This document shows positions 1 to 64,000 of a stretch of DNA of 64,000 nucleotides, in pieces. This DNA comes from Nannocystis bainbridge (GTDB lineage Bacteria; Myxococcota_A; Polyangia; Nannocystales; Nannocystaceae). Each line of letters begins with the position of its first letter. Within the stretch, counting starts at the first letter, position 1. Under the pieces are notes generated by a model, which did not search any database, had not been told where the DNA came from, and saw nothing but the letters and a program-made list of their open reading frames with translations. The stretch is taken from positions 320,001 through 384,000 of the forward strand of contig NZ_JAQNDL010000003.1 in the NCBI RefSeq assembly GCF_028368995.1. Direction: 5' to 3'. The translations under genes were made by a program, and so were the position numbers.

Positions 1-1
1 C

Positions 2-2692
2 GCCCCCGCCTCTCGCCGCGAGACCGCGAGCGACCGCTTCGATGCCCCTCCCGCGACCGCGCCTCGCCGAAAGACCGCCAGCGACCCCGGCAAGCCTGCC
101 TCCGCGCCTGCGTCGCGCTTCGCGTCTGCCAGCGACCTCTTTGGTGCCTCACTCGCGAACGCGCCGCCCCAAGGATCCGACGCCGCAGATTGCTCGGCTG
201 TCCCCGCGTCTCGCCCCGCAGCGACCGGCGACCCCTTTGATTCCTCGCCCGCGAGCTCGCCGCACCGCGAACAGGCGCGCGATCCCGCCGCCGACCGCTC
301 GACCGTCCCCACGTCTCGCCGCGGAGCCACCGGCGACCTCTTCGCTGCCTCGCCCGCGAGCGCGCCGCGCCGCGAACACGAGCGCGACACCGCGGCGCGT
401 ACCTCTCGCCTCGCGGCCACGGGCGACCTCTTCGAACGCGCGCGTGACTCCGCAGAGCCCTCGACGGTCCGCACCGCTCGCGGAACCACCGGCGACCTCT
501 TCGATACCAACCCCGTGCCCGCCCCTCGCCGCGGGCGCGACAGTGACTCCGCAGAGCGCCCGCCTGCCCCGGCGGCCGCGACCGACGACCTCTTCGCCGC
601 AACGACCTCGTCCCGCCGCAAGACCGCGAGCGAGCGCGCCGCGGCTCCTCCTGCGTCGGCGTCTCGCCGTGCGACCAATGATCGCACCGAGCTCGCATCA
701 CGTCCCGGCCCCACGTCGGCCCGCCTCGACGCCCCGACCGCCCCTCACGACATTCCCGCGAGCGCGTCACGCCCCCGCCCGGCCAGCGAGCCATCGACCT
801 CGTCACCGCGTCGCAGCGCCGACCCCGAGTCGCCGCTCTCCGCCCCCGCCGACCTGCGCGCCCTCCTGCGCGCGCGCTTCGGCTTCCCCGACTTCCGCCC
901 CTACCAGGAGGCCGTCTGTCGCACCGCCACGCTCGGTCGCGATCTCCTGCTCGTCATGCCCACGGGGGCCGGCAAGTCGCTCTGCTATCAGCTCCCGGGT
1001 ATCGCCCGCGGCGGCACCACGCTCGTCATCAGCCCGCTCATCGCCTTGATGGAAGATCAGGCCGGCCGACTCTCCGCCCAGGGCTTTCGCGCCGAGCGCA
1101 TTCACTCCGGCCGCAGCCGCACCGAATCGCGGCAGGCCTGCCTCGATTATTTGGCGGGCAAGCTCGATTTCCTGTTCATCGCCCCCGAGCGCCTGCGGGT
1201 GCCAGGATTCCCGGAGATGCTCGCCCGCCGCACCCCGGCGCTGGTCGCCGTCGACGAGGCCCACTGCATCTCGCAATGGGGTCACGACTTTCGCCCCGAC
1301 TATCGCATGCTCGGCCAGCGGCTGCCCGCCCTGCGTCCGGCGCCGATCATCGCCCTCACGGCGACCGCCACGCCCACCGTCCAGGACGACATCGTCGCCC
1401 AGTTGGGCCTGCGCGACGCCGGCCGCTTCATCCACGGCTTTCGTCGCACCAACATCGCCATCGAGGTCATCGCCCGCAACCCGGGCGAGCGCGCCGACGC
1501 GATCTGCGAGCTGCTGTCCGAGCGCGCGCGCCGGCCCGCGATCGTCTACGCCGCCACCCGCAAGAGCGCCGAGGAGCTGGCGCAGGCCCTCGGTCCGCGG
1601 CTCGCCGCCGCCTACCACGCCGGCATGGGCAACGAGGACCGCGATCGCGTGCAGTCGGCCTTCTTGGCCGGCCAGCGCGAGATCATCGTCGCCACCACCG
1701 CCTTCGGCATGGGCATCGACAAGGCCGACGTGCGCACGATCGTCCACGCGGCGCTGCCCGGCAGCCTCGAGGGTTATTATCAGGAGATCGGGCGCGCCGG
1801 CCGTGACGGCGGGCCGGCGCGAGCGGTGCTGTTCCACGCCTACGTCGATCGCAAGACCCACGAGTTCTTCCACGAGCGCGACTACCCCGAGCCGCGTGCG
1901 ATCGAGGCGATCTTCACCAAGCTGCCGCGCACGCCGACCGCTCGCGCCGCCGTCAACAAGAGGCGCAGCCGCGCCGGTCGAGAGGCGTTCGAGCGGGCGC
2001 TCGAGAAGCTGCTCATCCACGGCGGCGCGATCGAAGCCAACGACGAGATCAGCAAGGGCGCGCCGACCTGGAAGGCCGGCTACGCCGCCCAGCGCGAGCA
2101 CAAGCAGCTCCAGCTCGAGGGCATGGCCCGCTTCGCCGAGGGCCACGGCTGCCGGATGGTGCGGCTCATCCGTCACTTCGGCGATCAGGAGGACCGCGGC
2201 GAGGCTTGTGGGATCTGCGACGCCTGCGCCCCCGATCGTTGCATCGCCCAGGAATACCGCGCCCCCAGCCCGAGCGAGCAGGTCCACGTCGCGCGCCTGC
2301 TCGCGGCGCTGTCGCAGGGCGACAGTCAGGCCACCGGCCGGCTCCACCGCGAGACGTTCCCCGACGACGAGATCGATCGCCGCTCCTTCGAACACCTGCT
2401 CGGCGGCCTGGTCGCGGCCGGCCTCGTGACCCTCGAGGAGGCGTCGTTCACCAAGCGCGGCAAGGCCATCCCGTTCCAGCGCGCGACGCTGACGCCCGCC
2501 GGCAAATCGCACGACATGACGGTCGCCGGGCTGAAGCTGCCGAAGGCGGCCGCGGCCAAGAAATCGAAGGCGACGACCTCGCGCCGCCGTGCGGCCCGTC
2601 CGGCGGTCGCCAAGCGCAAGACCGCCAAGCGCAAGACCACCAAGCGCAAGACCACGACCAAGCGCAAGCGTGCGCCGGCCAGCGACGATTGA
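2..2692 (+). CDS. recQ: RecQ-family ATP-dependent DNA helicase, 5'-truncated by the window edge, with a long low-complexity N-terminal linker and a Lys-rich C-terminal tail
   Basis: Motifs FGFPDFRPYQ, MPTGAGKSLCYQ, VDEAHCISQWGHDFRPDY, ALTATAT, AFGMGIDK, YYQEIGRAGRDG and Zn-binding CGICDAC. The frame stays open from base 2 through the GTG at 515, so the true start lies upstream of the window. Confidence 0.9.
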   Translation, partial: APASRRETASDRFDAPPATAPRRKTASDPGKPASAPASRFASASDLFGASLANAPPQGSDAADCSAVPASRPAATGDPFDSSPASSPHREQARDPAADRSTVPTSRRGATGDLFAASPASAPRREHERDTAARTSRLAATGDLFERARDSAEPSTVRTARGTTGDLFDTNPVPAPRRGRDSDSAERPPAPAAATDDLFAATTSSRRKTASERAAAPPASASRRATNDRTELASRPGPTSARLDAPTAPHDIPASASRPRPASEPSTSSPRRSADPESPLSAPADLRALLRARFGFPDFRPYQEAVCRTATLGRDLLLVMPTGAGKSLCYQLPGIARGGTTLVISPLIALMEDQAGRLSAQGFRAERIHSGRSRTESRQACLDYLAGKLDFLFIAPERLRVPGFPEMLARRTPALVAVDEAHCISQWGHDFRPDYRMLGQRLPALRPAPIIALTATATPTVQDDIVAQLGLRDAGRFIHGFRRTNIAIEVIARNPGERADAICELLSERARRPAIVYAATRKSAEELAQALGPRLAAAYHAGMGNEDRDRVQSAFLAGQREIIVATTAFGMGIDKADVRTIVHAALPGSLEGYYQEIGRAGRDGGPARAVLFHAYVDRKTHEFFHERDYPEPRAIEAIFTKLPRTPTARAAVNKRRSRAGREAFERALEKLLIHGGAIEANDEISKGAPTWKAGYAAQREHKQLQLEGMARFAEGHGCRMVRLIRHFGDQEDRGEACGICDACAPDRCIAQEYRAPSPSEQVHVARLLAALSQGDSQATGRLHRETFPDDEIDRRSFEHLLGGLVAAGLVTLEEASFTKRGKAIPFQRATLTPAGKSHDMTVAGLKLPKAAAAKKSKATTSRRRAARPAVAKRKTAKRKTTKRKTTTKRKRAPASDD

Positions 2693-2961
2693 CGGCAGGT
2701 TCCATGTGTTCCAAGGCGAGGACGTGACGGTGATGACCCGTCCGGGCCAGGCGTCGTTCGCCGCGAATTGCCGCCGGATCGAGCCGACCCGCACCGCGTT
2801 CGCGGGGTGAATCGCGCACCGACCCCTGCTGTGCAGAACGGCGCTGCACGGTTCACCCTGGGAGGGATTCATTGTGCCGGCGCCGCCTCGGCGACACGGT
2901 TGACAGCCGCTCCTGCGGAGCGGATCCTCCTGCCCCCAAACCTCCCTCGACACGATCGCAG

Positions 2962-3561
2962 ATGCACGACCACGATTGGCCGACCCTCCTGCGCGCAATC
3001 AGCGAGCGCCTGTTCGAAGTCACCGACGAGGATGCCCGCGAGGCGGCGTGGTTCGCCGCCGCCGAAGGCGACACCGAGCGCGAGGCGCTCGAAGCCCGGA
3101 CGCGGACCGCGTCGCGCTGGCTGGGCTTCCCCGGCGCCACCGAGGAGGAGATCGCAGCGCGCGAGCGTGAGCTCGGGGTCCGGTTCCCCGACGACTACCG
3201 GTCGTTTCTCCGCGCCAGCAATGGCTTCCTGAGCATGGCCGGCTTCCCCTATGGCATGTGTTCGTTGAGCCCCGTGCAGCAGGTCGGCTGGTTCCGCGAC
3301 CTCGACAGCGCCGGACGGCTCAAGGCCTATCGGCGCGACTTCGCCGATGCCGATCCGGATGCGCTCCCCGACGATTGGGCCGTCCCGTTCGAAGAATTCG
3401 AGCGGACGCTGCTCATCGGAGAGAGCGACGGCAACGAATGCATCCTCCTCCTCCCGCCCGGCCCCGACAACGACTGGGAGCTGTGGACCTACGATCCGGA
3501 GGCGGGCTTCGGCGGGGAGTCGTTTCGCGCGCTCATGGAGCACGGACTCCGCCACGAGTAA
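2962..3561 (+). CDS. SMI1/KNR4 (SUKH) family protein
   Basis: PGATEEEIAARERELGVRFPDDYRSFLRASNG is the typical SMI1/KNR4 signature; ATG at 2962. Confidence 0.8.
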   Translation: MHDHDWPTLLRAISERLFEVTDEDAREAAWFAAAEGDTEREALEARTRTASRWLGFPGATEEEIAARERELGVRFPDDYRSFLRASNGFLSMAGFPYGMCSLSPVQQVGWFRDLDSAGRLKAYRRDFADADPDALPDDWAVPFEEFERTLLIGESDGNECILLLPPGPDNDWELWTYDPEAGFGGESFRALMEHGLRHE

Positions 3562-3563
3562 AA

Positions 3564-4109
3564 TCAGTGGACTTCTTCCTTGTCGATCTTGACCTCGATC
3601 CGGCGGCCCTCGGCGCTGTCCTGGATCTGCACGTCCACGTGGCCGTCGACCCCGTCGGCTTGCAGCTGCTCGAGGATCTCCTGCTTCGCCGCCTCGGGTG
3701 ACAGCTCGTGGCTGACCTCGATCACCGGCAGGTCGGCCGGGCCGCCGATCGCCGGGGCTGTCGTGATCGTCGCGTTCGCCAGCGCCGGGAAGTTCGCCTC
3801 GAGGTCTGCCGTCAGCGCCGCGCCTGGCGGCAGCGAGGTTGCGAACAGCTCGATCTCCAGCGACGAGCCCGCCTGATCGTCCCGCTGCAGGCGCACCGTC
3901 GTCGCGCCCGTCTCCACCGCCTTGCCCTCGAGGTGCTTGGCGATCGCCTGGGCCGTCGCGTGGTCGAGGTCGGCGTCCGCGATCTTCACGGTGATGCCGG
4001 GCATCTCGGCGAGCTCCGCCGCCCGGGCCTGGACCTCCGGGTCGGGTTGGCAGGCCATGGCTGCGAGCGAGGCGAGGACGAGGGCGAGCGAGGCGATGGT
4101 GGTGCGCAT
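3564..4109 (-). CDS. Hypothetical lipoprotein
   Basis: Signal peptide and lipobox (LAAMAC); acidic mature part; GC-rich coding pattern. Confidence 0.7.
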   Translation of the reverse strand: MRTTIASLALVLASLAAMACQPDPEVQARAAELAEMPGITVKIADADLDHATAQAIAKHLEGKAVETGATTVRLQRDDQAGSSLEIELFATSLPPGAALTADLEANFPALANATITTAPAIGGPADLPVIEVSHELSPEAAKQEILEQLQADGVDGHVDVQIQDSAEGRRIEVKIDKEEVH

Positions 4110-4283
4110 GAAGTCTCCGTTGCCTCGCTCTACGGGCCGCGCAGAAAAAGGTGACAGTCGCTCGCTCGCCGCCGGCCCGGGCGAGATCGCGCCGCGCATC
4201 GCCGCGGCCAATCATCACACCATCGAGCCCACCGCCGCTCGCTGGTCGCGTCGGCGCCGCGATCCATCTTGATCGCAAACCTC

Positions 4284-6500
4284 ATGGATCTCTCGAAGTT
4301 CGCGCGACGCTCCGGCCCGCTGGCGTTTGCGATGACGATCGCCGCCCAGGCCTGGACAGCCCACGCCGCCCCGGCGCCGACCCTCGCCGCGGCCGCCGAC
4401 GAGACCCTGCGGCTGCGCGGGCGGGTCCTCGATCGCCAGGGCCGTCCGCTCGCCGGCGTCACCGTCGAGGCGTTCGACTTCGCCGCGCCGGTGCAGCGGC
4501 CCGCCGTCGTCAGCGGGCCCGACGGGCGCTTCGCCGTGCCGGACCTGGCCCGGCGCTCGCTGCTGCTGCGGCTCAGCCACCACTCGCACTACGTCGAGTG
4601 GATCCCGCTCGATTTGCAGCGGCCGGCGCGGGTCACCACCGTCGACGCCGGCGCGCTCGTTTTGACCGCGCGCCGGTCCGGGCGCGTGCGGCTGATGTTC
4701 GTCGGCGACACCATGTTCGGGCGCCGCTTCGTCGACGCCGACGAGGACGGCGTCGAGGGCGAGGCCGGCGACCTGATCCGCCCCGACTCGCGCACCGCCG
4801 ACGCCGCGCGGGTGCTGCGATTCGTCGGCGACGTCCTGGCCTCCGCCGATTACACCGTCGCCAACCTCGAGTGCGTCGTCACCGATCGCCCGGACACGCC
4901 GCACCCCTACAAGCCGTACGTCCTGCACTCGCACCCCGACACGATGCGCGGTCTCGTGAATGTCGGCGTCGACGCCGTCAGCTCCGGCAACAATCACGTG
5001 TTCGATTTCCTGGCCGCCGGCGTCAGCGACACCCTCACCGCCCTCGCCGCCGCCGGGCTCGACGACACCGGCGCGGGCGCCAGCGAGAGCGCCGCCCTCG
5101 GCACCGCGATCGCGCGCACGCTGAACAAGGTCGACCTCGCGCTGCTGGGCCTCTCGCACATGCGCTTCGACGGCCCCGACCTCGCGGCCTACCGCCTCGT
5201 CGCCGCCGATCCGGCCAAGAGCGGGGCGCTCTACGCCTCGGCGGACAACCTCGGCCAATTCCTCGCCGACGCCGGTGAGGCGTTCGCGGTGCCGATGCTG
5301 CACGGCGGCGACGAGTACGCCCGCTATCCGACCGCCGACATGCGCGCGCTGTTCGTCGCCGCGATCGAGGGCGGCGCCGGCCTGGTCGTCGCTCACCACC
5401 CGCACGTGCTGCAGGGCGTCGGCGTGGTCGACGGGCCCGACGCGCCGCGGTTCGTGCTCATGTCGCTCGGCAATTTTTTGTTCGACCACACCCGCCACGA
5501 CACCGTCGACTCGGCGATCGCCGTGGTCGACGTCGAGGCGCGCGCCGACGGCGGCCACGACGTCGCGCGCGTCGAGCTGATCCCGCTGCGCCTCGACGGC
5601 TACGTGCCGCGGCTGCTCGCCGGCGCGGCGCTGGCCCGCGTCGGCCGCTCGCTCGGCCACCTCTCGACCAGCCTGCCCACCCATACTCGCGACGGTCTGC
5701 GCGGCGCCGTCGTGTTCCCCTCGCGCCACCGCGTGCTCGCGTTCGCCGACGCGAGCCACTACCGGGTCACCGACACCCGCGAGCCGGTCCACCTCGCCGT
5801 GCTCGGCCGCGACAGCGGCGCGGTGACGTTCGCCCGCCGCGGCCCGGCCGACAGCCTCGCGCGCGTCGACACCGAAGTGCCCGCCGACATCGTGCTCGGC
5901 CGCGACCTCCTCGATCACGGCGACTTCGAGGACCTCGACGTCGACGGCGAGGTCGGCGACGCCTTCGGCTGGGACCTGAGCCCTGCCGCGTTCGTCCAGG
6001 GCCGCACCGTGCGCCACGGCGTGCGCGCGGCGGTCCTGCGGCGCGCCGTCACCGACGCCGACACGACCTCCCTGGTGACCCGCCGCCGCGTCCCGATCGA
6101 CGGCGACAAGCCGATCACGATCCGCGGCTACCTGCGCGGCGAGGCGGCCGGGGCCGTGGTCGTGCGCGCCCGCTTCTTCGCCGACGACGCCCTGCTCGCC
6201 GAACAGGTGGTGTTCACGCAGAAGCCCGGCAGCTACGACTGGGCCCGCTTCTCCACCACCGTCAGCCCGCCGCCGGGCGCCCGCGGGATGCACCTGTCGT
6301 TTCGCCAGGATCGACCGGCGCGCGGCACCGGCGTGGCCTTCCTCGACGACGTGGCCGCGATCCAATGGGAGCGCACGGTCGCGGCCGGCGAGGCGATCCC
6401 GACCCCCAACGACTGGGACTTCGTCCGCTTCCGCGACGTCGCGCCGAACACCACCCGCCTCGACGCCGTGTTCACCCACCGCCGCTACGCCGCGAACTGA
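4284..6500 (+). CDS. CapA/PGA_cap-family metallophosphatase-fold protein with an N-terminal carboxypeptidase-regulatory-like domain and a C-terminal CBM-like domain
   Basis: VGDTMFGR, ANLE, GNNHVFDF, HGGDEY, HHPHVLQG and SLGNFLFD motifs; N-terminal GRVLDRQGRPLAGVTV; signal peptide. Confidence 0.8.
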   Translation: MDLSKFARRSGPLAFAMTIAAQAWTAHAAPAPTLAAAADETLRLRGRVLDRQGRPLAGVTVEAFDFAAPVQRPAVVSGPDGRFAVPDLARRSLLLRLSHHSHYVEWIPLDLQRPARVTTVDAGALVLTARRSGRVRLMFVGDTMFGRRFVDADEDGVEGEAGDLIRPDSRTADAARVLRFVGDVLASADYTVANLECVVTDRPDTPHPYKPYVLHSHPDTMRGLVNVGVDAVSSGNNHVFDFLAAGVSDTLTALAAAGLDDTGAGASESAALGTAIARTLNKVDLALLGLSHMRFDGPDLAAYRLVAADPAKSGALYASADNLGQFLADAGEAFAVPMLHGGDEYARYPTADMRALFVAAIEGGAGLVVAHHPHVLQGVGVVDGPDAPRFVLMSLGNFLFDHTRHDTVDSAIAVVDVEARADGGHDVARVELIPLRLDGYVPRLLAGAALARVGRSLGHLSTSLPTHTRDGLRGAVVFPSRHRVLAFADASHYRVTDTREPVHLAVLGRDSGAVTFARRGPADSLARVDTEVPADIVLGRDLLDHGDFEDLDVDGEVGDAFGWDLSPAAFVQGRTVRHGVRAAVLRRAVTDADTTSLVTRRRVPIDGDKPITIRGYLRGEAAGAVVVRARFFADDALLAEQVVFTQKPGSYDWARFSTTVSPPPGARGMHLSFRQDRPARGTGVAFLDDVAAIQWERTVAAGEAIPTPNDWDFVRFRDVAPNTTRLDAVFTHRRYAAN

Positions 6501-6533
6501 GGCGCCACGCCGCGGACCGAGGCGCAGCCGCGC

Positions 6534-7754
6534 TCACGTGCGCACGGTCGGGGCTGGGCCGTGCCAGGTCGGCGCTTCGCTGACGCGGAACACCTCGCGC
6601 AGCTCGCTCGCGCTCTGGAACCGGCGCGCCGGGTCCTTCTCGAGCGCGCGGAGGATCAGCGCCTCCCACTCGAGCGGGATGTCGGGGCGGAGCAGCCGCG
6701 GCGCCGGCACCGGATCCTGGCAGTGGGCCAGGCCGAGGGCGATCGGCGACGGCGCGCTGAACGGCGGCCGGCCGGTCAGCGCGTGGTAGAGCATCGCCCC
6801 GAGCGCGTAGATGTCGGTGCGGGCGTCGACCTGGCCGCCGCGGACCTGCTCCGGCGCCATGTACTCGGGCGTGCCGACGACCATGTTGGTCGCCGTCATC
6901 CCCGACTCGGCCAGCGGGCGGGCGATCCCGAAGTCGATGATCTTGACCTGGCGATCGCCCGCGAGCAGCACGTTGGCCGGTTTGAGATCGCGGTGGATCA
7001 CCCCGGCCGCGTGGGCCGCCGCCAGGCCGTCGCACAGCTGCTCCGCGATCGGCCGCAGCTGCGCGGCGGGCAGGGCCCCGATCCGCTTGAGCCGGGCCGC
7101 CAGGCTCTCGCCGGCCACGTACTCCATCGAAAGGAACAGCAGCCCGTTCTCCTCGCCGAGGTCGTGCAGACGCACGACGTTGGGGTGGGAGATCCGCCTG
7201 GCCGTGCTGGCCTCGCGGCGCAGGCGATCGGCGGCGCTGGGGTCGAGCAGGCCGAGGCCGGCGACCACCTTGAGCGCGACCTCCTCGCCGAGCTGTTCGT
7301 CGCGCGCGAGGTAGACCGCACCCATGCCGCCGGCGCCGAGCAGGCGCACGACGACGAAGCGATTGGCGACCCGCTGGCCAGGCCGGACCTGGCCGGCGAT
7401 CAGGCTCTCGGCCTCACCGGCCGCGGCCGAGACCGCCGCGCGCTGGGCCGGCGCGGGCCCGAGAGCGGCGATGCTCTGGGTCGCGACCGCCAGCCGCTGC
7501 AGCTTGGCGTTGAGCTCGAAGTCGACGTTGCAGACGATGGTCTCGAGCGACTGCACGCGCTGCTCGAGGATCTTTCGCTCCTCGACCAGCGCCTTGCGCT
7601 CTTCCATCAGAGCCTTGAGCTGGCCGGCGTCGCCGCCCTGGCCCGACTCGAGCTCCTTCATCCGCTGCTCGTGCTTGAAGCGGAGGTACTTCGGGCCGAG
7701 CAGCCCGAGGACCACGCTGATGAAGAAGAAGATCGGGACGAGGACCTCGGCCAT
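6534..7754 (-). CDS. Hanks-type Ser/Thr kinase with an N-terminal TM helix and coiled coil
   Basis: LGAGGMGAVY, VALK, HRDLKPANV, DFG, GTPEYMAPE. Confidence 0.92.
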   Translation of the reverse strand: MAEVLVPIFFFISVVLGLLGPKYLRFKHEQRMKELESGQGGDAGQLKALMEERKALVEERKILEQRVQSLETIVCNVDFELNAKLQRLAVATQSIAALGPAPAQRAAVSAAAGEAESLIAGQVRPGQRVANRFVVVRLLGAGGMGAVYLARDEQLGEEVALKVVAGLGLLDPSAADRLRREASTARRISHPNVVRLHDLGEENGLLFLSMEYVAGESLAARLKRIGALPAAQLRPIAEQLCDGLAAAHAAGVIHRDLKPANVLLAGDRQVKIIDFGIARPLAESGMTATNMVVGTPEYMAPEQVRGGQVDARTDIYALGAMLYHALTGRPPFSAPSPIALGLAHCQDPVPAPRLLRPDIPLEWEALILRALEKDPARRFQSASELREVFRVSEAPTWHGPAPTVRT

Positions 7755-7819
7755 ACGCTCTTCTTCTTACATCTCCGCTCCGGACAGCGGGCGAGCGGGC
7801 GGCGAATTGCCGCCGGGGC

Positions 7820-8056
7820 TCAGACCTTCTCGCCGCGGGCGCGGAGCTCCGCGACCACGATCTCGATGCCCCGCTTGTCGATCACGCGCAGGCCGTGGGC
7901 GCTGACCCGCAGGGTGACCCAGCGGTCCTCGCTCGGCACGAAGAAGCGCTTGCGGTGCAAGTTGGGGATGTTCCGCTTGTGCGTGCGGACGTGCGAATGC
8001 GACACATTCATGCCGCCCTGAGGGCGCTTCCCGGTGACCTGACAGACTTGCGACAT
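7820..8056 (-). CDS. rpmB: 50S ribosomal protein L28
   Basis: [25 protein letters not shown], 78 aa. Confidence 0.95.
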
Positions 8057-8484
8057 AAAGCGGCCTTGTGCGTTGGAGGGGCGGGAAAGTAGCCGCGGGC
8101 TCCCGGGGGTGTCAAGGGAACTCCCGCCGCCCCGCCGCCCGCGATCGCGGCCCGGCCCTCGCCCCGGCCGCGGCGCCCTGGCCTGGACCCCTGGCGCAGC
8201 AGACGCTCGAATCTGCCGCTTTGGGCCGCTCCCGGGGCTTCCTGGGGCTCCCGGCGGCCTCGCCGCCCGTGCGCTAGCGCTCGCGCCACTGGCGCCTTGC
8301 TGCCGCTGGCCGCCGCCGAAACGAATGGCCCTGATTTAACGCCGACCGGCAGGCGGGCAGATCTTGCTGGATCGCGGCCGGCCGAACGGCCCTGCGCCGG
8401 GCGGACGCCTACAGCGCACGCGAGGCGCCGCGATCTCCCGCGAGCGCCGGCGTCGAGATCTGCGCGCGGACCGCCTGCACCGGT

Positions 8485-8564
8485 GGACATGTCCCACGGG
8501 ACATGTCTGAAAAACCACGTACGAAAGGGCACGTCCCGCAGGACATGCCCTTTCGTTCATGCGT
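8485..8564. repeat. Array of 14-bp-period GGACATGTCC-like units
   Basis: Units at 8485, 8499, (8513), 8527, 8541 and (8555), all in 14-bp phase; internal A-tract. Confidence 0.85.
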
Positions 8565-8585
8565 ACGAATGGACCGGGTCAGGGC

Positions 8586-9269
8586 TCAGGGCGCGGCGCC
8601 CTCGTCGATCCACTGCTCGACCAGCGCGATCTTGTCGGCGGCGAGCGGCGGGCCGCCCTTGGGCATCTGCGCCGGGTTGCCGTTGAACGGGCCGTCGCCG
8701 CTGGTGCCTTTGAGCTTGGCCAGGAAGTACGACGCGGCCGCGTCGCCGGGCGCGATCCGCTTGAAGCCGGCGGCCTGGGTCGAGTCGACGTCGACGATCG
8801 CCGTATAGGCGGAGGCGGCGTCGGAGAACGTCAGGCCGCCGCTGCCCTGGGTGTGACAGCCGCAGTTGCCGGCGATCGCGGCCGGGAACACGTCGGTCTC
8901 CCAGCTGAGGCCATCGCCGGTGGTGGTCGTCGTGGTCGTCTCCGGCTCCGTCGAGGTGCCGGGCTCGGTGGTGGTGGTCCCGGGCTCGGTGGTGGTGGTC
9001 CCGGGCTCCTCGGTGGTGGTGCCGGGCACGGTCGTCGAGTCCGTGTCCGTGGCGGTGGTGGTGGTCGTCGTCGTCGGCTCACCCGTGGTCGGCTCGTCGG
9101 TGGTCGACTCGGTCGCCGTGGACGTGCCGTCGGTCGTCGAGGCCGTATCGTCGGTCGTGGTCGTGCCGGGGGTGACGTTCGCGTCGGTGGCATTGCCGTC
9201 GTCACCACAAGCGACGAGCGGCAAGGTCAGCAAACTGAAAGTGAAAATCAATTGAAGCGAGTTCTTCAT
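8586..9269 (-). CDS. Lipoprotein with a Thr-rich linker and a C-terminal cytochrome c-like domain
   Basis: Lipobox LVAC; TTTTEPG repeats; NCGCH motif, later MPKGGPPL...WIDEGA. Confidence 0.7.
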   Translation of the reverse strand: MKNSLQLIFTFSLLTLPLVACGDDGNATDANVTPGTTTTDDTASTTDGTSTATESTTDEPTTGEPTTTTTTTATDTDSTTVPGTTTEEPGTTTTEPGTTTTEPGTSTEPETTTTTTTGDGLSWETDVFPAAIAGNCGCHTQGSGGLTFSDAASAYTAIVDVDSTQAAGFKRIAPGDAAASYFLAKLKGTSGDGPFNGNPAQMPKGGPPLAADKIALVEQWIDEGAAP

Positions 9270-9387
9270 CGCGGCGGGACACTATCACGAGTCTCCGCAG
9301 CCAGAAGCGCCGACCGCCGCGCTCGGGGTCGTCCCGAGCGCGGCGGTAGGCCACTTCATTTGCGACGTCTGAGGTCGCACGCACCCA

Positions 9388-9978
9388 TCAATCGTCGAGC
9401 GCGCCGGCGGTGATCCACGCCTCGATCTTGTCGAGGTCCGCGTCGCTCAGCGCGGCCGCGGGCGGCGGCGGCATGGCGGTACCGTTGCCGCCCACCTCGA
9501 CGTGCGTGTTCTTGATCTTGTGCCACAGGTAGCTGTCGTCGGGCTCCCCCGCCGCGACCAGCTGCATCGAGGCGAGCTCGATCGACTGCTGGCCGACGAG
9601 CTCGCCGTACGAGTCGCCGGGGGTGATCACGAACCAACCGGAGGCCGAGCCGCCGGCCACGTGACAGCCCGTGGTGCAGTTGGCGTCCCAGATCGGTTGG
9701 ATGTCGGTCTCGTAGCTGATCGCGACCGGGTTGGTGGTCGCCGTGTCGGTGTCTTCCGTGGTGCTCGTGCCGTCAGTGCCGTCGGTACCATCGGTGCCAT
9801 CGGTGGTGGTCGTCGGCTGGTTGGTGTTGTTGGTGGTCGCGTTGGTGCCGTCGGTGGTGGTGTCGTCGGTGTCCGAATCACCACCCCCGTTGTCGCCGCA
9901 CGCGGCAGCGGCGAAAATCATCACGGCAAACGAGGCCTGGCGGGCGCTCGAAATCCAGGGCATGGAAACACTGCTCAT
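9388..9978 (-). CDS. Lipoprotein paralogous to 8586-9269, with a cytochrome c-like domain
   Basis: AAAC lipobox; T/D/G-rich linker; YETDIQPIWDANCTTGCH...SYLWHKI...MPP...WITAGA. Confidence 0.7.
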   Translation of the reverse strand: MSSVSMPWISSARQASFAVMIFAAAACGDNGGGDSDTDDTTTDGTNATTNNTNQPTTTTDGTDGTDGTDGTSTTEDTDTATTNPVAISYETDIQPIWDANCTTGCHVAGGSASGWFVITPGDSYGELVGQQSIELASMQLVAAGEPDDSYLWHKIKNTHVEVGGNGTAMPPPPAAALSDADLDKIEAWITAGALDD

Positions 9979-10145
9979 AGCGCAACAATCGATACCATTT
10001 CATCACTGGCGTGATCAAGCGTCCAATCGCGGATGGGGCGAGAAAGCCCCAGGGCGCTCCCCGAATCATCTTGCCTTCAAGACAGGCTCTTCGTGACAGG
10101 TGGCTGCGGAGAGCCCGCGAGTGGCCCGTGCTAACCTCGCAGTCC

Positions 10146-11099
10146 GTGAGCCTCCTGCGCGCATTGCCGGCGATCGGGCTCGCGCTCGCGCTCACGGGCT
10201 GCGGGGCGCCGCTCGCATACTCGCGCTTCGTCGCCGAGACGCCGTACAGCACGGCGCCGCTGCCCGCACGCGCCCACGTGTTCCTGATCGCGGGCGGCTC
10301 CGACGTCGCCAACTTCGCTGCCGAGGTCGCTGCACAGCGCGAGCTGCTGCGCACCCGCGGCGTGCAGGCCGACGAGATCGCGTGCTACTGGGCCCAGCCG
10401 ACGCGGGAGGCGTTCCGCCGCGACCGTGCGCAGTACCGTCGCCTCGCGGCCGCGCTCGTCGACTGTTACCCGGCCGCCACGGCGATCGTGCGCGAGCACC
10501 TGGCCCGCGCGGCCGCGAGCGAGCCGCCGTTCCTCTACGTCTACGTCAGCACCCACGGGCTGAGCTCGCTGCTGCCCCCGGATGTCCCGAAGGACCTGCT
10601 CGAAGCGCCAGATGCGGCGATGCTCGACCAGTACGCGCTGCAGCTGGCGGCCGGGCCGGGCCGCGGGTTCCACCCGGCGTTCCTGATGGCGGCCCGCCGC
10701 GCCGGCGCGCCGACCGACGACCTGGTGTTCTCGCCGGGCATGCTGGCCCGCGCGCTGCAGGCGTTGCCCGCTGCGACGCCGAAGGTGGTGGTGCTGCAGG
10801 CCTGCCACGCCGGCGGCTTCGCCCCCGCGCTCGCGCAGGTGCCGGGCCTGGTCGGCCTGGCCGCGGCCCGCCACGACCGCACCAGCTTCGGCTGCGACCC
10901 CGGCCCCGACATGACGATCTTCGGCGCGATCTACATCCGCCTGCTGGAGCGCCGCCTCGGCGAGCCCGCAGCCCTGCCCTCGCTCGACTGGCACGCGCTC
11001 TACAAGCAATTGCAGGCCGAGGTCACCCGCGCCGAGGCCGCCCAGGGCGCGACGCCGTCGCTGCCGGTGCTGCTCGAGAGCGCGGCGCCGGAGCCGTAG
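10146..11099 (+). CDS. Caspase-fold (C13-like) cysteine peptidase lipoprotein
   Basis: LTGC lipobox; YVYVSTHG (His) and VVVLQACHAGGF (Cys) dyad; AARHDRTSFGC. Start codon uncertain. Confidence 0.72.
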   Translation: MSLLRALPAIGLALALTGCGAPLAYSRFVAETPYSTAPLPARAHVFLIAGGSDVANFAAEVAAQRELLRTRGVQADEIACYWAQPTREAFRRDRAQYRRLAAALVDCYPAATAIVREHLARAAASEPPFLYVYVSTHGLSSLLPPDVPKDLLEAPDAAMLDQYALQLAAGPGRGFHPAFLMAARRAGAPTDDLVFSPGMLARALQALPAATPKVVVLQACHAGGFAPALAQVPGLVGLAAARHDRTSFGCDPGPDMTIFGAIYIRLLERRLGEPAALPSLDWHALYKQLQAEVTRAEAAQGATPSLPVLLESAAPEP

Positions 11100-11108
11100 C
11101 GGCGCCGC

Positions 11109-11457
11109 GGACAGGTCCTCGAGGACATGTCCTTCGGGACATCTTCCTTAAAAAAACGGCGCTCGTCATGACAATGCCCGAAGGACATGTGCTTTCGGCC
11201 AGCCATGCGATCCGCCCGCGCGGCCCGCGGTCGCAGCATGGCCCGGAGGACATGCCCGATCGGTCAGCCTCGCGTGCCCCCGACGCTCGCCGCGCTCACG
11301 ACCCCAGCCGATGCGCCGCGAGCCGGCTGGGCGCCCGCGAATCGAGCGCCGCCGCGCGAGCCGGACGGACCTGTCCCGAAGGACATCCTCGCTCGCGCCG
11401 GTCAGCCACGCCGCTGCTATCGGACTGACCTGTCCCGAAGGACACCCTCGCTCGCGG
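11109..11457. repeat. 14-bp-period motif array plus a duplicated GACCTGTCCCGAAGGACA cassette between convergent genes
   Basis: Units at 11109, 11123 and 11137, then an A-tract, then 11183; paired units at 11367/11381 and 11426/11440. Confidence 0.85.
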
Positions 11458-11458
11458 C

Positions 11459-14200
11459 TCAGCCCTGGCCGGCGATCCACGCCGAGATCGCGGCGGCGAG
11501 GGCCGTCTCGCCGCCCGCGGACGCCTCGCCGAGGGCCTGGCGGGCCAGCGCCACCGTCTGCGCCCGGCTCTCCGGGCCGGTCTCGCCGGCGGCGGCGTCG
11601 GCGGCTGCGCGCGCCTTGGCGAGGGCGAAGCGGGCCAGCGCGACCTGGGCCGGCGCGCCGGCGCGGGTCGCCAGGCCGAGCGCGCGGGTGCACGCGCCCT
11701 GGGCCGCGGCGTGCTCGCCGAGGGCCGAGTCGACGGCGCACAGCCACGTCAGCGGCTCGACCAGGCGCGGATGGTCGGGGCCGAGGCTGTACTCCCAGGC
11801 CGCCAGCGCGCGCCGCAGATCGCCGGCCGCGTCGGCCCACCGCTGCTGGGCGGCCGCCGCCAGCCCGCGGCCGACCAGCGCCGGCGCCATGTCCGGGTGG
11901 TCCTGGCCGTAGATCTTGGCGTAGATGGCGAGCGCGTCGTCGTAGCGCTCGCGGGCCGCCGCCGCGTCGCTGCGGGCGCGCGCGAGGTCGCCGGCGACCA
12001 CGTGGACGCGGGCCCGGCCCGGGTGCTCCGGCGGCAGGCGGGCCGTCGCCAGCTCGTGGGCGCGGGCGACGTGGCTGGCGGCCTCGCGGTCGCGACCGCC
12101 GCGCTGACAGGCCGCCCCCAGGTCGAGCAAGATCGGCAGCAGCCGCGGATGATCGACGCCGAGCAGCTCCTCGCCGCGGCGCAGCGCCGCCGCCAGCTCG
12201 ACCCGCGCCGCCTCGGCGTCGCCCTCCTGCAGCAGCGCCCGGCCGTAGCGACCGCGCGCGCTGGCCTCGCGGCGGCCGTCGTCGCCGAGCCGCTGCAGCG
12301 CGGCCGACAGGCGCGGCCACAGGCGACGCGCCTCGCCGCGGCGGCCGAGGTCCTCGCACTCGACGCCGAGCTGCAGGGTCAGGGCGTCGGCCGCGACCTC
12401 GTCGTGGCGGCTCGCCTCCGCCGCCCACAGCGCGTCGGCCAGCCCGCGCGACGCCGCCTCGGCCCGCCCCAGCGCCCGCTCGATCGCCGCCCGCCCGTAC
12501 AGCGCCTCCGCCCGGGCCGGCAGCCACGTCTCCTCGTCGGCCGCCAGCGCGCGCGCGATGTCCCACGCCCGCGGCGCGTCGCCCAGCGCCAGCACCGCCC
12601 CCGCGTGGTCGAGCTCCGCCCGCAGCCGCTCGACCAGCGCGCGCGGCCCGTCCTCCTCCGGCTCCGGCACCGCCGCCGCCAGCCGCCGCGGATCGTCGCA
12701 GTCGCGCGGGGCCGGCAGGCCGTCGAGCGCCGTGCCGGCCCGATCGAGCGCCGGGCCCGAGGCCTCGGACAGCGCCCGCGCCAGCCCGGCGAAGGCGCTG
12801 CGCCGGCGCTCGAGGCAGGCCCGTCGCCGCGGCCCCGCCGCGTCCGCGGCCGCCGGATCTGCCTGCGCGTTGCGACATGTCTCCTGGTACATGTCCCGAA
12901 GTTCTTGCGCGTGGCGATCGATGGCCGCCAGGATCGGACCGGCGAACACCGCCCCGCCGGGTCGCTCGGCCAGGGCGCGGCCGAGCCCGGCCCTGCGCGC
13001 GTCGTCCCAGCCGAGGTCGGGCGCCTCGCACATGCCCGCCGGGACAGGTGACTCCGGGCGGGCCGCGACCACCTCGTGCACGGCGAACGCGGCCCCGGCG
13101 AACGCGACCGCCAGGCCGGCGCCGAGCCAGATCCGGCGGCTCAGCCGGTGCCCCCGCGGCCGCTCGCCGAGGTAGTCGAGCAGCTCGTCCATGCCCTTGA
13201 AGCGGTCGGCGGGGCGGACGCTGAGCCCGCGCAGGACGATGCGGTGCAGCCACGCCGGCACGTCCGTGTCCTTCGGCACCTCTTGCACGCGGCCGGCCAG
13301 CACCGCCTCGCGGACCACCGGCACGCGGTCGCCGACGAACGGGCGCTGGCCGTAGAGGCCCTCGTACAGCGCGACGCAGAAGCTGAACTGATCGGTGCGC
13401 GCGTCGGTGGCCTGGCCCTGATACTGCTCGGGGGCCATGTACGCCGGCGTGCCCGTCATGCCGCCCGTGCGGGTGATCCGCATGTCGAGCAGGCTCTTCT
13501 CGGCCATGCCCTTGATCGCCTCGGTATAGGTGTCGGGGCGGGCCAGCGGGCCGATGCCGCGGCCGGCGCGGGCGAGCCCGAAGTCGCCGACGCGCACGCG
13601 ACCCTCGGCGTCGATCATCACGTTGTCGGGCTTGAAGTCGCGGTGGATGACGCCGGCCTTGTGCGCCGCCGCCAGCCCGCGGCCGGCCTCCATGAACACC
13701 AGCAGCACTTCCTTCCACCCGCGTCGCCGCGGCCCGTGCGGGCCCTCGGCCGAGCGCAACCACTTCGTCAGCGTCACGCCCTTGACGAACTCCATGGCGA
13801 GGAAGATCTGGTCCTCGACCGAGCCGACGTCGAAGATCGCGATCACGTTCGGGTGCGACAGCTGGGCCATCGCCTGCGCCTCGCGCAGCAGCCGGTGGCG
13901 CGCCTTGTCGCGCTTGGTGCGGCTGATCGCGGCGGTCCGCAGCACCTTGAGCGCGACCTTGCGATCGAGGTCGCGGTCATAGGCGACATAGACGACGCCC
14001 ATGCCGCCGGAGCCGAGCCGCTTCAGCACGTTGAAGCGGCCGATCTGGCTCGGCACCGGCTCGAGCTCGGCCGCGCAGTCGTTGGCCGGCTCGCCGTCGA
14101 CCGGCGGCGTCAGCGGCGTGCCCATCTCGGGCGACGGGCTCACGTGCGACAGCACCGGCGTCAGCGGTGTGTCCAGTGTCCGATCGGCGGGAGAAGACAC
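11459..14200 (-). CDS. Ser/Thr kinase with a TM helix and C-terminal TPR repeats
   Basis: LGSGGMGVVY, HRDFKPDN, DFG, GTPAYMAPE; TM segment; kinesin-light-chain-like TPR motifs (GxDHP). Start uncertain. Confidence 0.9.
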   Translation of the reverse strand: MSSPADRTLDTPLTPVLSHVSPSPEMGTPLTPPVDGEPANDCAAELEPVPSQIGRFNVLKRLGSGGMGVVYVAYDRDLDRKVALKVLRTAAISRTKRDKARHRLLREAQAMAQLSHPNVIAIFDVGSVEDQIFLAMEFVKGVTLTKWLRSAEGPHGPRRRGWKEVLLVFMEAGRGLAAAHKAGVIHRDFKPDNVMIDAEGRVRVGDFGLARAGRGIGPLARPDTYTEAIKGMAEKSLLDMRITRTGGMTGTPAYMAPEQYQGQATDARTDQFSFCVALYEGLYGQRPFVGDRVPVVREAVLAGRVQEVPKDTDVPAWLHRIVLRGLSVRPADRFKGMDELLDYLGERPRGHRLSRRIWLGAGLAVAFAGAAFAVHEVVAARPESPVPAGMCEAPDLGWDDARRAGLGRALAERPGGAVFAGPILAAIDRHAQELRDMYQETCRNAQADPAAADAAGPRRRACLERRRSAFAGLARALSEASGPALDRAGTALDGLPAPRDCDDPRRLAAAVPEPEEDGPRALVERLRAELDHAGAVLALGDAPRAWDIARALAADEETWLPARAEALYGRAAIERALGRAEAASRGLADALWAAEASRHDEVAADALTLQLGVECEDLGRRGEARRLWPRLSAALQRLGDDGRREASARGRYGRALLQEGDAEAARVELAAALRRGEELLGVDHPRLLPILLDLGAACQRGGRDREAASHVARAHELATARLPPEHPGRARVHVVAGDLARARSDAAAARERYDDALAIYAKIYGQDHPDMAPALVGRGLAAAAQQRWADAAGDLRRALAAWEYSLGPDHPRLVEPLTWLCAVDSALGEHAAAQGACTRALGLATRAGAPAQVALARFALAKARAAADAAAGETGPESRAQTVALARQALGEASAGGETALAAAISAWIAGQG

Positions 14201-14264
14201 GAGTCTGGGGGCATCGTACCACGGCCCTTGCGGCCGCCTCATCGGTCCAGATAGCCTGGCGGCG

Positions 14265-14831
14265 ATGCCCCGTCGCGCTCGCGTCTTCGCGCTCGCCGCT
14301 CACCTCACCGCCGGGATCGCGGCCTGCGCGGGTAGCCGCGGCGGTCCGGTCCCGCCCAGCCGCGCCGAGGCGCCGGCGCCGTTCGCGGTGGCCCCGGATT
14401 TTCGCCTCCCCGACAGCACCGGGACCCCCCGCGGGCTGGCGGATCTCGCCGGCCCCAACGGCCTGGTCCTGGTCACCTATCGCGGCCACTGGTGACCCTT
14501 CTGTCGCGTGCAGCTCGGGAAGCTGCAGGAGATTTTGCCGGAGCTGCAGGCGCTCGGGGTCGGGATCGCGGCGGTGTCCGCCGACGACCTCGAGGGGGCG
14601 AAGATCATGATCGAGCGGACGCACGTGACGTTCCCGATCCTCAGCGACCCCACGGGCGTGATGCTGAAGTCGTGGTCGCGCTGGGACTTCGGCAACGGCG
14701 TCGGCCTCGCCGGCACCTTCATCCTCGGCCGCGACTTCGCGCCGGTGTTCTTCGAGGACGACGGCGAGCGGTTCTACAAGCGGCCGCGGATCGATCGCGT
14801 GCTCGACGTGGCGCGCACGCTGGCGCCCTGA
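14265..14831 (+). CDS. AhpC/TSA peroxiredoxin-like lipoprotein, probable selenoprotein (UxxC)
   Basis: APDFRLPD...LVTYRGHW-TGA(14493-14495)-PFCRVQL continues in frame into AAVSADD...FPILSDP...GTFILG; lipobox IAAC. Confidence 0.85.
14509..14527 (+). promoter_or_regulatory. Candidate bacterial SECIS hairpin
   Basis: TGCAGCT-CGGGA-AGCTGCA is a perfect 7-bp stem with a G-rich loop, starting 14 nt after the in-frame TGA. Confidence 0.65.
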
Positions 14832-14951
14832 CGTCAATCGCCGCGGACTGCTGACATTCGCGAATAGGGGCTCGCCAGCGACGGGTGCTTCGGACTGCAG
14901 GTCCGATCGCAGTCGCTGCCCGGGCTCGCCGACCCCGTGCATCCTCTTCGA

Positions 14952-16277
14952 ATGAGCAATACCTTGATCAGAATTGCGGGGGCGCTCGCGCTGACCGCCG
15001 CGTGCGGCCCCAAGAGCGGCAACGAGAGCGACAGCACCAGCGAGACCGGCGGCGAGTCGATCACCGAGAGCACCACCGGAAGCGGGACCGCCGACCCGCC
15101 GGAGTCGACCGGCACGCCCGAGCCCACCACCGGCGAGCCCACCACCGGCGAACCGGCCGAATGTCCCGAAGGACAGGATCCCCTCGCGCCGCTGTGGAGC
15201 GCCGAGTTCGCGCCCGAGCCGTCGTCGTTCGGGTTCTACAGCGGCATGGTGCCGATGGGGCGCATGGCGGACGGGCGGATCGTCGTGGCCATGAACTTTC
15301 AGCCGTCCCAGGACCAGAGCGGACTGGCGCTGCTGGTGACCGCGCCGGACGGCGCGCTGCTCGGCCCGCAGACGGCCGCGCTGGGCACCTCGGCGGTCGA
15401 AGTCCACGCCCTGCACGTCGACGCGGACGATCAGCCGCTGGTGCTCGCCGAGCACTTCGACGGGGACGGTTCGGTCCACATGTTGACGCGCTTCGACACC
15501 GACATGGCGCCGCTGTCGCAGGCCCTGCTGCCCTTCCCGTCGCCGCACCCGCTGTTCCGGCCGGTGATGGGCGTGGGCGGCGACGTGCTGGCGATCGCGG
15601 GCCTCGACGAACAGCAGGGCACGCAGCAGATCACCAGGCTCGCGCCCGACACCGGGGCGCCGCTGTGGAAGCACGAGCTCGCCGGGCCCGCCGACCTGTT
15701 CCCGCGCCAGATCGCCGTCGGCCCGCAGGGCGACGTCGCGGTCGCGGCCCACGCCGACTTCAACGCCGACGAGGAGGACACGCTGCGGCTGTGGCGCTTC
15801 GACGCCGACGGCACGCTGCTGTGGGACCGCGTGCTCACCGTCCCGGTCTACGAGGACATCACCGCCCTGCACTTCGCCCCGGACGACCAGCTCGTCGTGC
15901 TGCGCGGCACCGTCGAGTTCTCGACGCGCGTCGAGCTGCTGTCCGTCGAAGTCGCCACCGGCGAGACCCGCTGGGAGCTGACCGTCGCCGAGCCCGAGGG
16001 CGACATGACGGCGTGGGCGCAGGACATGTTGGTCGACAGCGACCGCTTCACGATCCCCGTGTCGCGCAGCAAGTCGCATCACGACATCGCCACCAGCACG
16101 CACTCGCTCGAGCTGCGGACCGTGTCGCTCGCCGGCGAACTGCTGGAAGTCACCCCGCTGCCCGGGGTGCTGATGCCGGATGCGACCTCGTGGGTGCGCA
16201 GCCTCCGGGGCCGCTGCGGCGAGCTGATCGTGCTCGAGAGCTCCTCGAACCTGCGGCTGTTCGCGTTCGCGCCGTGA
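14952..16277 (+). CDS. Lipoprotein with a Thr/Ser/Glu linker and a PQQ-like beta-propeller
   Basis: LTAAC lipobox; repeated DxxTGxxLW / DADGTLLW blade motifs. Confidence 0.7.
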   Translation: MSNTLIRIAGALALTAACGPKSGNESDSTSETGGESITESTTGSGTADPPESTGTPEPTTGEPTTGEPAECPEGQDPLAPLWSAEFAPEPSSFGFYSGMVPMGRMADGRIVVAMNFQPSQDQSGLALLVTAPDGALLGPQTAALGTSAVEVHALHVDADDQPLVLAEHFDGDGSVHMLTRFDTDMAPLSQALLPFPSPHPLFRPVMGVGGDVLAIAGLDEQQGTQQITRLAPDTGAPLWKHELAGPADLFPRQIAVGPQGDVAVAAHADFNADEEDTLRLWRFDADGTLLWDRVLTVPVYEDITALHFAPDDQLVVLRGTVEFSTRVELLSVEVATGETRWELTVAEPEGDMTAWAQDMLVDSDRFTIPVSRSKSHHDIATSTHSLELRTVSLAGELLEVTPLPGVLMPDATSWVRSLRGRCGELIVLESSSNLRLFAFAP

Positions 16278-16319
16278 GCCGCGGCCACGCGCGACGTCCC
16301 GGCGAATGGTGGCAGTCCG

Positions 16320-17915
16320 TCACCCGGGCAGCAGCGGCAGGCGCACCGTGAAGGTCGTGCCCTCGCCGGGCTCGCTCTCGACCCGGATGTCGCCGCCGAG
16401 CAGGTGACACAGCTCGCGGCAGATCGCCAGGCCGAGGCCGGTGCCGCCGAACTTGCGGGCGATCGAGCCGTCGGCCTGCTGGAAGGCGCTGAACAGGCTG
16501 CCGATCTTGTGCGCCGGGATCCCCGGCCCGGTGTCGGACACCACCGCGACCAGGAACTCGACGTCGTCCTCGCGCTCGAACGCGACCCGCAGCTCGATCC
16601 ACCCGCGGCGCGTGAACTTGACCGCGTTGCCGAGCAGGTTGAGCAGGATCTGCTTCAACTTGGTGCGGTCGACCTCGATCGTCCGCTGCTCCTCGCTGCA
16701 GACGATCTGGATGTGGTTGCCGTTCTTGACCGCCGCCGGCAGCACGGTGCTCTGCAGGTCGTCGAGCAGCGGGCCGAGCACGCAGCGCTCGCGCACGACC
16801 TCCATCTTCGACGCCTCGATCTTCGAAAGGTCGAGGATGTTGTTGATGAGCTCGAGCAGGTGGGTCGCGGCGCCGTGGATGCGCCCGAGGTCGCGGTGCA
16901 GCTCGGTCTCGGCCTCGCGCTCCTCGGCCAGCAGCTCGGTGTAGCCGATGATCGCGTTGAGCGGGGTCCGCAGCTCGTGGCTCATGTTGGCGAGGAAGAT
17001 GCTCTTGGTCTGGCTGGCCGCGAGCGCCAGCGTCTCGGCCCTTCGCCGCTCCTGCACCTCGAGCGTGAGCTGCTCGGTGCGCTCCGCCACGCGCACCTCG
17101 AGCTCGTCGCGGGTGCGCCGCAGGTCCTCTTCGATGCGCCGGCGCGCGGTGATGTCGGTGATCGCGACCAGCGAGCCGCGGTGCTCGCCCTGCGGCCCGA
17201 ACAGCGGCTTGGCCGAGACGATGGCCCAGAAGTCGGCCCCGTCCTCGCGGCGGAACCGGAAATCGAACTGGTCCTCGGTGCCCTGGCGCCGCCGCTTGAG
17301 GTTGGAGCGCGCCGCGGCGGCGCTGTCCTCGTCCATGTAATCGAAGATCCGGCGCCCGATCATGGCCTCGGGGGTGGTCGCCAGCATGGCCGCGAGCCGC
17401 GCGTTGACGAAATCGATCGCGCCGTCAGGGTCGTTGACGAGGATGCCGTCGTTGATGGTCTGCAGCAGGGTGTGGAAGTACGAGTCGTCGCGCTTGAGCT
17501 CGACCGTCGAGGCGCTGCGCACGGCGCGGACCAGGCAGAGGAAGCCGACCGGGCGGGCCTGGGCGTCGAGCCACGGGACGATCGTGTGCTCGGTCCAGCG
17601 GACCGGCGCCTGCGGCGGCTGCCAGCGGAACATCGAGGTGCACGGCGAAGCGCCGGCGATCACATCGTCGTAGCGCTCGCGGTCGTCGCCGTGGACCAGC
17701 CCGCGCAGCCCCTCGGGGTCGGCGAACAGCTCCGCCGGCTCGCGCCCCGCCAGCTCGCGCACGGCCCCCGCCAGCTCCTCGATCTGCGGCCGCGGCGCGA
17801 GTCGCACCCGTGCCAGCAGCAGCTCGGCGGCGTCCCACAGCGCAGACGCGTCAGGACCCCCGAAGTCGACGTGCGTGCGCCCGAACTGCCCCGGTAGTCC
17901 CGACCCGGCGGTCAT
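16320..17915 (-). CDS. Cytoplasmic PAS-domain sensor histidine kinase (no receiver domain)
   Basis: PAS/PAC segments; [19 protein letters not shown]-box; [16 protein letters not shown] and GGTGLGL boxes. Confidence 0.92.
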
Positions 17916-18044
17916 CCGCTGTGATGATAACACCCGACGCGGCGACCGGGACGCGAAGGTCACTGCGTCGCGCGCACCCCGCCATGCCGCTGCAATCGCG
18001 CACGGCTTGCGGTCGAGCGTGCGCCGCGGCGCTGCGCCGCCGGC

Positions 18045-19037
18045 TCAGGGCAGCGCGAGGCCCCGGTCCGGCACCGCCAACCACGACAGCGCCGGCTGCG
18101 GTGGACCCGGATGCACGCCGAGGTAGCGATTGATGGCGAAACTGGTGACGTAGAGCTTCTTCATCGTCAACAATGTCGGCCCGAAGACCAGGCTCGACGG
18201 CGCGTCGAGCAGGCCACCCTCGGCCAGGACGGTGACGTCGCCGTCATCATCGATGCGCACCAGCCGGTCCTGACCGTTGACCGCGACGTAGAGGTCACCG
18301 TCGGCGTCGAACGCGATGCCGTCGGCGCCGGCCAGCGCCTCGTAGTCGTCGACCCAGACCTCGGGCTCGCCGGGCTCGCCGTGACAGTCGACCGGGATGC
18401 GGACGATCGTCCCGAAATCGAGGTTGCCGACGTAGAGGTTGCGCTTCCACCGGTCGAACGCGATGCCGTCGACGCCGAAGCTGTGGAACGGCAAGAACGG
18501 GCTCACCGGGTCGCCCTCGAGCGACGGATCGGCGAGCCACACCTCGGCCTCCCCGTCGTCGTCGATCTTCCAGATCAGGCCGAGGAACGGGTCGGTGACG
18601 TAGAGATCGCCGCGCTCGTCGAAGGCGAGGTCGTTGGGGAAGCCGGACGGATCGAGCGCGGCATACTGGGTGGTGTGGCCGGTGACGGGGTGGATCCGCC
18701 ACACGAACGCGGCCGCAGGCGCGGGGGCGAACGAGCCGCTGCCGGCGTACAGCCAGCCGTCGGCGCCGAACTTGAGCCCGAGCATGAAGGTGCCGGCCGG
18801 CACCGGCGGCGTCGCGAGCGTCGTGAACTGGCCGCCCGGCTTCAGCTTCTTCACCACCGGCCCCATCGACATGTAGAGGTTGCCCGCCCAGTCGGCGGTG
18901 ATCGACTCGGGCAGCTCGCCCTGCGCCGGGTCGAACGCCCGCACCAGCTTCGGCGCGGCCGCCTCCGCCTGACCCGCGCCGCACAGCACCGCCGCACCCA
19001 TCACGATCGCCATCGTGGTTTTCATCGTCATCGTCAT
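18045..19037 (-). CDS. Secreted SMP-30/gluconolactonase-family beta-propeller
   Basis: Signal peptide; LPESI, FPNDLAFD, GVDGIAFD and GADGIAFD blade repeats. Confidence 0.82.
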   Translation of the reverse strand: MTMTMKTTMAIVMGAAVLCGAGQAEAAAPKLVRAFDPAQGELPESITADWAGNLYMSMGPVVKKLKPGGQFTTLATPPVPAGTFMLGLKFGADGWLYAGSGSFAPAPAAAFVWRIHPVTGHTTQYAALDPSGFPNDLAFDERGDLYVTDPFLGLIWKIDDDGEAEVWLADPSLEGDPVSPFLPFHSFGVDGIAFDRWKRNLYVGNLDFGTIVRIPVDCHGEPGEPEVWVDDYEALAGADGIAFDADGDLYVAVNGQDRLVRIDDDGDVTVLAEGGLLDAPSSLVFGPTLLTMKKLYVTSFAINRYLGVHPGPPQPALSWLAVPDRGLALP

Positions 19038-19616
19038 CACCGATCCCCCCACCGCAGACGCTACGGGCCGGGCGCACGCCGCGTCAACGCTCAATCATAA
19101 GACCATGGGAAATTCCATGCATCGGTCGATGCAATGACGTGTAGGCGCCGCCGTCACGTCGCCGCATCAGCACGAGGATGACGCGGCCCGCCGGCGACAC
19201 CGGCGAGCGGCCCATGGTGCCGCGCCGCCCCAACCCGCGGACGGTGACTGCAATCGGCCTTGCACGGCCGCGCTCCCTCTACACAATGCACATTCGGCGA
19301 ATCACGCGTCGTGCTTCGCCCGCGCGCGCACCTCTTTCGCCGACACGAAATCGCGGCGAGCCTCGCGGCGAAGCGCCGCCCTCGCGGCGCGCCGCTCGTC
19401 GCGGCCGCGCACCGGTTCCCGGCGCCGAATCAAGATGTCTCTTCGGACATGTCCCTTCGTCACCCACGGCTCGCCGCCCGGCCGCTCGCGCGGCTGCCCG
19501 AAGGGCCGAGCTCGGTGCCGGCCCGAGCCGCGGGCGCGCGGCCTGGCGGGCTCTCGGCGGCGAGCGGCTGCAGGGTCGTGGACGCGGGCGGCGGCGCGCT
19601 CTAGACTGCCGCGGCT

Positions 19617-20174
19617 ATGGCACGAAGCAAGACCAGCAATTGGGTGAGCCTCGCCCTCGCGGCGACCGTGGGCATCGGCGCGTACGAGCTCGGGCTGTTC
19701 GACTGCGACAGCACCGACGGGGTCGAGCACCTCGCCAATCAGGTGTGGATCGAGCGGCTCCCGCAGAACGACCGCGACCAGATCCACCACCTCGTGCTGC
19801 TCGAGCAAGGCCGCGACCGCTTCGGCGGGTTCGGCAAGAGCTCGCAGTGGCGGCACTTCCTCGAGATCTTCGCGTGGCACCGCGAGCAGGGCCGCCTGAC
19901 CCTCCACCTGCCGCAAGACCGCGTGCGCCTCGACCTCGAGGCCCGTGTGTGGGACTGCGAGGACGAGGCCCCGGCCCCGTTCGAGCTGTGCCTCGAGCTC
20001 AAGGGCCAGAAGCACACGTCGCGCTACTACAGCCGCTACGACTGGGTCATCGAGGGCGACAAGGCGCCCCACATCGAGGGCCTGCCCGAGCTGGTCCCCC
20101 ACGCGGCCCCGACGCTGCCCGAAGGCTTCGAGTTCACGCCCGACGCCGACGCCCAGGCGCTGCTGGCCCACTGA
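19617..20174 (+). CDS. Hypothetical membrane-anchored or exported protein
   Basis: ATG start, N-terminal hydrophobic helix, protein-like composition. Confidence 0.7.
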   Translation: MARSKTSNWVSLALAATVGIGAYELGLFDCDSTDGVEHLANQVWIERLPQNDRDQIHHLVLLEQGRDRFGGFGKSSQWRHFLEIFAWHREQGRLTLHLPQDRVRLDLEARVWDCEDEAPAPFELCLELKGQKHTSRYYSRYDWVIEGDKAPHIEGLPELVPHAAPTLPEGFEFTPDADAQALLAH

Positions 20175-20452
20175 GCCGCGGTCGCCCGCGAGCGCGCCCG
20201 GCGAGCCGCGAGACGGCTCGCCGCGGCGCCTGAGTCCCGTCGCCGACGCGCCCCCGCGCGACGGCTCGCCGTCGAACCTCCGCACGCTGGCTCGCGCTAT
20301 GAGCGTGCCGCGTCGACCCGCGATACGGCTCGCGCGGGGCTGCCGATGCGCCCGGCGGGTTCCCCCGGCCCGCCTCGTCGAGCGGGCGGAGCAATCGCCG
20401 AGCGCCGCCGTGTGAGCCGCTCCACCGAGCCGACCTCCCGCCGGTCTCGAAA

Positions 20453-20518
20453 GAACATGTCTTGAAGGACCGAAACTTTCGGACATTTCCATATAGACAT
20501 GCCCTTTGGGACATATGC
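20453..20518. repeat. Array of 14-bp-period units
   Basis: Units at 20453, 20467, 20481, 20495 and 20509; an AT-richer island in a long intergenic region. Confidence 0.8.
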
Positions 20519-21523
20519 CGACGGCCCGTCGCCCAGGCCGCGTCGGCCCCACCGCGGGGACCCCGAAGCGAGGCGATCCCTCGGGCGGGACGGTCCGCGT
20601 CGAACGGACGAGCTCGAGGACGGGCGGCCGCTGCGCGGGAGCGGCCGCCCGTCGCCACCGAGGCCGGCCCCCGAGCGCGCGTCGACCTTGCTCCGGCGTA
20701 ACGCTCGTCTCTTCCCCTCAAAAAATGAAGCGAGCCGACGCGCGAGGCTGGCGCCGGCTGCCCGATCGCGGCGGAGAGGCGACCCGGCCGGCGCCGCGTA
20801 CGACGCTGATTTCGCCTCGCCCCGCCGTCGAAGCAACCGGCGCCCGCGACGCGCCCGGGCTCGACCGGGACCGATCTTCGCAGCGCTGGCGCCGGGCGCG
20901 GACTCGAGGCTGCCTCGCGCCGAGTTGCCGTGACTCGGCGTGCCCGTCCGCCGACGGCCCGCGATCTCCTGACGAAAAGGACACGTCGGATCGCGGCTCG
21001 CGTGCGACAGGGCCTGCGAGCGCTTCGCCTGCCACGCGACGGCCGACTCGAACAGCCGCCGATCCTGCGGACGTTCGCCCTCGGGCGTGCCGCCGCGACA
21101 GGCCCACAGCCCACGATCGCAGCGACCCGTGCCGGGCCGGGCGCGCCCTCGCGCGAGCGACCGGAGCCCGCGCGGGCCTGCGAGTCCTTGCGAGCGTCGC
21201 GAGCTGTCGTGCCGCCACGCTGACGAACGTGAAGGGAAGCTCTCGGGGCGAAGGCGATGCGCGGCGGCCCGCACGCACGAGCGCCCTCGTGCCTCGCGGC
21301 CTCGAACTGCGCCTCGGGGGCCGCTGTCCGACCGCTTCTTCTCCGGAGAGGGCCCGGCGCCTCGCTCGGCGGGCCGACGTCGCAACTCGGGCCGCCCGCA
21401 TACCACGCCGCCCGCGGCCACGTCTCGCGCGGCAGACCCCAGCGAGCGCCTCCGCCGCGAACTCGAGCGCGATGCCTGGCTCACGGTCCCCCCCCCCTTG
21501 CAAGGCCCCGCGTCGCTCGGCTA

Positions 21524-21919
21524 ATGGGACCCCAGGTGACCCGGAGCGAGACCGAGGGGATCTGCGTCGAGGTGAAGACGCGCTACGTCGGCGGGCGTGC
21601 CTTGCCCGAGGGCGCACGCTTCGTCTTCGCTTACACAATCCGGATCTCCAACACCGGCGATGCGCCCGCCCAGCTGTGCCGCCGTCACTGGTTCATCACC
21701 GACGCGCACGGCGACGTGCGCGAGGTCGAGGGCGAGGGCGTGGTCGGCTCGCAGCCGCTGCTGCACCCCGGCGAGTCGTTCGAGTACACCAGCGGCTGCG
21801 TGCTCGAGACGCCCCACGGCGCCATGCACGGCAGCTACACCATGTTCCGCCCCAGCGGCGCCTGCTTCGAGGCGCTGGTCGACGCGTTCGTCCTGGCCGA
21901 CCCGCAGGCCATTGTCTGA
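21524..21919 (+). CDS. apaG: ApaG protein
   Basis: FVFAYTIRISN, RRHWFITD, VEGEGVVGSQP, FEYTSGC, G.MHGSY. Confidence 0.93.
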   Translation: MGPQVTRSETEGICVEVKTRYVGGRALPEGARFVFAYTIRISNTGDAPAQLCRRHWFITDAHGDVREVEGEGVVGSQPLLHPGESFEYTSGCVLETPHGAMHGSYTMFRPSGACFEALVDAFVLADPQAIV

Positions 21920-21959
21920 AGGGACATGTCCTCGGGGCCATGGCCCGAGAGACAGCAGC
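21908..21959. repeat. 14-bp-period array overlapping the apaG stop codon
   Basis: Units at 21908, 21922, 21936 and 21950. Confidence 0.75.
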
Positions 21960-22030
21960 TTGAGCCTGTCGCCGAGCTCGCGTCCCTGACGACGCGGACG
22001 CCTGCGGCCGGGACGTGATAGCGTCGCCGC

Positions 22031-22825
22031 GTGCGCCTCCATGCCCTCGCCGTCGCCGCGTTGCGGGGCCACGTCGAGCGGTTCCTCCGCGCCCACGGCG
22101 TCGACCCCGGGCAGCCGCGCGAGGACGCCGAGCTCGACACCTTCACCCTCGTGAGCATGCTGCTGGCCGCGCTGGGCCACGTCCGCGCCGCCTACCCGTG
22201 GCCCGCAGGCGCGCCCGGGCCCGACCCGCCGGGCCTCCTGCCGGCCGTCGCCGCCGCCCTGCCCGCCTACCACGCGCCGCTCACCGCCGACGCCTGCGTC
22301 GAGGCCCTGCGGCGGGTCCTCGGCTTCGCCGTCGACGCCGGCCCGTGCCAGCGACGCGCCGCCCCGCCGGCCGTCTATCCCTACATGTCCTTCGAGACAG
22401 ATGACTCCCTGCGCGCCGCCGACCTCGCCGACCGCGTGCTCGGCGTCGTCACCGACGACGGCTGGCTCGCCGAGCCCGCGCGCCGTGACATCGTCCTCGC
22501 CGCCGCCCTGCCCGCCAACGCCGAGCCGACCCGCTTCGAAGCGCTGGACCGCGAGCGCGCCAGCGCCCTGGCCGCCCACCTCCTCCCGGGGACCGACCGC
22601 CACGCCGCCGCCGCCGCGTTCGTCCGGCTGTTCGGCGACGCCACCCTCTGCTTCGGCCTGCACGACCAGGGCAGCGAACGACCCGACCCCTTCGCCCACG
22701 GCCACGCGTGGAGCCGCTACGACGCCCACGGCTACGGCAGCTGGGGCCGCACCCTCGTGCTCGCCGTCACCGACGGCCTCCGCGTCGCCTACCTCGACGC
22801 CCTGTGGGACGTCACCAGCGAGTGA
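22031..22825 (+). CDS. Hypothetical protein
   Basis: 264-aa ORF with strong third-position GC bias; no recognised motif. Confidence 0.6.
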   Translation: MRLHALAVAALRGHVERFLRAHGVDPGQPREDAELDTFTLVSMLLAALGHVRAAYPWPAGAPGPDPPGLLPAVAAALPAYHAPLTADACVEALRRVLGFAVDAGPCQRRAAPPAVYPYMSFETDDSLRAADLADRVLGVVTDDGWLAEPARRDIVLAAALPANAEPTRFEALDRERASALAAHLLPGTDRHAAAAAFVRLFGDATLCFGLHDQGSERPDPFAHGHAWSRYDAHGYGSWGRTLVLAVTDGLRVAYLDALWDVTSE

Positions 22826-22876
22826 CCCGGGACATCGAGCCCGCGTCCCCGGTCGCCTCGCAGCGCGACATCCGAG

Positions 22877-22956
22877 GGGCATGTCTCTGAGAACATGCCC
22901 CGGAGCACATGCCCGAAAGGACATGTCCTCGAGAGCATGCCCGCGGGGACAGCCTC
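22877..22956. repeat. Array of six 14-bp-period units between convergent genes
   Basis: Units at 22877, 22891, 22905, 22919, 22933 and 22947. Confidence 0.9.
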
Positions 22957-23731
22957 AGCCGAGCCCGGCCAGGAACGCCGACACCACCGCCGCCGTCTCG
23001 TCGGGCCGCTCGACCTGCACGTAGTGCCCCGCCCCGCGGAGCACGGCCAGGCGCGCGCCTGCGATCCGGTCGACGATCGTCTGGCGCAGGAACGGCGGTG
23101 GCATGAACGGATCGTCGGTCGCCACCACCAGCGTGCGGGCCGTGATCGCCCCCAGGCGATCGGCGAAGCTCAGCCCCGACCACGACTCGAAGCCCTCGGC
23201 GATGCACTTCGAAGGGATCGTCTCTCCGGCCGCCAGCAGCCGCTCGCGCGCGCTGTCCGACAGGTTCGTGCACGCCATCCCGAGGATCGTCGCCTTCGCC
23301 TCGCGGTTGTCGGCCCCGCGGAACAGCCCCGCCGCGTCGGGCGGGAACGGGATGCCCGACGCCGGCACCGGGCACAGCAGCACCTGCCCTTGCACCCGCT
23401 TCGGCTCCGCCGCCGCGATCCACTGCGCGATCGCCCCGCCCATGCTGTGGCCGATCAGCACGAATGACCTGTCCCCGAGGACATCCATCAGCTCGGTGAT
23501 GTCGGCCGCGTAGCGCTCGACCGTGTAGCCCGCCTCGGGCCGGCCGGACTCGCCGGCGCCGCGCAGGTCGGGGATCACGAGCCGGAAGCCCGCCAGGTCG
23601 AGCCGCTCGGCCAGCTCGTCGTAGACCGCGCTGGAGACCATCCAGCCGTGGATCGCCAGGACCGTCCGCGGGCCCTCGCCGAGCACGCGGTAGGCGATCT
23701 GGACCTTGTCGCTCGTCGTCATCGTCGGCAT
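22955..23731 (-). CDS. Alpha/beta hydrolase
   Basis: IHGW, DLRGAGES, GHSMGG nucleophile elbow, GAGHY. Confidence 0.9.
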   Translation of the reverse strand: MPTMTTSDKVQIAYRVLGEGPRTVLAIHGWMVSSAVYDELAERLDLAGFRLVIPDLRGAGESGRPEAGYTVERYAADITELMDVLGDRSFVLIGHSMGGAIAQWIAAAEPKRVQGQVLLCPVPASGIPFPPDAAGLFRGADNREAKATILGMACTNLSDSARERLLAAGETIPSKCIAEGFESWSGLSFADRLGAITARTLVVATDDPFMPPPFLRQTIVDRIAGARLAVLRGAGHYVQVERPDETAAVVSAFLAGLG

Positions 23732-23848
23732 AGGCGGCGATGATAAGCCGAACCGTCGCGGCCCGACACCGCGGCAGATGGGGGCGTGAAACGGCCGGAG
23801 GCGAGGGCCCGGGTGGGACCTCGCCTCCGCCGCCGCGTCACTGCCGCG

Positions 23849-26800
23849 CTACAGTTCGCCGATCTGGCGCAGGAAGTCGGTCGCCTCGGTGCAGTTCGGG
23901 TCCTCCATCAGCGCCTTGCGGCCCCACAGCACCGCCTTCTGGCGGTCGCCGCGCCGCTCGGCGATGTAGCCCTGGCGCAGGTAGGCCACCGCCCGGCTCA
24001 TCGGCGCCGCCTCCATCAGCGCGATGCTGCGGAGCACGCGGATGGCGAGGTCGTAGTCCTCCATCTGCTCGGCCAGCGTCGCCAGGGCGACCGCCACGTC
24101 GCCGTTGTTGCGGTCGGTGTTGTGGGCCTCCTTGAGCCAGTGCAGCTCCTGCTCGAAGTTCTCCTGGGCCCCGGCGACCATCGCCTTGCGGTACTGCATG
24201 GCGCACAGCTCGGGCGAGCGGCGGCCCCTCATCGCCTCGATCGCCGCGTCGAGGATGGTGTTGGCCTCGTCGAACTGCTCGGCCGCGGCGTAGGCCTCGA
24301 CCAGCAGCAAGTTGACCGCCTGATCGGCCGGGCGCAGCTTGAGCGCCCGCTTGAGCGCCTCGACGGCCGCCTCCGCGTCCTCGTCGAGCAGCAGCTCGCC
24401 GGCCTGGCGCAGCGTGACGAAGCGGGTCCCCTCGTCGGTGATCACGTCGGCCTCGGCGATCAGCAGCCGCGCGAGCGCCGGGTAGTTCTCGGTCTCCTCG
24501 AGGATCTGCTTCAGCCGCGCGCGCACGGCCTCGTTCTTCGGCTGGGCCTTGTGGGCCACCTCGAGCCCGGCCTGGGCGTCGTGCGGCCGGCCGACCTGCT
24601 CGCAGGCGTCGACCAACTGCATCGCCGCCTTGATCTGCTCCGCGCCGGTCTCGGCGGCCACCAGCCGGGTCGCCGTCTCGATCACGCTCTCCCACCGGCC
24701 CGCCGCGACGTCCATCACCGTCAGCTGGCGCAGCGCCTCGGTGTCGCCGGGCGCGTGCTCGAGCCACCCCGACAGCGCGTGGCGGGCCTGGTCGTCGGCG
24801 CCCTCCTTGCGCAGGACGTCGGCCAGCCGCAGCGTCGCGCTGCGCTCGCCCTCGCTGTCGTTGCGCTTGGCGGCCGCGCTGCGCCAGCGCTCGAGCCCGT
24901 CGATCAGATCGGGGATGAGCTCGGCGCCGACCAGGCCGTACGCCTCCTCGAGGTCGGCGGAGGCCCGGGCCTCGTCGCCGATGATCATGCGCAGCTCGGC
25001 GCGGCGGCGCAGGAACTCGACCTGCACGTCCTGCTCGAGCGGGCGCCAGTCGATCGCCTTCGTCAGCTCCTCGACCGCGCTGACGTGCTCGCCGGTGTCG
25101 CACAGGCGGGCGATGAACTCGCGCAGCAGGTCGTTGTCGTTGGGGTCGAGGGCGGCCGCGGTGCGCAGCACCTCGGCCGACTTGCCGGCGTCCATCAGCT
25201 GATCGGCGTAGATCGTCGAGGCCTCGCGCAGCAGCCCGACCGCCTGCGTCGGGTCGACCGAGCGGTCGGCCGACCCGACCAGCAGCTCGGCCAGGCGCTC
25301 GAACTCGCCGCGCTCGCGGTACCACGCCTCGAGCCGCTCGCGCAGCGCCTCGCTGTCGGGCGCGGCCTTGTAGCCGGCCTCGAGCACGCGGGTGGTCGCC
25401 TCGCGCTCGCCGAGCTTGTCGTACTGACCGGCCAGGTCGAGCGCCAGGCGGACCGCCGCCTCGCCGGTCTCGATCGCCAGCAGCCGCTCGCCGATCTCGG
25501 CCCGCTCGCGCGGGTCCGCCTCGCCCTCGGTCAGGCTCAGCATCGCCTCGATCAGCGCCCGGCTCTGCGGCGCGAAGTCGAGGGCGGTGCGGTAGACCGC
25601 CAGCGCCTCGTCGGGCTGGGTCTTGCGCAGCAGGTCGCCGAGCCGCAGCGAGGCCGCGATCACGCCCTCGCTGTCGCCCGCGCCCTGGGCCGTCAAGATC
25701 TGCTGGTTGAGCAGGTCGACCAACTCGGCGTCGAAGCCGGTCTTCTCGAACACCTCGGCCAGCAGCGCCTCGGCCTGCTTGTGGCCCGGCTCCTCCATCA
25801 GCACGTCCTTCAGCAGGCGCACCACTTCTTGCTCGTGGCCGCCGGCCTGCAGCAGCGCGTCGACCAGGTCGAGGCGCAGCTGGTTGCGCTCGCCGACCTC
25901 GGCGAGGCTCGGCAGCGTCGACTCGACCAGCTGCTGCAGCCGCGCCGGGTCACCGGCCTTGCGGTACACCGCCATCAGCGGGCCCCACACGGCCTTGTCG
26001 CTCGCGTCCTGCAGCAGCAGGTCCTCGTAGACCTCGGCGGCCAGCGGCAGCTGCTCGGTCTGCGCCGCCGCGAGCCCGGCGATCTCGCGCTGGAGCTCGA
26101 AGGTCCGCGCCAGCTGCCAGTTGGCGGCCGACTCGCGCAGGAAATCGACGGCGCCGCGCAGGTCACCCGCGGCCTTGCGGCGCTCGGCCAGGGTCAAGTA
26201 GGTCTCGGCGATCGCCTGGCCGCTGCCCTCGCGCTCGCCCACCAGCTCGATGCGTCGCACCAGCAGCTTCTCCGAGCGCTCGCTCTCGCCGAGCTCGAGC
26301 GCCAGGTTCGACGCCTCGTCGGCGACCTTGGGATCGACGCCCTCGACGTTGACCTTCTGCTCGAGGTACGCGAGCAGCCCCTGGCGGTCGCCGAGCTTGC
26401 GCACGATCTGCTCGTAGAGCTCGCCGAGCTCCTTGTGATCCGGCGCCGCCGCGAGCGCGCGGCGCAGCACCGGCTCGGCCAGGTCGAGGCGCGGCTCGGT
26501 CTGCAGCGCGCGCCGCATCGCCGCGACGCCGGCGTCACGCGACTCGGGCGCGGCCAGCTGCAGCTCGGCCAGGCCGAACGCCGCGCGGGCGCGGACCTCC
26601 GGCGTGGTCGCGTCGTCGGGGGCGCCGGCGATCCGCTCGAGCAGCTCGACCTGACGCGCCGAATCACCGCGAGCCGCGGCGATCCGCGACAGCCCCAGCC
26701 ACGCGTCGACGACCCGCTCACCGCTGGCCTCGACGCGCCCGTACAGCTCGGTCGCGCGGGCCTGGTCGGCGAACTCGCGCTCGACGATGTCGGCGGCGCG

Positions 26801-29800
26801 CAGCAGCAGGTCGGCCTGCAGCTTCGCGTCTTGCTTGCGGCGCGCGCGGTCGACCAGCCCGATCACCGCTTCGACGTAGCTCGCGCCGTGACCGAGGCGC
26901 GTCGCCAGCTCGGCCGCAGCCTGCTGCAGCGTCGCCGAAGCGGGGTCCTGCTGCAGCGCCTCGAACCGCAGGCCCAGCGCCTCCTCGGCCTGGCCGGTGG
27001 CCTCGAGCGCGTCGGCCAGGTCGCCGAGCACGCTGCCGCGGGCCGCCGGGTCCTGGGCCGCGGCCAGGCGCGAGCGCAGCACCCGGACCAGCAGCGATTG
27101 GTCGCCGCGGCTGCGCAGCGCGCGTTGCAGCTTGCGGGCCTCGCGGTCGTCCTGCAGCGCCGCCTCGATCGCCGAGCCGAGCAGCTCCTGCGCCAGGTCG
27201 GCCTGCCCGCGGCCCTCGGCCAGGCGGCTCAGCTCGTACTGCGCTTCAGCGATGCCGATCAGGCCCTCGTCGCCGTCGACCCCGCGGCGGCGCGCGGCCA
27301 GCAGCAGCGCGCGGTAGCTGCGTTCGGCGCGCGCGAGGTCACCTGTATCTCGGGACAGCTCGGCCAGCAGCTGCAGGCTCGCCACGTCGCCGACGTCGAT
27401 CGCCGTCGCCAGCTCGAGCTGGGCCACCGCCGCCTTGGTGTCGCCCAGCGCGCGCGCGACCTGGGCCAGCTTGTAGTGCACGCGCGCCCGCTCCGGCGGC
27501 CGGCGGCGCCCGAAGTCGGCCAGCAGCCGCTCCAGCACCCCCTGCGCGTCAGCCCAGCGCTCGCCCGAGACCAGCGCGTCGGCCAGGTAGGCCAGCACGC
27601 CGCGGTCGTCGGGCACGAGCGCGTGCAGGCGCTCGAGCACCGGGATCGCGCGATCGAGCTCGCCGAGGCGGTCGCGCACGATCGCCGCCGCCTCGTAGAG
27701 GAACGCCAGCACCTGCTCGCGATCCTCGGTGTGCTCGGCCGCGACTTGCAGCAGCGACGCCAGCGGCTCCCAGTCGCCCGCCTCGCGCTCGAGCTGGATC
27801 AGCAGGTCGCGCGTGCGCGCCTCGGCCGGGTGGTCGGCGACCGCCCGCGTCAGCACCTCGATCGCCTTGACGTTGCGCCCGGCCCCGAGCAGCGCGCTCG
27901 CCAGCCCGAGCACGATGTCGGTCCGCTCCGATCCTTCGGGCGTGCGGACCAGCCGCTCCGTCAGCCACGGCACCGCCTCGGCCGGCTCGCCGCGCGCCAC
28001 GTACAGCCGCGCCAGCGCGTCGAGGTTGTGGAAGTTCGGCGTCAGCGAAGCGGCGCGCCGGTGGCTCGACAGCGCCACCGCGACGTCGCCGATCCTGCGC
28101 TCGGCCAGCTCGGCCAGCTGCGTCCACAGCCGGACCGCGCGCGGCTTGTCGTCGACCTGCTCGAGCCGGGCCGCGTGCTCGCCGAGGAAGCTCGCCAGCT
28201 CGTCGGGGCTGGCCTTGTCGGCCAGGATCTCCGTCAACGCCGCCAGCGACGGGTCGTGGCTCGGATCGTCCTGCAGGTTCGACCGCAGCGCCTCGACTCG
28301 CCCGCCGCGCTGCTCGATCACCCCGACCAGCCGCGCGATCTCCAGCCGCAGCTCGAGCCGGCGCGCCGCGTCTGGCTCCTTGGCCAGCTCGTGCTTGCGC
28401 AGCGTCAGCAGCTCGGGGAACCGCTCCTCCGCCTGCAGCAGCGGCCCGAGCAGGCGCAGCACCTCGAGGTCGTCCGGGGCCGAGGCCAGCGCTGTCTCGT
28501 ACAGCCCGATCGCCCGCTGGCGATCGCCGAGCTCGGTGAAGATCGCGGCTGACCTCACGCGCATGTCCTGAGCGACAGGTTGCGCGAAGGGCAAGGTCGA
28601 GACCTTGGCCAGCAGCTCGGCCGCGGCCTTGCGGTCGCCGTCCTGCTCGGACAGCTGCGCCAGCTTCTGCGCCGCCCAGCCGACGCTGGCCTCGTTGCTG
28701 CGCTTGCCGGTGGCCGCCACCCCGCGGCTCCACAGCGCGGTCGCGCGGGCCAGAAGGCGCCGGAGGATGTCGCGGGTGATGTCGGTGCCGCCGAGCAGCC
28801 CGAGCGCCAGCTCCGACGCCTCGTACAGCGGATCGAAGTCCGTCTCGCTCAGCCCGTCGAGCGCCAGCAGCGTGTCGATCAGCGCCGGCTCGGGCGCCGC
28901 GCGCTGCAACTCGGCCAGCGTCTGCAGCCGCTCGCGGTGGCCCGGCTGGGCCGCCACCGAGCGCAGCAACGCCTCGCGCGCCGCGGCCTCGTCGCCGCGC
29001 TGCTCGCGGTGCCACTGGGCCACGCGGGCGGCCACGAACGCGTAGAGCTCCGGCGTCAGCGAGCTGCTGGCCGCGTTGGCGGCGGCCTCGAGCGCCAGCG
29101 TCAGCCGCTCCCAGCCGGCGTGCTCGGCCGCGAGGCCCTCGACCAGCGCGAACGTGGCGTCGTCGATCTTCTGGTCGCCGACGATCTGCCCGAGCAGCGC
29201 GTGCGCGGCGGCCGAGAAGTCGTCCACCGCCGCCGCGCTGCGGATCGCCCCGCGGACCGCCTCGGCGTCGCTGCGGGTCGCCGACAGCACCGCCTGGTAG
29301 GCCGCCAGCGCCCGCGCGGCGTCGTTCAGCTTGTGCTCCGCCAGCCGCGCCTCCGCCAGCCGCAGCTCGGTCGCGCGGTGCGGCTCGCCGGCGATCGTCA
29401 CCCCGGCCGCCTTGTGCAGCGCCTCGGCCGCGGGCCCGAAATCACCTGTCTCTTCGGACAGACGCAGAAGATCGCGCTCGATCGAGCGGTCGGCCGGCGC
29501 CAGCGGGAACGCCCGGGCCAGCGCCGCCACGGCGGCCGCTTTGTCGCCGGTGTGCGCCTCGTGCAGGCGGGCCGTCTCGCGCAGGATGTCGACCTGCTTG
29601 ATCGGATCGCCTTCGGCCCCCGCCAGGCGGGCGTCGACGATCGCCGCCAGCTCGCTCCACTCGCCGCGGCCGCGGTACAGCTTGCCGAGCACCTCGACCG
29701 CGCTGCTGCGCGCCTCGGTCTCGAGCGTCGCCAGCAGGCCCTCGCGCGCGCCCGCGTGGGCCGGGTCGGCCGTCAGCGCGGTGTCGTAGCAGGCCACCGC

Positions 29801-31621
29801 GCGTCCCGGCGCGTCGAGCTGACCGCGGAACACGTCGCCGAGGCGCGTCGAGAGATCGGCCAGGCGCGCGGTGCCGTGACCGGCTGCCCGATCGAGCAGC
29901 TCGGCCAGGTCGGGCCAGCGCGTGACCTGGGCCAGCAGCGACGCCAGCGCCTCGACCGTCTGCTCCGACTCGCCGAACCCGCGCACGATCTCTTGCCAGG
30001 TCGCGATCGCCCCCGGAAGGTCCGCCAGTTGCTCCGCCTGGATCCCCGCGACCCGCACCAGATCGGCGCGGCGCTGGTGCTCCGGCACCGGCCCGGCCGC
30101 GCGCTGGCGCAGCACCTCGACCACCTCGGCCCAGCGGCCCAGGCCCTCGAGCACCGCGATCGCGGCCGCCAGCGCCTCGCTGTCCTCGGCGTCGAGGCCG
30201 AGGCGAGCGCCCCAGCTCTTGAGCGCGCGCTCCGGATCACCTGACCCCAAGGCCAGCTTGGCCGCCTCGCCGAGCACCGTCGTCTGCGTCGGCCCCGACT
30301 CGAGCTCGCCGAGCCGCTCGAGCACCGTCAGCCGCTCCGCCGCCTGCCCCGACTGCGCCAGCAAGACGTCGAGCAGCCGCGCCGCCCGCAGCGCCAGCGC
30401 CCGGTCGGCCTGCGGCTCGCCGAGCACCTGCTGGTACAGCCCGATCGCGCCGGCGTCGTCGCCCAGCGCCGTGCGGTGGACATCACCCGCGTCGGCCCAC
30501 AGCGTCGCGCGCCGGGCCGCGTCGGGCTCGCTGGCGGCCGCGGCCGCCAGGCCCTTCACGTGCAGCGCGTGCTCGCCGTGCAGCTCCGCCAGATGGCGCA
30601 GCCGCCGGTGGTCCGCCCCCGAGCCCGGCAGCGCCCCGACCACCGCCACGTAGTGCTCCATCGCCGGCGCCGCGCGCCCGGCCGTCACCAGCCGCTCGGC
30701 GAGCTCGCGATGGAGCCCGATCGCCGCCTGCGGATCCGCGAACCCGAGCGCGACCCCGAGGATCCGGATCACCTCCTCGCCCAGGTCCGCCGCGTCGTAG
30801 CTGGTCCGCAGCAGGTCGAGCGCCCCGATGCGCACCTGCGCCGAAGCGTCGCTCAGCACCAGGATCCGCTCGAGCAGCGCCCACCCGTCGCGGTTGCCGA
30901 CATCGTCGGCCAGGAGCCCGCGCAGCTCCGTCAGCGCCTCGCCGGGCTGGGCCAGCCGGTCGAGCCACAGCTCCGCGATCTTGACCGGCAGCCCCGCCGT
31001 CGCCTCGCGCCCGAGCTGCCCGATCCGCCGCTTGTAGAGCGAGATCAGATCGCGGTGACGACCCTGCTTCTCGAGCAGGCGCTCGAGCGCCGCCTCGAGC
31101 CGCGTATCGCTCGGCCGCAGCGTCAGCAGCTGCTGCATGTAGTCGACCGCGTGGTCCGGCTGGCCGGCGAAATCGCGGGCGATGTCGGTGGCCTCCTCGA
31201 GGATCCCGATCCGGCGCGCCTCGTCGATCGTCTTGGACGCCAGGATCTGGTCGTAGAGCGCCAGCAGCTCGCTCCAGCGCTCGTTCAGGGTCAGCACCCC
31301 CGTCAGCCGCTGGAACGCCCAGCCGTCGCCCGGCTGGACCGAGAGCACGCGCCGCAGCACCTCGGTGAGGGCCGCCTCGTCGCCCGGGAACCACTCCTCG
31401 AAGAACGCGACGGCGCGCTGACCCACCACGCCGGCGGCGGCAGGATTGAGGTCTCTGGCGAGGATCTCGCGATAGAGGGCCGCGATCGCGGCGGCCCGCT
31501 CCGGCTCACCGAGCGCCTCGACCTGGTCCCAGCGGTCGGCCCGCTCGGGCTCGCTGCGGACCGCCGCCGCCGCGCTGTCGAAGCCCTGCTCATCGGAGAT
31601 ACGCGAAGATGTGTCTGCCAT
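23849..31621 (-). CDS. Giant (about 2590 aa) all-helical TPR protein, AgmK-like
   Basis: Uninterrupted ORF of TPR-like repeats (..L..DP....A...L..L) with no signal peptide. The AgmK similarity is inferred from architecture only. Confidence 0.85.
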   Translation of the reverse strand: MADTSSRISDEQGFDSAAAAVRSEPERADRWDQVEALGEPERAAAIAALYREILARDLNPAAAGVVGQRAVAFFEEWFPGDEAALTEVLRRVLSVQPGDGWAFQRLTGVLTLNERWSELLALYDQILASKTIDEARRIGILEEATDIARDFAGQPDHAVDYMQQLLTLRPSDTRLEAALERLLEKQGRHRDLISLYKRRIGQLGREATAGLPVKIAELWLDRLAQPGEALTELRGLLADDVGNRDGWALLERILVLSDASAQVRIGALDLLRTSYDAADLGEEVIRILGVALGFADPQAAIGLHRELAERLVTAGRAAPAMEHYVAVVGALPGSGADHRRLRHLAELHGEHALHVKGLAAAAASEPDAARRATLWADAGDVHRTALGDDAGAIGLYQQVLGEPQADRALALRAARLLDVLLAQSGQAAERLTVLERLGELESGPTQTTVLGEAAKLALGSGDPERALKSWGARLGLDAEDSEALAAAIAVLEGLGRWAEVVEVLRQRAAGPVPEHQRRADLVRVAGIQAEQLADLPGAIATWQEIVRGFGESEQTVEALASLLAQVTRWPDLAELLDRAAGHGTARLADLSTRLGDVFRGQLDAPGRAVACYDTALTADPAHAGAREGLLATLETEARSSAVEVLGKLYRGRGEWSELAAIVDARLAGAEGDPIKQVDILRETARLHEAHTGDKAAAVAALARAFPLAPADRSIERDLLRLSEETGDFGPAAEALHKAAGVTIAGEPHRATELRLAEARLAEHKLNDAARALAAYQAVLSATRSDAEAVRGAIRSAAAVDDFSAAAHALLGQIVGDQKIDDATFALVEGLAAEHAGWERLTLALEAAANAASSSLTPELYAFVAARVAQWHREQRGDEAAAREALLRSVAAQPGHRERLQTLAELQRAAPEPALIDTLLALDGLSETDFDPLYEASELALGLLGGTDITRDILRRLLARATALWSRGVAATGKRSNEASVGWAAQKLAQLSEQDGDRKAAAELLAKVSTLPFAQPVAQDMRVRSAAIFTELGDRQRAIGLYETALASAPDDLEVLRLLGPLLQAEERFPELLTLRKHELAKEPDAARRLELRLEIARLVGVIEQRGGRVEALRSNLQDDPSHDPSLAALTEILADKASPDELASFLGEHAARLEQVDDKPRAVRLWTQLAELAERRIGDVAVALSSHRRAASLTPNFHNLDALARLYVARGEPAEAVPWLTERLVRTPEGSERTDIVLGLASALLGAGRNVKAIEVLTRAVADHPAEARTRDLLIQLEREAGDWEPLASLLQVAAEHTEDREQVLAFLYEAAAIVRDRLGELDRAIPVLERLHALVPDDRGVLAYLADALVSGERWADAQGVLERLLADFGRRRPPERARVHYKLAQVARALGDTKAAVAQLELATAIDVGDVASLQLLAELSRDTGDLARAERSYRALLLAARRRGVDGDEGLIGIAEAQYELSRLAEGRGQADLAQELLGSAIEAALQDDREARKLQRALRSRGDQSLLVRVLRSRLAAAQDPAARGSVLGDLADALEATGQAEEALGLRFEALQQDPASATLQQAAAELATRLGHGASYVEAVIGLVDRARRKQDAKLQADLLLRAADIVEREFADQARATELYGRVEASGERVVDAWLGLSRIAAARGDSARQVELLERIAGAPDDATTPEVRARAAFGLAELQLAAPESRDAGVAAMRRALQTEPRLDLAEPVLRRALAAAPDHKELGELYEQIVRKLGDRQGLLAYLEQKVNVEGVDPKVADEASNLALELGESERSEKLLVRRIELVGEREGSGQAIAETYLTLAERRKAAGDLRGAVDFLRESAANWQLARTFELQREIAGLAAAQTEQLPLAAEVYEDLLLQDASDKAVWGPLMAVYRKAGDPARLQQLVESTLPSLAEVGERNQLRLDLVDALLQAGGHEQEVVRLLKDVLMEEPGHKQAEALLAEVFEKTGFDAELVDLLNQQILTAQGAGDSEGVIAASLRLGDLLRKTQPDEALAVYRTALDFAPQSRALIEAMLSLTEGEADPRERAEIGERLLAIETGEAAVRLALDLAGQYDKLGEREATTRVLEAGYKAAPDSEALRERLEAWYRERGEFERLAELLVGSADRSVDPTQAVGLLREASTIYADQLMDAGKSAEVLRTAAALDPNDNDLLREFIARLCDTGEHVSAVEELTKAIDWRPLEQDVQVEFLRRRAELRMIIGDEARASADLEEAYGLVGAELIPDLIDGLERWRSAAAKRNDSEGERSATLRLADVLRKEGADDQARHALSGWLEHAPGDTEALRQLTVMDVAAGRWESVIETATRLVAAETGAEQIKAAMQLVDACEQVGRPHDAQAGLEVAHKAQPKNEAVRARLKQILEETENYPALARLLIAEADVITDEGTRFVTLRQAGELLLDEDAEAAVEALKRALKLRPADQAVNLLLVEAYAAAEQFDEANTILDAAIEAMRGRRSPELCAMQYRKAMVAGAQENFEQELHWLKEAHNTDRNNGDVAVALATLAEQMEDYDLAIRVLRSIALMEAAPMSRAVAYLRQGYIAERRGDRQKAVLWGRKALMEDPNCTEATDFLRQIGEL

Positions 31622-32159
31622 CGGAATTGCCTCGTGCCTGCCCCTCATCGGCGCCGCGCATGCCTGCACGGAGGCGCGCCTTCAGGGCGTATCGGCCAGG
31701 GTTGCACCATACCAGGCTTTGCTCGTCCCGCGGGCCGGCGGGGCCGCGCACCCCCGCGCGTGCCGTGACGTCCCCGTGAACCGCCGCGGCTTCACCACCG
31801 GCACATTTCCGCGCGCCGCATCGTCGTCACCGCGACATCGGGGCGCACGATCCACGCGCAGCGCGACGCGGCCCGATCGATTCACCCGCCGCGAACAGGG
31901 ACTCGCCGTGAGCACCGCGGAGCCGCCCCCGCGCGGTCACGCGAGAGCCGTCACGGGTCCTCGCGCAACGCAGGCGATCGCGCGACGCATGCGTCACCGC
32001 AGCGCCGTCCTCGATGCCGCGATCGCGCCGCCTCGCCCTCGATCGTTCATCGCCGACGGGCCGCCCGACGCCGGCGTCCATCGTCGCAACGCGCGCCGTG
32101 ACTCACCCTCGCGTCCTCACCGGCGATCGCTCCGCCTCGCGCGCGCCTCGCCGCGGCTC

Positions 32160-34406
32160 TCACTTGCGGGCGCGTGGCCTCTCGCCGCCGTCATGTTGCT
32201 GCGGCCCGCGCACGCTCGCCACGCCGAGGAACCCACGCAACCACGCGTGACAGCGCGGCAGCACCTGCTCCGGCGTCAGCGACACCGCCTCCGGCATGTG
32301 CAGCAGCAAGATCTCGGCGACGCGCTGCGGCGCCCACGACTGCCGCGCCACCCACTGCCAGTCGGCCGCGACCTGCCCCCGGCGCTCCTCGGGGAACGCC
32401 GCCTCCGGGCGGCTCAGCGCCAGCAGCAGCGCGTGCACATCGTTTCGCCGGATCTCCGTGCGCGTCGGCACCAGCCGGCGGTCGACCGCATATAAGAGGA
32501 TGACCACCACGAACGCCGCCAGGCGCTGCAGCCGCGGCTCGGACTCCGTCGCCGCCCGTGCGCGCGCCAGCTCGAGGTCTCGCGCCAGCTCGGGCGCCCC
32601 GTCGGGCGTCAGCCGACTCGCCAGCTCGAGCGCCGCGTCGATGTGAATCAGCCGCGGGCTCAGGTTGCCGGCGCTGCGCGGGCCGGGCGGACGGGTCTCG
32701 CCGAGCTCCGCGAGCAGGGCTCGGTCGAGCGCCGCGTCGAGGTCCTGATCGCGGGCGAGCACGACCTCGAGCACCTCGCGCTGCAGCAGCTCGTCGTCGG
32801 CGGCGAGGCTCACGAGGGCCAGCTCGAGCAGCAGCGCGCGCTGGAACAGATCTCGCACCGTCCGGACCTCGGGCGGCGGGGTCTCGGCGAACAGCGCGGC
32901 GGTCGTCACCGGGCACGCCGCGCCGCCCTCGGCGAGCACGTAGCCGAGCGGCGCGGCGCGCAGCAGCGGCAACGCGAACGTGCCCCACATCTCCTGCAGC
33001 CCGGCCAGCGCCTCGAACAGCGGCCGCGGCCGGATCGCGTGGTCGTCGACCTCGAACAGCCGCTCGCGCCCCGGCAGCCCGCGGTGCAGCACGAACGCGT
33101 GCTCCGGCCGCCACCAGCCCGCGCGGCGCCCGAACACCAGCAGCCGCGCCATCGCGTCGTCGCGCTCGCCGGCCGCGCCCGCGGCGAGCGGCGCCAGCCC
33201 GTCGGGCACCTGATCGCGGACCGCCGCCACCGGGCACCCGCCGGCCGCCCAGCCCTGCGCCGCCGTGCGCAGCGCCGCCTCGCCGACCGGCGCCAGCGCC
33301 GGGTCGCGGCCCAGCGCGTCGCCCAGCTCCGGGTGATCGTGGACCCCCGCCGCCGCCACCAGCGGCGCGACCCACTCGGCCCGCTCGCTCGCCGCGATCG
33401 GGCTGTCGCGATCGGCGACGATGCGCGCCATGAGCAAGCGGTGTGCCGGCCGCCCCGGCTCGAGCACCGCGAGCAGCTGCCGCTGCATCGCCTCGAGCGA
33501 GTCGGGCGCGACCTCGGTGCGGGCCAGCAGCACCAGCAACATCGCCAGCGTCACCGGCCGGCGCGCCAGGGCCCGCCGCGCCGGCGAGCCGTCGATCGCC
33601 GCCCGCACTCGCACCGCCGTCGCCGGCTCGAACGCCCCCGGCAGCCGCACCCAGCGATCGACGAAGCGGTCGATCGCCGGCCGCGCCAGCGGTTGCAAGT
33701 ACACCCGCCGCAGCGTCCCCGCCGCGCGCAGCGCTTCGAGCTCCGGCACCTCGGGCGAGCGCGTGGTCAAGAGCACCGGTGCCCCCGCCGCGCACAGCTC
33801 CGCGGCCCACCGCGCCGCCGCCTCGCGCTCCGGCTCCGGCAGCTCGTCGAGCCCGGCGATCAGCACCAGCGGCCGCTCGCGGCGAGCTCGCAGCTCGGCC
33901 GCGTTGAACCCCGGCGCGAACGCCCGCCGCACGTCGTGCTCCACCAGCGACCACCAGCGCTCCAGCGCCTCGGCCACCGTCTCGCAGCTGTCCCAGCGGA
34001 CATCCATGCCGAGCATCCCCAGCGGCCCGCGCACCGTCCGTCCGCACACCACCAGCGGCACCGGCAGCGCGTCACCCAGCCGCGCCCGCGCCCCGGCCGG
34101 GCCGCACAGCCCGAGCAGCAGGTCCTGCACCAGCGTGCACCCGCCGGCCCGCGTCGAGCCGACCGCCCACAGCGGTGACATGGCCGATGGGTCATGTCCT
34201 TGGAGACATGTCTCGAGGGACTGACCGCACTCCGCCAGCGTCGCCTCGTCGTCGTCGTCGTCGGCGACCGGCGCCGGCCCGACCCGCAGCGCGCGACACA
34301 GCTCGTGCCACACCACCGCCTGGTCGGGCGACATCAGGTCGTCGATGAACGACTGCCCGAGGCGGAGCTCCAACCACTGGCGGTAGGTCTCGTCGGCCGC
34401 GGGCAT
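32160..34406 (-). CDS. Degenerate NACHT/STAND-like NTPase-domain protein
   Basis: LVLIAGLDEL (Walker B), VLLTTRS, YLQPL...IDRFVDRW, LARRPVTLAML; the Walker A region reads VGSTRAGGCTL. Confidence 0.6.
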   Translation of the reverse strand: MPAADETYRQWLELRLGQSFIDDLMSPDQAVVWHELCRALRVGPAPVADDDDDEATLAECGQSLETCLQGHDPSAMSPLWAVGSTRAGGCTLVQDLLLGLCGPAGARARLGDALPVPLVVCGRTVRGPLGMLGMDVRWDSCETVAEALERWWSLVEHDVRRAFAPGFNAAELRARRERPLVLIAGLDELPEPEREAAARWAAELCAAGAPVLLTTRSPEVPELEALRAAGTLRRVYLQPLARPAIDRFVDRWVRLPGAFEPATAVRVRAAIDGSPARRALARRPVTLAMLLVLLARTEVAPDSLEAMQRQLLAVLEPGRPAHRLLMARIVADRDSPIAASERAEWVAPLVAAAGVHDHPELGDALGRDPALAPVGEAALRTAAQGWAAGGCPVAAVRDQVPDGLAPLAAGAAGERDDAMARLLVFGRRAGWWRPEHAFVLHRGLPGRERLFEVDDHAIRPRPLFEALAGLQEMWGTFALPLLRAAPLGYVLAEGGAACPVTTAALFAETPPPEVRTVRDLFQRALLLELALVSLAADDELLQREVLEVVLARDQDLDAALDRALLAELGETRPPGPRSAGNLSPRLIHIDAALELASRLTPDGAPELARDLELARARAATESEPRLQRLAAFVVVILLYAVDRRLVPTRTEIRRNDVHALLLALSRPEAAFPEERRGQVAADWQWVARQSWAPQRVAEILLLHMPEAVSLTPEQVLPRCHAWLRGFLGVASVRGPQQHDGGERPRARK

Positions 34407-34647
34407 GCCGGTGGATCGTGCCCTACCCTCGGCGGGAGCGCCAAAACCCCGGCTCCACCGGCGAGTTCGCCCGGGCCTGCCGACCCGTGTCCGTCCGCGC
34501 GCACGCACCGCCGGCCTCGCACGAGCCCGTAAGCGCGCCCGCAGGTGGCCCCCGGGCGGGGGCGAGGTCGTCGGCCCCCGCTGCCCGTGGAAGTGACCTC
34601 GGTTCGGCCCGGAAGCGCTTCGGACCGCGCCGCGTCGACGGCGCGCC

Positions 34648-36117
34648 TCAGCGCGCCGCGCGGAGGTCGTGGGCCAGGTTGTCGAGCAGACAGTCGAACC
34701 CGCCCGCGAGGTCCGGGTTGCAGACCGACTCGAAGCAGCAGCGGCTCCGCCCCTCGTCGCCCGGCGTGCCTGGATCGTCGGCCACATCGAGCGCCTCGCA
34801 CAGCTGACGGATCCGCCCCGGCGGCAACCCGTGACCGGTCGCCTCGCTCGAGCACCCGGGGCCGATCCCGTAGTCGAATTCCAGCTGTTCCGGAGAGTCG
34901 AACTCGCCCGGCAGCAGGTCCTCCGGCGCCCATCCGCGGTGCACCAGATCGCCGATCCCCGTCAGCGGGATCCCCGTCACCACCAGCATGTGCACCGGCT
35001 TGTCCTCCACCCCGCCGAGCACATCGACCAGCAGCTCGGTGTAGCGCGAGATCGGCTGCAGCACCCCCTTCTCCTCCGGCACGCACGAGTCGTACGCCAG
35101 ATCGGGATCGCTGTCCTCGCAGGTCATGCTCGCGTTCCAGCAGACCGCGCTGGTCGGCTCGCTCTTGTTCCCCGGAACGCCCTGCGAGTCCTCCCAGAAC
35201 ACGTTGAACTCGGGGTCGTCCACGTTCTTGGGATCGAAGTGACGCAGGTCCAGCGCCGAGCAGTCGGTCTCGTCGCTGACGAGCACGATCGCAAGCGCCG
35301 CCCCCGGGCGCAGGAACGGCTCGGGCGCGGTGTTCCACGCCGCCGACGGATCCAGCGCCTGCAGCATCGCCTCGAGCGGCGACTCGATGCCGCAGCCGTC
35401 GATGCCCTGCGGCATGATGCACTGCAGCGCCCGGATCACCTTGTCGCCGTCGCCGCCCTCCAGCACGTTGTCGCCCTCGGGCGTGAAGTGCACGAAGGGA
35501 TCGCTCGGCACCTCGAACTGTCCCTCGGGACAGGCATCGAGGCACACGTCCGGCCGCGACGGCACGTTCGGGCCTAAGCCGGTGAAGCGCTCGAGCCGCT
35601 CGGCGCACGCGGTGGCGATCGGCGCGCCCATGGCCGGGAAGTAGTCGGGCTTGGCGAACGGCGCGCACAGCGGGTGGTCCATGTCCGTGGTCGTCACCAT
35701 CACGTGGACGTCGGGCCCCACCGGCACGCCGTCCTCGCCGACCAGCTGGCGCAGCCGCGTCACCAGGTGCGGCAGCGCGGCCACCAGATTCTTCTGCTCG
35801 TCGGCCATCCCGGCCGAGTTGTCGATCACGAACAGCAGGTCGAGGCGGTTGCACCCGCCGGTCGCCGCGCAGGCATCGGGCTCGCCGGTGGTCGGCTCCG
35901 GCCCCCCGAAGTCGAGCCCTCCGGGGAGCGTCGAGCTCGTCGTCGTCCCCGTGGTCCCCGGCGCCCCGGACGTCGTCGGCGGCCCGTCGACGGTCGTCGT
36001 GCCTTCGCTGGTGGCCGCGCCGGAGGACCCTGCCGTGTCGGTCGCCATCTCCGGCGCCCCGGGACCACACGCGAGCAACGACAGGAGCACGGCGGGAGCG
36101 AACGAGGCGGCGCGCAT
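34648..36117 (-). CDS. Lipoprotein with a Thr linker and a Cys-rich vWA-like domain
   Basis: LLAC lipobox; LDLLFVIDNSAGM (MIDAS-like), GCGIESPLEAM, FLRPGAALAIVLVSDETDCS. Confidence 0.75.
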   Translation of the reverse strand: MRAASFAPAVLLSLLACGPGAPEMATDTAGSSGAATSEGTTTVDGPPTTSGAPGTTGTTTSSTLPGGLDFGGPEPTTGEPDACAATGGCNRLDLLFVIDNSAGMADEQKNLVAALPHLVTRLRQLVGEDGVPVGPDVHVMVTTTDMDHPLCAPFAKPDYFPAMGAPIATACAERLERFTGLGPNVPSRPDVCLDACPEGQFEVPSDPFVHFTPEGDNVLEGGDGDKVIRALQCIMPQGIDGCGIESPLEAMLQALDPSAAWNTAPEPFLRPGAALAIVLVSDETDCSALDLRHFDPKNVDDPEFNVFWEDSQGVPGNKSEPTSAVCWNASMTCEDSDPDLAYDSCVPEEKGVLQPISRYTELLVDVLGGVEDKPVHMLVVTGIPLTGIGDLVHRGWAPEDLLPGEFDSPEQLEFDYGIGPGCSSEATGHGLPPGRIRQLCEALDVADDPGTPGDEGRSRCCFESVCNPDLAGGFDCLLDNLAHDLRAAR

Positions 36118-36354
36118 GAGAACTTCCATTTCACCTCGTATCACGGCGCGCCCGGACGCCCTCACGCTGTTGGCGTGCGCTCGCGTCCACGCTGGCTCTG
36201 ACGGAAACTCATTCGCTCGGCCAACCTCGCCAAGCCGTGGACGACGCCCCCCACGCGCTCCGGGCACGCTCTTCGCCGCTGTTCGACCTGTCTTCAAAGC
36301 CATCCGAGGCGCGGCCGAATCGGCCTGACTCAGGGCACATCTCACCCGCGCCGA

Positions 36355-36765
36355 ACGACCTGTCCCGACGGACACATTGCCCCGCGACGATTACCTCTCG
36401 GAGGGACGTGCACCGCGCGGCGCACCGATATGCTGTGAAAGCCACCCGCCGCGAATCTATCTATCCCGAAGGACACATCGAAACGCCGCTTACCGACCTG
36501 CCCTGAAGGACACATCGAAACGCAACGTACCGACCTGCCCTGAAGACCTGTCGTCCCCCCTCGACATGACCTGAAGAACACCTCGCGGCCGCGAGACATG
36601 TCCCCAAGGACACCCCCGCGCCGCCACGAGCCTCGCGCCGCCGACCTGTCCCCGGGGCCAGCTCAGCTCCGCCGCCGCGCGAGACATGTCCCCAAGGACA
36701 CCCCCGCGCGCCGCCACGAGCCTCGCCGCCGACCTGTCCCCGGGGCCAGCTCAGCTCCGCCGCCG
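36355..36765. repeat. Composite repeat region: about 40-bp tandem repeats and an about 88-bp direct duplication, both carrying the 14-bp motif
   Basis: GAAGGACACATCGAAACGC...TACCGACCTGCCCTGAAG occurs twice (36468-36545); CGCGAGACATGTCCCCAAGGACAC...CTCAGCTCCGCCGCCG occurs twice (36590-36765). Confidence 0.85.
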
Positions 36766-39186
36766 CCGACGCAGCCCCAGCAGCCCGCCGAGCAGCCACC
36801 ACGGGGCAGGCTCCGGCCCGCTCGCGCAGCCGCAGCCGCGGCGCTCTTGCGGGCACGTCGTCGCCAGCGCCGCAGCACCTGCCGCGGCCGGCCCCGGGCT
36901 GCCCTCGCCGGTGTGCGACCGGGCCCCCGCCACTCGCAGCCCGCCGACCCCCAGCTCGTCCAGCAGCGCGCCCGCGTCCTCGACCTGGTCGAGCAACCAC
37001 AGCAGGTAGCGTACGTCGACGATGATGTTGCGCGAGCGCTCGCTGTAGCCGAAATCGCCGGCGATGTTCTCCCACACCCGGTCGAAATTGAGGCCGATGA
37101 ATTGCCCGCGGCCGTTGATCACCGGGCTGCCGGAGTTGCCGCCGGTGGTGTCGGCGCTCGACAGGAAATCGATCGGCACGTCGCCGAGGATCGGGTCGGC
37201 CCAGTACGTGTCCCTGGCCTTCGGGACAGCCGCGAGCACCCGCTCCGGCATCGTGAACGGCTCCTCGCCGGTGACCTTCGCCAGCTGCCCCGACAGCGTC
37301 GTCTGCGGGGTCGCCATCAGCCCCTCGCGCGGCTTGTAGCCGGCGATCGACGCGTACGACAGGCGCAGCGTGCCGTTGGCGTCCGGGTAGACCGGCCCGG
37401 AGCGGACCTTGCGGAGCATCGTGAAGTAGGCCGGGCCGAGCCGCGACAGCACCCCCGCGCGCGTCTCGCCCCGCGCCTCGGCCGCCTCGATCGCCGGCGC
37501 CAGCGCCAGCGCCAGCGCCACGATCGGGTCGCCGCTGGCCGCCAGCGCGGCCGGGTCGGCGGCGTCGAACAGCCCCTTCGCCTTGCCCTCGCCCAGCAGC
37601 TTGGTGCGCGCGATCAGCTGCCGTGCCTGCTTGAGGTAGCGCTCGCGCCCCGAACCTGTCTTTGCGTCCATGTCCTTGAAGGCAGCCGCGCCGAGCACCC
37701 CCACCATCTTCGCCGCAGCTGCCTCTGGGGACATGTCCTTGAAGGCATACAACTTCCAGCCGGCCGGCAGCGCCTGCGCGCGGGCGATCACCGACGCCAG
37801 CAGGTGGGCCTCGACCTCCGGATCGAAGTCGCGGAGGCGCCGCTCCTGGCGGTCCCACAGCTTCTTCTCGTTGCGGTCCATGTAGCCCGCCGAGCGCTCG
37901 AGGTCGGGCTTTTGCCGCTCGCGCGCGCGGCGGACCAGGTCGATCGCCAGCCCCAGCAGGTTCGGCCCGTTCGGCACCTGCTCGAGCAGGTAGTCGTGGG
38001 CGAAGCTGTCCTTGCGGTCCTGGCTGAGCGCGCGCAGGGCCGGCAGCACCTTCTGAAACGCGCGGTCGTCGGCCTCCGCGGCCCACTTCTCGAGCGCGGC
38101 CTCCTCGGCGCGGCGGCGCTCGAGCAGGCCGATCGCCGAGAACCCGGCCAGCATGCCGCGGGCGTTCTTCAGCCGGTTGGCCAGGCTCTTCTTGCTCGAC
38201 GCCACCTTGATCCCGCGCGCCTTGTCGGTCGCGCCGAGCTCCTCGAGGATCGCCACCCACTCGCCGAGCAGGTCGATGCGGGCCGGGAAGATCTGCGACT
38301 CGTGGCGCTCGACCTCCGACAGCGGCAAGTAGCGCTCCGTGTTGCCCGGGTAGCCGAGCACCGCCACGAAATCGCCGGCCTTGACCCCCGTGTGCGCCAC
38401 CGGCAGCCACGCCTGCGGCTTGTAGGGCACGTTGGCCTCGGCCTTGTCCGCCGGCTCGCCCGCGGCGCCGACGTACGCGCGCAGCAGCGTGAAGTCGCCG
38501 GTGTGGCGCGGCCACATCCAGTTGTCGACCTCGCCGCCGAACTCGCCGATCGCCGCCGGCGGCGCGTACACCAGCCGCACGTCGCGGAGCTCGCGGTAGG
38601 TGAAGCGCTGGAACAGGCTCATGTTGTAGAACGCCGCCACCTCGCAGCGCAGCCCGCCGCCCGGCTTCTCGCAGGCGTCGACGAGCTGCTTGCGGGCGCG
38701 GTCGATCGCCTGCGCCCGCGCCCGGTCGTCCTTCAGCGCCGACGCCTCGGCCAGCACCTCGGCGGTGACGTCGTCGATGCGCTCGAGCACCCGCACCGTC
38801 AGGCCCTTGCCCGCCAGCTCCTCCGCGCGTGTGCGGGCCAGGAAGCCGTCCTTGAGGTAATCGTGCTCGACGCTGCTGACGGCCTGGATCGCCCCGTGCG
38901 CGCAGTGATGATTGGTGGCGATCAGGCCCTCGGCCGACACGAACGCCGCCGAACAGCCCGACAGGTTGACGGCCGCGCGCATAAGCCCGGTGTTGTCGCT
39001 CCACAGCTGCTCCAGCGGCAGCTCGAGGCCCATCGCGCTCAGCTTGCCGCGGTCGAGCTCGACGATCTGGCCCGGCATCCACTGACCCTCGTCGGCGCGG
39101 GCCGGTGCGGCCGTCAACGCGACGACGGCGACGAGCCCGAGGCAGCGGGCGGAGCGCGACAGGACGAGGTGCGGCCGGGTGTGCAT
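36751..39186 (-). CDS. S46-family dipeptidyl peptidase with a MYXO-CTERM sorting signal
   Basis: ADEGQWMP, TNHHC, NWMWPRHTGDF, YPDANGTLR, DTTGGNSGSP; C-terminal GCGC...WWLLGGLLGLRRRRRS. Confidence 0.92.
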   Translation of the reverse strand: MHTRPHLVLSRSARCLGLVAVVALTAAPARADEGQWMPGQIVELDRGKLSAMGLELPLEQLWSDNTGLMRAAVNLSGCSAAFVSAEGLIATNHHCAHGAIQAVSSVEHDYLKDGFLARTRAEELAGKGLTVRVLERIDDVTAEVLAEASALKDDRARAQAIDRARKQLVDACEKPGGGLRCEVAAFYNMSLFQRFTYRELRDVRLVYAPPAAIGEFGGEVDNWMWPRHTGDFTLLRAYVGAAGEPADKAEANVPYKPQAWLPVAHTGVKAGDFVAVLGYPGNTERYLPLSEVERHESQIFPARIDLLGEWVAILEELGATDKARGIKVASSKKSLANRLKNARGMLAGFSAIGLLERRRAEEAALEKWAAEADDRAFQKVLPALRALSQDRKDSFAHDYLLEQVPNGPNLLGLAIDLVRRARERQKPDLERSAGYMDRNEKKLWDRQERRLRDFDPEVEAHLLASVIARAQALPAGWKLYAFKDMSPEAAAAKMVGVLGAAAFKDMDAKTGSGRERYLKQARQLIARTKLLGEGKAKGLFDAADPAALAASGDPIVALALALAPAIEAAEARGETRAGVLSRLGPAYFTMLRKVRSGPVYPDANGTLRLSYASIAGYKPREGLMATPQTTLSGQLAKVTGEEPFTMPERVLAAVPKARDTYWADPILGDVPIDFLSSADTTGGNSGSPVINGRGQFIGLNFDRVWENIAGDFGYSERSRNIIVDVRYLLWLLDQVEDAGALLDELGVGGLRVAGARSHTGEGSPGPAAAGAAALATTCPQERRGCGCASGPEPAPWWLLGGLLGLRRRRRS

Positions 39187-39217
39187 CCCGGCCACCATAG
39201 CAGCGCGAGATCGGCGC

Positions 39218-39577
39218 TCAAAGCCCGACGATCGTGCGCGCGCGGCGAGCGAAGCCGAAGTGCAGCCCGGCCAGCTCGAGGAACTCGACCATCACCATCA
39301 CGGGCCCCATCAGCCACGAGATCGGCCGCTTGAGCAGCGCCGGCTTGTTGCCCTCGATGCGGTGCCCCGCGATCTGGAACGCCCAGCCGATCGTCCACCC
39401 GATCACGAACATCTTCCAGCTCAGCGTCGCCACCGCGCCGACGCCGGTCACCACCAGGATCGGCACCCCGAACATGTGCGTCAGCCGATTGAGCGGGTGG
39501 CGGTGCTCGTGCAGGTAGTACGCGAACTCGCGGGTCCAGAACTCGTCGATGCTGGCGATCCGATTCAGGGTGCTCAC
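39218..39577 (-). CDS. DUF962/Mpo1-like small membrane protein
   Basis: YLHEHRHPLNRLTHMFG, QIAGHRIEGNKPA; GTG start inferred. Confidence 0.82.
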   Translation of the reverse strand: MSTLNRIASIDEFWTREFAYYLHEHRHPLNRLTHMFGVPILVVTGVGAVATLSWKMFVIGWTIGWAFQIAGHRIEGNKPALLKRPISWLMGPVMVMVEFLELAGLHFGFARRARTIVGL

Positions 39578-40201
39578 GGGTCCTGTTGTATCGCATCCCC
39601 GGCGCCGCTGGCACACCCCGCCTGCGCGCCGGCGCGCCAGCCCACACCTCGCGGCGCCGGGCGAGACCACCGGCCACGCACCGCCGCCCGCCGGCTCGTC
39701 GCCAGTACCGGCTCGCATCCCGCCGGATCTGCCAGCGCTCCCGCGACTCGCCGGCTCCGCGATCCGGGAGAGCGCGACGCCCGACCGCCTGCTCCGGCCG
39801 AGGCGGTCCGGCGCGACGCGACGTCACCGGCTCCTGACCGCCGCGGCGGCCTGTGACCGCAGCATCGCCGCCGCCGGCGGAGGCGGCATCTGTCCCTTCG
39901 GACAGCTCGGAGATCTCGGCGGCCCGCGCCCGCCGGTCGGCCGCGCCCCGATCCGGCGCTCCAGGACGCCGCTGCCGGCGGCGAGGACGGCGGCGCCACG
40001 GCGTCGCCGCCTGACTGGCGACGTCACCGAGCTCGGGCGACGACGTCGCCGCCGCCTCGCATGGGACCCCGCGCACGGACAGCTGCCCGGCGGCCATCGC
40101 GGTCGGCGAGCTCGACGAGCGGGCCTCGGAACGCGACGCGTCGCCCCCATTTTTCCGTCGACGTCGCGGCCCGAAGGATCCATAGTTCGCCCGCGTTGGA
40201 C

Positions 40202-40882
40202 ATGGCAAAAGCCCCCTTTCCCGAGCCGCTCTCCGAAGCGGCGCGTCGTTGGCTGCTTCACCTCGCCCGCCGGTCGTTGCGAGACGCCATGGCCGTGAAA
40301 GACCCGGACGCCAGGGATCTGGCTATCGGCGAGGCCGAACGCCCTGACGACGACCCGCGGCTCGAGGCCCCGGCGCGGGTGTTCGTGTCGTGGCACGACG
40401 TCCGCGAGTTGGTCGGTTGCATCGGCTCGCTCGAGCCGTGGCCCAACCTCGAGCAGGCTGTCGTGCGCTACGCGGTGCAGGCCGGCCTGCACGACCCGCG
40501 GACCTCGCCGGCCCGTCCGTCCCGCTGGCACCGCCTGAACGGCGAGATCTCGATCCTCGGCGAGCCGCAGCAGCTCGAGGCCGTCGGCTTCGACGCCATC
40601 GCCGAGGCCATCACGCCTGGACGCGACGGCGTCATCCTCGGCATCGGCTCGCGCCAGGCCGTGTTCTTGCCGGTGGTGTGGCGCCAGTTGCCGCGCCCGC
40701 ACGACTTCCTGGCCGCGCTCATGCGCAAGGCCGGGCTGTCGCCGGTGCACGACGGCCCCCGGATCCGCGCCCGCGTGTTCCTCACCGAGACCTTCGGCGA
40801 GCCCGTGCTCGCCCCGGCGCACCCGGGTCCCGCTGCCAGCCACGCCGGCGGTCACTCGCTGCTCGTCCAGTACGTCCACTGA
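40202..40882 (+). CDS. AMMECR1-domain protein (AmmeMemoRadiSam protein A-like)
   Basis: VFVSW...LVGCIGS, DPR, EISIL, PGRDGVIL, AVFLPVVW, LMRKAGL. Confidence 0.85.
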   Translation: MAKAPFPEPLSEAARRWLLHLARRSLRDAMAVKDPDARDLAIGEAERPDDDPRLEAPARVFVSWHDVRELVGCIGSLEPWPNLEQAVVRYAVQAGLHDPRTSPARPSRWHRLNGEISILGEPQQLEAVGFDAIAEAITPGRDGVILGIGSRQAVFLPVVWRQLPRPHDFLAALMRKAGLSPVHDGPRIRARVFLTETFGEPVLAPAHPGPAASHAGGHSLLVQYVH

Positions 40883-41320
40883 CCGCCGCTCGCGGCTACT
40901 TCCTTAAGTAGGTCACCACCGCGGCTCGCCTCTCCGGCGAGCCGCTGGCAATTCAGGGGTCGAGGTCCGGGCTCGACGACCGCCGAGCCGCTGCGAACCC
41001 GCCGAGAGTCGGACCGTGAATTCGACACACGGCCCGCGCTCTCACCGTCCCCGCGCCGCTCGTGCTCCGCCCACGCGCGCCCGCTTGCGAGCTGCGCGGC
41101 CGATCTGCGGTCGCCGTGCGCCTCGCCCCTCGCCGCGCCTGTGATTCTCGCTGTCACGGCCTCCATCGCGCGCTGCGACCGGTTTGGCGCGCCCTGGGGG
41201 TGGCGGGCGCGCGGTCGGAAACCTTGCGGGTCCCCGCGGGCCCGTGTCACAGTTGCCGCGCCAGCGGGCCTTTTCGCGCATGTGCGCGGCGGGGCCCGCA
41301 CCACCTGCGAGCTTCTACTC

Positions 41321-41965
41321 ATGCGTACGATCCTCATCGGCCCGCCCGGCGCCGGCAAAGGCACCCAGGCCCAGTTCATCGTCAAGACCCACGGGATCCC
41401 CCACATCTCCTCGGGGGACATGCTGCGTGAGGCGGTCCGCACCGGCACCGAGCTGGGCAAGCAGGCTGACGCGGCGATGAAGCGCGGCGACCTCGTCACC
41501 GACGACGTGGTGATCGGCATGGTGATCGAGCGGATCCAGCGGGCCGACTGCGCCCGCGGGTTCTTGCTCGACGGCTTCCCGCGCACGCGGCCGCAGGCCG
41601 AGGCGCTGGACGTCGCGCTCGCCGCCGCCGGCGTCGGGCTCGACGTAGTCGTCCTGGTCGAGGTCCCGGACTCGCTGCTCGTCGAGCGCGTCACCGGCCG
41701 GCGCAGCGACCCCGAGACCGGCGCCATCTACCACCTCAAGTTCAACCCGCCGCCGGTCGAGGTCGCCGGGCGGCTGGTCCACCGCAACGACGACTTCGAG
41801 GTCGCCGTCAACGCGCGGCTCGACAAGTACCACCGCGAGACCGCGCCGATCGTCCCGTTCTACGAGGCCAAGGGCCTGCTCAAGCGGATCGACGGCGTCG
41901 GCGCGCCTGACGAAGTCACCGCGCGACTGCTGGCGGTGCTCGGCGCGCCGCGAACGGCCGGCTGA
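41321..41965 (+). CDS. adk: Adenylate kinase
   Basis: GPPGAGKGTQA, HISSGDMLR, GFLLDGFPRT. Confidence 0.96.
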   Translation: MRTILIGPPGAGKGTQAQFIVKTHGIPHISSGDMLREAVRTGTELGKQADAAMKRGDLVTDDVVIGMVIERIQRADCARGFLLDGFPRTRPQAEALDVALAAAGVGLDVVVLVEVPDSLLVERVTGRRSDPETGAIYHLKFNPPPVEVAGRLVHRNDDFEVAVNARLDKYHRETAPIVPFYEAKGLLKRIDGVGAPDEVTARLLAVLGAPRTAG

Positions 41966-41974
41966 GGCGGAACC

Positions 41975-42808
41975 ATGTCGAAGGTCCCCTACCTCGCGCC
42001 GAACTTCATCACCGTGGGCGCCATGGCCTGCGGTCTCGGGGCGATGCTGCTCGCGCACCGTGGGGACTTCGTCGCGGCCGCCTGGCTGCTGCTGTTCTCG
42101 ACCTTCCTCGACCGGGCCGACGGCTTCGTCGCGCGCCGCCTGCAGGCCACCAGCAGCTTCGGCGTGCAGATGGACTCGTTCGCCGACTTCTTCAACTTCG
42201 GCGTGGTCCCGCCGTTCATGATCTTGACCGCGCTGAGCTCCACCCCTGGCCTGCCCTTCGGGACAGGTTCGGGCCTGGCCTGGGCGCTCCTCGCGGCCGG
42301 CTTGTGGCTGGCCGCCGCGGCCGTGCGGCTGGCCCGCTTCAACGTCCTCAGCGACGCCGGCACCACCGACAAGACCATCTTCCACGGCGTGCCGACCACC
42401 CTCGCCGCCGGCTTGCTGGTCAACTGGTTCCTGGTCTGCCTCAAGTACGGCGGGCCCGACAACCCGCTGGCCGCGCCCGACCGGTTCGCCGAGGGCCGCC
42501 TGTTCGGCGACCTCCTGCTCGGGCCGGGCGTGTGGGCCGCGTTCCCGTGGGCGATGATCGCCGGCGCCCTGCTGATGGTCTCGAACCTGCGCAACAAGAA
42601 GTTCGGGGCCCTGAGCGCGCGCTGGGCCAACCTCGCCGTCGCCGCCCTCTCGCTGGTCGCGTTCGCCTTCATGGTCATGCGCGTCTACCCCGAGTTCATG
42701 GTCCTGCTGCCGTCGACGTGGCTGGCCATCTGGCTGGTGTGGGGCCAGATCGGCCCGGGCTACCGCGGCCAGCCCAAGCCGCCGCTGTTCCCCGTCGGCG
42801 ACGAGTAG
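41975..42808 (+). CDS. CDP-alcohol phosphatidyltransferase (PssA-like)
   Basis: DRADGFVARR...SSFGVQMDSFADFFNFGVVP, RLARFN, F.GVP. Confidence 0.85.
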   Translation: MSKVPYLAPNFITVGAMACGLGAMLLAHRGDFVAAAWLLLFSTFLDRADGFVARRLQATSSFGVQMDSFADFFNFGVVPPFMILTALSSTPGLPFGTGSGLAWALLAAGLWLAAAAVRLARFNVLSDAGTTDKTIFHGVPTTLAAGLLVNWFLVCLKYGGPDNPLAAPDRFAEGRLFGDLLLGPGVWAAFPWAMIAGALLMVSNLRNKKFGALSARWANLAVAALSLVAFAFMVMRVYPEFMVLLPSTWLAIWLVWGQIGPGYRGQPKPPLFPVGDE

Positions 42809-42918
42809 CTGCCTGTCCTCGCGGACATGTCCTCGGGAGCCTGTCCTCGGGAGCCTGTCCTCGCGGACATCTCGCTCCGCCCAAAAACACGAAGGGACAT
42901 GTCCTCACGGACATGTCC
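42809..42918. repeat. 14-bp-period array (5+2 units) between convergent genes
   Basis: Units at 42809, 42823, 42837, 42851 and 42865, then an A-tract, then 42895 and 42909. Confidence 0.9.
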
Positions 42919-42954
42919 CTTTCGACGCTCCAGGCTACGCGAGCCCGTCGCGGA

Positions 42955-43914
42955 TCACGCCGGGATGGCGCAGGCGCCGATGTTCTCCTGGCCCGGAGGG
43001 GCCATGCCCTCGGTGTACCAGGGCACGCACTCCTGGCCGTCGGCCATGCCGGGGCAGGTGTTGGGCTCCTGGACGTTGCAGTACGAGCTGCAGCAGCCGT
43101 CGGCGTTGTCGCAGCCGGGCACGGACTCGGGCGTGGCGCAGTACAGGCCGTAGTCGCACACGTTGATGTAGGCGCACGGGTCGCCGTAGGCGCCCATGTC
43201 GCCGCTGGCGTCGAAGTCGCAGATGAACTGGTCGAGGCCGTCGAAGAAGCAGATCTGGCCCGCGGGGCAGCTCTGGATCAGCGGGTCGCAGGTCTCGAGG
43301 CAGAGGATCAGCACCCCGTCGTTCGACACGTCGCAGGTCTGGCCCATGTCGCACGACGGCGTGTCGGGCGTGCCCTTGCACATGTCGATGCACGAGCCGT
43401 TGTTGTTCTCGTCGAAGTACCAGCACAGCAGGCCGATGTCGCAGGTGTCGACGCCGCTGACCGCGCTGCCCTCGACCGTGCACGGATCGCCTTCCTTGCC
43501 CGGGTTGGCGTCGATCGGCGAGCACTTGGTGGCGTTCCACGAGCTGGCGCCGTTGTCGGCCCACGGCATGCACTTCTGGCCCGACGGGCAATCTTGCGTC
43601 CACACGTCGCACTCCTTCACGCCGCCGCCGCCGTCGGGCGGGGTGATGAAGGAGCCGTCGGTGGTGTCGGGGCCGACGCTGGTGGCGCTGTCTTCGGTGG
43701 TCGTCGGGTTCGGCGCCGTCGTCGTGACCGGGTTGGTCGAAGTCGTCCCGTCGCTCGTCCCGCCGCCGGTCGACGTGTCGCCCTCGGTCGCGTCGTTGGT
43801 CGGATTGGTGCTCGGGTTGGTCGCGTTGGTCCCGCTGCCCTTCCCATCGTCTTCTTTACAGGCTCCCAGCGCCAGCGCGGCGCCGATGACAGTGAATCGA
43901 ACGTAATTGAGCAT
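42955..43914 (-). CDS. Cys-rich lipoprotein with a Thr-rich linker
   Basis: LGAC lipobox; CDVWTQDCP.GQKC and CDPLIQSCP.GQIC repeats. Confidence 0.8.
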   Translation of the reverse strand: MLNYVRFTVIGAALALGACKEDDGKGSGTNATNPSTNPTNDATEGDTSTGGGTSDGTTSTNPVTTTAPNPTTTEDSATSVGPDTTDGSFITPPDGGGGVKECDVWTQDCPSGQKCMPWADNGASSWNATKCSPIDANPGKEGDPCTVEGSAVSGVDTCDIGLLCWYFDENNNGSCIDMCKGTPDTPSCDMGQTCDVSNDGVLILCLETCDPLIQSCPAGQICFFDGLDQFICDFDASGDMGAYGDPCAYINVCDYGLYCATPESVPGCDNADGCCSSYCNVQEPNTCPGMADGQECVPWYTEGMAPPGQENIGACAIPA

Positions 43915-44173
43915 GGTCTTCTCCTGTGGCCGGCGCGTCCGGCGCTAGTGTTGCGATGATTGGCCAAAGCGCGCCAGGACGCAAACCCGAACCCGCCGAG
44001 TGGTCCGAGGTTCGATCGGCCTCGACGGTGCAGCCGACAGCCGGGCGCCGAGCGCCGCTGCCAGCCGCTGCACGAGTCGCAGGGCCTGCGTGCTGCAATC
44101 GGGTCCAGGATCCCCACCGACCGGCCACCGCCCGGGACGAGCGCAGGACAGGTTCGGCGGCCCGTCGCCGTCT

Positions 44174-45253
44174 CTAGCCGAGGGCGTAGATCATGTTCTT
44201 GGTGCCAGCCGCCGCGCAGGTCGCGTGGGCCACTGCCTTGAGGCCCGGCGTCGCCACGAATTTGCGGTCCTTGAACACCTTGAACGGGTAGCGCTCGCGC
44301 AAAGCGCGATAACGCGCCTGCTCCTGATCTCGCAGACGGTCGCGCAGGAGCGGCGAGAGCGGGTCGTTGCTGCGTTCCTCGCGGATGTCGAGCGCGGCCG
44401 AGTCGGTGGCGAACGCGGCGAGCAGCTCGGGCCGCTCGTGCTCCGCCGCGCCGGCGCCGACCGACCACGCGTGCCACTCGCGGCCCAGCGCGTCGTCCGG
44501 CGCCTCCGCCGTACGCATCACCTGGACCCCGCTGCCGACCGGCATGGCGAACAGCACCGGCCCGATCACCCCGCGCTGGACCTTCTCGACGCTCACCCCC
44601 TCGACCCCGTGCAGGCGCATGAACAGCGCCTCGGCGTCGAGGTCGGCGCAGCGGTAGACCATCGCCCCGAACGCCTCGCTCGCGGCTGCCGTCTCGCCGT
44701 CGTGGGCCAGGTCGATCACCTTGCGCCGCCACAGCGACGACACCTGCGTCAGCTCGATGCCGAGGCGCAGGTACACCCCGCTGGCGTCGAGCTTGGTCAG
44801 CTCGATGCGGAACGCCGCGGTGCCGCTGGCAGGATCGTGGCGGCGCAGCAGCACCCGCTGGTGATCGACCGGCGCCAGCTCGCGGTCCTGCAGCTTCTCG
44901 TAGTAGCCGTGCTTGGCCGCCAGGCGGGCGAACACCTCCGCCTCGCCGGCGCGGGCCTCGAGCGCGGCGCGGTCGCCCATGCGCGCCAGCGACTCGCGGG
45001 CCACGCTCTTGTCGGTCAGCGCCCGCGTGAAGCTGGCCAGGTTGGGCAGGCCGGCGCGCGAGTCGACGAACAGCTCGCCGTGGAGCCCGAGGCGCAGCGA
45101 CTCTGCCAGCGTCTCGAGCGACTGCTGCAGCGGGCGGCGCTCGGGGAACGCGTTCGAGAGGCGGGCCGCGTGCAGCGAGCGACCGAGCAGGTCGAGGTAG
45201 GTCGCCGCCTCGGGCAGGACGAGCGCCTGGGTGTGGAGCGCGACGACCGTCAT
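44174..45253 (-). CDS. Hypothetical protein, second gene of a two-gene unit
   Basis: About 360-aa ORF starting roughly 20 bp after the upstream stop; protein-like composition. Confidence 0.72.
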   Translation of the reverse strand: MTVVALHTQALVLPEAATYLDLLGRSLHAARLSNAFPERRPLQQSLETLAESLRLGLHGELFVDSRAGLPNLASFTRALTDKSVARESLARMGDRAALEARAGEAEVFARLAAKHGYYEKLQDRELAPVDHQRVLLRRHDPASGTAAFRIELTKLDASGVYLRLGIELTQVSSLWRRKVIDLAHDGETAAASEAFGAMVYRCADLDAEALFMRLHGVEGVSVEKVQRGVIGPVLFAMPVGSGVQVMRTAEAPDDALGREWHAWSVGAGAAEHERPELLAAFATDSAALDIREERSNDPLSPLLRDRLRDQEQARYRALRERYPFKVFKDRKFVATPGLKAVAHATCAAAGTKNMIYALG

Positions 45254-45272
45254 CGCCACCTCGGCGCGGGCC

Positions 45273-46349
45273 TCAGGTCCCTGACGGCGACGACGCCGGC
45301 GCCGCCGGGGCCGCGGCCCGCTTGACCGCCTTGTCGACGGCCGCCTGGATGCGCGCGTCCTCGATCTCCTTGGACTTGCGGAGGTTCTCCTCGAGCACCG
45401 ACGAGGTCTTCTCGTCGAAGGTGTCGAGCTCCTTGACGAGCTCGTCGAGGTTGCTGCGGAAGAAGATCTGGGTGTCGCTGACGAACTGCGTGGTGACGTT
45501 CATCGACTCGGTCATCACGTCGAGGCTGCGCTTCATCTCGAGCATGACGGTCGACGCGTCGGCGGCGCGGCCGATCGCCTGGATCTGGGCCGACGCCATG
45601 TCGAGCTTGATCGACGACGCCGTGGTGTACTGCTGGATGTCCTGCGCCAGGTTGCGGATCGTGTCCGCCAGCTTGCGGGTGTTCTCCTTGAGCCGGGCGT
45701 AGCGCTCCTCGGCCGAGCCGTAGAGCAGCACGTTGGACGAGTGCTCGGCGAGCTTGGCCCGGACCTTGTCGATGTTGGCCTGGATGTCGCGCTGCTCGAC
45801 GCTGCCGGCCTCGACGGCCTGCTCCTCGCCCTCGAGCTGCTCCTGGACCTGCTTCAGCTCGAGCACGTAGTGCAGGGCCTCGCGCTCGTTCTTGGCCATC
45901 TCGACGATCCGCACGTTGATGCGGTCGATCTCTTTGTAGAGGTCCTGCTCGCTCTGCTTGAGCGTGTCGACGTATTCGGCGGCCTCTTTCACGCGGCGGG
46001 CCGAGACCTGGTACTGGGCCTTCAGCAGCTCCTCGATCGAGCGCTGGCTCATGCTCATCGACCCGAGCCCGGGGATGAAGCTGAGGACCTCCTTGAACCC
46101 GGCCCAAAACCCGCCCTTGACCGCCGTACCATCGAGGTAATCGCTGAACTTGCGCAGCTTCTTCAGCTCTTCGGCCATCGCGTTCTGGATGGACACGTTG
46201 CGCTCGCGCAAGACCTTGAGCTCGTCGACCTTGTTGTCCTGGATCGTGCGTTCTTTTTGGATGTCCGTCTCGAGCGACTTGACGGAGATCCCTTCACCGG
46301 AGTACGCGACCTGGCGACTCAGGACGTCGAGGTTTGCCTTCGAACTCAT
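45273..46349 (-). CDS. Long coiled-coil protein (TelA/PspA-like architecture, tentative)
   Basis: Heptad-rich E/K/L sequence with one amphipathic segment, GFWAGFKEVLSFIPGLG. Confidence 0.75.
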   Translation of the reverse strand: MSSKANLDVLSRQVAYSGEGISVKSLETDIQKERTIQDNKVDELKVLRERNVSIQNAMAEELKKLRKFSDYLDGTAVKGGFWAGFKEVLSFIPGLGSMSMSQRSIEELLKAQYQVSARRVKEAAEYVDTLKQSEQDLYKEIDRINVRIVEMAKNEREALHYVLELKQVQEQLEGEEQAVEAGSVEQRDIQANIDKVRAKLAEHSSNVLLYGSAEERYARLKENTRKLADTIRNLAQDIQQYTTASSIKLDMASAQIQAIGRAADASTVMLEMKRSLDVMTESMNVTTQFVSDTQIFFRSNLDELVKELDTFDEKTSSVLEENLRKSKEIEDARIQAAVDKAVKRAAAPAAPASSPSGT

Positions 46350-46659
46350 CGTGGCCGAAGGTTGACACAAATCGGCGCTCAAGGGGGGCGGCAAGTCGCG
46401 CCGCGAGCCTCGCGTCGGCTCTGCGCCCTCGCGCGCGCCGCGGGTCCGACGCGACACCCTCGGCGGCCGGCCGCGTCGCGTCGCCGAGACCTCGCGCGAC
46501 GAGCCGCCGTGAGACCTCGCAGATGCCCGCGCGGGCGAGCCGCCGCCGTCTCAGCGCGACGCCGCCTGTCCGCCGCGCGATCTCCGCAGCAAAACCATCG
46601 CGGCCGCGGCGTCCCGTTCGTTGTCACGAACGCGCAAACGAGTATGCTGCGGCCGGCCT

Positions 46660-50743
<4,084 letters not shown>

Positions 50744-50781
50744 CCTTTCAGGCATGTCCTCTCCGACAGGTCCGTAACACC

Positions 50782-52182
<1,401 letters not shown>

Positions 52183-52294
52183 GCCCGCGCGGGGGTACCC
52201 GCCCGACGGCCTCCAGGGGTCCCCTGGGGGCCGTTTTGCGCGCCTGCAGCCCGCCGTGATCTCGCGGCCCGCGCCGTGTTAGGCTGCCCGGGTC

Positions 52295-53878
52295 ATGCGG
52301 CGCCAGGCCCCCATCAAGCGCTCGAGCACCGGTCAGCGGACCATCGCCGGCTCGAAGTCCGCCGATGTCGCCAACCTCGACGATCGCCCGCTGTCGATCC
52401 ACATCACCCGCGACGGCAAGCACCTCGTCGTCCCGCTGCCGTACGAGCTGTGGATCCTCGGCGTCAACAGCTTCGAGGTCGTGCGCACGATCGAGTGCGC
52501 CAACCCGGAGCCGTCGGTGAGCGAGGGCGCCAAGGACGGCCAGCTGTGGATCGGCGGCCATCACCTCTACTTCGGCAGCGTGTTCTCGACCGCGCTGACC
52601 AAGGTCGGCAGCAAGCTCGGCGACTTCGTCGATCGCGTGGCCCTGGTCCGCGGCGGCGTGCTGTGCGGCGTCGGGGCGACCGGCGAGATCCTGTTCGACG
52701 TCGACAAGGAGACCCCGCTGCACCGGCGCAAGGTGTCGGAGCGGGTCGTCACCGGCCTCGTCAACCTCGACGGGCGCGCGCTGTGGGCCGACGGCTCGAG
52801 CACCGCGTGGCTCATCGATCCCGATCGGCCCTCCGGCTACACCCAGCTCAAGCTGCGCGCCACCAGCCCGACCGAGGTCGACGCCGAGGGCATCGCCGCG
52901 CTCGGCGCCACCACCACCGGCCGCGCGATCCTCTGCGCCCGCGACGGCGCGGTCGCCTGGACCGGCAAGCACCTGCGCGTCGACGGCGAGCGCTTCCCTC
53001 GCCTCGCCGCGCGCCAGGCCGCCCCGCTGGCCTGCGGCGGCGACGAGCGCCACGTCTACGTGCTGCGGCCCAAGGGTCTGCTGCAGCGGTTCCTCATCGA
53101 GCAGCCCAGACCCCAACCTGGCGAAGAGGACAGCTTCGTCCCGCTGCCCGAGGCCGAGGAGACGCGGCTGCAGTGGCCGGCGACCTGCATGCTGGTCCTC
53201 GGGACAGGTCACGGCGCGGCCCGGATCGTGCTCGGCGGCCCGCAGGCCGAGGGCATGCTCGGCCGGCTGTGGCGCGTCGATCCCGACGCCCTCACCTGGC
53301 AGAAGGTCGCGCCCGGCAAGCGCGCCCTCGTCGAGCCGCGCCCCGCCGAGCCCGAAGAGGCCAACAAGCGGCCCGACTTCACGCCCACCCGCAGCAAGCT
53401 GACCGGCGCCCCGATCTCCGCGCTCAAGGTCGACGCCGTGCTCGCCGCCGACCTCGCGCAGGTGTTCGTCAGCCACGGCCACGGCGCGCTGCTCGAGCGC
53501 CCGGTCGTGCGCCGTCCGGCCAGCGATGTCCTGCCCGGCGACGCCCTGCTGCTGCCGGCGATGGTCCGCTTCCACGAGGGCACGGCGCGCCCGGCCCTGG
53601 TGCTGTGGCCCGGCACGCCCGACGCGGGCCGCGAGCCGCCGCCGCTGCGCTGGCTGGCGTGGGCCGACAACCCGCGCGGGTGGATCGAGCTGACGACGCC
53701 GGAGATCCGCAAGCAGGGCTGGTCGCGCGCCGACGTGTTCCCGCTGCAGGTCGCCGTCGCCGCCGCGCCCGCGGTCGCCGGCAACCGCGAGCCGATCCCC
53801 GACAAGTGGGTCGACCCCGAGCTGTTCGCCGCCCTCGCCCGCGAGTGCAAGAAGCTGCTCAAGGTGCTCTGGGAGTAG
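52295..53878 (+). CDS. Hypothetical protein with a probable N-terminal beta-propeller
   Basis: 527-aa ORF, beta-strand-rich WD-like segments, no signal peptide. Confidence 0.65.
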   Translation: MRRQAPIKRSSTGQRTIAGSKSADVANLDDRPLSIHITRDGKHLVVPLPYELWILGVNSFEVVRTIECANPEPSVSEGAKDGQLWIGGHHLYFGSVFSTALTKVGSKLGDFVDRVALVRGGVLCGVGATGEILFDVDKETPLHRRKVSERVVTGLVNLDGRALWADGSSTAWLIDPDRPSGYTQLKLRATSPTEVDAEGIAALGATTTGRAILCARDGAVAWTGKHLRVDGERFPRLAARQAAPLACGGDERHVYVLRPKGLLQRFLIEQPRPQPGEEDSFVPLPEAEETRLQWPATCMLVLGTGHGAARIVLGGPQAEGMLGRLWRVDPDALTWQKVAPGKRALVEPRPAEPEEANKRPDFTPTRSKLTGAPISALKVDAVLAADLAQVFVSHGHGALLERPVVRRPASDVLPGDALLLPAMVRFHEGTARPALVLWPGTPDAGREPPPLRWLAWADNPRGWIELTTPEIRKQGWSRADVFPLQVAVAAAPAVAGNREPIPDKWVDPELFAALARECKKLLKVLWE

Positions 53879-53882
53879 TCGT

Positions 53883-53948
53883 CTACATGTCCCCCGGGGC
53901 ATGTCCTGAAGCGCATGCGCCATAGGACATGTCCTCAGGAGCATGTCC
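53883..53948. repeat. Array of five 14-bp-period units between convergent genes
   Basis: Units at 53883, 53897, 53911, 53925 and 53939, each with a CATG core. Confidence 0.9.
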
Positions 53949-54042
53949 TGAAGTGACCATCGGTGCGACGCCCCTCGGCGTCGCCCTCGCGCCGCGGAGG
54001 CCGGACTCCGGCTGACGCAGGCCTCGCCCGCGAGCGGGCACG

Positions 54043-54073
54043 AAAAAGGGCGGCGCGGTCGCCCGCGTCGCCC
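54043..54073 (-). terminator. Probable intrinsic terminator of the LeuA-family gene
   Basis: Minus strand GGGCGACGCGG-GCGA-CCGCGCCGCCC followed by TTTTT, about 20 nt after the stop. Confidence 0.6.
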
Positions 54074-54095
54074 TCGTGTGCGCGAGCGCGGCGGA

Positions 54096-55346
<1,251 letters not shown>

Positions 55347-55352
55347 GGCCTG

Positions 55353-56372
55353 TCAGTCCTCCGTTCCGGTCGCCACCTCGAGCCCCTCGAGGCGGAAGAA
55401 GCGGCGCAGCTCGTCGACGAGACCGATCATCAGCAGCTCGGGGATGTCGTCGTCCCCTTCGATCTCGTCGAGCAAGAAGTCTCGCATGAGCACGATGCTG
55501 TCCAGCCGGGCGTCGGCGTCGTCGGTGCGTGCGCGACCGACGAACGTCACGATCCCGCGCGGATCCGCACCGGCCTCGACCTGGGTGGTCGTCGGCCGCG
55601 GCTGCACGTTGATCGGCGCGCTGGCGACCAGCTTCAGCACCTGGTCCGGGATGTCCTCGAGCAGCGCCTCGAAGTGGCCGCGCAGGTCCTCGGCCAGTTC
55701 CTCGGTGACCGGCTCCTGGTCCTCGAGATCGCGCGCGTCGAGCTCGAGCACCTTGAGCATCTCGTTCCGCGCGCCAGTGAAGTCGCCGAGCACCTCGAGC
55801 GCCTGGGCGTACCAGTAGTGGACGTCCGGATCCTCCGGATCGACCGCGACCGCGCGCCCGAGCGACTCCGCCGCCTCCTTGGGCCGGTTCGAGTTCATGA
55901 GCACGAAGCCGTGGATGCTGAGGTACGCGGCGTCGTTCTTGCGCTCGGCGCTGATGCCCTCGAGCAGCTCGAGCGCCTCGTCGGTGTCGTCGTCGCTGAG
56001 GCGGATCTGCGCCAACAGCAGGCGCGCTTGATCGATCGAGTCGGTGTCGGCCCCCTCGAGCCGGAGCACCGCGCGCGCCGCGGCCTCGGCCTCGTCGAGA
56101 TCCTCGCCGTGCGAGAGCAGGCACTCGGCGCAGTCGAGGTAGATCTGCGGATCCTCGGGCGCCCCGTCGGCGGCCTGCATCAGATAACCCGCGGCCTGAT
56201 CGAGGCGACCTTGCGCCCAGGCGACCATCCCGGCCAGGTGCAACACCCGCACGTGGTTCTCGCCGCCGAGCCGAGCCGCCTCCTCGAGGGCGTCCTCCGC
56301 CGTCTTGAGGTCGTCGTCATCGACGGCTGCGAGCCCGCGGTCGACGATTGCATCCAGTGACTGCTGCTTCAT
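55353..56372 (-). CDS. TPR protein with a C-terminal zincin-like (Zincin_1) domain, degenerate active site
   Basis: N-terminal TPRs; C-terminal P...DPRGIVTFVG...IVL...LVDELRRFF. Confidence 0.7.
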   Translation of the reverse strand: MKQQSLDAIVDRGLAAVDDDDLKTAEDALEEAARLGGENHVRVLHLAGMVAWAQGRLDQAAGYLMQAADGAPEDPQIYLDCAECLLSHGEDLDEAEAAARAVLRLEGADTDSIDQARLLLAQIRLSDDDTDEALELLEGISAERKNDAAYLSIHGFVLMNSNRPKEAAESLGRAVAVDPEDPDVHYWYAQALEVLGDFTGARNEMLKVLELDARDLEDQEPVTEELAEDLRGHFEALLEDIPDQVLKLVASAPINVQPRPTTTQVEAGADPRGIVTFVGRARTDDADARLDSIVLMRDFLLDEIEGDDDIPELLMIGLVDELRRFFRLEGLEVATGTED

Positions 56373-56452
56373 GGGCGCGAACTCTAACACGGCGTCTCGC
56401 GCGACCGACCGGGCGCGTGCGGGCCCGCGCTCGAGGTACAAGCCGGCGCGAC

Positions 56453-56995
56453 ATGCCGGCCCCCGCATCGCTCGACTCGCCAGACGTGAGGCTGCTCATG
56501 AGGCTCCTGCAGGAGCGCTGGGTGTTCGCCCTCGCCACGCGGGACGACGACGACGGCCTGCCCTACGCGACTCCTCTCTTCTATGCCGCCGCCGCGCTGC
56601 CGGGCTCGCCCGCGCCGGTCCTCGTGTTCGCCAGCCGGCCCGACACCCGCCACGGGCGGGCGATCGGCGACGGTCCGGCCGCGGTGGCCGCCGCGATCTA
56701 CCTCGAGACCGAGGTCCTCGGCGAAGTCCGCGGCGTGCAGCTGCGCGGCGAGGTCGTGGTGTGCACGGGGCTACACGCGGACGCCGCCGCCAGCCTGCGC
56801 GCCGCCTACCTCGAGCGCCACCCGGTCGCCGCGGCGCACCTCGGCGAGCGCGACCGGCTGTACGCCCTGGCGATCACCTGGGCCAAGCTGACCGACAACC
56901 GCATCGGCTTCGGCAAGCGGCTGGTATGGACCTTCGAGCCGCCCTGGCGCCGTGAAAATCCCGCCGGGCCGGGTGAACAAATCGCGCTACCCTGA
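56453..56995 (+). CDS. Pyridoxamine 5'-phosphate oxidase-like split-barrel protein (YhbP-like)
   Basis: ALAT...PYATPLFY, SRPDTRHG, RGVQLRG, YLERHP, KLTDNRIGFGK. Confidence 0.8.
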   Translation: MPAPASLDSPDVRLLMRLLQERWVFALATRDDDDGLPYATPLFYAAAALPGSPAPVLVFASRPDTRHGRAIGDGPAAVAAAIYLETEVLGEVRGVQLRGEVVVCTGLHADAAASLRAAYLERHPVAAAHLGERDRLYALAITWAKLTDNRIGFGKRLVWTFEPPWRRENPAGPGEQIALP

Positions 56996-57013
56996 CGTCG
57001 TCGGGATTTGCGC

Positions 57014-57601
57014 ATGATCACTCGGCGACTTTGGCTCTCGGCGGCAGCAGCGGTTGCGACGACCCTCATCCCCGGCCCGGCGATCGCGGCCGAGCCGCTC
57101 GAGGTCACGGCCCCCACGCGCGTGCTCGGGGCCATCGTCGCCGCCGAGGGCGGCGCGGCTGTGGTCGTCCGCATCGACGCCACGCTCGGCCCGGCCGACC
57201 TCCGCGTCGCTGGCGCTGTGCACAGCGTCGCCGTCAGTCAGCGCGGTCTCCTCGACGACCCGCGCAACGCCCCCCGCGTCGGCGCGGGCGTGCGCAAGAT
57301 CCTCTCTGCCGTACGACCCGACCTCGCGGCAACGTTCGAGGCCAATCACAAGGCGTGGACCCTGACCTTCGTGCGCAAGGTGCTGGCGTGGAACGCTCGC
57401 CTCGCCGCCTCGCCGGTCCGGGGCAAGCGGATCGTCGACTCCTTCGACCGCGCAGCCTTGCTCGCGTGGGCGGGGGCGGTCGTCGACCCCAAGGGACAGC
57501 CGTCGCCGCCGGCCCTCGCGCGCGCGCCGAAGGACGCGGCCGCGAGCACGCTCGAGAGCTACGTCGCATACGTCGAAGCGCTCGTGCGTAGCCTCGAGTG
57601 A
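57014..57601 (+). CDS. Exported protein resembling a shortened ZnuA/TroA solute-binding protein
   Basis: RR-containing signal peptide; LLDDPRNA...LSAVRPDLAATFEAN resembles the WLDPxNA...DP...YxAN backbone. Confidence 0.55.
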   Translation: MITRRLWLSAAAAVATTLIPGPAIAAEPLEVTAPTRVLGAIVAAEGGAAVVVRIDATLGPADLRVAGAVHSVAVSQRGLLDDPRNAPRVGAGVRKILSAVRPDLAATFEANHKAWTLTFVRKVLAWNARLAASPVRGKRIVDSFDRAALLAWAGAVVDPKGQPSPPALARAPKDAAASTLESYVAYVEALVRSLE

Positions 57602-57745
57602 GCCGCGGGTGCGTGCTTCGACATGGCGCACGTAGCTTGTGCTGGCTCACGGGCCTGGCCCAGGGCTCGCCATGACAATGAAACCGGCCACGGCGCATAC
57701 TCCTGACACGCGCGCGGGCCACGTCTGCGCGCGCTCGTTGCGGTC

Positions 57746-59614
57746 ATGGATACGTTCGCTTCCACAAATTCGACCTCCCAGCGCGAGCTCATCGAATCGG
57801 TCGTGATTCGCTTCGCCGGCGACTCCGGCGATGGCATGCAGCTCACCGGCTCCCAGTTCTCGGACACGACCGCGCTGATGGGTAACGACCTGTCGACGCT
57901 GCCCGACTTCCCGGCGGAGATCCGCGCCCCCGCGGGCACGACCTTCGGCGTGTCGGGCTTCCAGGTCCACTTCGCCGCGCACGACATCATGACGCCGGGC
58001 GACGCGCCCGACGTGCTGGTGGCGATGAACCCGGCGGCGCTGAAGGTCAACCTGCGCGACCTCAAGCCGGGCGGCCTGCTCGTCGTCAACACCGGCGCCT
58101 TCACGGCGGGCAACCTCAAGAAGGCCGGCTACGACAAGAACCCGCTCGACGACAGCAGCCTCGACGGCTACCGCCTGCTCAAGATCGACATCACCAAGCA
58201 CACGCTGCAGTCGGTGGAGTCGTTCGGCCTCGGCAACAAGGAGGCCGTGCGCGCCAAGAACATGTGGACGCTCGGCCTGATGATGTGGATGTTCGGCCGC
58301 GAGCGCGAGAGCACCGCCGAGTGGTTGCGCGGCAAGTTCGCCAAGAACCCGGCCGTCGCCGACGCCAACATCGCCGCGCTCAACGCCGGCCACGTCTACG
58401 GCGAGACCGCCGAGATGCCGCAGGGCATCCACGCCTACGAGGTCCCCAAGGCCAAGCTGCAGGAGGGCCACTACCGCAACGTCACCGGCAACGAGGCGAC
58501 CGCGTGGGGCCTGCTCGCCGGCGGCAAGCTGGCCGGCCTCGAGCTCATGCTCGGCAGCTACCCGATCACGCCGGCCTCGACGATCCTGCACTACCTGTCG
58601 AACCTGCGCGCCTACGGCATCACCACCTTCCAGGCCGAGGACGAGATCGCGGCGGTGTGCGCCGCGATCGGGGCCTCGTACGCCGGCGCGCTCGGCATCA
58701 CCACCACCTCGGGTCCCGGCCTCGCGCTCAAGACCGAGGCGATCGGCCTCGCGGTCACGACCGAGCTCCCGCTCATCATCGTCGACGTCCAGCGCGGCGG
58801 CCCCTCGACCGGCCTGCCGACCAAGACCGAGCAGAGCGACCTCCTCTTCGCCATCTACGGCCGCAACGGCGACTGCCCGCTGGTCGTGCTGGCCGCCTCG
58901 ACGCCCGGCGACTGCTTCACCATGGCGATCGAGGCCGTGCGCCTCGCCACCAAGTACATGACCCCGGTCATCCTCCTGACCGACGGCTTCCTCGCCAACA
59001 GCGCCGAGCCGTGGAAGATCCCGGACATCAGCAGCTTCGAGCCCTTCCCGGTCAAGCAGCGCACCGACCCGGTCGGCTTCCACCCGTTCCTGCGCGACCC
59101 GCAGACGCTCGCGCGCAACTGGGCCATCCCCGGCACCCCCGGCCTCGAGCACCGCATCGGCGGCCTCGAGAAGAGCTACGACTCCGGCAACATCTCCTAC
59201 GACCCGGACAACCACCACAAGATGGTCAAGGTCCGCGCGGCCAAGGTCGCCGGCGTCGCCGAGGACGTCCCGCTGCAGGCGATCGACCAGGGCGAGGACA
59301 GCGGCGACCTGCTCGTGGTCGGCTGGGGCTCGACCTTCGGCGCCATCAGCTCGGCGGTGCTCGGCGCGCGCAAGGCCGGCCTCAAGGTCTCGCACGCGCA
59401 CATCCGCTACATGCACCCGATGCCGAAGAACCTCGGCGAGGTGCTGCGGCGCTTCAAGCACGTCCTCGTGCCCGAGATGAACAACGGCATGCTGGTCAAG
59501 ATCCTGCGCAGCGACTTCTTGATCGACGCGCGCGGCCTCAACAAGATCGCCGGTCAGCCCTTCAAGATCGCCGAGATCGAGGCCGAGATCCGCGGCCTCC
59601 TCGCCTCCTCCTGA
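57746..59614 (+). CDS. korA: 2-oxoacid:ferredoxin oxidoreductase alpha subunit (gamma-alpha fusion)
   Basis: FAGDSGDGMQLTG, PAEIRAPAG, YPITPAS, QAEDEIA, TSGPG, QRGGPSTGLPTK. Confidence 0.93.
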   Translation: MDTFASTNSTSQRELIESVVIRFAGDSGDGMQLTGSQFSDTTALMGNDLSTLPDFPAEIRAPAGTTFGVSGFQVHFAAHDIMTPGDAPDVLVAMNPAALKVNLRDLKPGGLLVVNTGAFTAGNLKKAGYDKNPLDDSSLDGYRLLKIDITKHTLQSVESFGLGNKEAVRAKNMWTLGLMMWMFGRERESTAEWLRGKFAKNPAVADANIAALNAGHVYGETAEMPQGIHAYEVPKAKLQEGHYRNVTGNEATAWGLLAGGKLAGLELMLGSYPITPASTILHYLSNLRAYGITTFQAEDEIAAVCAAIGASYAGALGITTTSGPGLALKTEAIGLAVTTELPLIIVDVQRGGPSTGLPTKTEQSDLLFAIYGRNGDCPLVVLAASTPGDCFTMAIEAVRLATKYMTPVILLTDGFLANSAEPWKIPDISSFEPFPVKQRTDPVGFHPFLRDPQTLARNWAIPGTPGLEHRIGGLEKSYDSGNISYDPDNHHKMVKVRAAKVAGVAEDVPLQAIDQGEDSGDLLVVGWGSTFGAISSAVLGARKAGLKVSHAHIRYMHPMPKNLGEVLRRFKHVLVPEMNNGMLVKILRSDFLIDARGLNKIAGQPFKIAEIEAEIRGLLASS

Positions 59615-59627
59615 AAGTTCCACGCCG

Positions 59628-60677
59628 ATGACGCCCCTCGACCCTCCGAACCCGCCGCTGACCCGCAAGGACTTCACCTCCGACCAGGAGGTCCGCTGGT
59701 GCCCCGGTTGTGGTGACTACGCGATCCTCGCGGCGGTTCAGCGCATGCTCCCCGAGCTCGGGGTGCGGCGCGAGAACACCGTGTTCATCTCCGGCATCGG
59801 CTGCTCGAGCCGGTTTCCGTACTACATGAACACGTACGGCTTCCACACGATCCACGGCCGCGCGCCCGCGGTCGCCACCGGCCTCAAGCTCGCCAACCCG
59901 CAGCTCGACGTCTGGCTGATCACCGGCGACGGCGACGGCCTCAGCATCGGCGGCAACCACCTGATCCACGTCCTGCGGCGCAACCTCAACCTGCAGATCA
60001 TCCTGTTCAACAACCGGATCTACGGGCTGACCAAGGGCCAGTACTCGCCGACCTCGCTGCTCGGCAAGCGCTCGCCGTCGTCGCCGATGGGCTCGGTCGA
60101 CAACCCGATCGCCCCGGCCGCGTTCGCGCTCGGCTGTGGCGCGCGCTTCGTCGCCCGCGGCGTCGACACCGACGCCAAGAACCTCATCAACACCCTCAAG
60201 CGCGCCCACGAGTTCCAGGGCACCGGCTTCGTCGAGGTGTTCCAGAACTGCCCGGTCTTCAACGACGGCGCGTTCGACCACTTCACCGCCAAGGACGTCG
60301 CGGCGCAGCAGCAGCTGCACCTCGAGCACGGCAAGCCGATGCGCTTCGGCGACGGCAAGGGCCTGCGCCTGCGCCCCGGCAGCCTCGACATCGAGGTCGT
60401 CACCGTCGGCGAGAACGAGGTCACCGAGGCCGACCTGCTGGTGCACGACGAGACCAACCGGTCCCAGGCGTTCCTGCTCGCCAACCTCGACCCGCCGACC
60501 TTCCCGGTCGCCGTCGGCGTGCTGTTCTGCAGCGACGAGAACCTGGTCCCGTTCGAGGTCGGCACGCACGAGCAGAACAAGCAGGCGCGCGCCCGCGGGC
60601 TCGGCGATCTCAACGCCCTCATGCGCAAGGGTCACACGTGGAAGGTCGACGCCGACCACGGTGACGAGGCCGGCTGA
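59628..60677 (+). CDS. korB: 2-oxoacid:ferredoxin oxidoreductase beta subunit
   Basis: WCPGCGD, SGIGCSSR, HGRA, GDGDGLSIGGNH, YGLTKGQYSPT. Confidence 0.94.
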   Translation: MTPLDPPNPPLTRKDFTSDQEVRWCPGCGDYAILAAVQRMLPELGVRRENTVFISGIGCSSRFPYYMNTYGFHTIHGRAPAVATGLKLANPQLDVWLITGDGDGLSIGGNHLIHVLRRNLNLQIILFNNRIYGLTKGQYSPTSLLGKRSPSSPMGSVDNPIAPAAFALGCGARFVARGVDTDAKNLINTLKRAHEFQGTGFVEVFQNCPVFNDGAFDHFTAKDVAAQQQLHLEHGKPMRFGDGKGLRLRPGSLDIEVVTVGENEVTEADLLVHDETNRSQAFLLANLDPPTFPVAVGVLFCSDENLVPFEVGTHEQNKQARARGLGDLNALMRKGHTWKVDADHGDEAG

Positions 60678-60892
60678 GCGCGCTGGCTCGCGCACTCGAC
60701 CGTCACGTGCGTGTCTGCACGACGCTCGCGGGCCTCGGCCGTTCGCGCGTCGCTGACGACCGCGCACGACCGTCTGCGACGGCATCGGCGTGAAACTACG
60801 CGCGCGGCGCGAGAGCGCGGCGCGCGTACTTTTTGCGAAGAATCAACCACGCGCCCCTGTCGTCGGACCCATTGATTCCACAGGATCGAGTC

Positions 60893-61852
<960 letters not shown>

Positions 61853-61861
61853 GCCGCCCGG

Positions 61862-61941
61862 GGACCTGTCGCTTCAGCCAGGTCCCATCGCACATGGCCA
61901 TCAGGCCATGAATCTACGGACAGGTTCTTCGGGACCTGTCC
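61862..61941. repeat. Array of six 14-bp-period units between convergent genes
   Basis: Units at 61862, 61876, 61890, 61904, 61918 and 61932. Confidence 0.85.
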
Positions 61942-61947
61942 GTTCGT

Positions 61948-62208
61948 TCATCCGCGCCAGCGGACCAGCCGCGCCTGCCCGCTGTGCTTCAGCACCCGCG
62001 CCAGCTTGAGCAGCTCGCCGGCCACCCACGCGTCCTCGGGCGCGGGCGCGAGGATCGCCTGGCCGGCCGCGTCCCACGTCAGCTCGGCGGCGACGGTCGT
62101 CCCGTCGGCCACGAACACGCGCGCTTGATAGCGCAGCGGCTCGCTGGCTTCGCGTTCGCACACGAAGCGCGCGCCGGCGGTGGGGTGCAGCTCCTGACTC
62201 GAGACCAC
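61948..62208 (-). CDS. Small hypothetical protein (86 aa)
   Basis: GTG start 7 nt after AGGAG; only the 3' part of ORF 61948..62991 looks protein-like. Confidence 0.6.
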   Translation of the reverse strand: MVSSQELHPTAGARFVCEREASEPLRYQARVFVADGTTVAAELTWDAAGQAILAPAPEDAWVAGELLKLARVLKHSGQARLVRWRG

Positions 62209-62219
62209 GGCCACGCTCC

Positions 62220-62975
62220 TCAGAACCGCAGGCCCAGGCCCGTGGGCGCCTCGCCGCGCGTGGGCCCGATGTTGCCGAGCTCGGACGGCCCGTTCGCCTT
62301 GCTCTGGCTCACCAGCACCCCGGCCGTCACGCCGCCGGCGACCGCGAGCACGCCGACGACGATCACGCCCCAGAACCAGCCCTTCTTGTAGACCGGCTGC
62401 TTGCTCGGCGGCGGCGCGTCGCCCCCGCGCGGCGGCGCGGTCTCGACGGCCTCGGACGGCCCCTCCGGCGTCGCCGCGGCCGGCGTGCGCGCGGCGATCT
62501 CCGCCAGCTGCTCGTCGATCTTGGCGATCTGCGCCTCGGCGTCGTCGCGCTGCTCCTGATCCATCTTCGGATCGTCGGCCAGCGCCTTGAGGTAGTTCTG
62601 GAACAGCCGCCGAGCCTTGCGCAGGTTGCCGGCGTCGCTCGAGAGCCCGTACCACTGGGTGTAGGCCAGGCCGAGGTTGTAGAGCAGGTAGGGGTGGTTC
62701 GACAGCGCGTAGCTGCGCTCGAAGTGGACGATCGCCTGCTCGTAGTTGCCGAGCGCGTAGGCCTGCGTGCCGGCCTTGTACTCGACCGCAGGATCGTCCG
62801 ACAGCGGCACCTTCGACGTCGCCTTGTCGCCCTCGCCTGCTGTCCCGGAGGACCTGTCCCCAGAGACAGCCGGCTCGTCGGCCACGCGCGCGCGCGCGCC
62901 GGCCGGAGTGAACACGATCGCCCCCGCCAGCGCGACGGCGAGCGAGGGACCCGAGGACCGCGCAAGCAGGTTCAC
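62220..62975 (-). CDS. Exported TPR protein with a C-terminal TM segment
   Basis: Signal peptide; YKAGTQAYALGNYEQAIVHFERSY...LLYNLG TPR; PVYKKGWFWG-TM, typical of myxobacterial TPR/PEGA proteins. Confidence 0.78.
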   Translation of the reverse strand: MNLLARSSGPSLAVALAGAIVFTPAGARARVADEPAVSGDRSSGTAGEGDKATSKVPLSDDPAVEYKAGTQAYALGNYEQAIVHFERSYALSNHPYLLYNLGLAYTQWYGLSSDAGNLRKARRLFQNYLKALADDPKMDQEQRDDAEAQIAKIDEQLAEIAARTPAAATPEGPSEAVETAPPRGGDAPPPSKQPVYKKGWFWGVIVVGVLAVAGGVTAGVLVSQSKANGPSELGNIGPTRGEAPTGLGLRF

Positions 62976-63088
62976 GCCGCGAGCGTGCCATCGCCCGTCG
63001 GCAAATGCCACACCCCGCCCCGGACCGCCGGGCGCGCCTTGCGCTGATTGCGCCATCCGCATCACGACAACCTGGCCTTCGGGCCAGC

Positions 63089-64000
63089 TCAGACGTTGAA
63101 GCGGAAGTGCATCACGTCGCCGTCCTGGACCACGTACTCCTTGCCCTCGACGCGGAGCAGGCCCTTGGACTTGACGGCGGCTTCGGAGCCGAGCCGGACC
63201 AGATCCTCCCAGCCCTGGACCTCGGCGCGGATGAAGCCACGCTCGAAGTCGGTGTGGATCTTGCCGGCCGCCTGGGGGGCATGGGTGCCGCGGCGGATGG
63301 TCCAGGCGCGGACCTCCTGCTTGCCGGCGGTGAAGAAGGTGATGAGGTCGAGCAGCGCGTAGGCCTGGCGGATCAGGCGGTTCAGGCCCGGCTCGGTGAC
63401 GCCGAGGCCGTCGAGGAACTCGCGCCGCTCGTCCGGCGACAGGCTGACGACCTCGGCCTCGATCGCCGCCGAGATCACCACGACCTCGGAGTTCTCGCGC
63501 GCCGCCAGCTCGACGACCTTGGCCACCAGCGGATCGGAGGTCCCGGCCGACAGCTGCGACTCGGCGACGTTGGCCGCGTAGAGCATCGGCTTGGCGGTCA
63601 GCAGCGTCAGCGACTTCATCACCTCGCGCGCCTCGTCGTCGAGCTCGATGGTCCGCGCCGGCTGGCCGCGGTTCATCGCCGCCAGCAGCTTCTCGCAGGT
63701 CGCGGCCGCCAGCTTCTCCGCCTTGTCGCCGCTCTTCGAGTTCTTGACCGCCTTCTGCAGCCGCGACTCGACCGACTGGATGTCGCGCAGCAGCAGTTCG
63801 GTGTTGATCACCTCGGCGTCGTCGACCGGGTCGACCTTGCCGTGGACGTGGACGATGCCGCCGTCGTCGAAGCAGCGGACCACGTGGACGATCGCGTCGA
63901 CGTTGCGGATGTGGCTGAGGAAGGCGTTGCCCTTGCCCTCGCCCTGGCTGGCGCCCTTGACGAGGCCGGCGATGTCGACGAACTCGACCGCCGTCGGCAC
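63089..64000 (-). CDS. ychF: YchF ATPase (5'-truncated by the window edge)
   Basis: FVDIAGLVKGASQGEGKGNAFL, AGKIHTDFERGFIRAE, EGKEYVVQDGDVMHFRFNV. Confidence 0.96.
   Translation of the reverse strand: MPTAVEFVDIAGLVKGASQGEGKGNAFLSHIRNVDAIVHVVRCFDDGGIVHVHGKVDPVDDAEVINTELLLRDIQSVESRLQKAVKNSKSGDKAEKLAAATCEKLLAAMNRGQPARTIELDDEAREVMKSLTLLTAKPMLYAANVAESQLSAGTSDPLVAKVVELAARENSEVVVISAAIEAEVVSLSPDERREFLDGLGVTEPGLNRLIRQAYALLDLITFFTAGKQEVRAWTIRRGTHAPQAAGKIHTDFERGFIRAEVQGWEDLVRLGSEAAVKSKGLLRVEGKEYVVQDGDVMHFRFNV

Follow-up and report, generated by a model that had tools for sequence, protein, structure and literature searches.

What is the palindromic motif that recurs at 14-bp intervals through this stretch of Nannocystis DNA, and what keeps it there? 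The window, the whole 64,000-nucleotide stretch analysed here from this soil myxobacterium, contains 26 matches to GGACATGTCC (≤1 mismatch), against a mean of 1.6 and a maximum of 6 in 100 dinucleotide shuffles. Across the genome (11.05 Mb, five contigs, 71–72% GC), GGACATGTCC occurs exactly 956 times, ranking 4th in abundance among palindromic 10-mers, and 4116 times with at most one mismatch. These near-copies lie 14 bp (602), 28 (259), 42 (280), 56 (127), 70 (35) or 84 bp (24) apart, with a single case at 13 bp, none at 15 bp and ~0–15 at other distances. These counts confirm a strict 14-bp period, and the exact spacing claimed for the window in a first-pass annotation extends genome-wide, with autocorrelation peaks at 14, 28 and 42 bp.

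Exact TGTCC-N4-GGACA is found 1987 times, compared with 0–16 times for each of the spacings N0–N3 and N5–N12, and GGACA-N0-TGTCC 956 times versus 4–19 at other spacings. The N4 dyad, and not the 10-mer, is the basic element: GGACATGTCC, originally taken as the repeat unit, is real and abundant but is the product of dyads abutting head to tail with zero linker. Both proposed axes of symmetry, that of the 10-mer and that of the 14-mer junction, are real, and spacer composition is symmetric too. Some 6,200 modules (dyad, ≤1 mismatch) populate the 11 Mb, at 6–130 units per 100 kb and on all five contigs; arrays comprise 2–9 units. The consensus is palindromic and units are conserved one by one, most strongly at the centre (C.96, A.91, T.92, G.97), with RCATGY at positions 3–8 in ~90% of units. 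Spacers are free in sequence but ~50% A+T, versus 28.5% for the genome.

The window loci are collected in Table 1. Eight of the ten sites first listed as intergenic arrays hold 3–5 units in a single phase (≤3 mismatches); the exceptions are 36355, with one weak unit, and 21908, with two units and a start within the final codons of a predicted gene. The supposed intergenic pairs at 19431 and 39891 each proved to be one TGTCC-N4-GGACA dyad. All 15 sites assigned to open reading frames do fall in predicted genes, but 10 are lone dyads without the 10-mer (≤1 mismatch), and just two are array-like, 34176 (3 units) and 49685 (4 units, ≤3 mismatches). Other single modules inside genes lie near 10583, 15161, 22381, 27344, 28564, 29447, 35519 and 42252, and the convergent gap that holds the 11109 array carries extra single or double units at 11183, 11248 and 11367-11390.

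Table 1. Dyad modules and arrays in the window, with their gene context (gene strand in brackets).
Feature	Position	Context
A pair of 2-unit arrays sharing one phase (8485, 8499, 8527, 8541)	8485..8550	Gap upstream of stop of gene 8586..9233 (−)
3-unit array	11109..11146	10 nt past stop of gene 10146..11099 (+); TRF period 14
2-unit copy	12873..12896	Within predicted gene 11459..14155 (−)
Lone dyad and one exact 10-mer	19431..19454	Intergenic
~4 degenerate units	20453..20518	Intergenic, past gene 19644..20174 (+)
2-unit array	21922..21945	3 nt past stop of gene 21536..21919 (+)
5-unit array and terminal half-site GGACAG	22877..22952	Adjoins stop (22955-22957) of gene 22955..23731 (−)
Exact lone dyad TGTCC-ccga-GGACA	23470..23483	Inside gene 22955..23731 (−); identical in 5/5 congeners
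3-unit array	34176..34213	Predicted 5′ part of gene 32160..34406 (−), start codon uncertain
Two unit-plus-half-site copies	36594..36705	Carried by 88-bp tandem duplication 36590-36766
Convergent gap filled stop to stop	42809..42918	Between genes 41975..42808 (+) and 42955..43914 (−)
2-unit copy, GGACAGG variants	49727..49750	Within gene 49442..50743 (+)
~3 degenerate units	50750..50795	Fill 39-nt gap between genes 49442..50743 and 50782..52182
5 units, one phase	53883..53948	5 nt past stop of gene 52295..53878 (+)
~4 degenerate units, GGACCTG/GGACAGG variants	61862..61941	Convergent gap, genes 60923..61852 (+) and 61948..62214 (−)
Dyads GCTGTCC-cgga-GGACCTGTCC-ccag-AGACAGC	62836..62873	Inside gene 62220..62975 (−)

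Gene positions come from a crude caller of our own, which predicted 7804 genes and 82.7% coding DNA, with only a few genes checked against Pfam. On these calls, non-coding DNA is 7–12 times denser in copies than genes, and convergent gaps carry 8.18 units per kb, tandem gaps 2.1–2.4 and divergent gaps 0.66. The nearest gene boundary is the upstream stop for 698 arrays versus the next start for 312, and a near-consensus unit lies within 190 nt past the stop in 1962 of 7803 genes (~25%). These post-stop units are phased, with offsets of +6/+20/+34/+48 and +11/+25 and a depletion at +3 to +5. Arrays start within the stop codon or just 3′ of it, in fixed registers, and the stop codon is found only in registers that cost the unit at most one mismatch; a stop-overlapping unit must therefore still resemble a unit. 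At 50750..50795 the start ATG of gene 50782..52182 falls inside a CATG core. Array frequency rises with codon-bias quintile, from 27% to 50% in convergent gaps and from 7% to 19% in tandem gaps. Siting of the matS, Noc or SlmA kind, suggested at first, does not describe units that occur on every contig and cluster where genes stop, a link to 3′ ends and stop codons that the first-pass annotation did not note.

Array starts 0–20 nt past stops, and the greater frequency of arrays past codon-biased genes, would also suit an RNA-level element: 3′-UTR stem-loops in which neighbouring units pair into a stem of 10 bp capped by a 4-nt loop and which, like REP sequences, would shield the 3′ ends of mRNAs against exonucleases or influence how translation or transcription terminates at the stop. 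REPs near stop codons do influence translation. We consider this explanation possible but unlikely. As single strands, all arrays have strong hairpin potential (RNA fold z −1.9 to −6.9; −6.9 for 8485..8550, −3.8 for the 22877 array, −5.0 for 42809..42918 and −3.3 for 53883..53948). Complementary flanks extend 78 of 1240 two-unit arrays versus 27 shuffled: the 8527-8550 pair and its flanks make a perfect 16-bp hairpin, and the perfect two-unit hairpin at 42895-42918, before the stop of gene 42955..43914 (−), is kept in 4/5 congeners. Flank combinations A..T and C..G are associated across the spacer (652 and 413 versus 319 and 371).

Covariation, however, yields no convincing pairing-specific case. 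Departures from the consensus are matched by a compensating base in the next unit 15.2% of the time; the rate is 13.2% at lag 2, 15.8% at lag 3 and 10.0% with a random partner, so that compensation is not specific to adjacent units; in two-unit arrays it is close to the random level (192/1753, 11%). Conservation peaks mid-stem instead of following pairing, the loop is always exactly 4 nt long, a constancy that a hairpin as such does not require, loops and linkers do not alternate, and even unit numbers are not favoured. Spacers do not match one another as inverted complements (1.0–1.2 matches of 4, versus 1.11 for random pairs). Relative to transcription the element is strand-balanced, with mirror-symmetric spacer columns and no tetraloop asymmetry (TTCG 44, CGAA 47), whereas slight excesses on the sense strand, of G3 over C8 (415 vs 333, p = 0.003) and of T9 over A2 (282 vs 223, p = 0.01), match G-U tolerance. 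No U-tract was found, TTTT standing downstream of 24 and upstream of 13 of 1011 arrays, with symmetric flanks. The 53883 array does sit between its stop codon and a canonical hairpin plus T-run terminator at ~54038-54064 (minus strand), as an RNA-level role would have it, but where canonical terminators are present the array precedes them in 42 cases, follows them in 41 and overlaps them in 73. Modules within predicted genes, ~2,600 or 41% of all, also argue against RNA-level action. The strong hairpin potential, the complementary flanks in a minority of arrays, the flank association across the spacer and the asymmetries in the G-U-tolerant direction are among the observations that run against the protein-binding reading set out below.

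Inside genes, exact 10-mers number 245 against 24–35 in five synonymous-codon shuffles, 14-bp pairs 399 against 19–27 in the same shuffles, and exact dyads 611 against 17–25 in synonymous shuffles (~30 times expectation); an enrichment over codon-preserving shuffles is thus present by all three counts. The Lhr helicase gene carries an in-frame array insert with four CATG cores in phase in 6/6 species. The insert retains its 14-bp phase even as the amino acids it encodes change, which bears out the proposal that the constraint lies on nucleic acid and not on protein. The insert is absent from nine other-genus orthologues, and its site is a variable loop, short in five of the nine and filled by unrelated insertions in two more. 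Rickettsia palindromic elements are similarly palindromic repeats inserted in frame into protein-coding genes and tolerated in loops, as this insert is in its Lhr linker; they are single elements of ~100–150 bp, not 14-bp periodic arrays, and belong to a different phylum.

Orthologous loci were compared in five other Nannocystis species. For eight array-bearing gene ends of the window, the orthologue also has units in 30 of 37 comparisons; for 17 array-free gene ends the count is 4 of 80. The 22877 array has 3–5 units at the equivalent place in 5/5 congeners, and the 53883 array 3–4 units (≤2 mismatches) in each of the five, with ~5 in-phase CATG cores by eye. Unit number differs between orthologous arrays and spacers have diverged, with CATG cores intact. 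The array form is essentially restricted to the genus Nannocystis, in which the dyad module has undergone massive expansion.

Arrays grow by unit duplication. Neighbouring spacers share the same sequence in 81 of 1947 cases (4.2% versus 1.3% expected), so some fresh unit duplications exist; one, of GAGCCTGTCC-tcgg (window 42837-42864), lies in the four-unit array 42823-42874 past gene 41975..42808 (+). The first-pass statement that the arrays are not recent tandem duplications is mostly right, then, but fails for some of them. Same-variant direct repeats are enriched 2.5–5 fold at lags 1–3, which shows slippage, and array persistence could therefore be partly mutational. Carried to its end, this would make the family a selfish or neutral repeat without host function, a palindromic minisatellite spread by replication slippage and templated quasi-palindrome correction and building up where insertions are harmless, at gene ends, in convergent gaps and in protein loops. 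Slippage requires no transposase, and the fresh duplications, the same-variant neighbours, the differing copy number of orthologous arrays, the depletion from promoter-bearing divergent gaps and the variable loop chosen in Lhr all agree with it. We nevertheless judge such a selfish or neutral origin improbable: the same loci are kept while their spacers diverge, with no 13- or 15-bp spacings; lone in-gene 14-bp dyads cannot come from a 14-bp insertion, yet greatly exceed the synonymous-shuffle expectation; the registers allowed to the stop codon imply that a unit overlapping it is constrained; and two sister genera show an excess of the dyad in the form of single sites.

An Rfam search of the element returned 0 matches and the literature searched contained no description of it, in keeping with the claim that it is not a described element; by location and array form, the closest fit is the proposed new REP/BIME-like class. 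BIMEs are bound by proteins (IHF, gyrase). Like the REP, BIME and REPIN sequences of Enterobacteria and Pseudomonas, the Nannocystis modules are short, lineage-specific palindromes in hundreds to thousands of copies, which cluster in tandem in the non-coding DNA past gene 3′ ends, mainly in convergent gaps, and persist vertically (PMC3116915, PMC3337134). Unlike them, the Nannocystis module measures just 14 bp, is symmetric in itself and joins its neighbours without any linker; a large share of copies lies in predicted genes, and the first unit incorporates the stop codon. The doublet organisation and even-number preference of REPINs are absent, and a RAYT profile (PF01797) finds no match in 6/6 Nannocystis genomes, unlike REPIN-RAYT systems. 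HIP1 (GCGATCGC) of cyanobacteria is another short palindrome over-represented in coding and non-coding DNA, with sites conserved between genomes, for which selection has been argued over neutral replenishment and a chromosome-structure role proposed; it differs in being an unsplit 8-mer, for which neither in-phase tandem arrays nor stop anchoring are reported (PMC5861425, PMC4390886). HIP1 has known cognate methyltransferases.

A DUS/USS-like or methylation-linked motif is a very improbable source of the pattern. On one version, biased uptake and recombination would enrich the dyad through molecular drive; on the other, an orphan methyltransferase or a repair system would favour the dyad by targeting its RCATGY core, present in most units, an idea already put forward for HIP1. 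The genome-wide excess in coding and non-coding DNA, the confinement of the motif to one lineage and the inverted pairs at gene ends would fit. To our knowledge, a rigid N4 dyad with in-phase arrays of up to 9 units is not among DUS/USS features, nor is it described for HIP1 (PMC5861425, PMC4390886).

Half-sites one helical turn apart, in palindromic units that abut at a fixed period, recall the operators of dimeric repressors. Cooperative operator arrays of this type include MetJ metboxes, omega heptads and ParR-parC, and Crp/Fnr-type operators are 5-N4-5. Repressor operators occupy few promoter or centromere sites per genome, unlike the ~6,000 sites at gene 3′ ends here. The CATG-type module literally contains ATGT-N8-ACAT, the PadR operator (PMC3506622), but a Pfam PadR search (PF03551) of this genome gave 0 matches.

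We tentatively favour, at a probability of roughly 0.45, a REP/BIME-like and HIP1-like repeat family that provides cooperative sites for a candidate symmetric DNA-binding protein. Its support comes from the rigid spacing, the unit-by-unit conservation of a palindromic consensus, the absence of pairing-specific covariation, the strand symmetry, the placement at gene ends with its stop-codon registers, the persistence at orthologous loci and in the Lhr insert, and the higher array frequency past genes of strong codon bias. Modules would be the binding sites of a dimeric, sequence-specific protein, which may load side by side on arrays; these would then be BIME-like, protein-bound gene-end repeats, plausibly acting as a topological or transcriptional barrier where transcription units end, and selection would hold the genome-wide excess, as proposed for HIP1. 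The dimer may also polymerise along the DNA, as the first-pass annotation suggested; the search for a cognate protein, which covered RAYT and PadR, gave no match, and this weighs against the reading. The moderate enrichment of the same dyad as single sites in the two sister genera (161 vs control 1; 87 vs control 10) fits a putative conserved reader that would predate the arrays.

The basic element is a split dyad, TGTCC-N4-GGACA, with a rigid spacing. Across the N. bainbridge genome (11.05 Mb, 5 contigs, 71–72% G+C), the exact dyad occurs 1987 times, against 0–16 occurrences at every other spacing from N0 to N12. With up to one mismatch there are 6245 dyads, compared with 164 for the reversed control pattern. 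Where two of these 14-bp modules abut they form the palindromic 10-mer GGACATGTCC, the fourth most abundant palindromic 10-mer of the genome; exact GGACA-N0-TGTCC is found 956 times, against 4–19 at other spacings. At up to one mismatch the 10-mer has 4116 copies genome-wide, and 26 matches fall in the window, where 100 shuffles gave a mean of 1.6 and a maximum of 6. Because dyads outnumber 10-mers, array termini tend to be half-sites. The outer flanks of dyads are most often CA..TG, which can chain, or else CC..GG or GC..GC. Centre variants are common (GGAC[AG]GTCC, n = 153; GGAC[CT]GTCC, n = 192), whereas the double variant [CG] is rare (n = 9).

The first-pass annotation had described the 10-mer as recurring at exactly 14-bp spacing, and the distances between copies (up to one mismatch) bear this out: 602 lie 14 bp apart, 259 at 28 bp, 280 at 42 bp, 127 at 56 bp, 35 at 70 bp and 24 at 84 bp, compared with one at 13 bp and none at 15 bp. 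The 42-bp excess may stem in part from better outer units in 4-unit arrays and from the array definition. The window positions reported there hold overall, except that the region around 36355 is weak and most of the copies placed inside open reading frames are single dyads, not arrays. Chaining in-phase matches (seed at most one mismatch, extension at most three) yielded 3245 arrays and 7344 units across the genome; 1093 arrays are singles and 1240 doubles, and those of 3 to 9 units number 366, 241, 171, 98, 26, 6 and 4. The unit profile reads G.75 G.77 A.65 C.96 A.91 T.92 G.97 T.61 C.83 C.79, and then come four free spacer positions with an A+T content of about 50% (genome, 28.5%).

Non-coding DNA holds 12 times as many units per kb as coding DNA (2.76 vs 0.23), with gene positions taken from our own crude codon-log-odds caller (7804 genes, 82.7% coding, few checked by Pfam). 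Density reaches 8.18 units per kb in convergent gaps, compared with 2.1–2.4 in tandem and 0.66 in divergent gaps. Within tandem gaps, 698 arrays lie closer to the upstream stop and 312 closer to the next start; the distance to the stop has its mode at 0–20 nt and a median of 55 nt, and the median distance to the start is 182 nt. A near-consensus unit follows the stop within 190 nt in 1962 of 7803 genes. Its offsets are phased, with peaks at +6 (94), +20, +34, +48 and +62, a second series at +11 (82) and +25 (81), and depletion at +3 to +5 (4–8). The stop codon is confined to unit registers that cost at most one mismatch, namely positions 6–8 (TGT to TGA), positions 1–3 (GGA to TGA) or the spacer, where the GTCC of the preceding unit is carried by the gene's last codons. 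Start codons are also drawn in: 59 predicted genes have their ATG inside a CATG core and in-phase units upstream of it, for example at window position 50782. Genes with arrays downstream show stronger codon bias, with a median GC3 of 0.957 vs 0.939 in tandem and 0.956 vs 0.937 in convergent gaps (p = 1e-39 to 1e-52). Across rising codon-score quintiles, the fraction of genes with arrays climbs from 27% to 50% (convergent gaps) and from 7% to 19% (tandem gaps).

Despite this strong 3'-end and convergent bias, predicted genes contain 2584 of the 6245 modules, many more than in shuffles. Over the 6.56 Mb of gene interior that lies 150 nt or more from either gene end, the coding copies claimed in the first pass stand out clearly from five synonymous-codon shuffles: 245 exact 10-mers vs 24–35, 399 pairs at 14 bp vs 19–27, 611 exact dyads vs 17–25, and 1964 dyads at up to one mismatch vs 328–374. 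Interior arrays of at least 4 units number 48, and the 40 of these that were viewed have high GC3 in the gene's frame on both sides and translate into GHVxxDMSxxTGPx-like 14-residue repeats. In the Lhr helicase, a 4-unit array occupies the linker between the Pfam domains DEAD (49–234) and Helicase_C (311–408). It is found in six of six Nannocystis species, with cores in phase, variable insert residues and nearly identical flanks, and in none of nine orthologues from other genera, of which five have a short loop (about 3–10 residues), two unrelated insertions and two an aligned gap. Hence, the element can occupy protein loops in frame, and arrays offer ready-made loop-insertion sites in proteins. 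Because units embed stop and start codons and arrays are translated in frame as such loops, they also confound gene callers.

The element is real and abundant, and in array form essentially genus-specific; the arrays are a strong genus marker. A two-unit pattern (up to two mismatches) matched 10 of 10 Nannocystis genomes (7–532 matches each) and one of the family's 14 other genera (2 matches), and was absent from the 16 genomes searched in the class's 13 remaining families. Across 185,579 species genomes, exact matching returned 78 loci, 75 of them in Nannocystis, Nannocystaceae or Myxococcales and three singletons elsewhere. Exact dyads number 1550–2090 per near-complete Nannocystis genome (controls 3–6), 161 (control 1) and 87 (control 10) in two sister genera, and 0–8 in all other genomes searched. 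In the sister genome with 161 copies, 15 of 15 examined sites are single, 7 inside open reading frames and 4 at 3' ends. A de novo search of low sensitivity, which yielded only 9 pairs from a 100-kb N. bainbridge control, showed no analogous periodic arrays built on a different core in samples of 41–100 kb from four further genera of this family.

Array positions persist between species. In syntenic 40-kb regions of five other Nannocystis species, 8 array-bearing gene ends of the window had units in 30 of 37 orthologue comparisons, vs 4 of 80 for 17 array-free gene ends, and three of those four face an array-bearing gene across the same convergent gap. Orthologous arrays retain their CATG cores and 14-bp phase; spacers, flanks and unit number differ. 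One array coincides exactly with a synteny break (window 22825/22955): the right-hand gene keeps its syntenic place in each of the five species, but the left-hand one (22031..22825) has a different location in their genomes.

Duplication of units by slippage is visible at loci such as window 42837–42864, and adjacent spacers are identical in 4.2% of cases vs 1.3% expected. Spacers within an array are mostly unrelated, so most arrays are old. That the arrays as a whole are functionless products of slippage or drive strikes us as improbable. Even as slippage-driven junk, they would still show a 14-bp palindrome invading coding loops and overlapping stop codons.

The arrays fold strongly as RNA (z −1.9 to −6.9), and complementary flanks extend 78 of 1240 two-unit arrays vs 27 after shuffling, as would suit 3'-UTR hairpins, an explanation we consider rather unlikely. 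Compensation of non-consensus bases exceeds that of random partners (10.0%), but is as frequent three units apart (15.8%) as between neighbours (15.2%), and within two-unit arrays it is 11%. The strongest association between units is instead that of same-variant direct repeats, 2.5–5 fold at lags of one to three units. Flank bases are associated across the spacer (A..T 652, C..G 413 vs A..G 319, C..T 371), and small sense-strand excesses (G3 415 vs C8 333, p = 0.003; T9 282 vs A2 223, p = 0.01) fit tolerance of G-U pairs; against hairpin selection, tetraloop motifs are strand-symmetric (TTCG 44, CGAA 47), the loop is invariably exactly 4 nt, and the two flanks are alike and lack a U-tract (a TTTT within 16 nt occurs downstream of 24 and upstream of 13 of 1011 arrays). 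Spacers across the genome's arrays show neither inverted complementarity, which rules out a long hairpin with paired spacers, nor loop/linker alternation, which, with the lack of preference for even unit numbers, rules out hairpin pairs.

The arrays are likewise not intrinsic (Rho-independent) terminators, as the sense strand has no U-tract and arrays are independent of canonical terminators. A crude terminator finder puts arrays in 20% of tandem gaps that have a canonical terminator vs 16% of those that lack one, the corresponding figures for convergent gaps being 46% and 39%; 42 precede the terminator, 41 follow it and 73 overlap it. By these crude criteria, canonical terminators follow only 7–9% of genes. 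At window 53883, the array sits between the stop codon and a separate terminator with hairpin and T-run. Canonical GC-rich hairpins with T-runs were seen at window 54038–54064 (minus strand) and 3' of genes 40289..40882 and 23849..31621; all three are conserved in 5 of 5 congeners, so ordinary intrinsic terminators exist in the genus. Rfam gave no match at gathering score in the 64-kb window.

We favour, at a probability of roughly 0.45, a protein-read system of DNA sites with a BIME-like role. A symmetric dimer that recognises double-stranded DNA would suit several features of the sequence: the dyad is rigid and its half-sites are separated by one helical turn, conservation is strongest at the centre, the free spacers are A/T-rich, the pattern is mirror-symmetric to transcription, covariation is not specific to neighbours, and sites are conserved across species and in two sister genera. 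Such dimers would bind adjacent modules side by side, successive dimers being rotated by about 120 degrees at the 14-bp period. Gene-end and convergent placement, together with the link to codon-biased genes, would fit a BIME-like barrier to supercoils or read-through. If protein-read, the arrays would be a natural genome-wide example of sequence-defined marking of bacterial gene ends, about 2,000 of which carry phased arrays, and would bear on the control of read-through and supercoiling between convergent genes in genomes of 11–13 Mb and 71% G+C.

A fuller version of this proposal is tentative, and we think it possible though doubtful. The approximately 6,000 dyads would constitute an undescribed genome-wide site system with a dimeric, polymerising reader, and the arrays, attached to the stop codons of one gene in four, would insulate gene ends by blocking transcription or supercoils between convergent units. 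Since two sister genera have 87–161 single sites, the reader would predate the genus; in Nannocystis the set of sites would have grown about ten-fold and turned tandem. Inspection beside 32 divergent-gap arrays of at least 3 units and at the densest loci found nothing telling as to a cognate gene.

By location, array formation and lineage specificity, the closest known kind of element is REP/BIME/REPIN. In REP/REPIN-RAYT systems a cognate RAYT transposase is usually flanked by the repeats, and BIMEs are bound by the host proteins IHF, gyrase and Pol I. For the Nannocystis arrays, we infer protein recognition from rigid spacing and symmetry. The element differs from REP/REPIN in lacking a RAYT and a doublet organisation. 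REPs are extragenic, with enrichment at 3' ends and in convergent gaps; the Nannocystis element has the same bias but is not strictly extragenic. RAYT (Y1_Tnp, PF01797) had no match in N. bainbridge or in any of five congeners, including a one-contig 13.2-Mb genome, and was detected in control genomes. REPINs, inverted REP doublets forming a long hairpin, do not match a pattern with no even-number preference, unpaired spacers and compensation that is not neighbour-specific. For in-frame gene invasion, the closest likeness is to the Rickettsia palindromic elements, which invade genes in frame.

Other systems offer partial parallels. The sites of matS, Noc-NBS, SlmA-SBS and parS either keep to one replichore region (ori or ter) or avoid it. 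In N. bainbridge, units occur at 6–130 per 100 kb on all 5 contigs of an assembly in which ori and terminus were not located. Very unit-poor 100-kb bins (6–13 vs a typical 40–120) were seen on contigs C1 (0.5 and 1.1–1.3 Mb) and C5 (0.4 Mb); these could be islands or groups of giant genes. DUS/USS reflect the bias of the competence machinery for taking up an asymmetric 9–12-mer, whereas the Nannocystis motif is symmetric, a rigid dyad that forms phased arrays. Drive linked to uptake or methylation is given very little weight. HIP1 (PMC5861425) is closest in being over-represented throughout the genome, coding and non-coding DNA alike, at conserved sites, and the dyad too is in excess in both, with sites conserved between genomes. 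HIP1-like palindromes are further marked by a cognate orphan DNA methyltransferase that recognises the core. The CATG-type module contains ATGT-N8-ACAT, the PadR operator pattern given in PMC3506622. PadR (PF03551) had no match in a six-frame Pfam search of the N. bainbridge genome (90.5% complete), with detection in 14 of 14 control genomes, and PadR was set aside as reader of this pattern; the missing match reflects either real absence or a six-frame sensitivity gap at 71% G+C.

Literature matches listed for GGACATGTCC were mostly to p53 or primers, with nothing bacterial among them, and the literature on palindromic or intergenic repeats of Nannocystis and myxobacteria returned no description of this element. 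In the sources searched it is thus undescribed, an element of the REP/BIME and HIP kind; if protein-read, it would bear on the purpose of REP/BIME-type repeats and HIP-type palindromes. Its unusual features are the 14-bp self-symmetric module, exact phasing, stop-codon integration, in-frame coding copies and the absence of a RAYT.

Repeats and module-dense loci in the window and in two further stretches of the N. bainbridge genome (L139 and L140, local coordinates)
Feature	Location	Position	Remarks
88-bp unit x2, 95% identity	window	36590-36766	gap before gene 36751..39198 (-)
37-bp x2.7 repeat	window	36447-36545	adjoins 88-bp duplication
105-bp unit x2, 83% matches	window	181-387	inside long predicted gene; unrelated to dyad
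Pro/Gly-rich repetitive coding-like sequence, ~2 kb	L140 (G000:C3:1095001-1101500)	about 1100-3200	largely missed by gene caller
1485-aa TPR protein beside trigger factor	L139 (G000:C2:2064001-2071000)	2054-6511	minus strand

The densest module loci encode a TPR protein, trigger factor, a UvrD-like helicase, an S1 protein and the Pro/Gly-rich repeat ORF. The TPR gene ranks first, with 20 dyad modules within 3 kb, presumably in the long central region between TPR blocks. The Pro/Gly-rich repeat (..MAPGTGPWGQ/H..) is second, with 19 modules in 3 kb, and is built on GGACAGGTCC-N4-GGACAGG modules. Each copy of the 88-bp unit holds AGACATGTCC-ccaa-GGACA and a CCTGTCC-ccgg-GG half-module. A tandem repeat with a 7-bp unit of TCGGTTC type and about 20 copies, unrelated to the dyad, was observed in a different genus of this family (G019:C1:1-100000).
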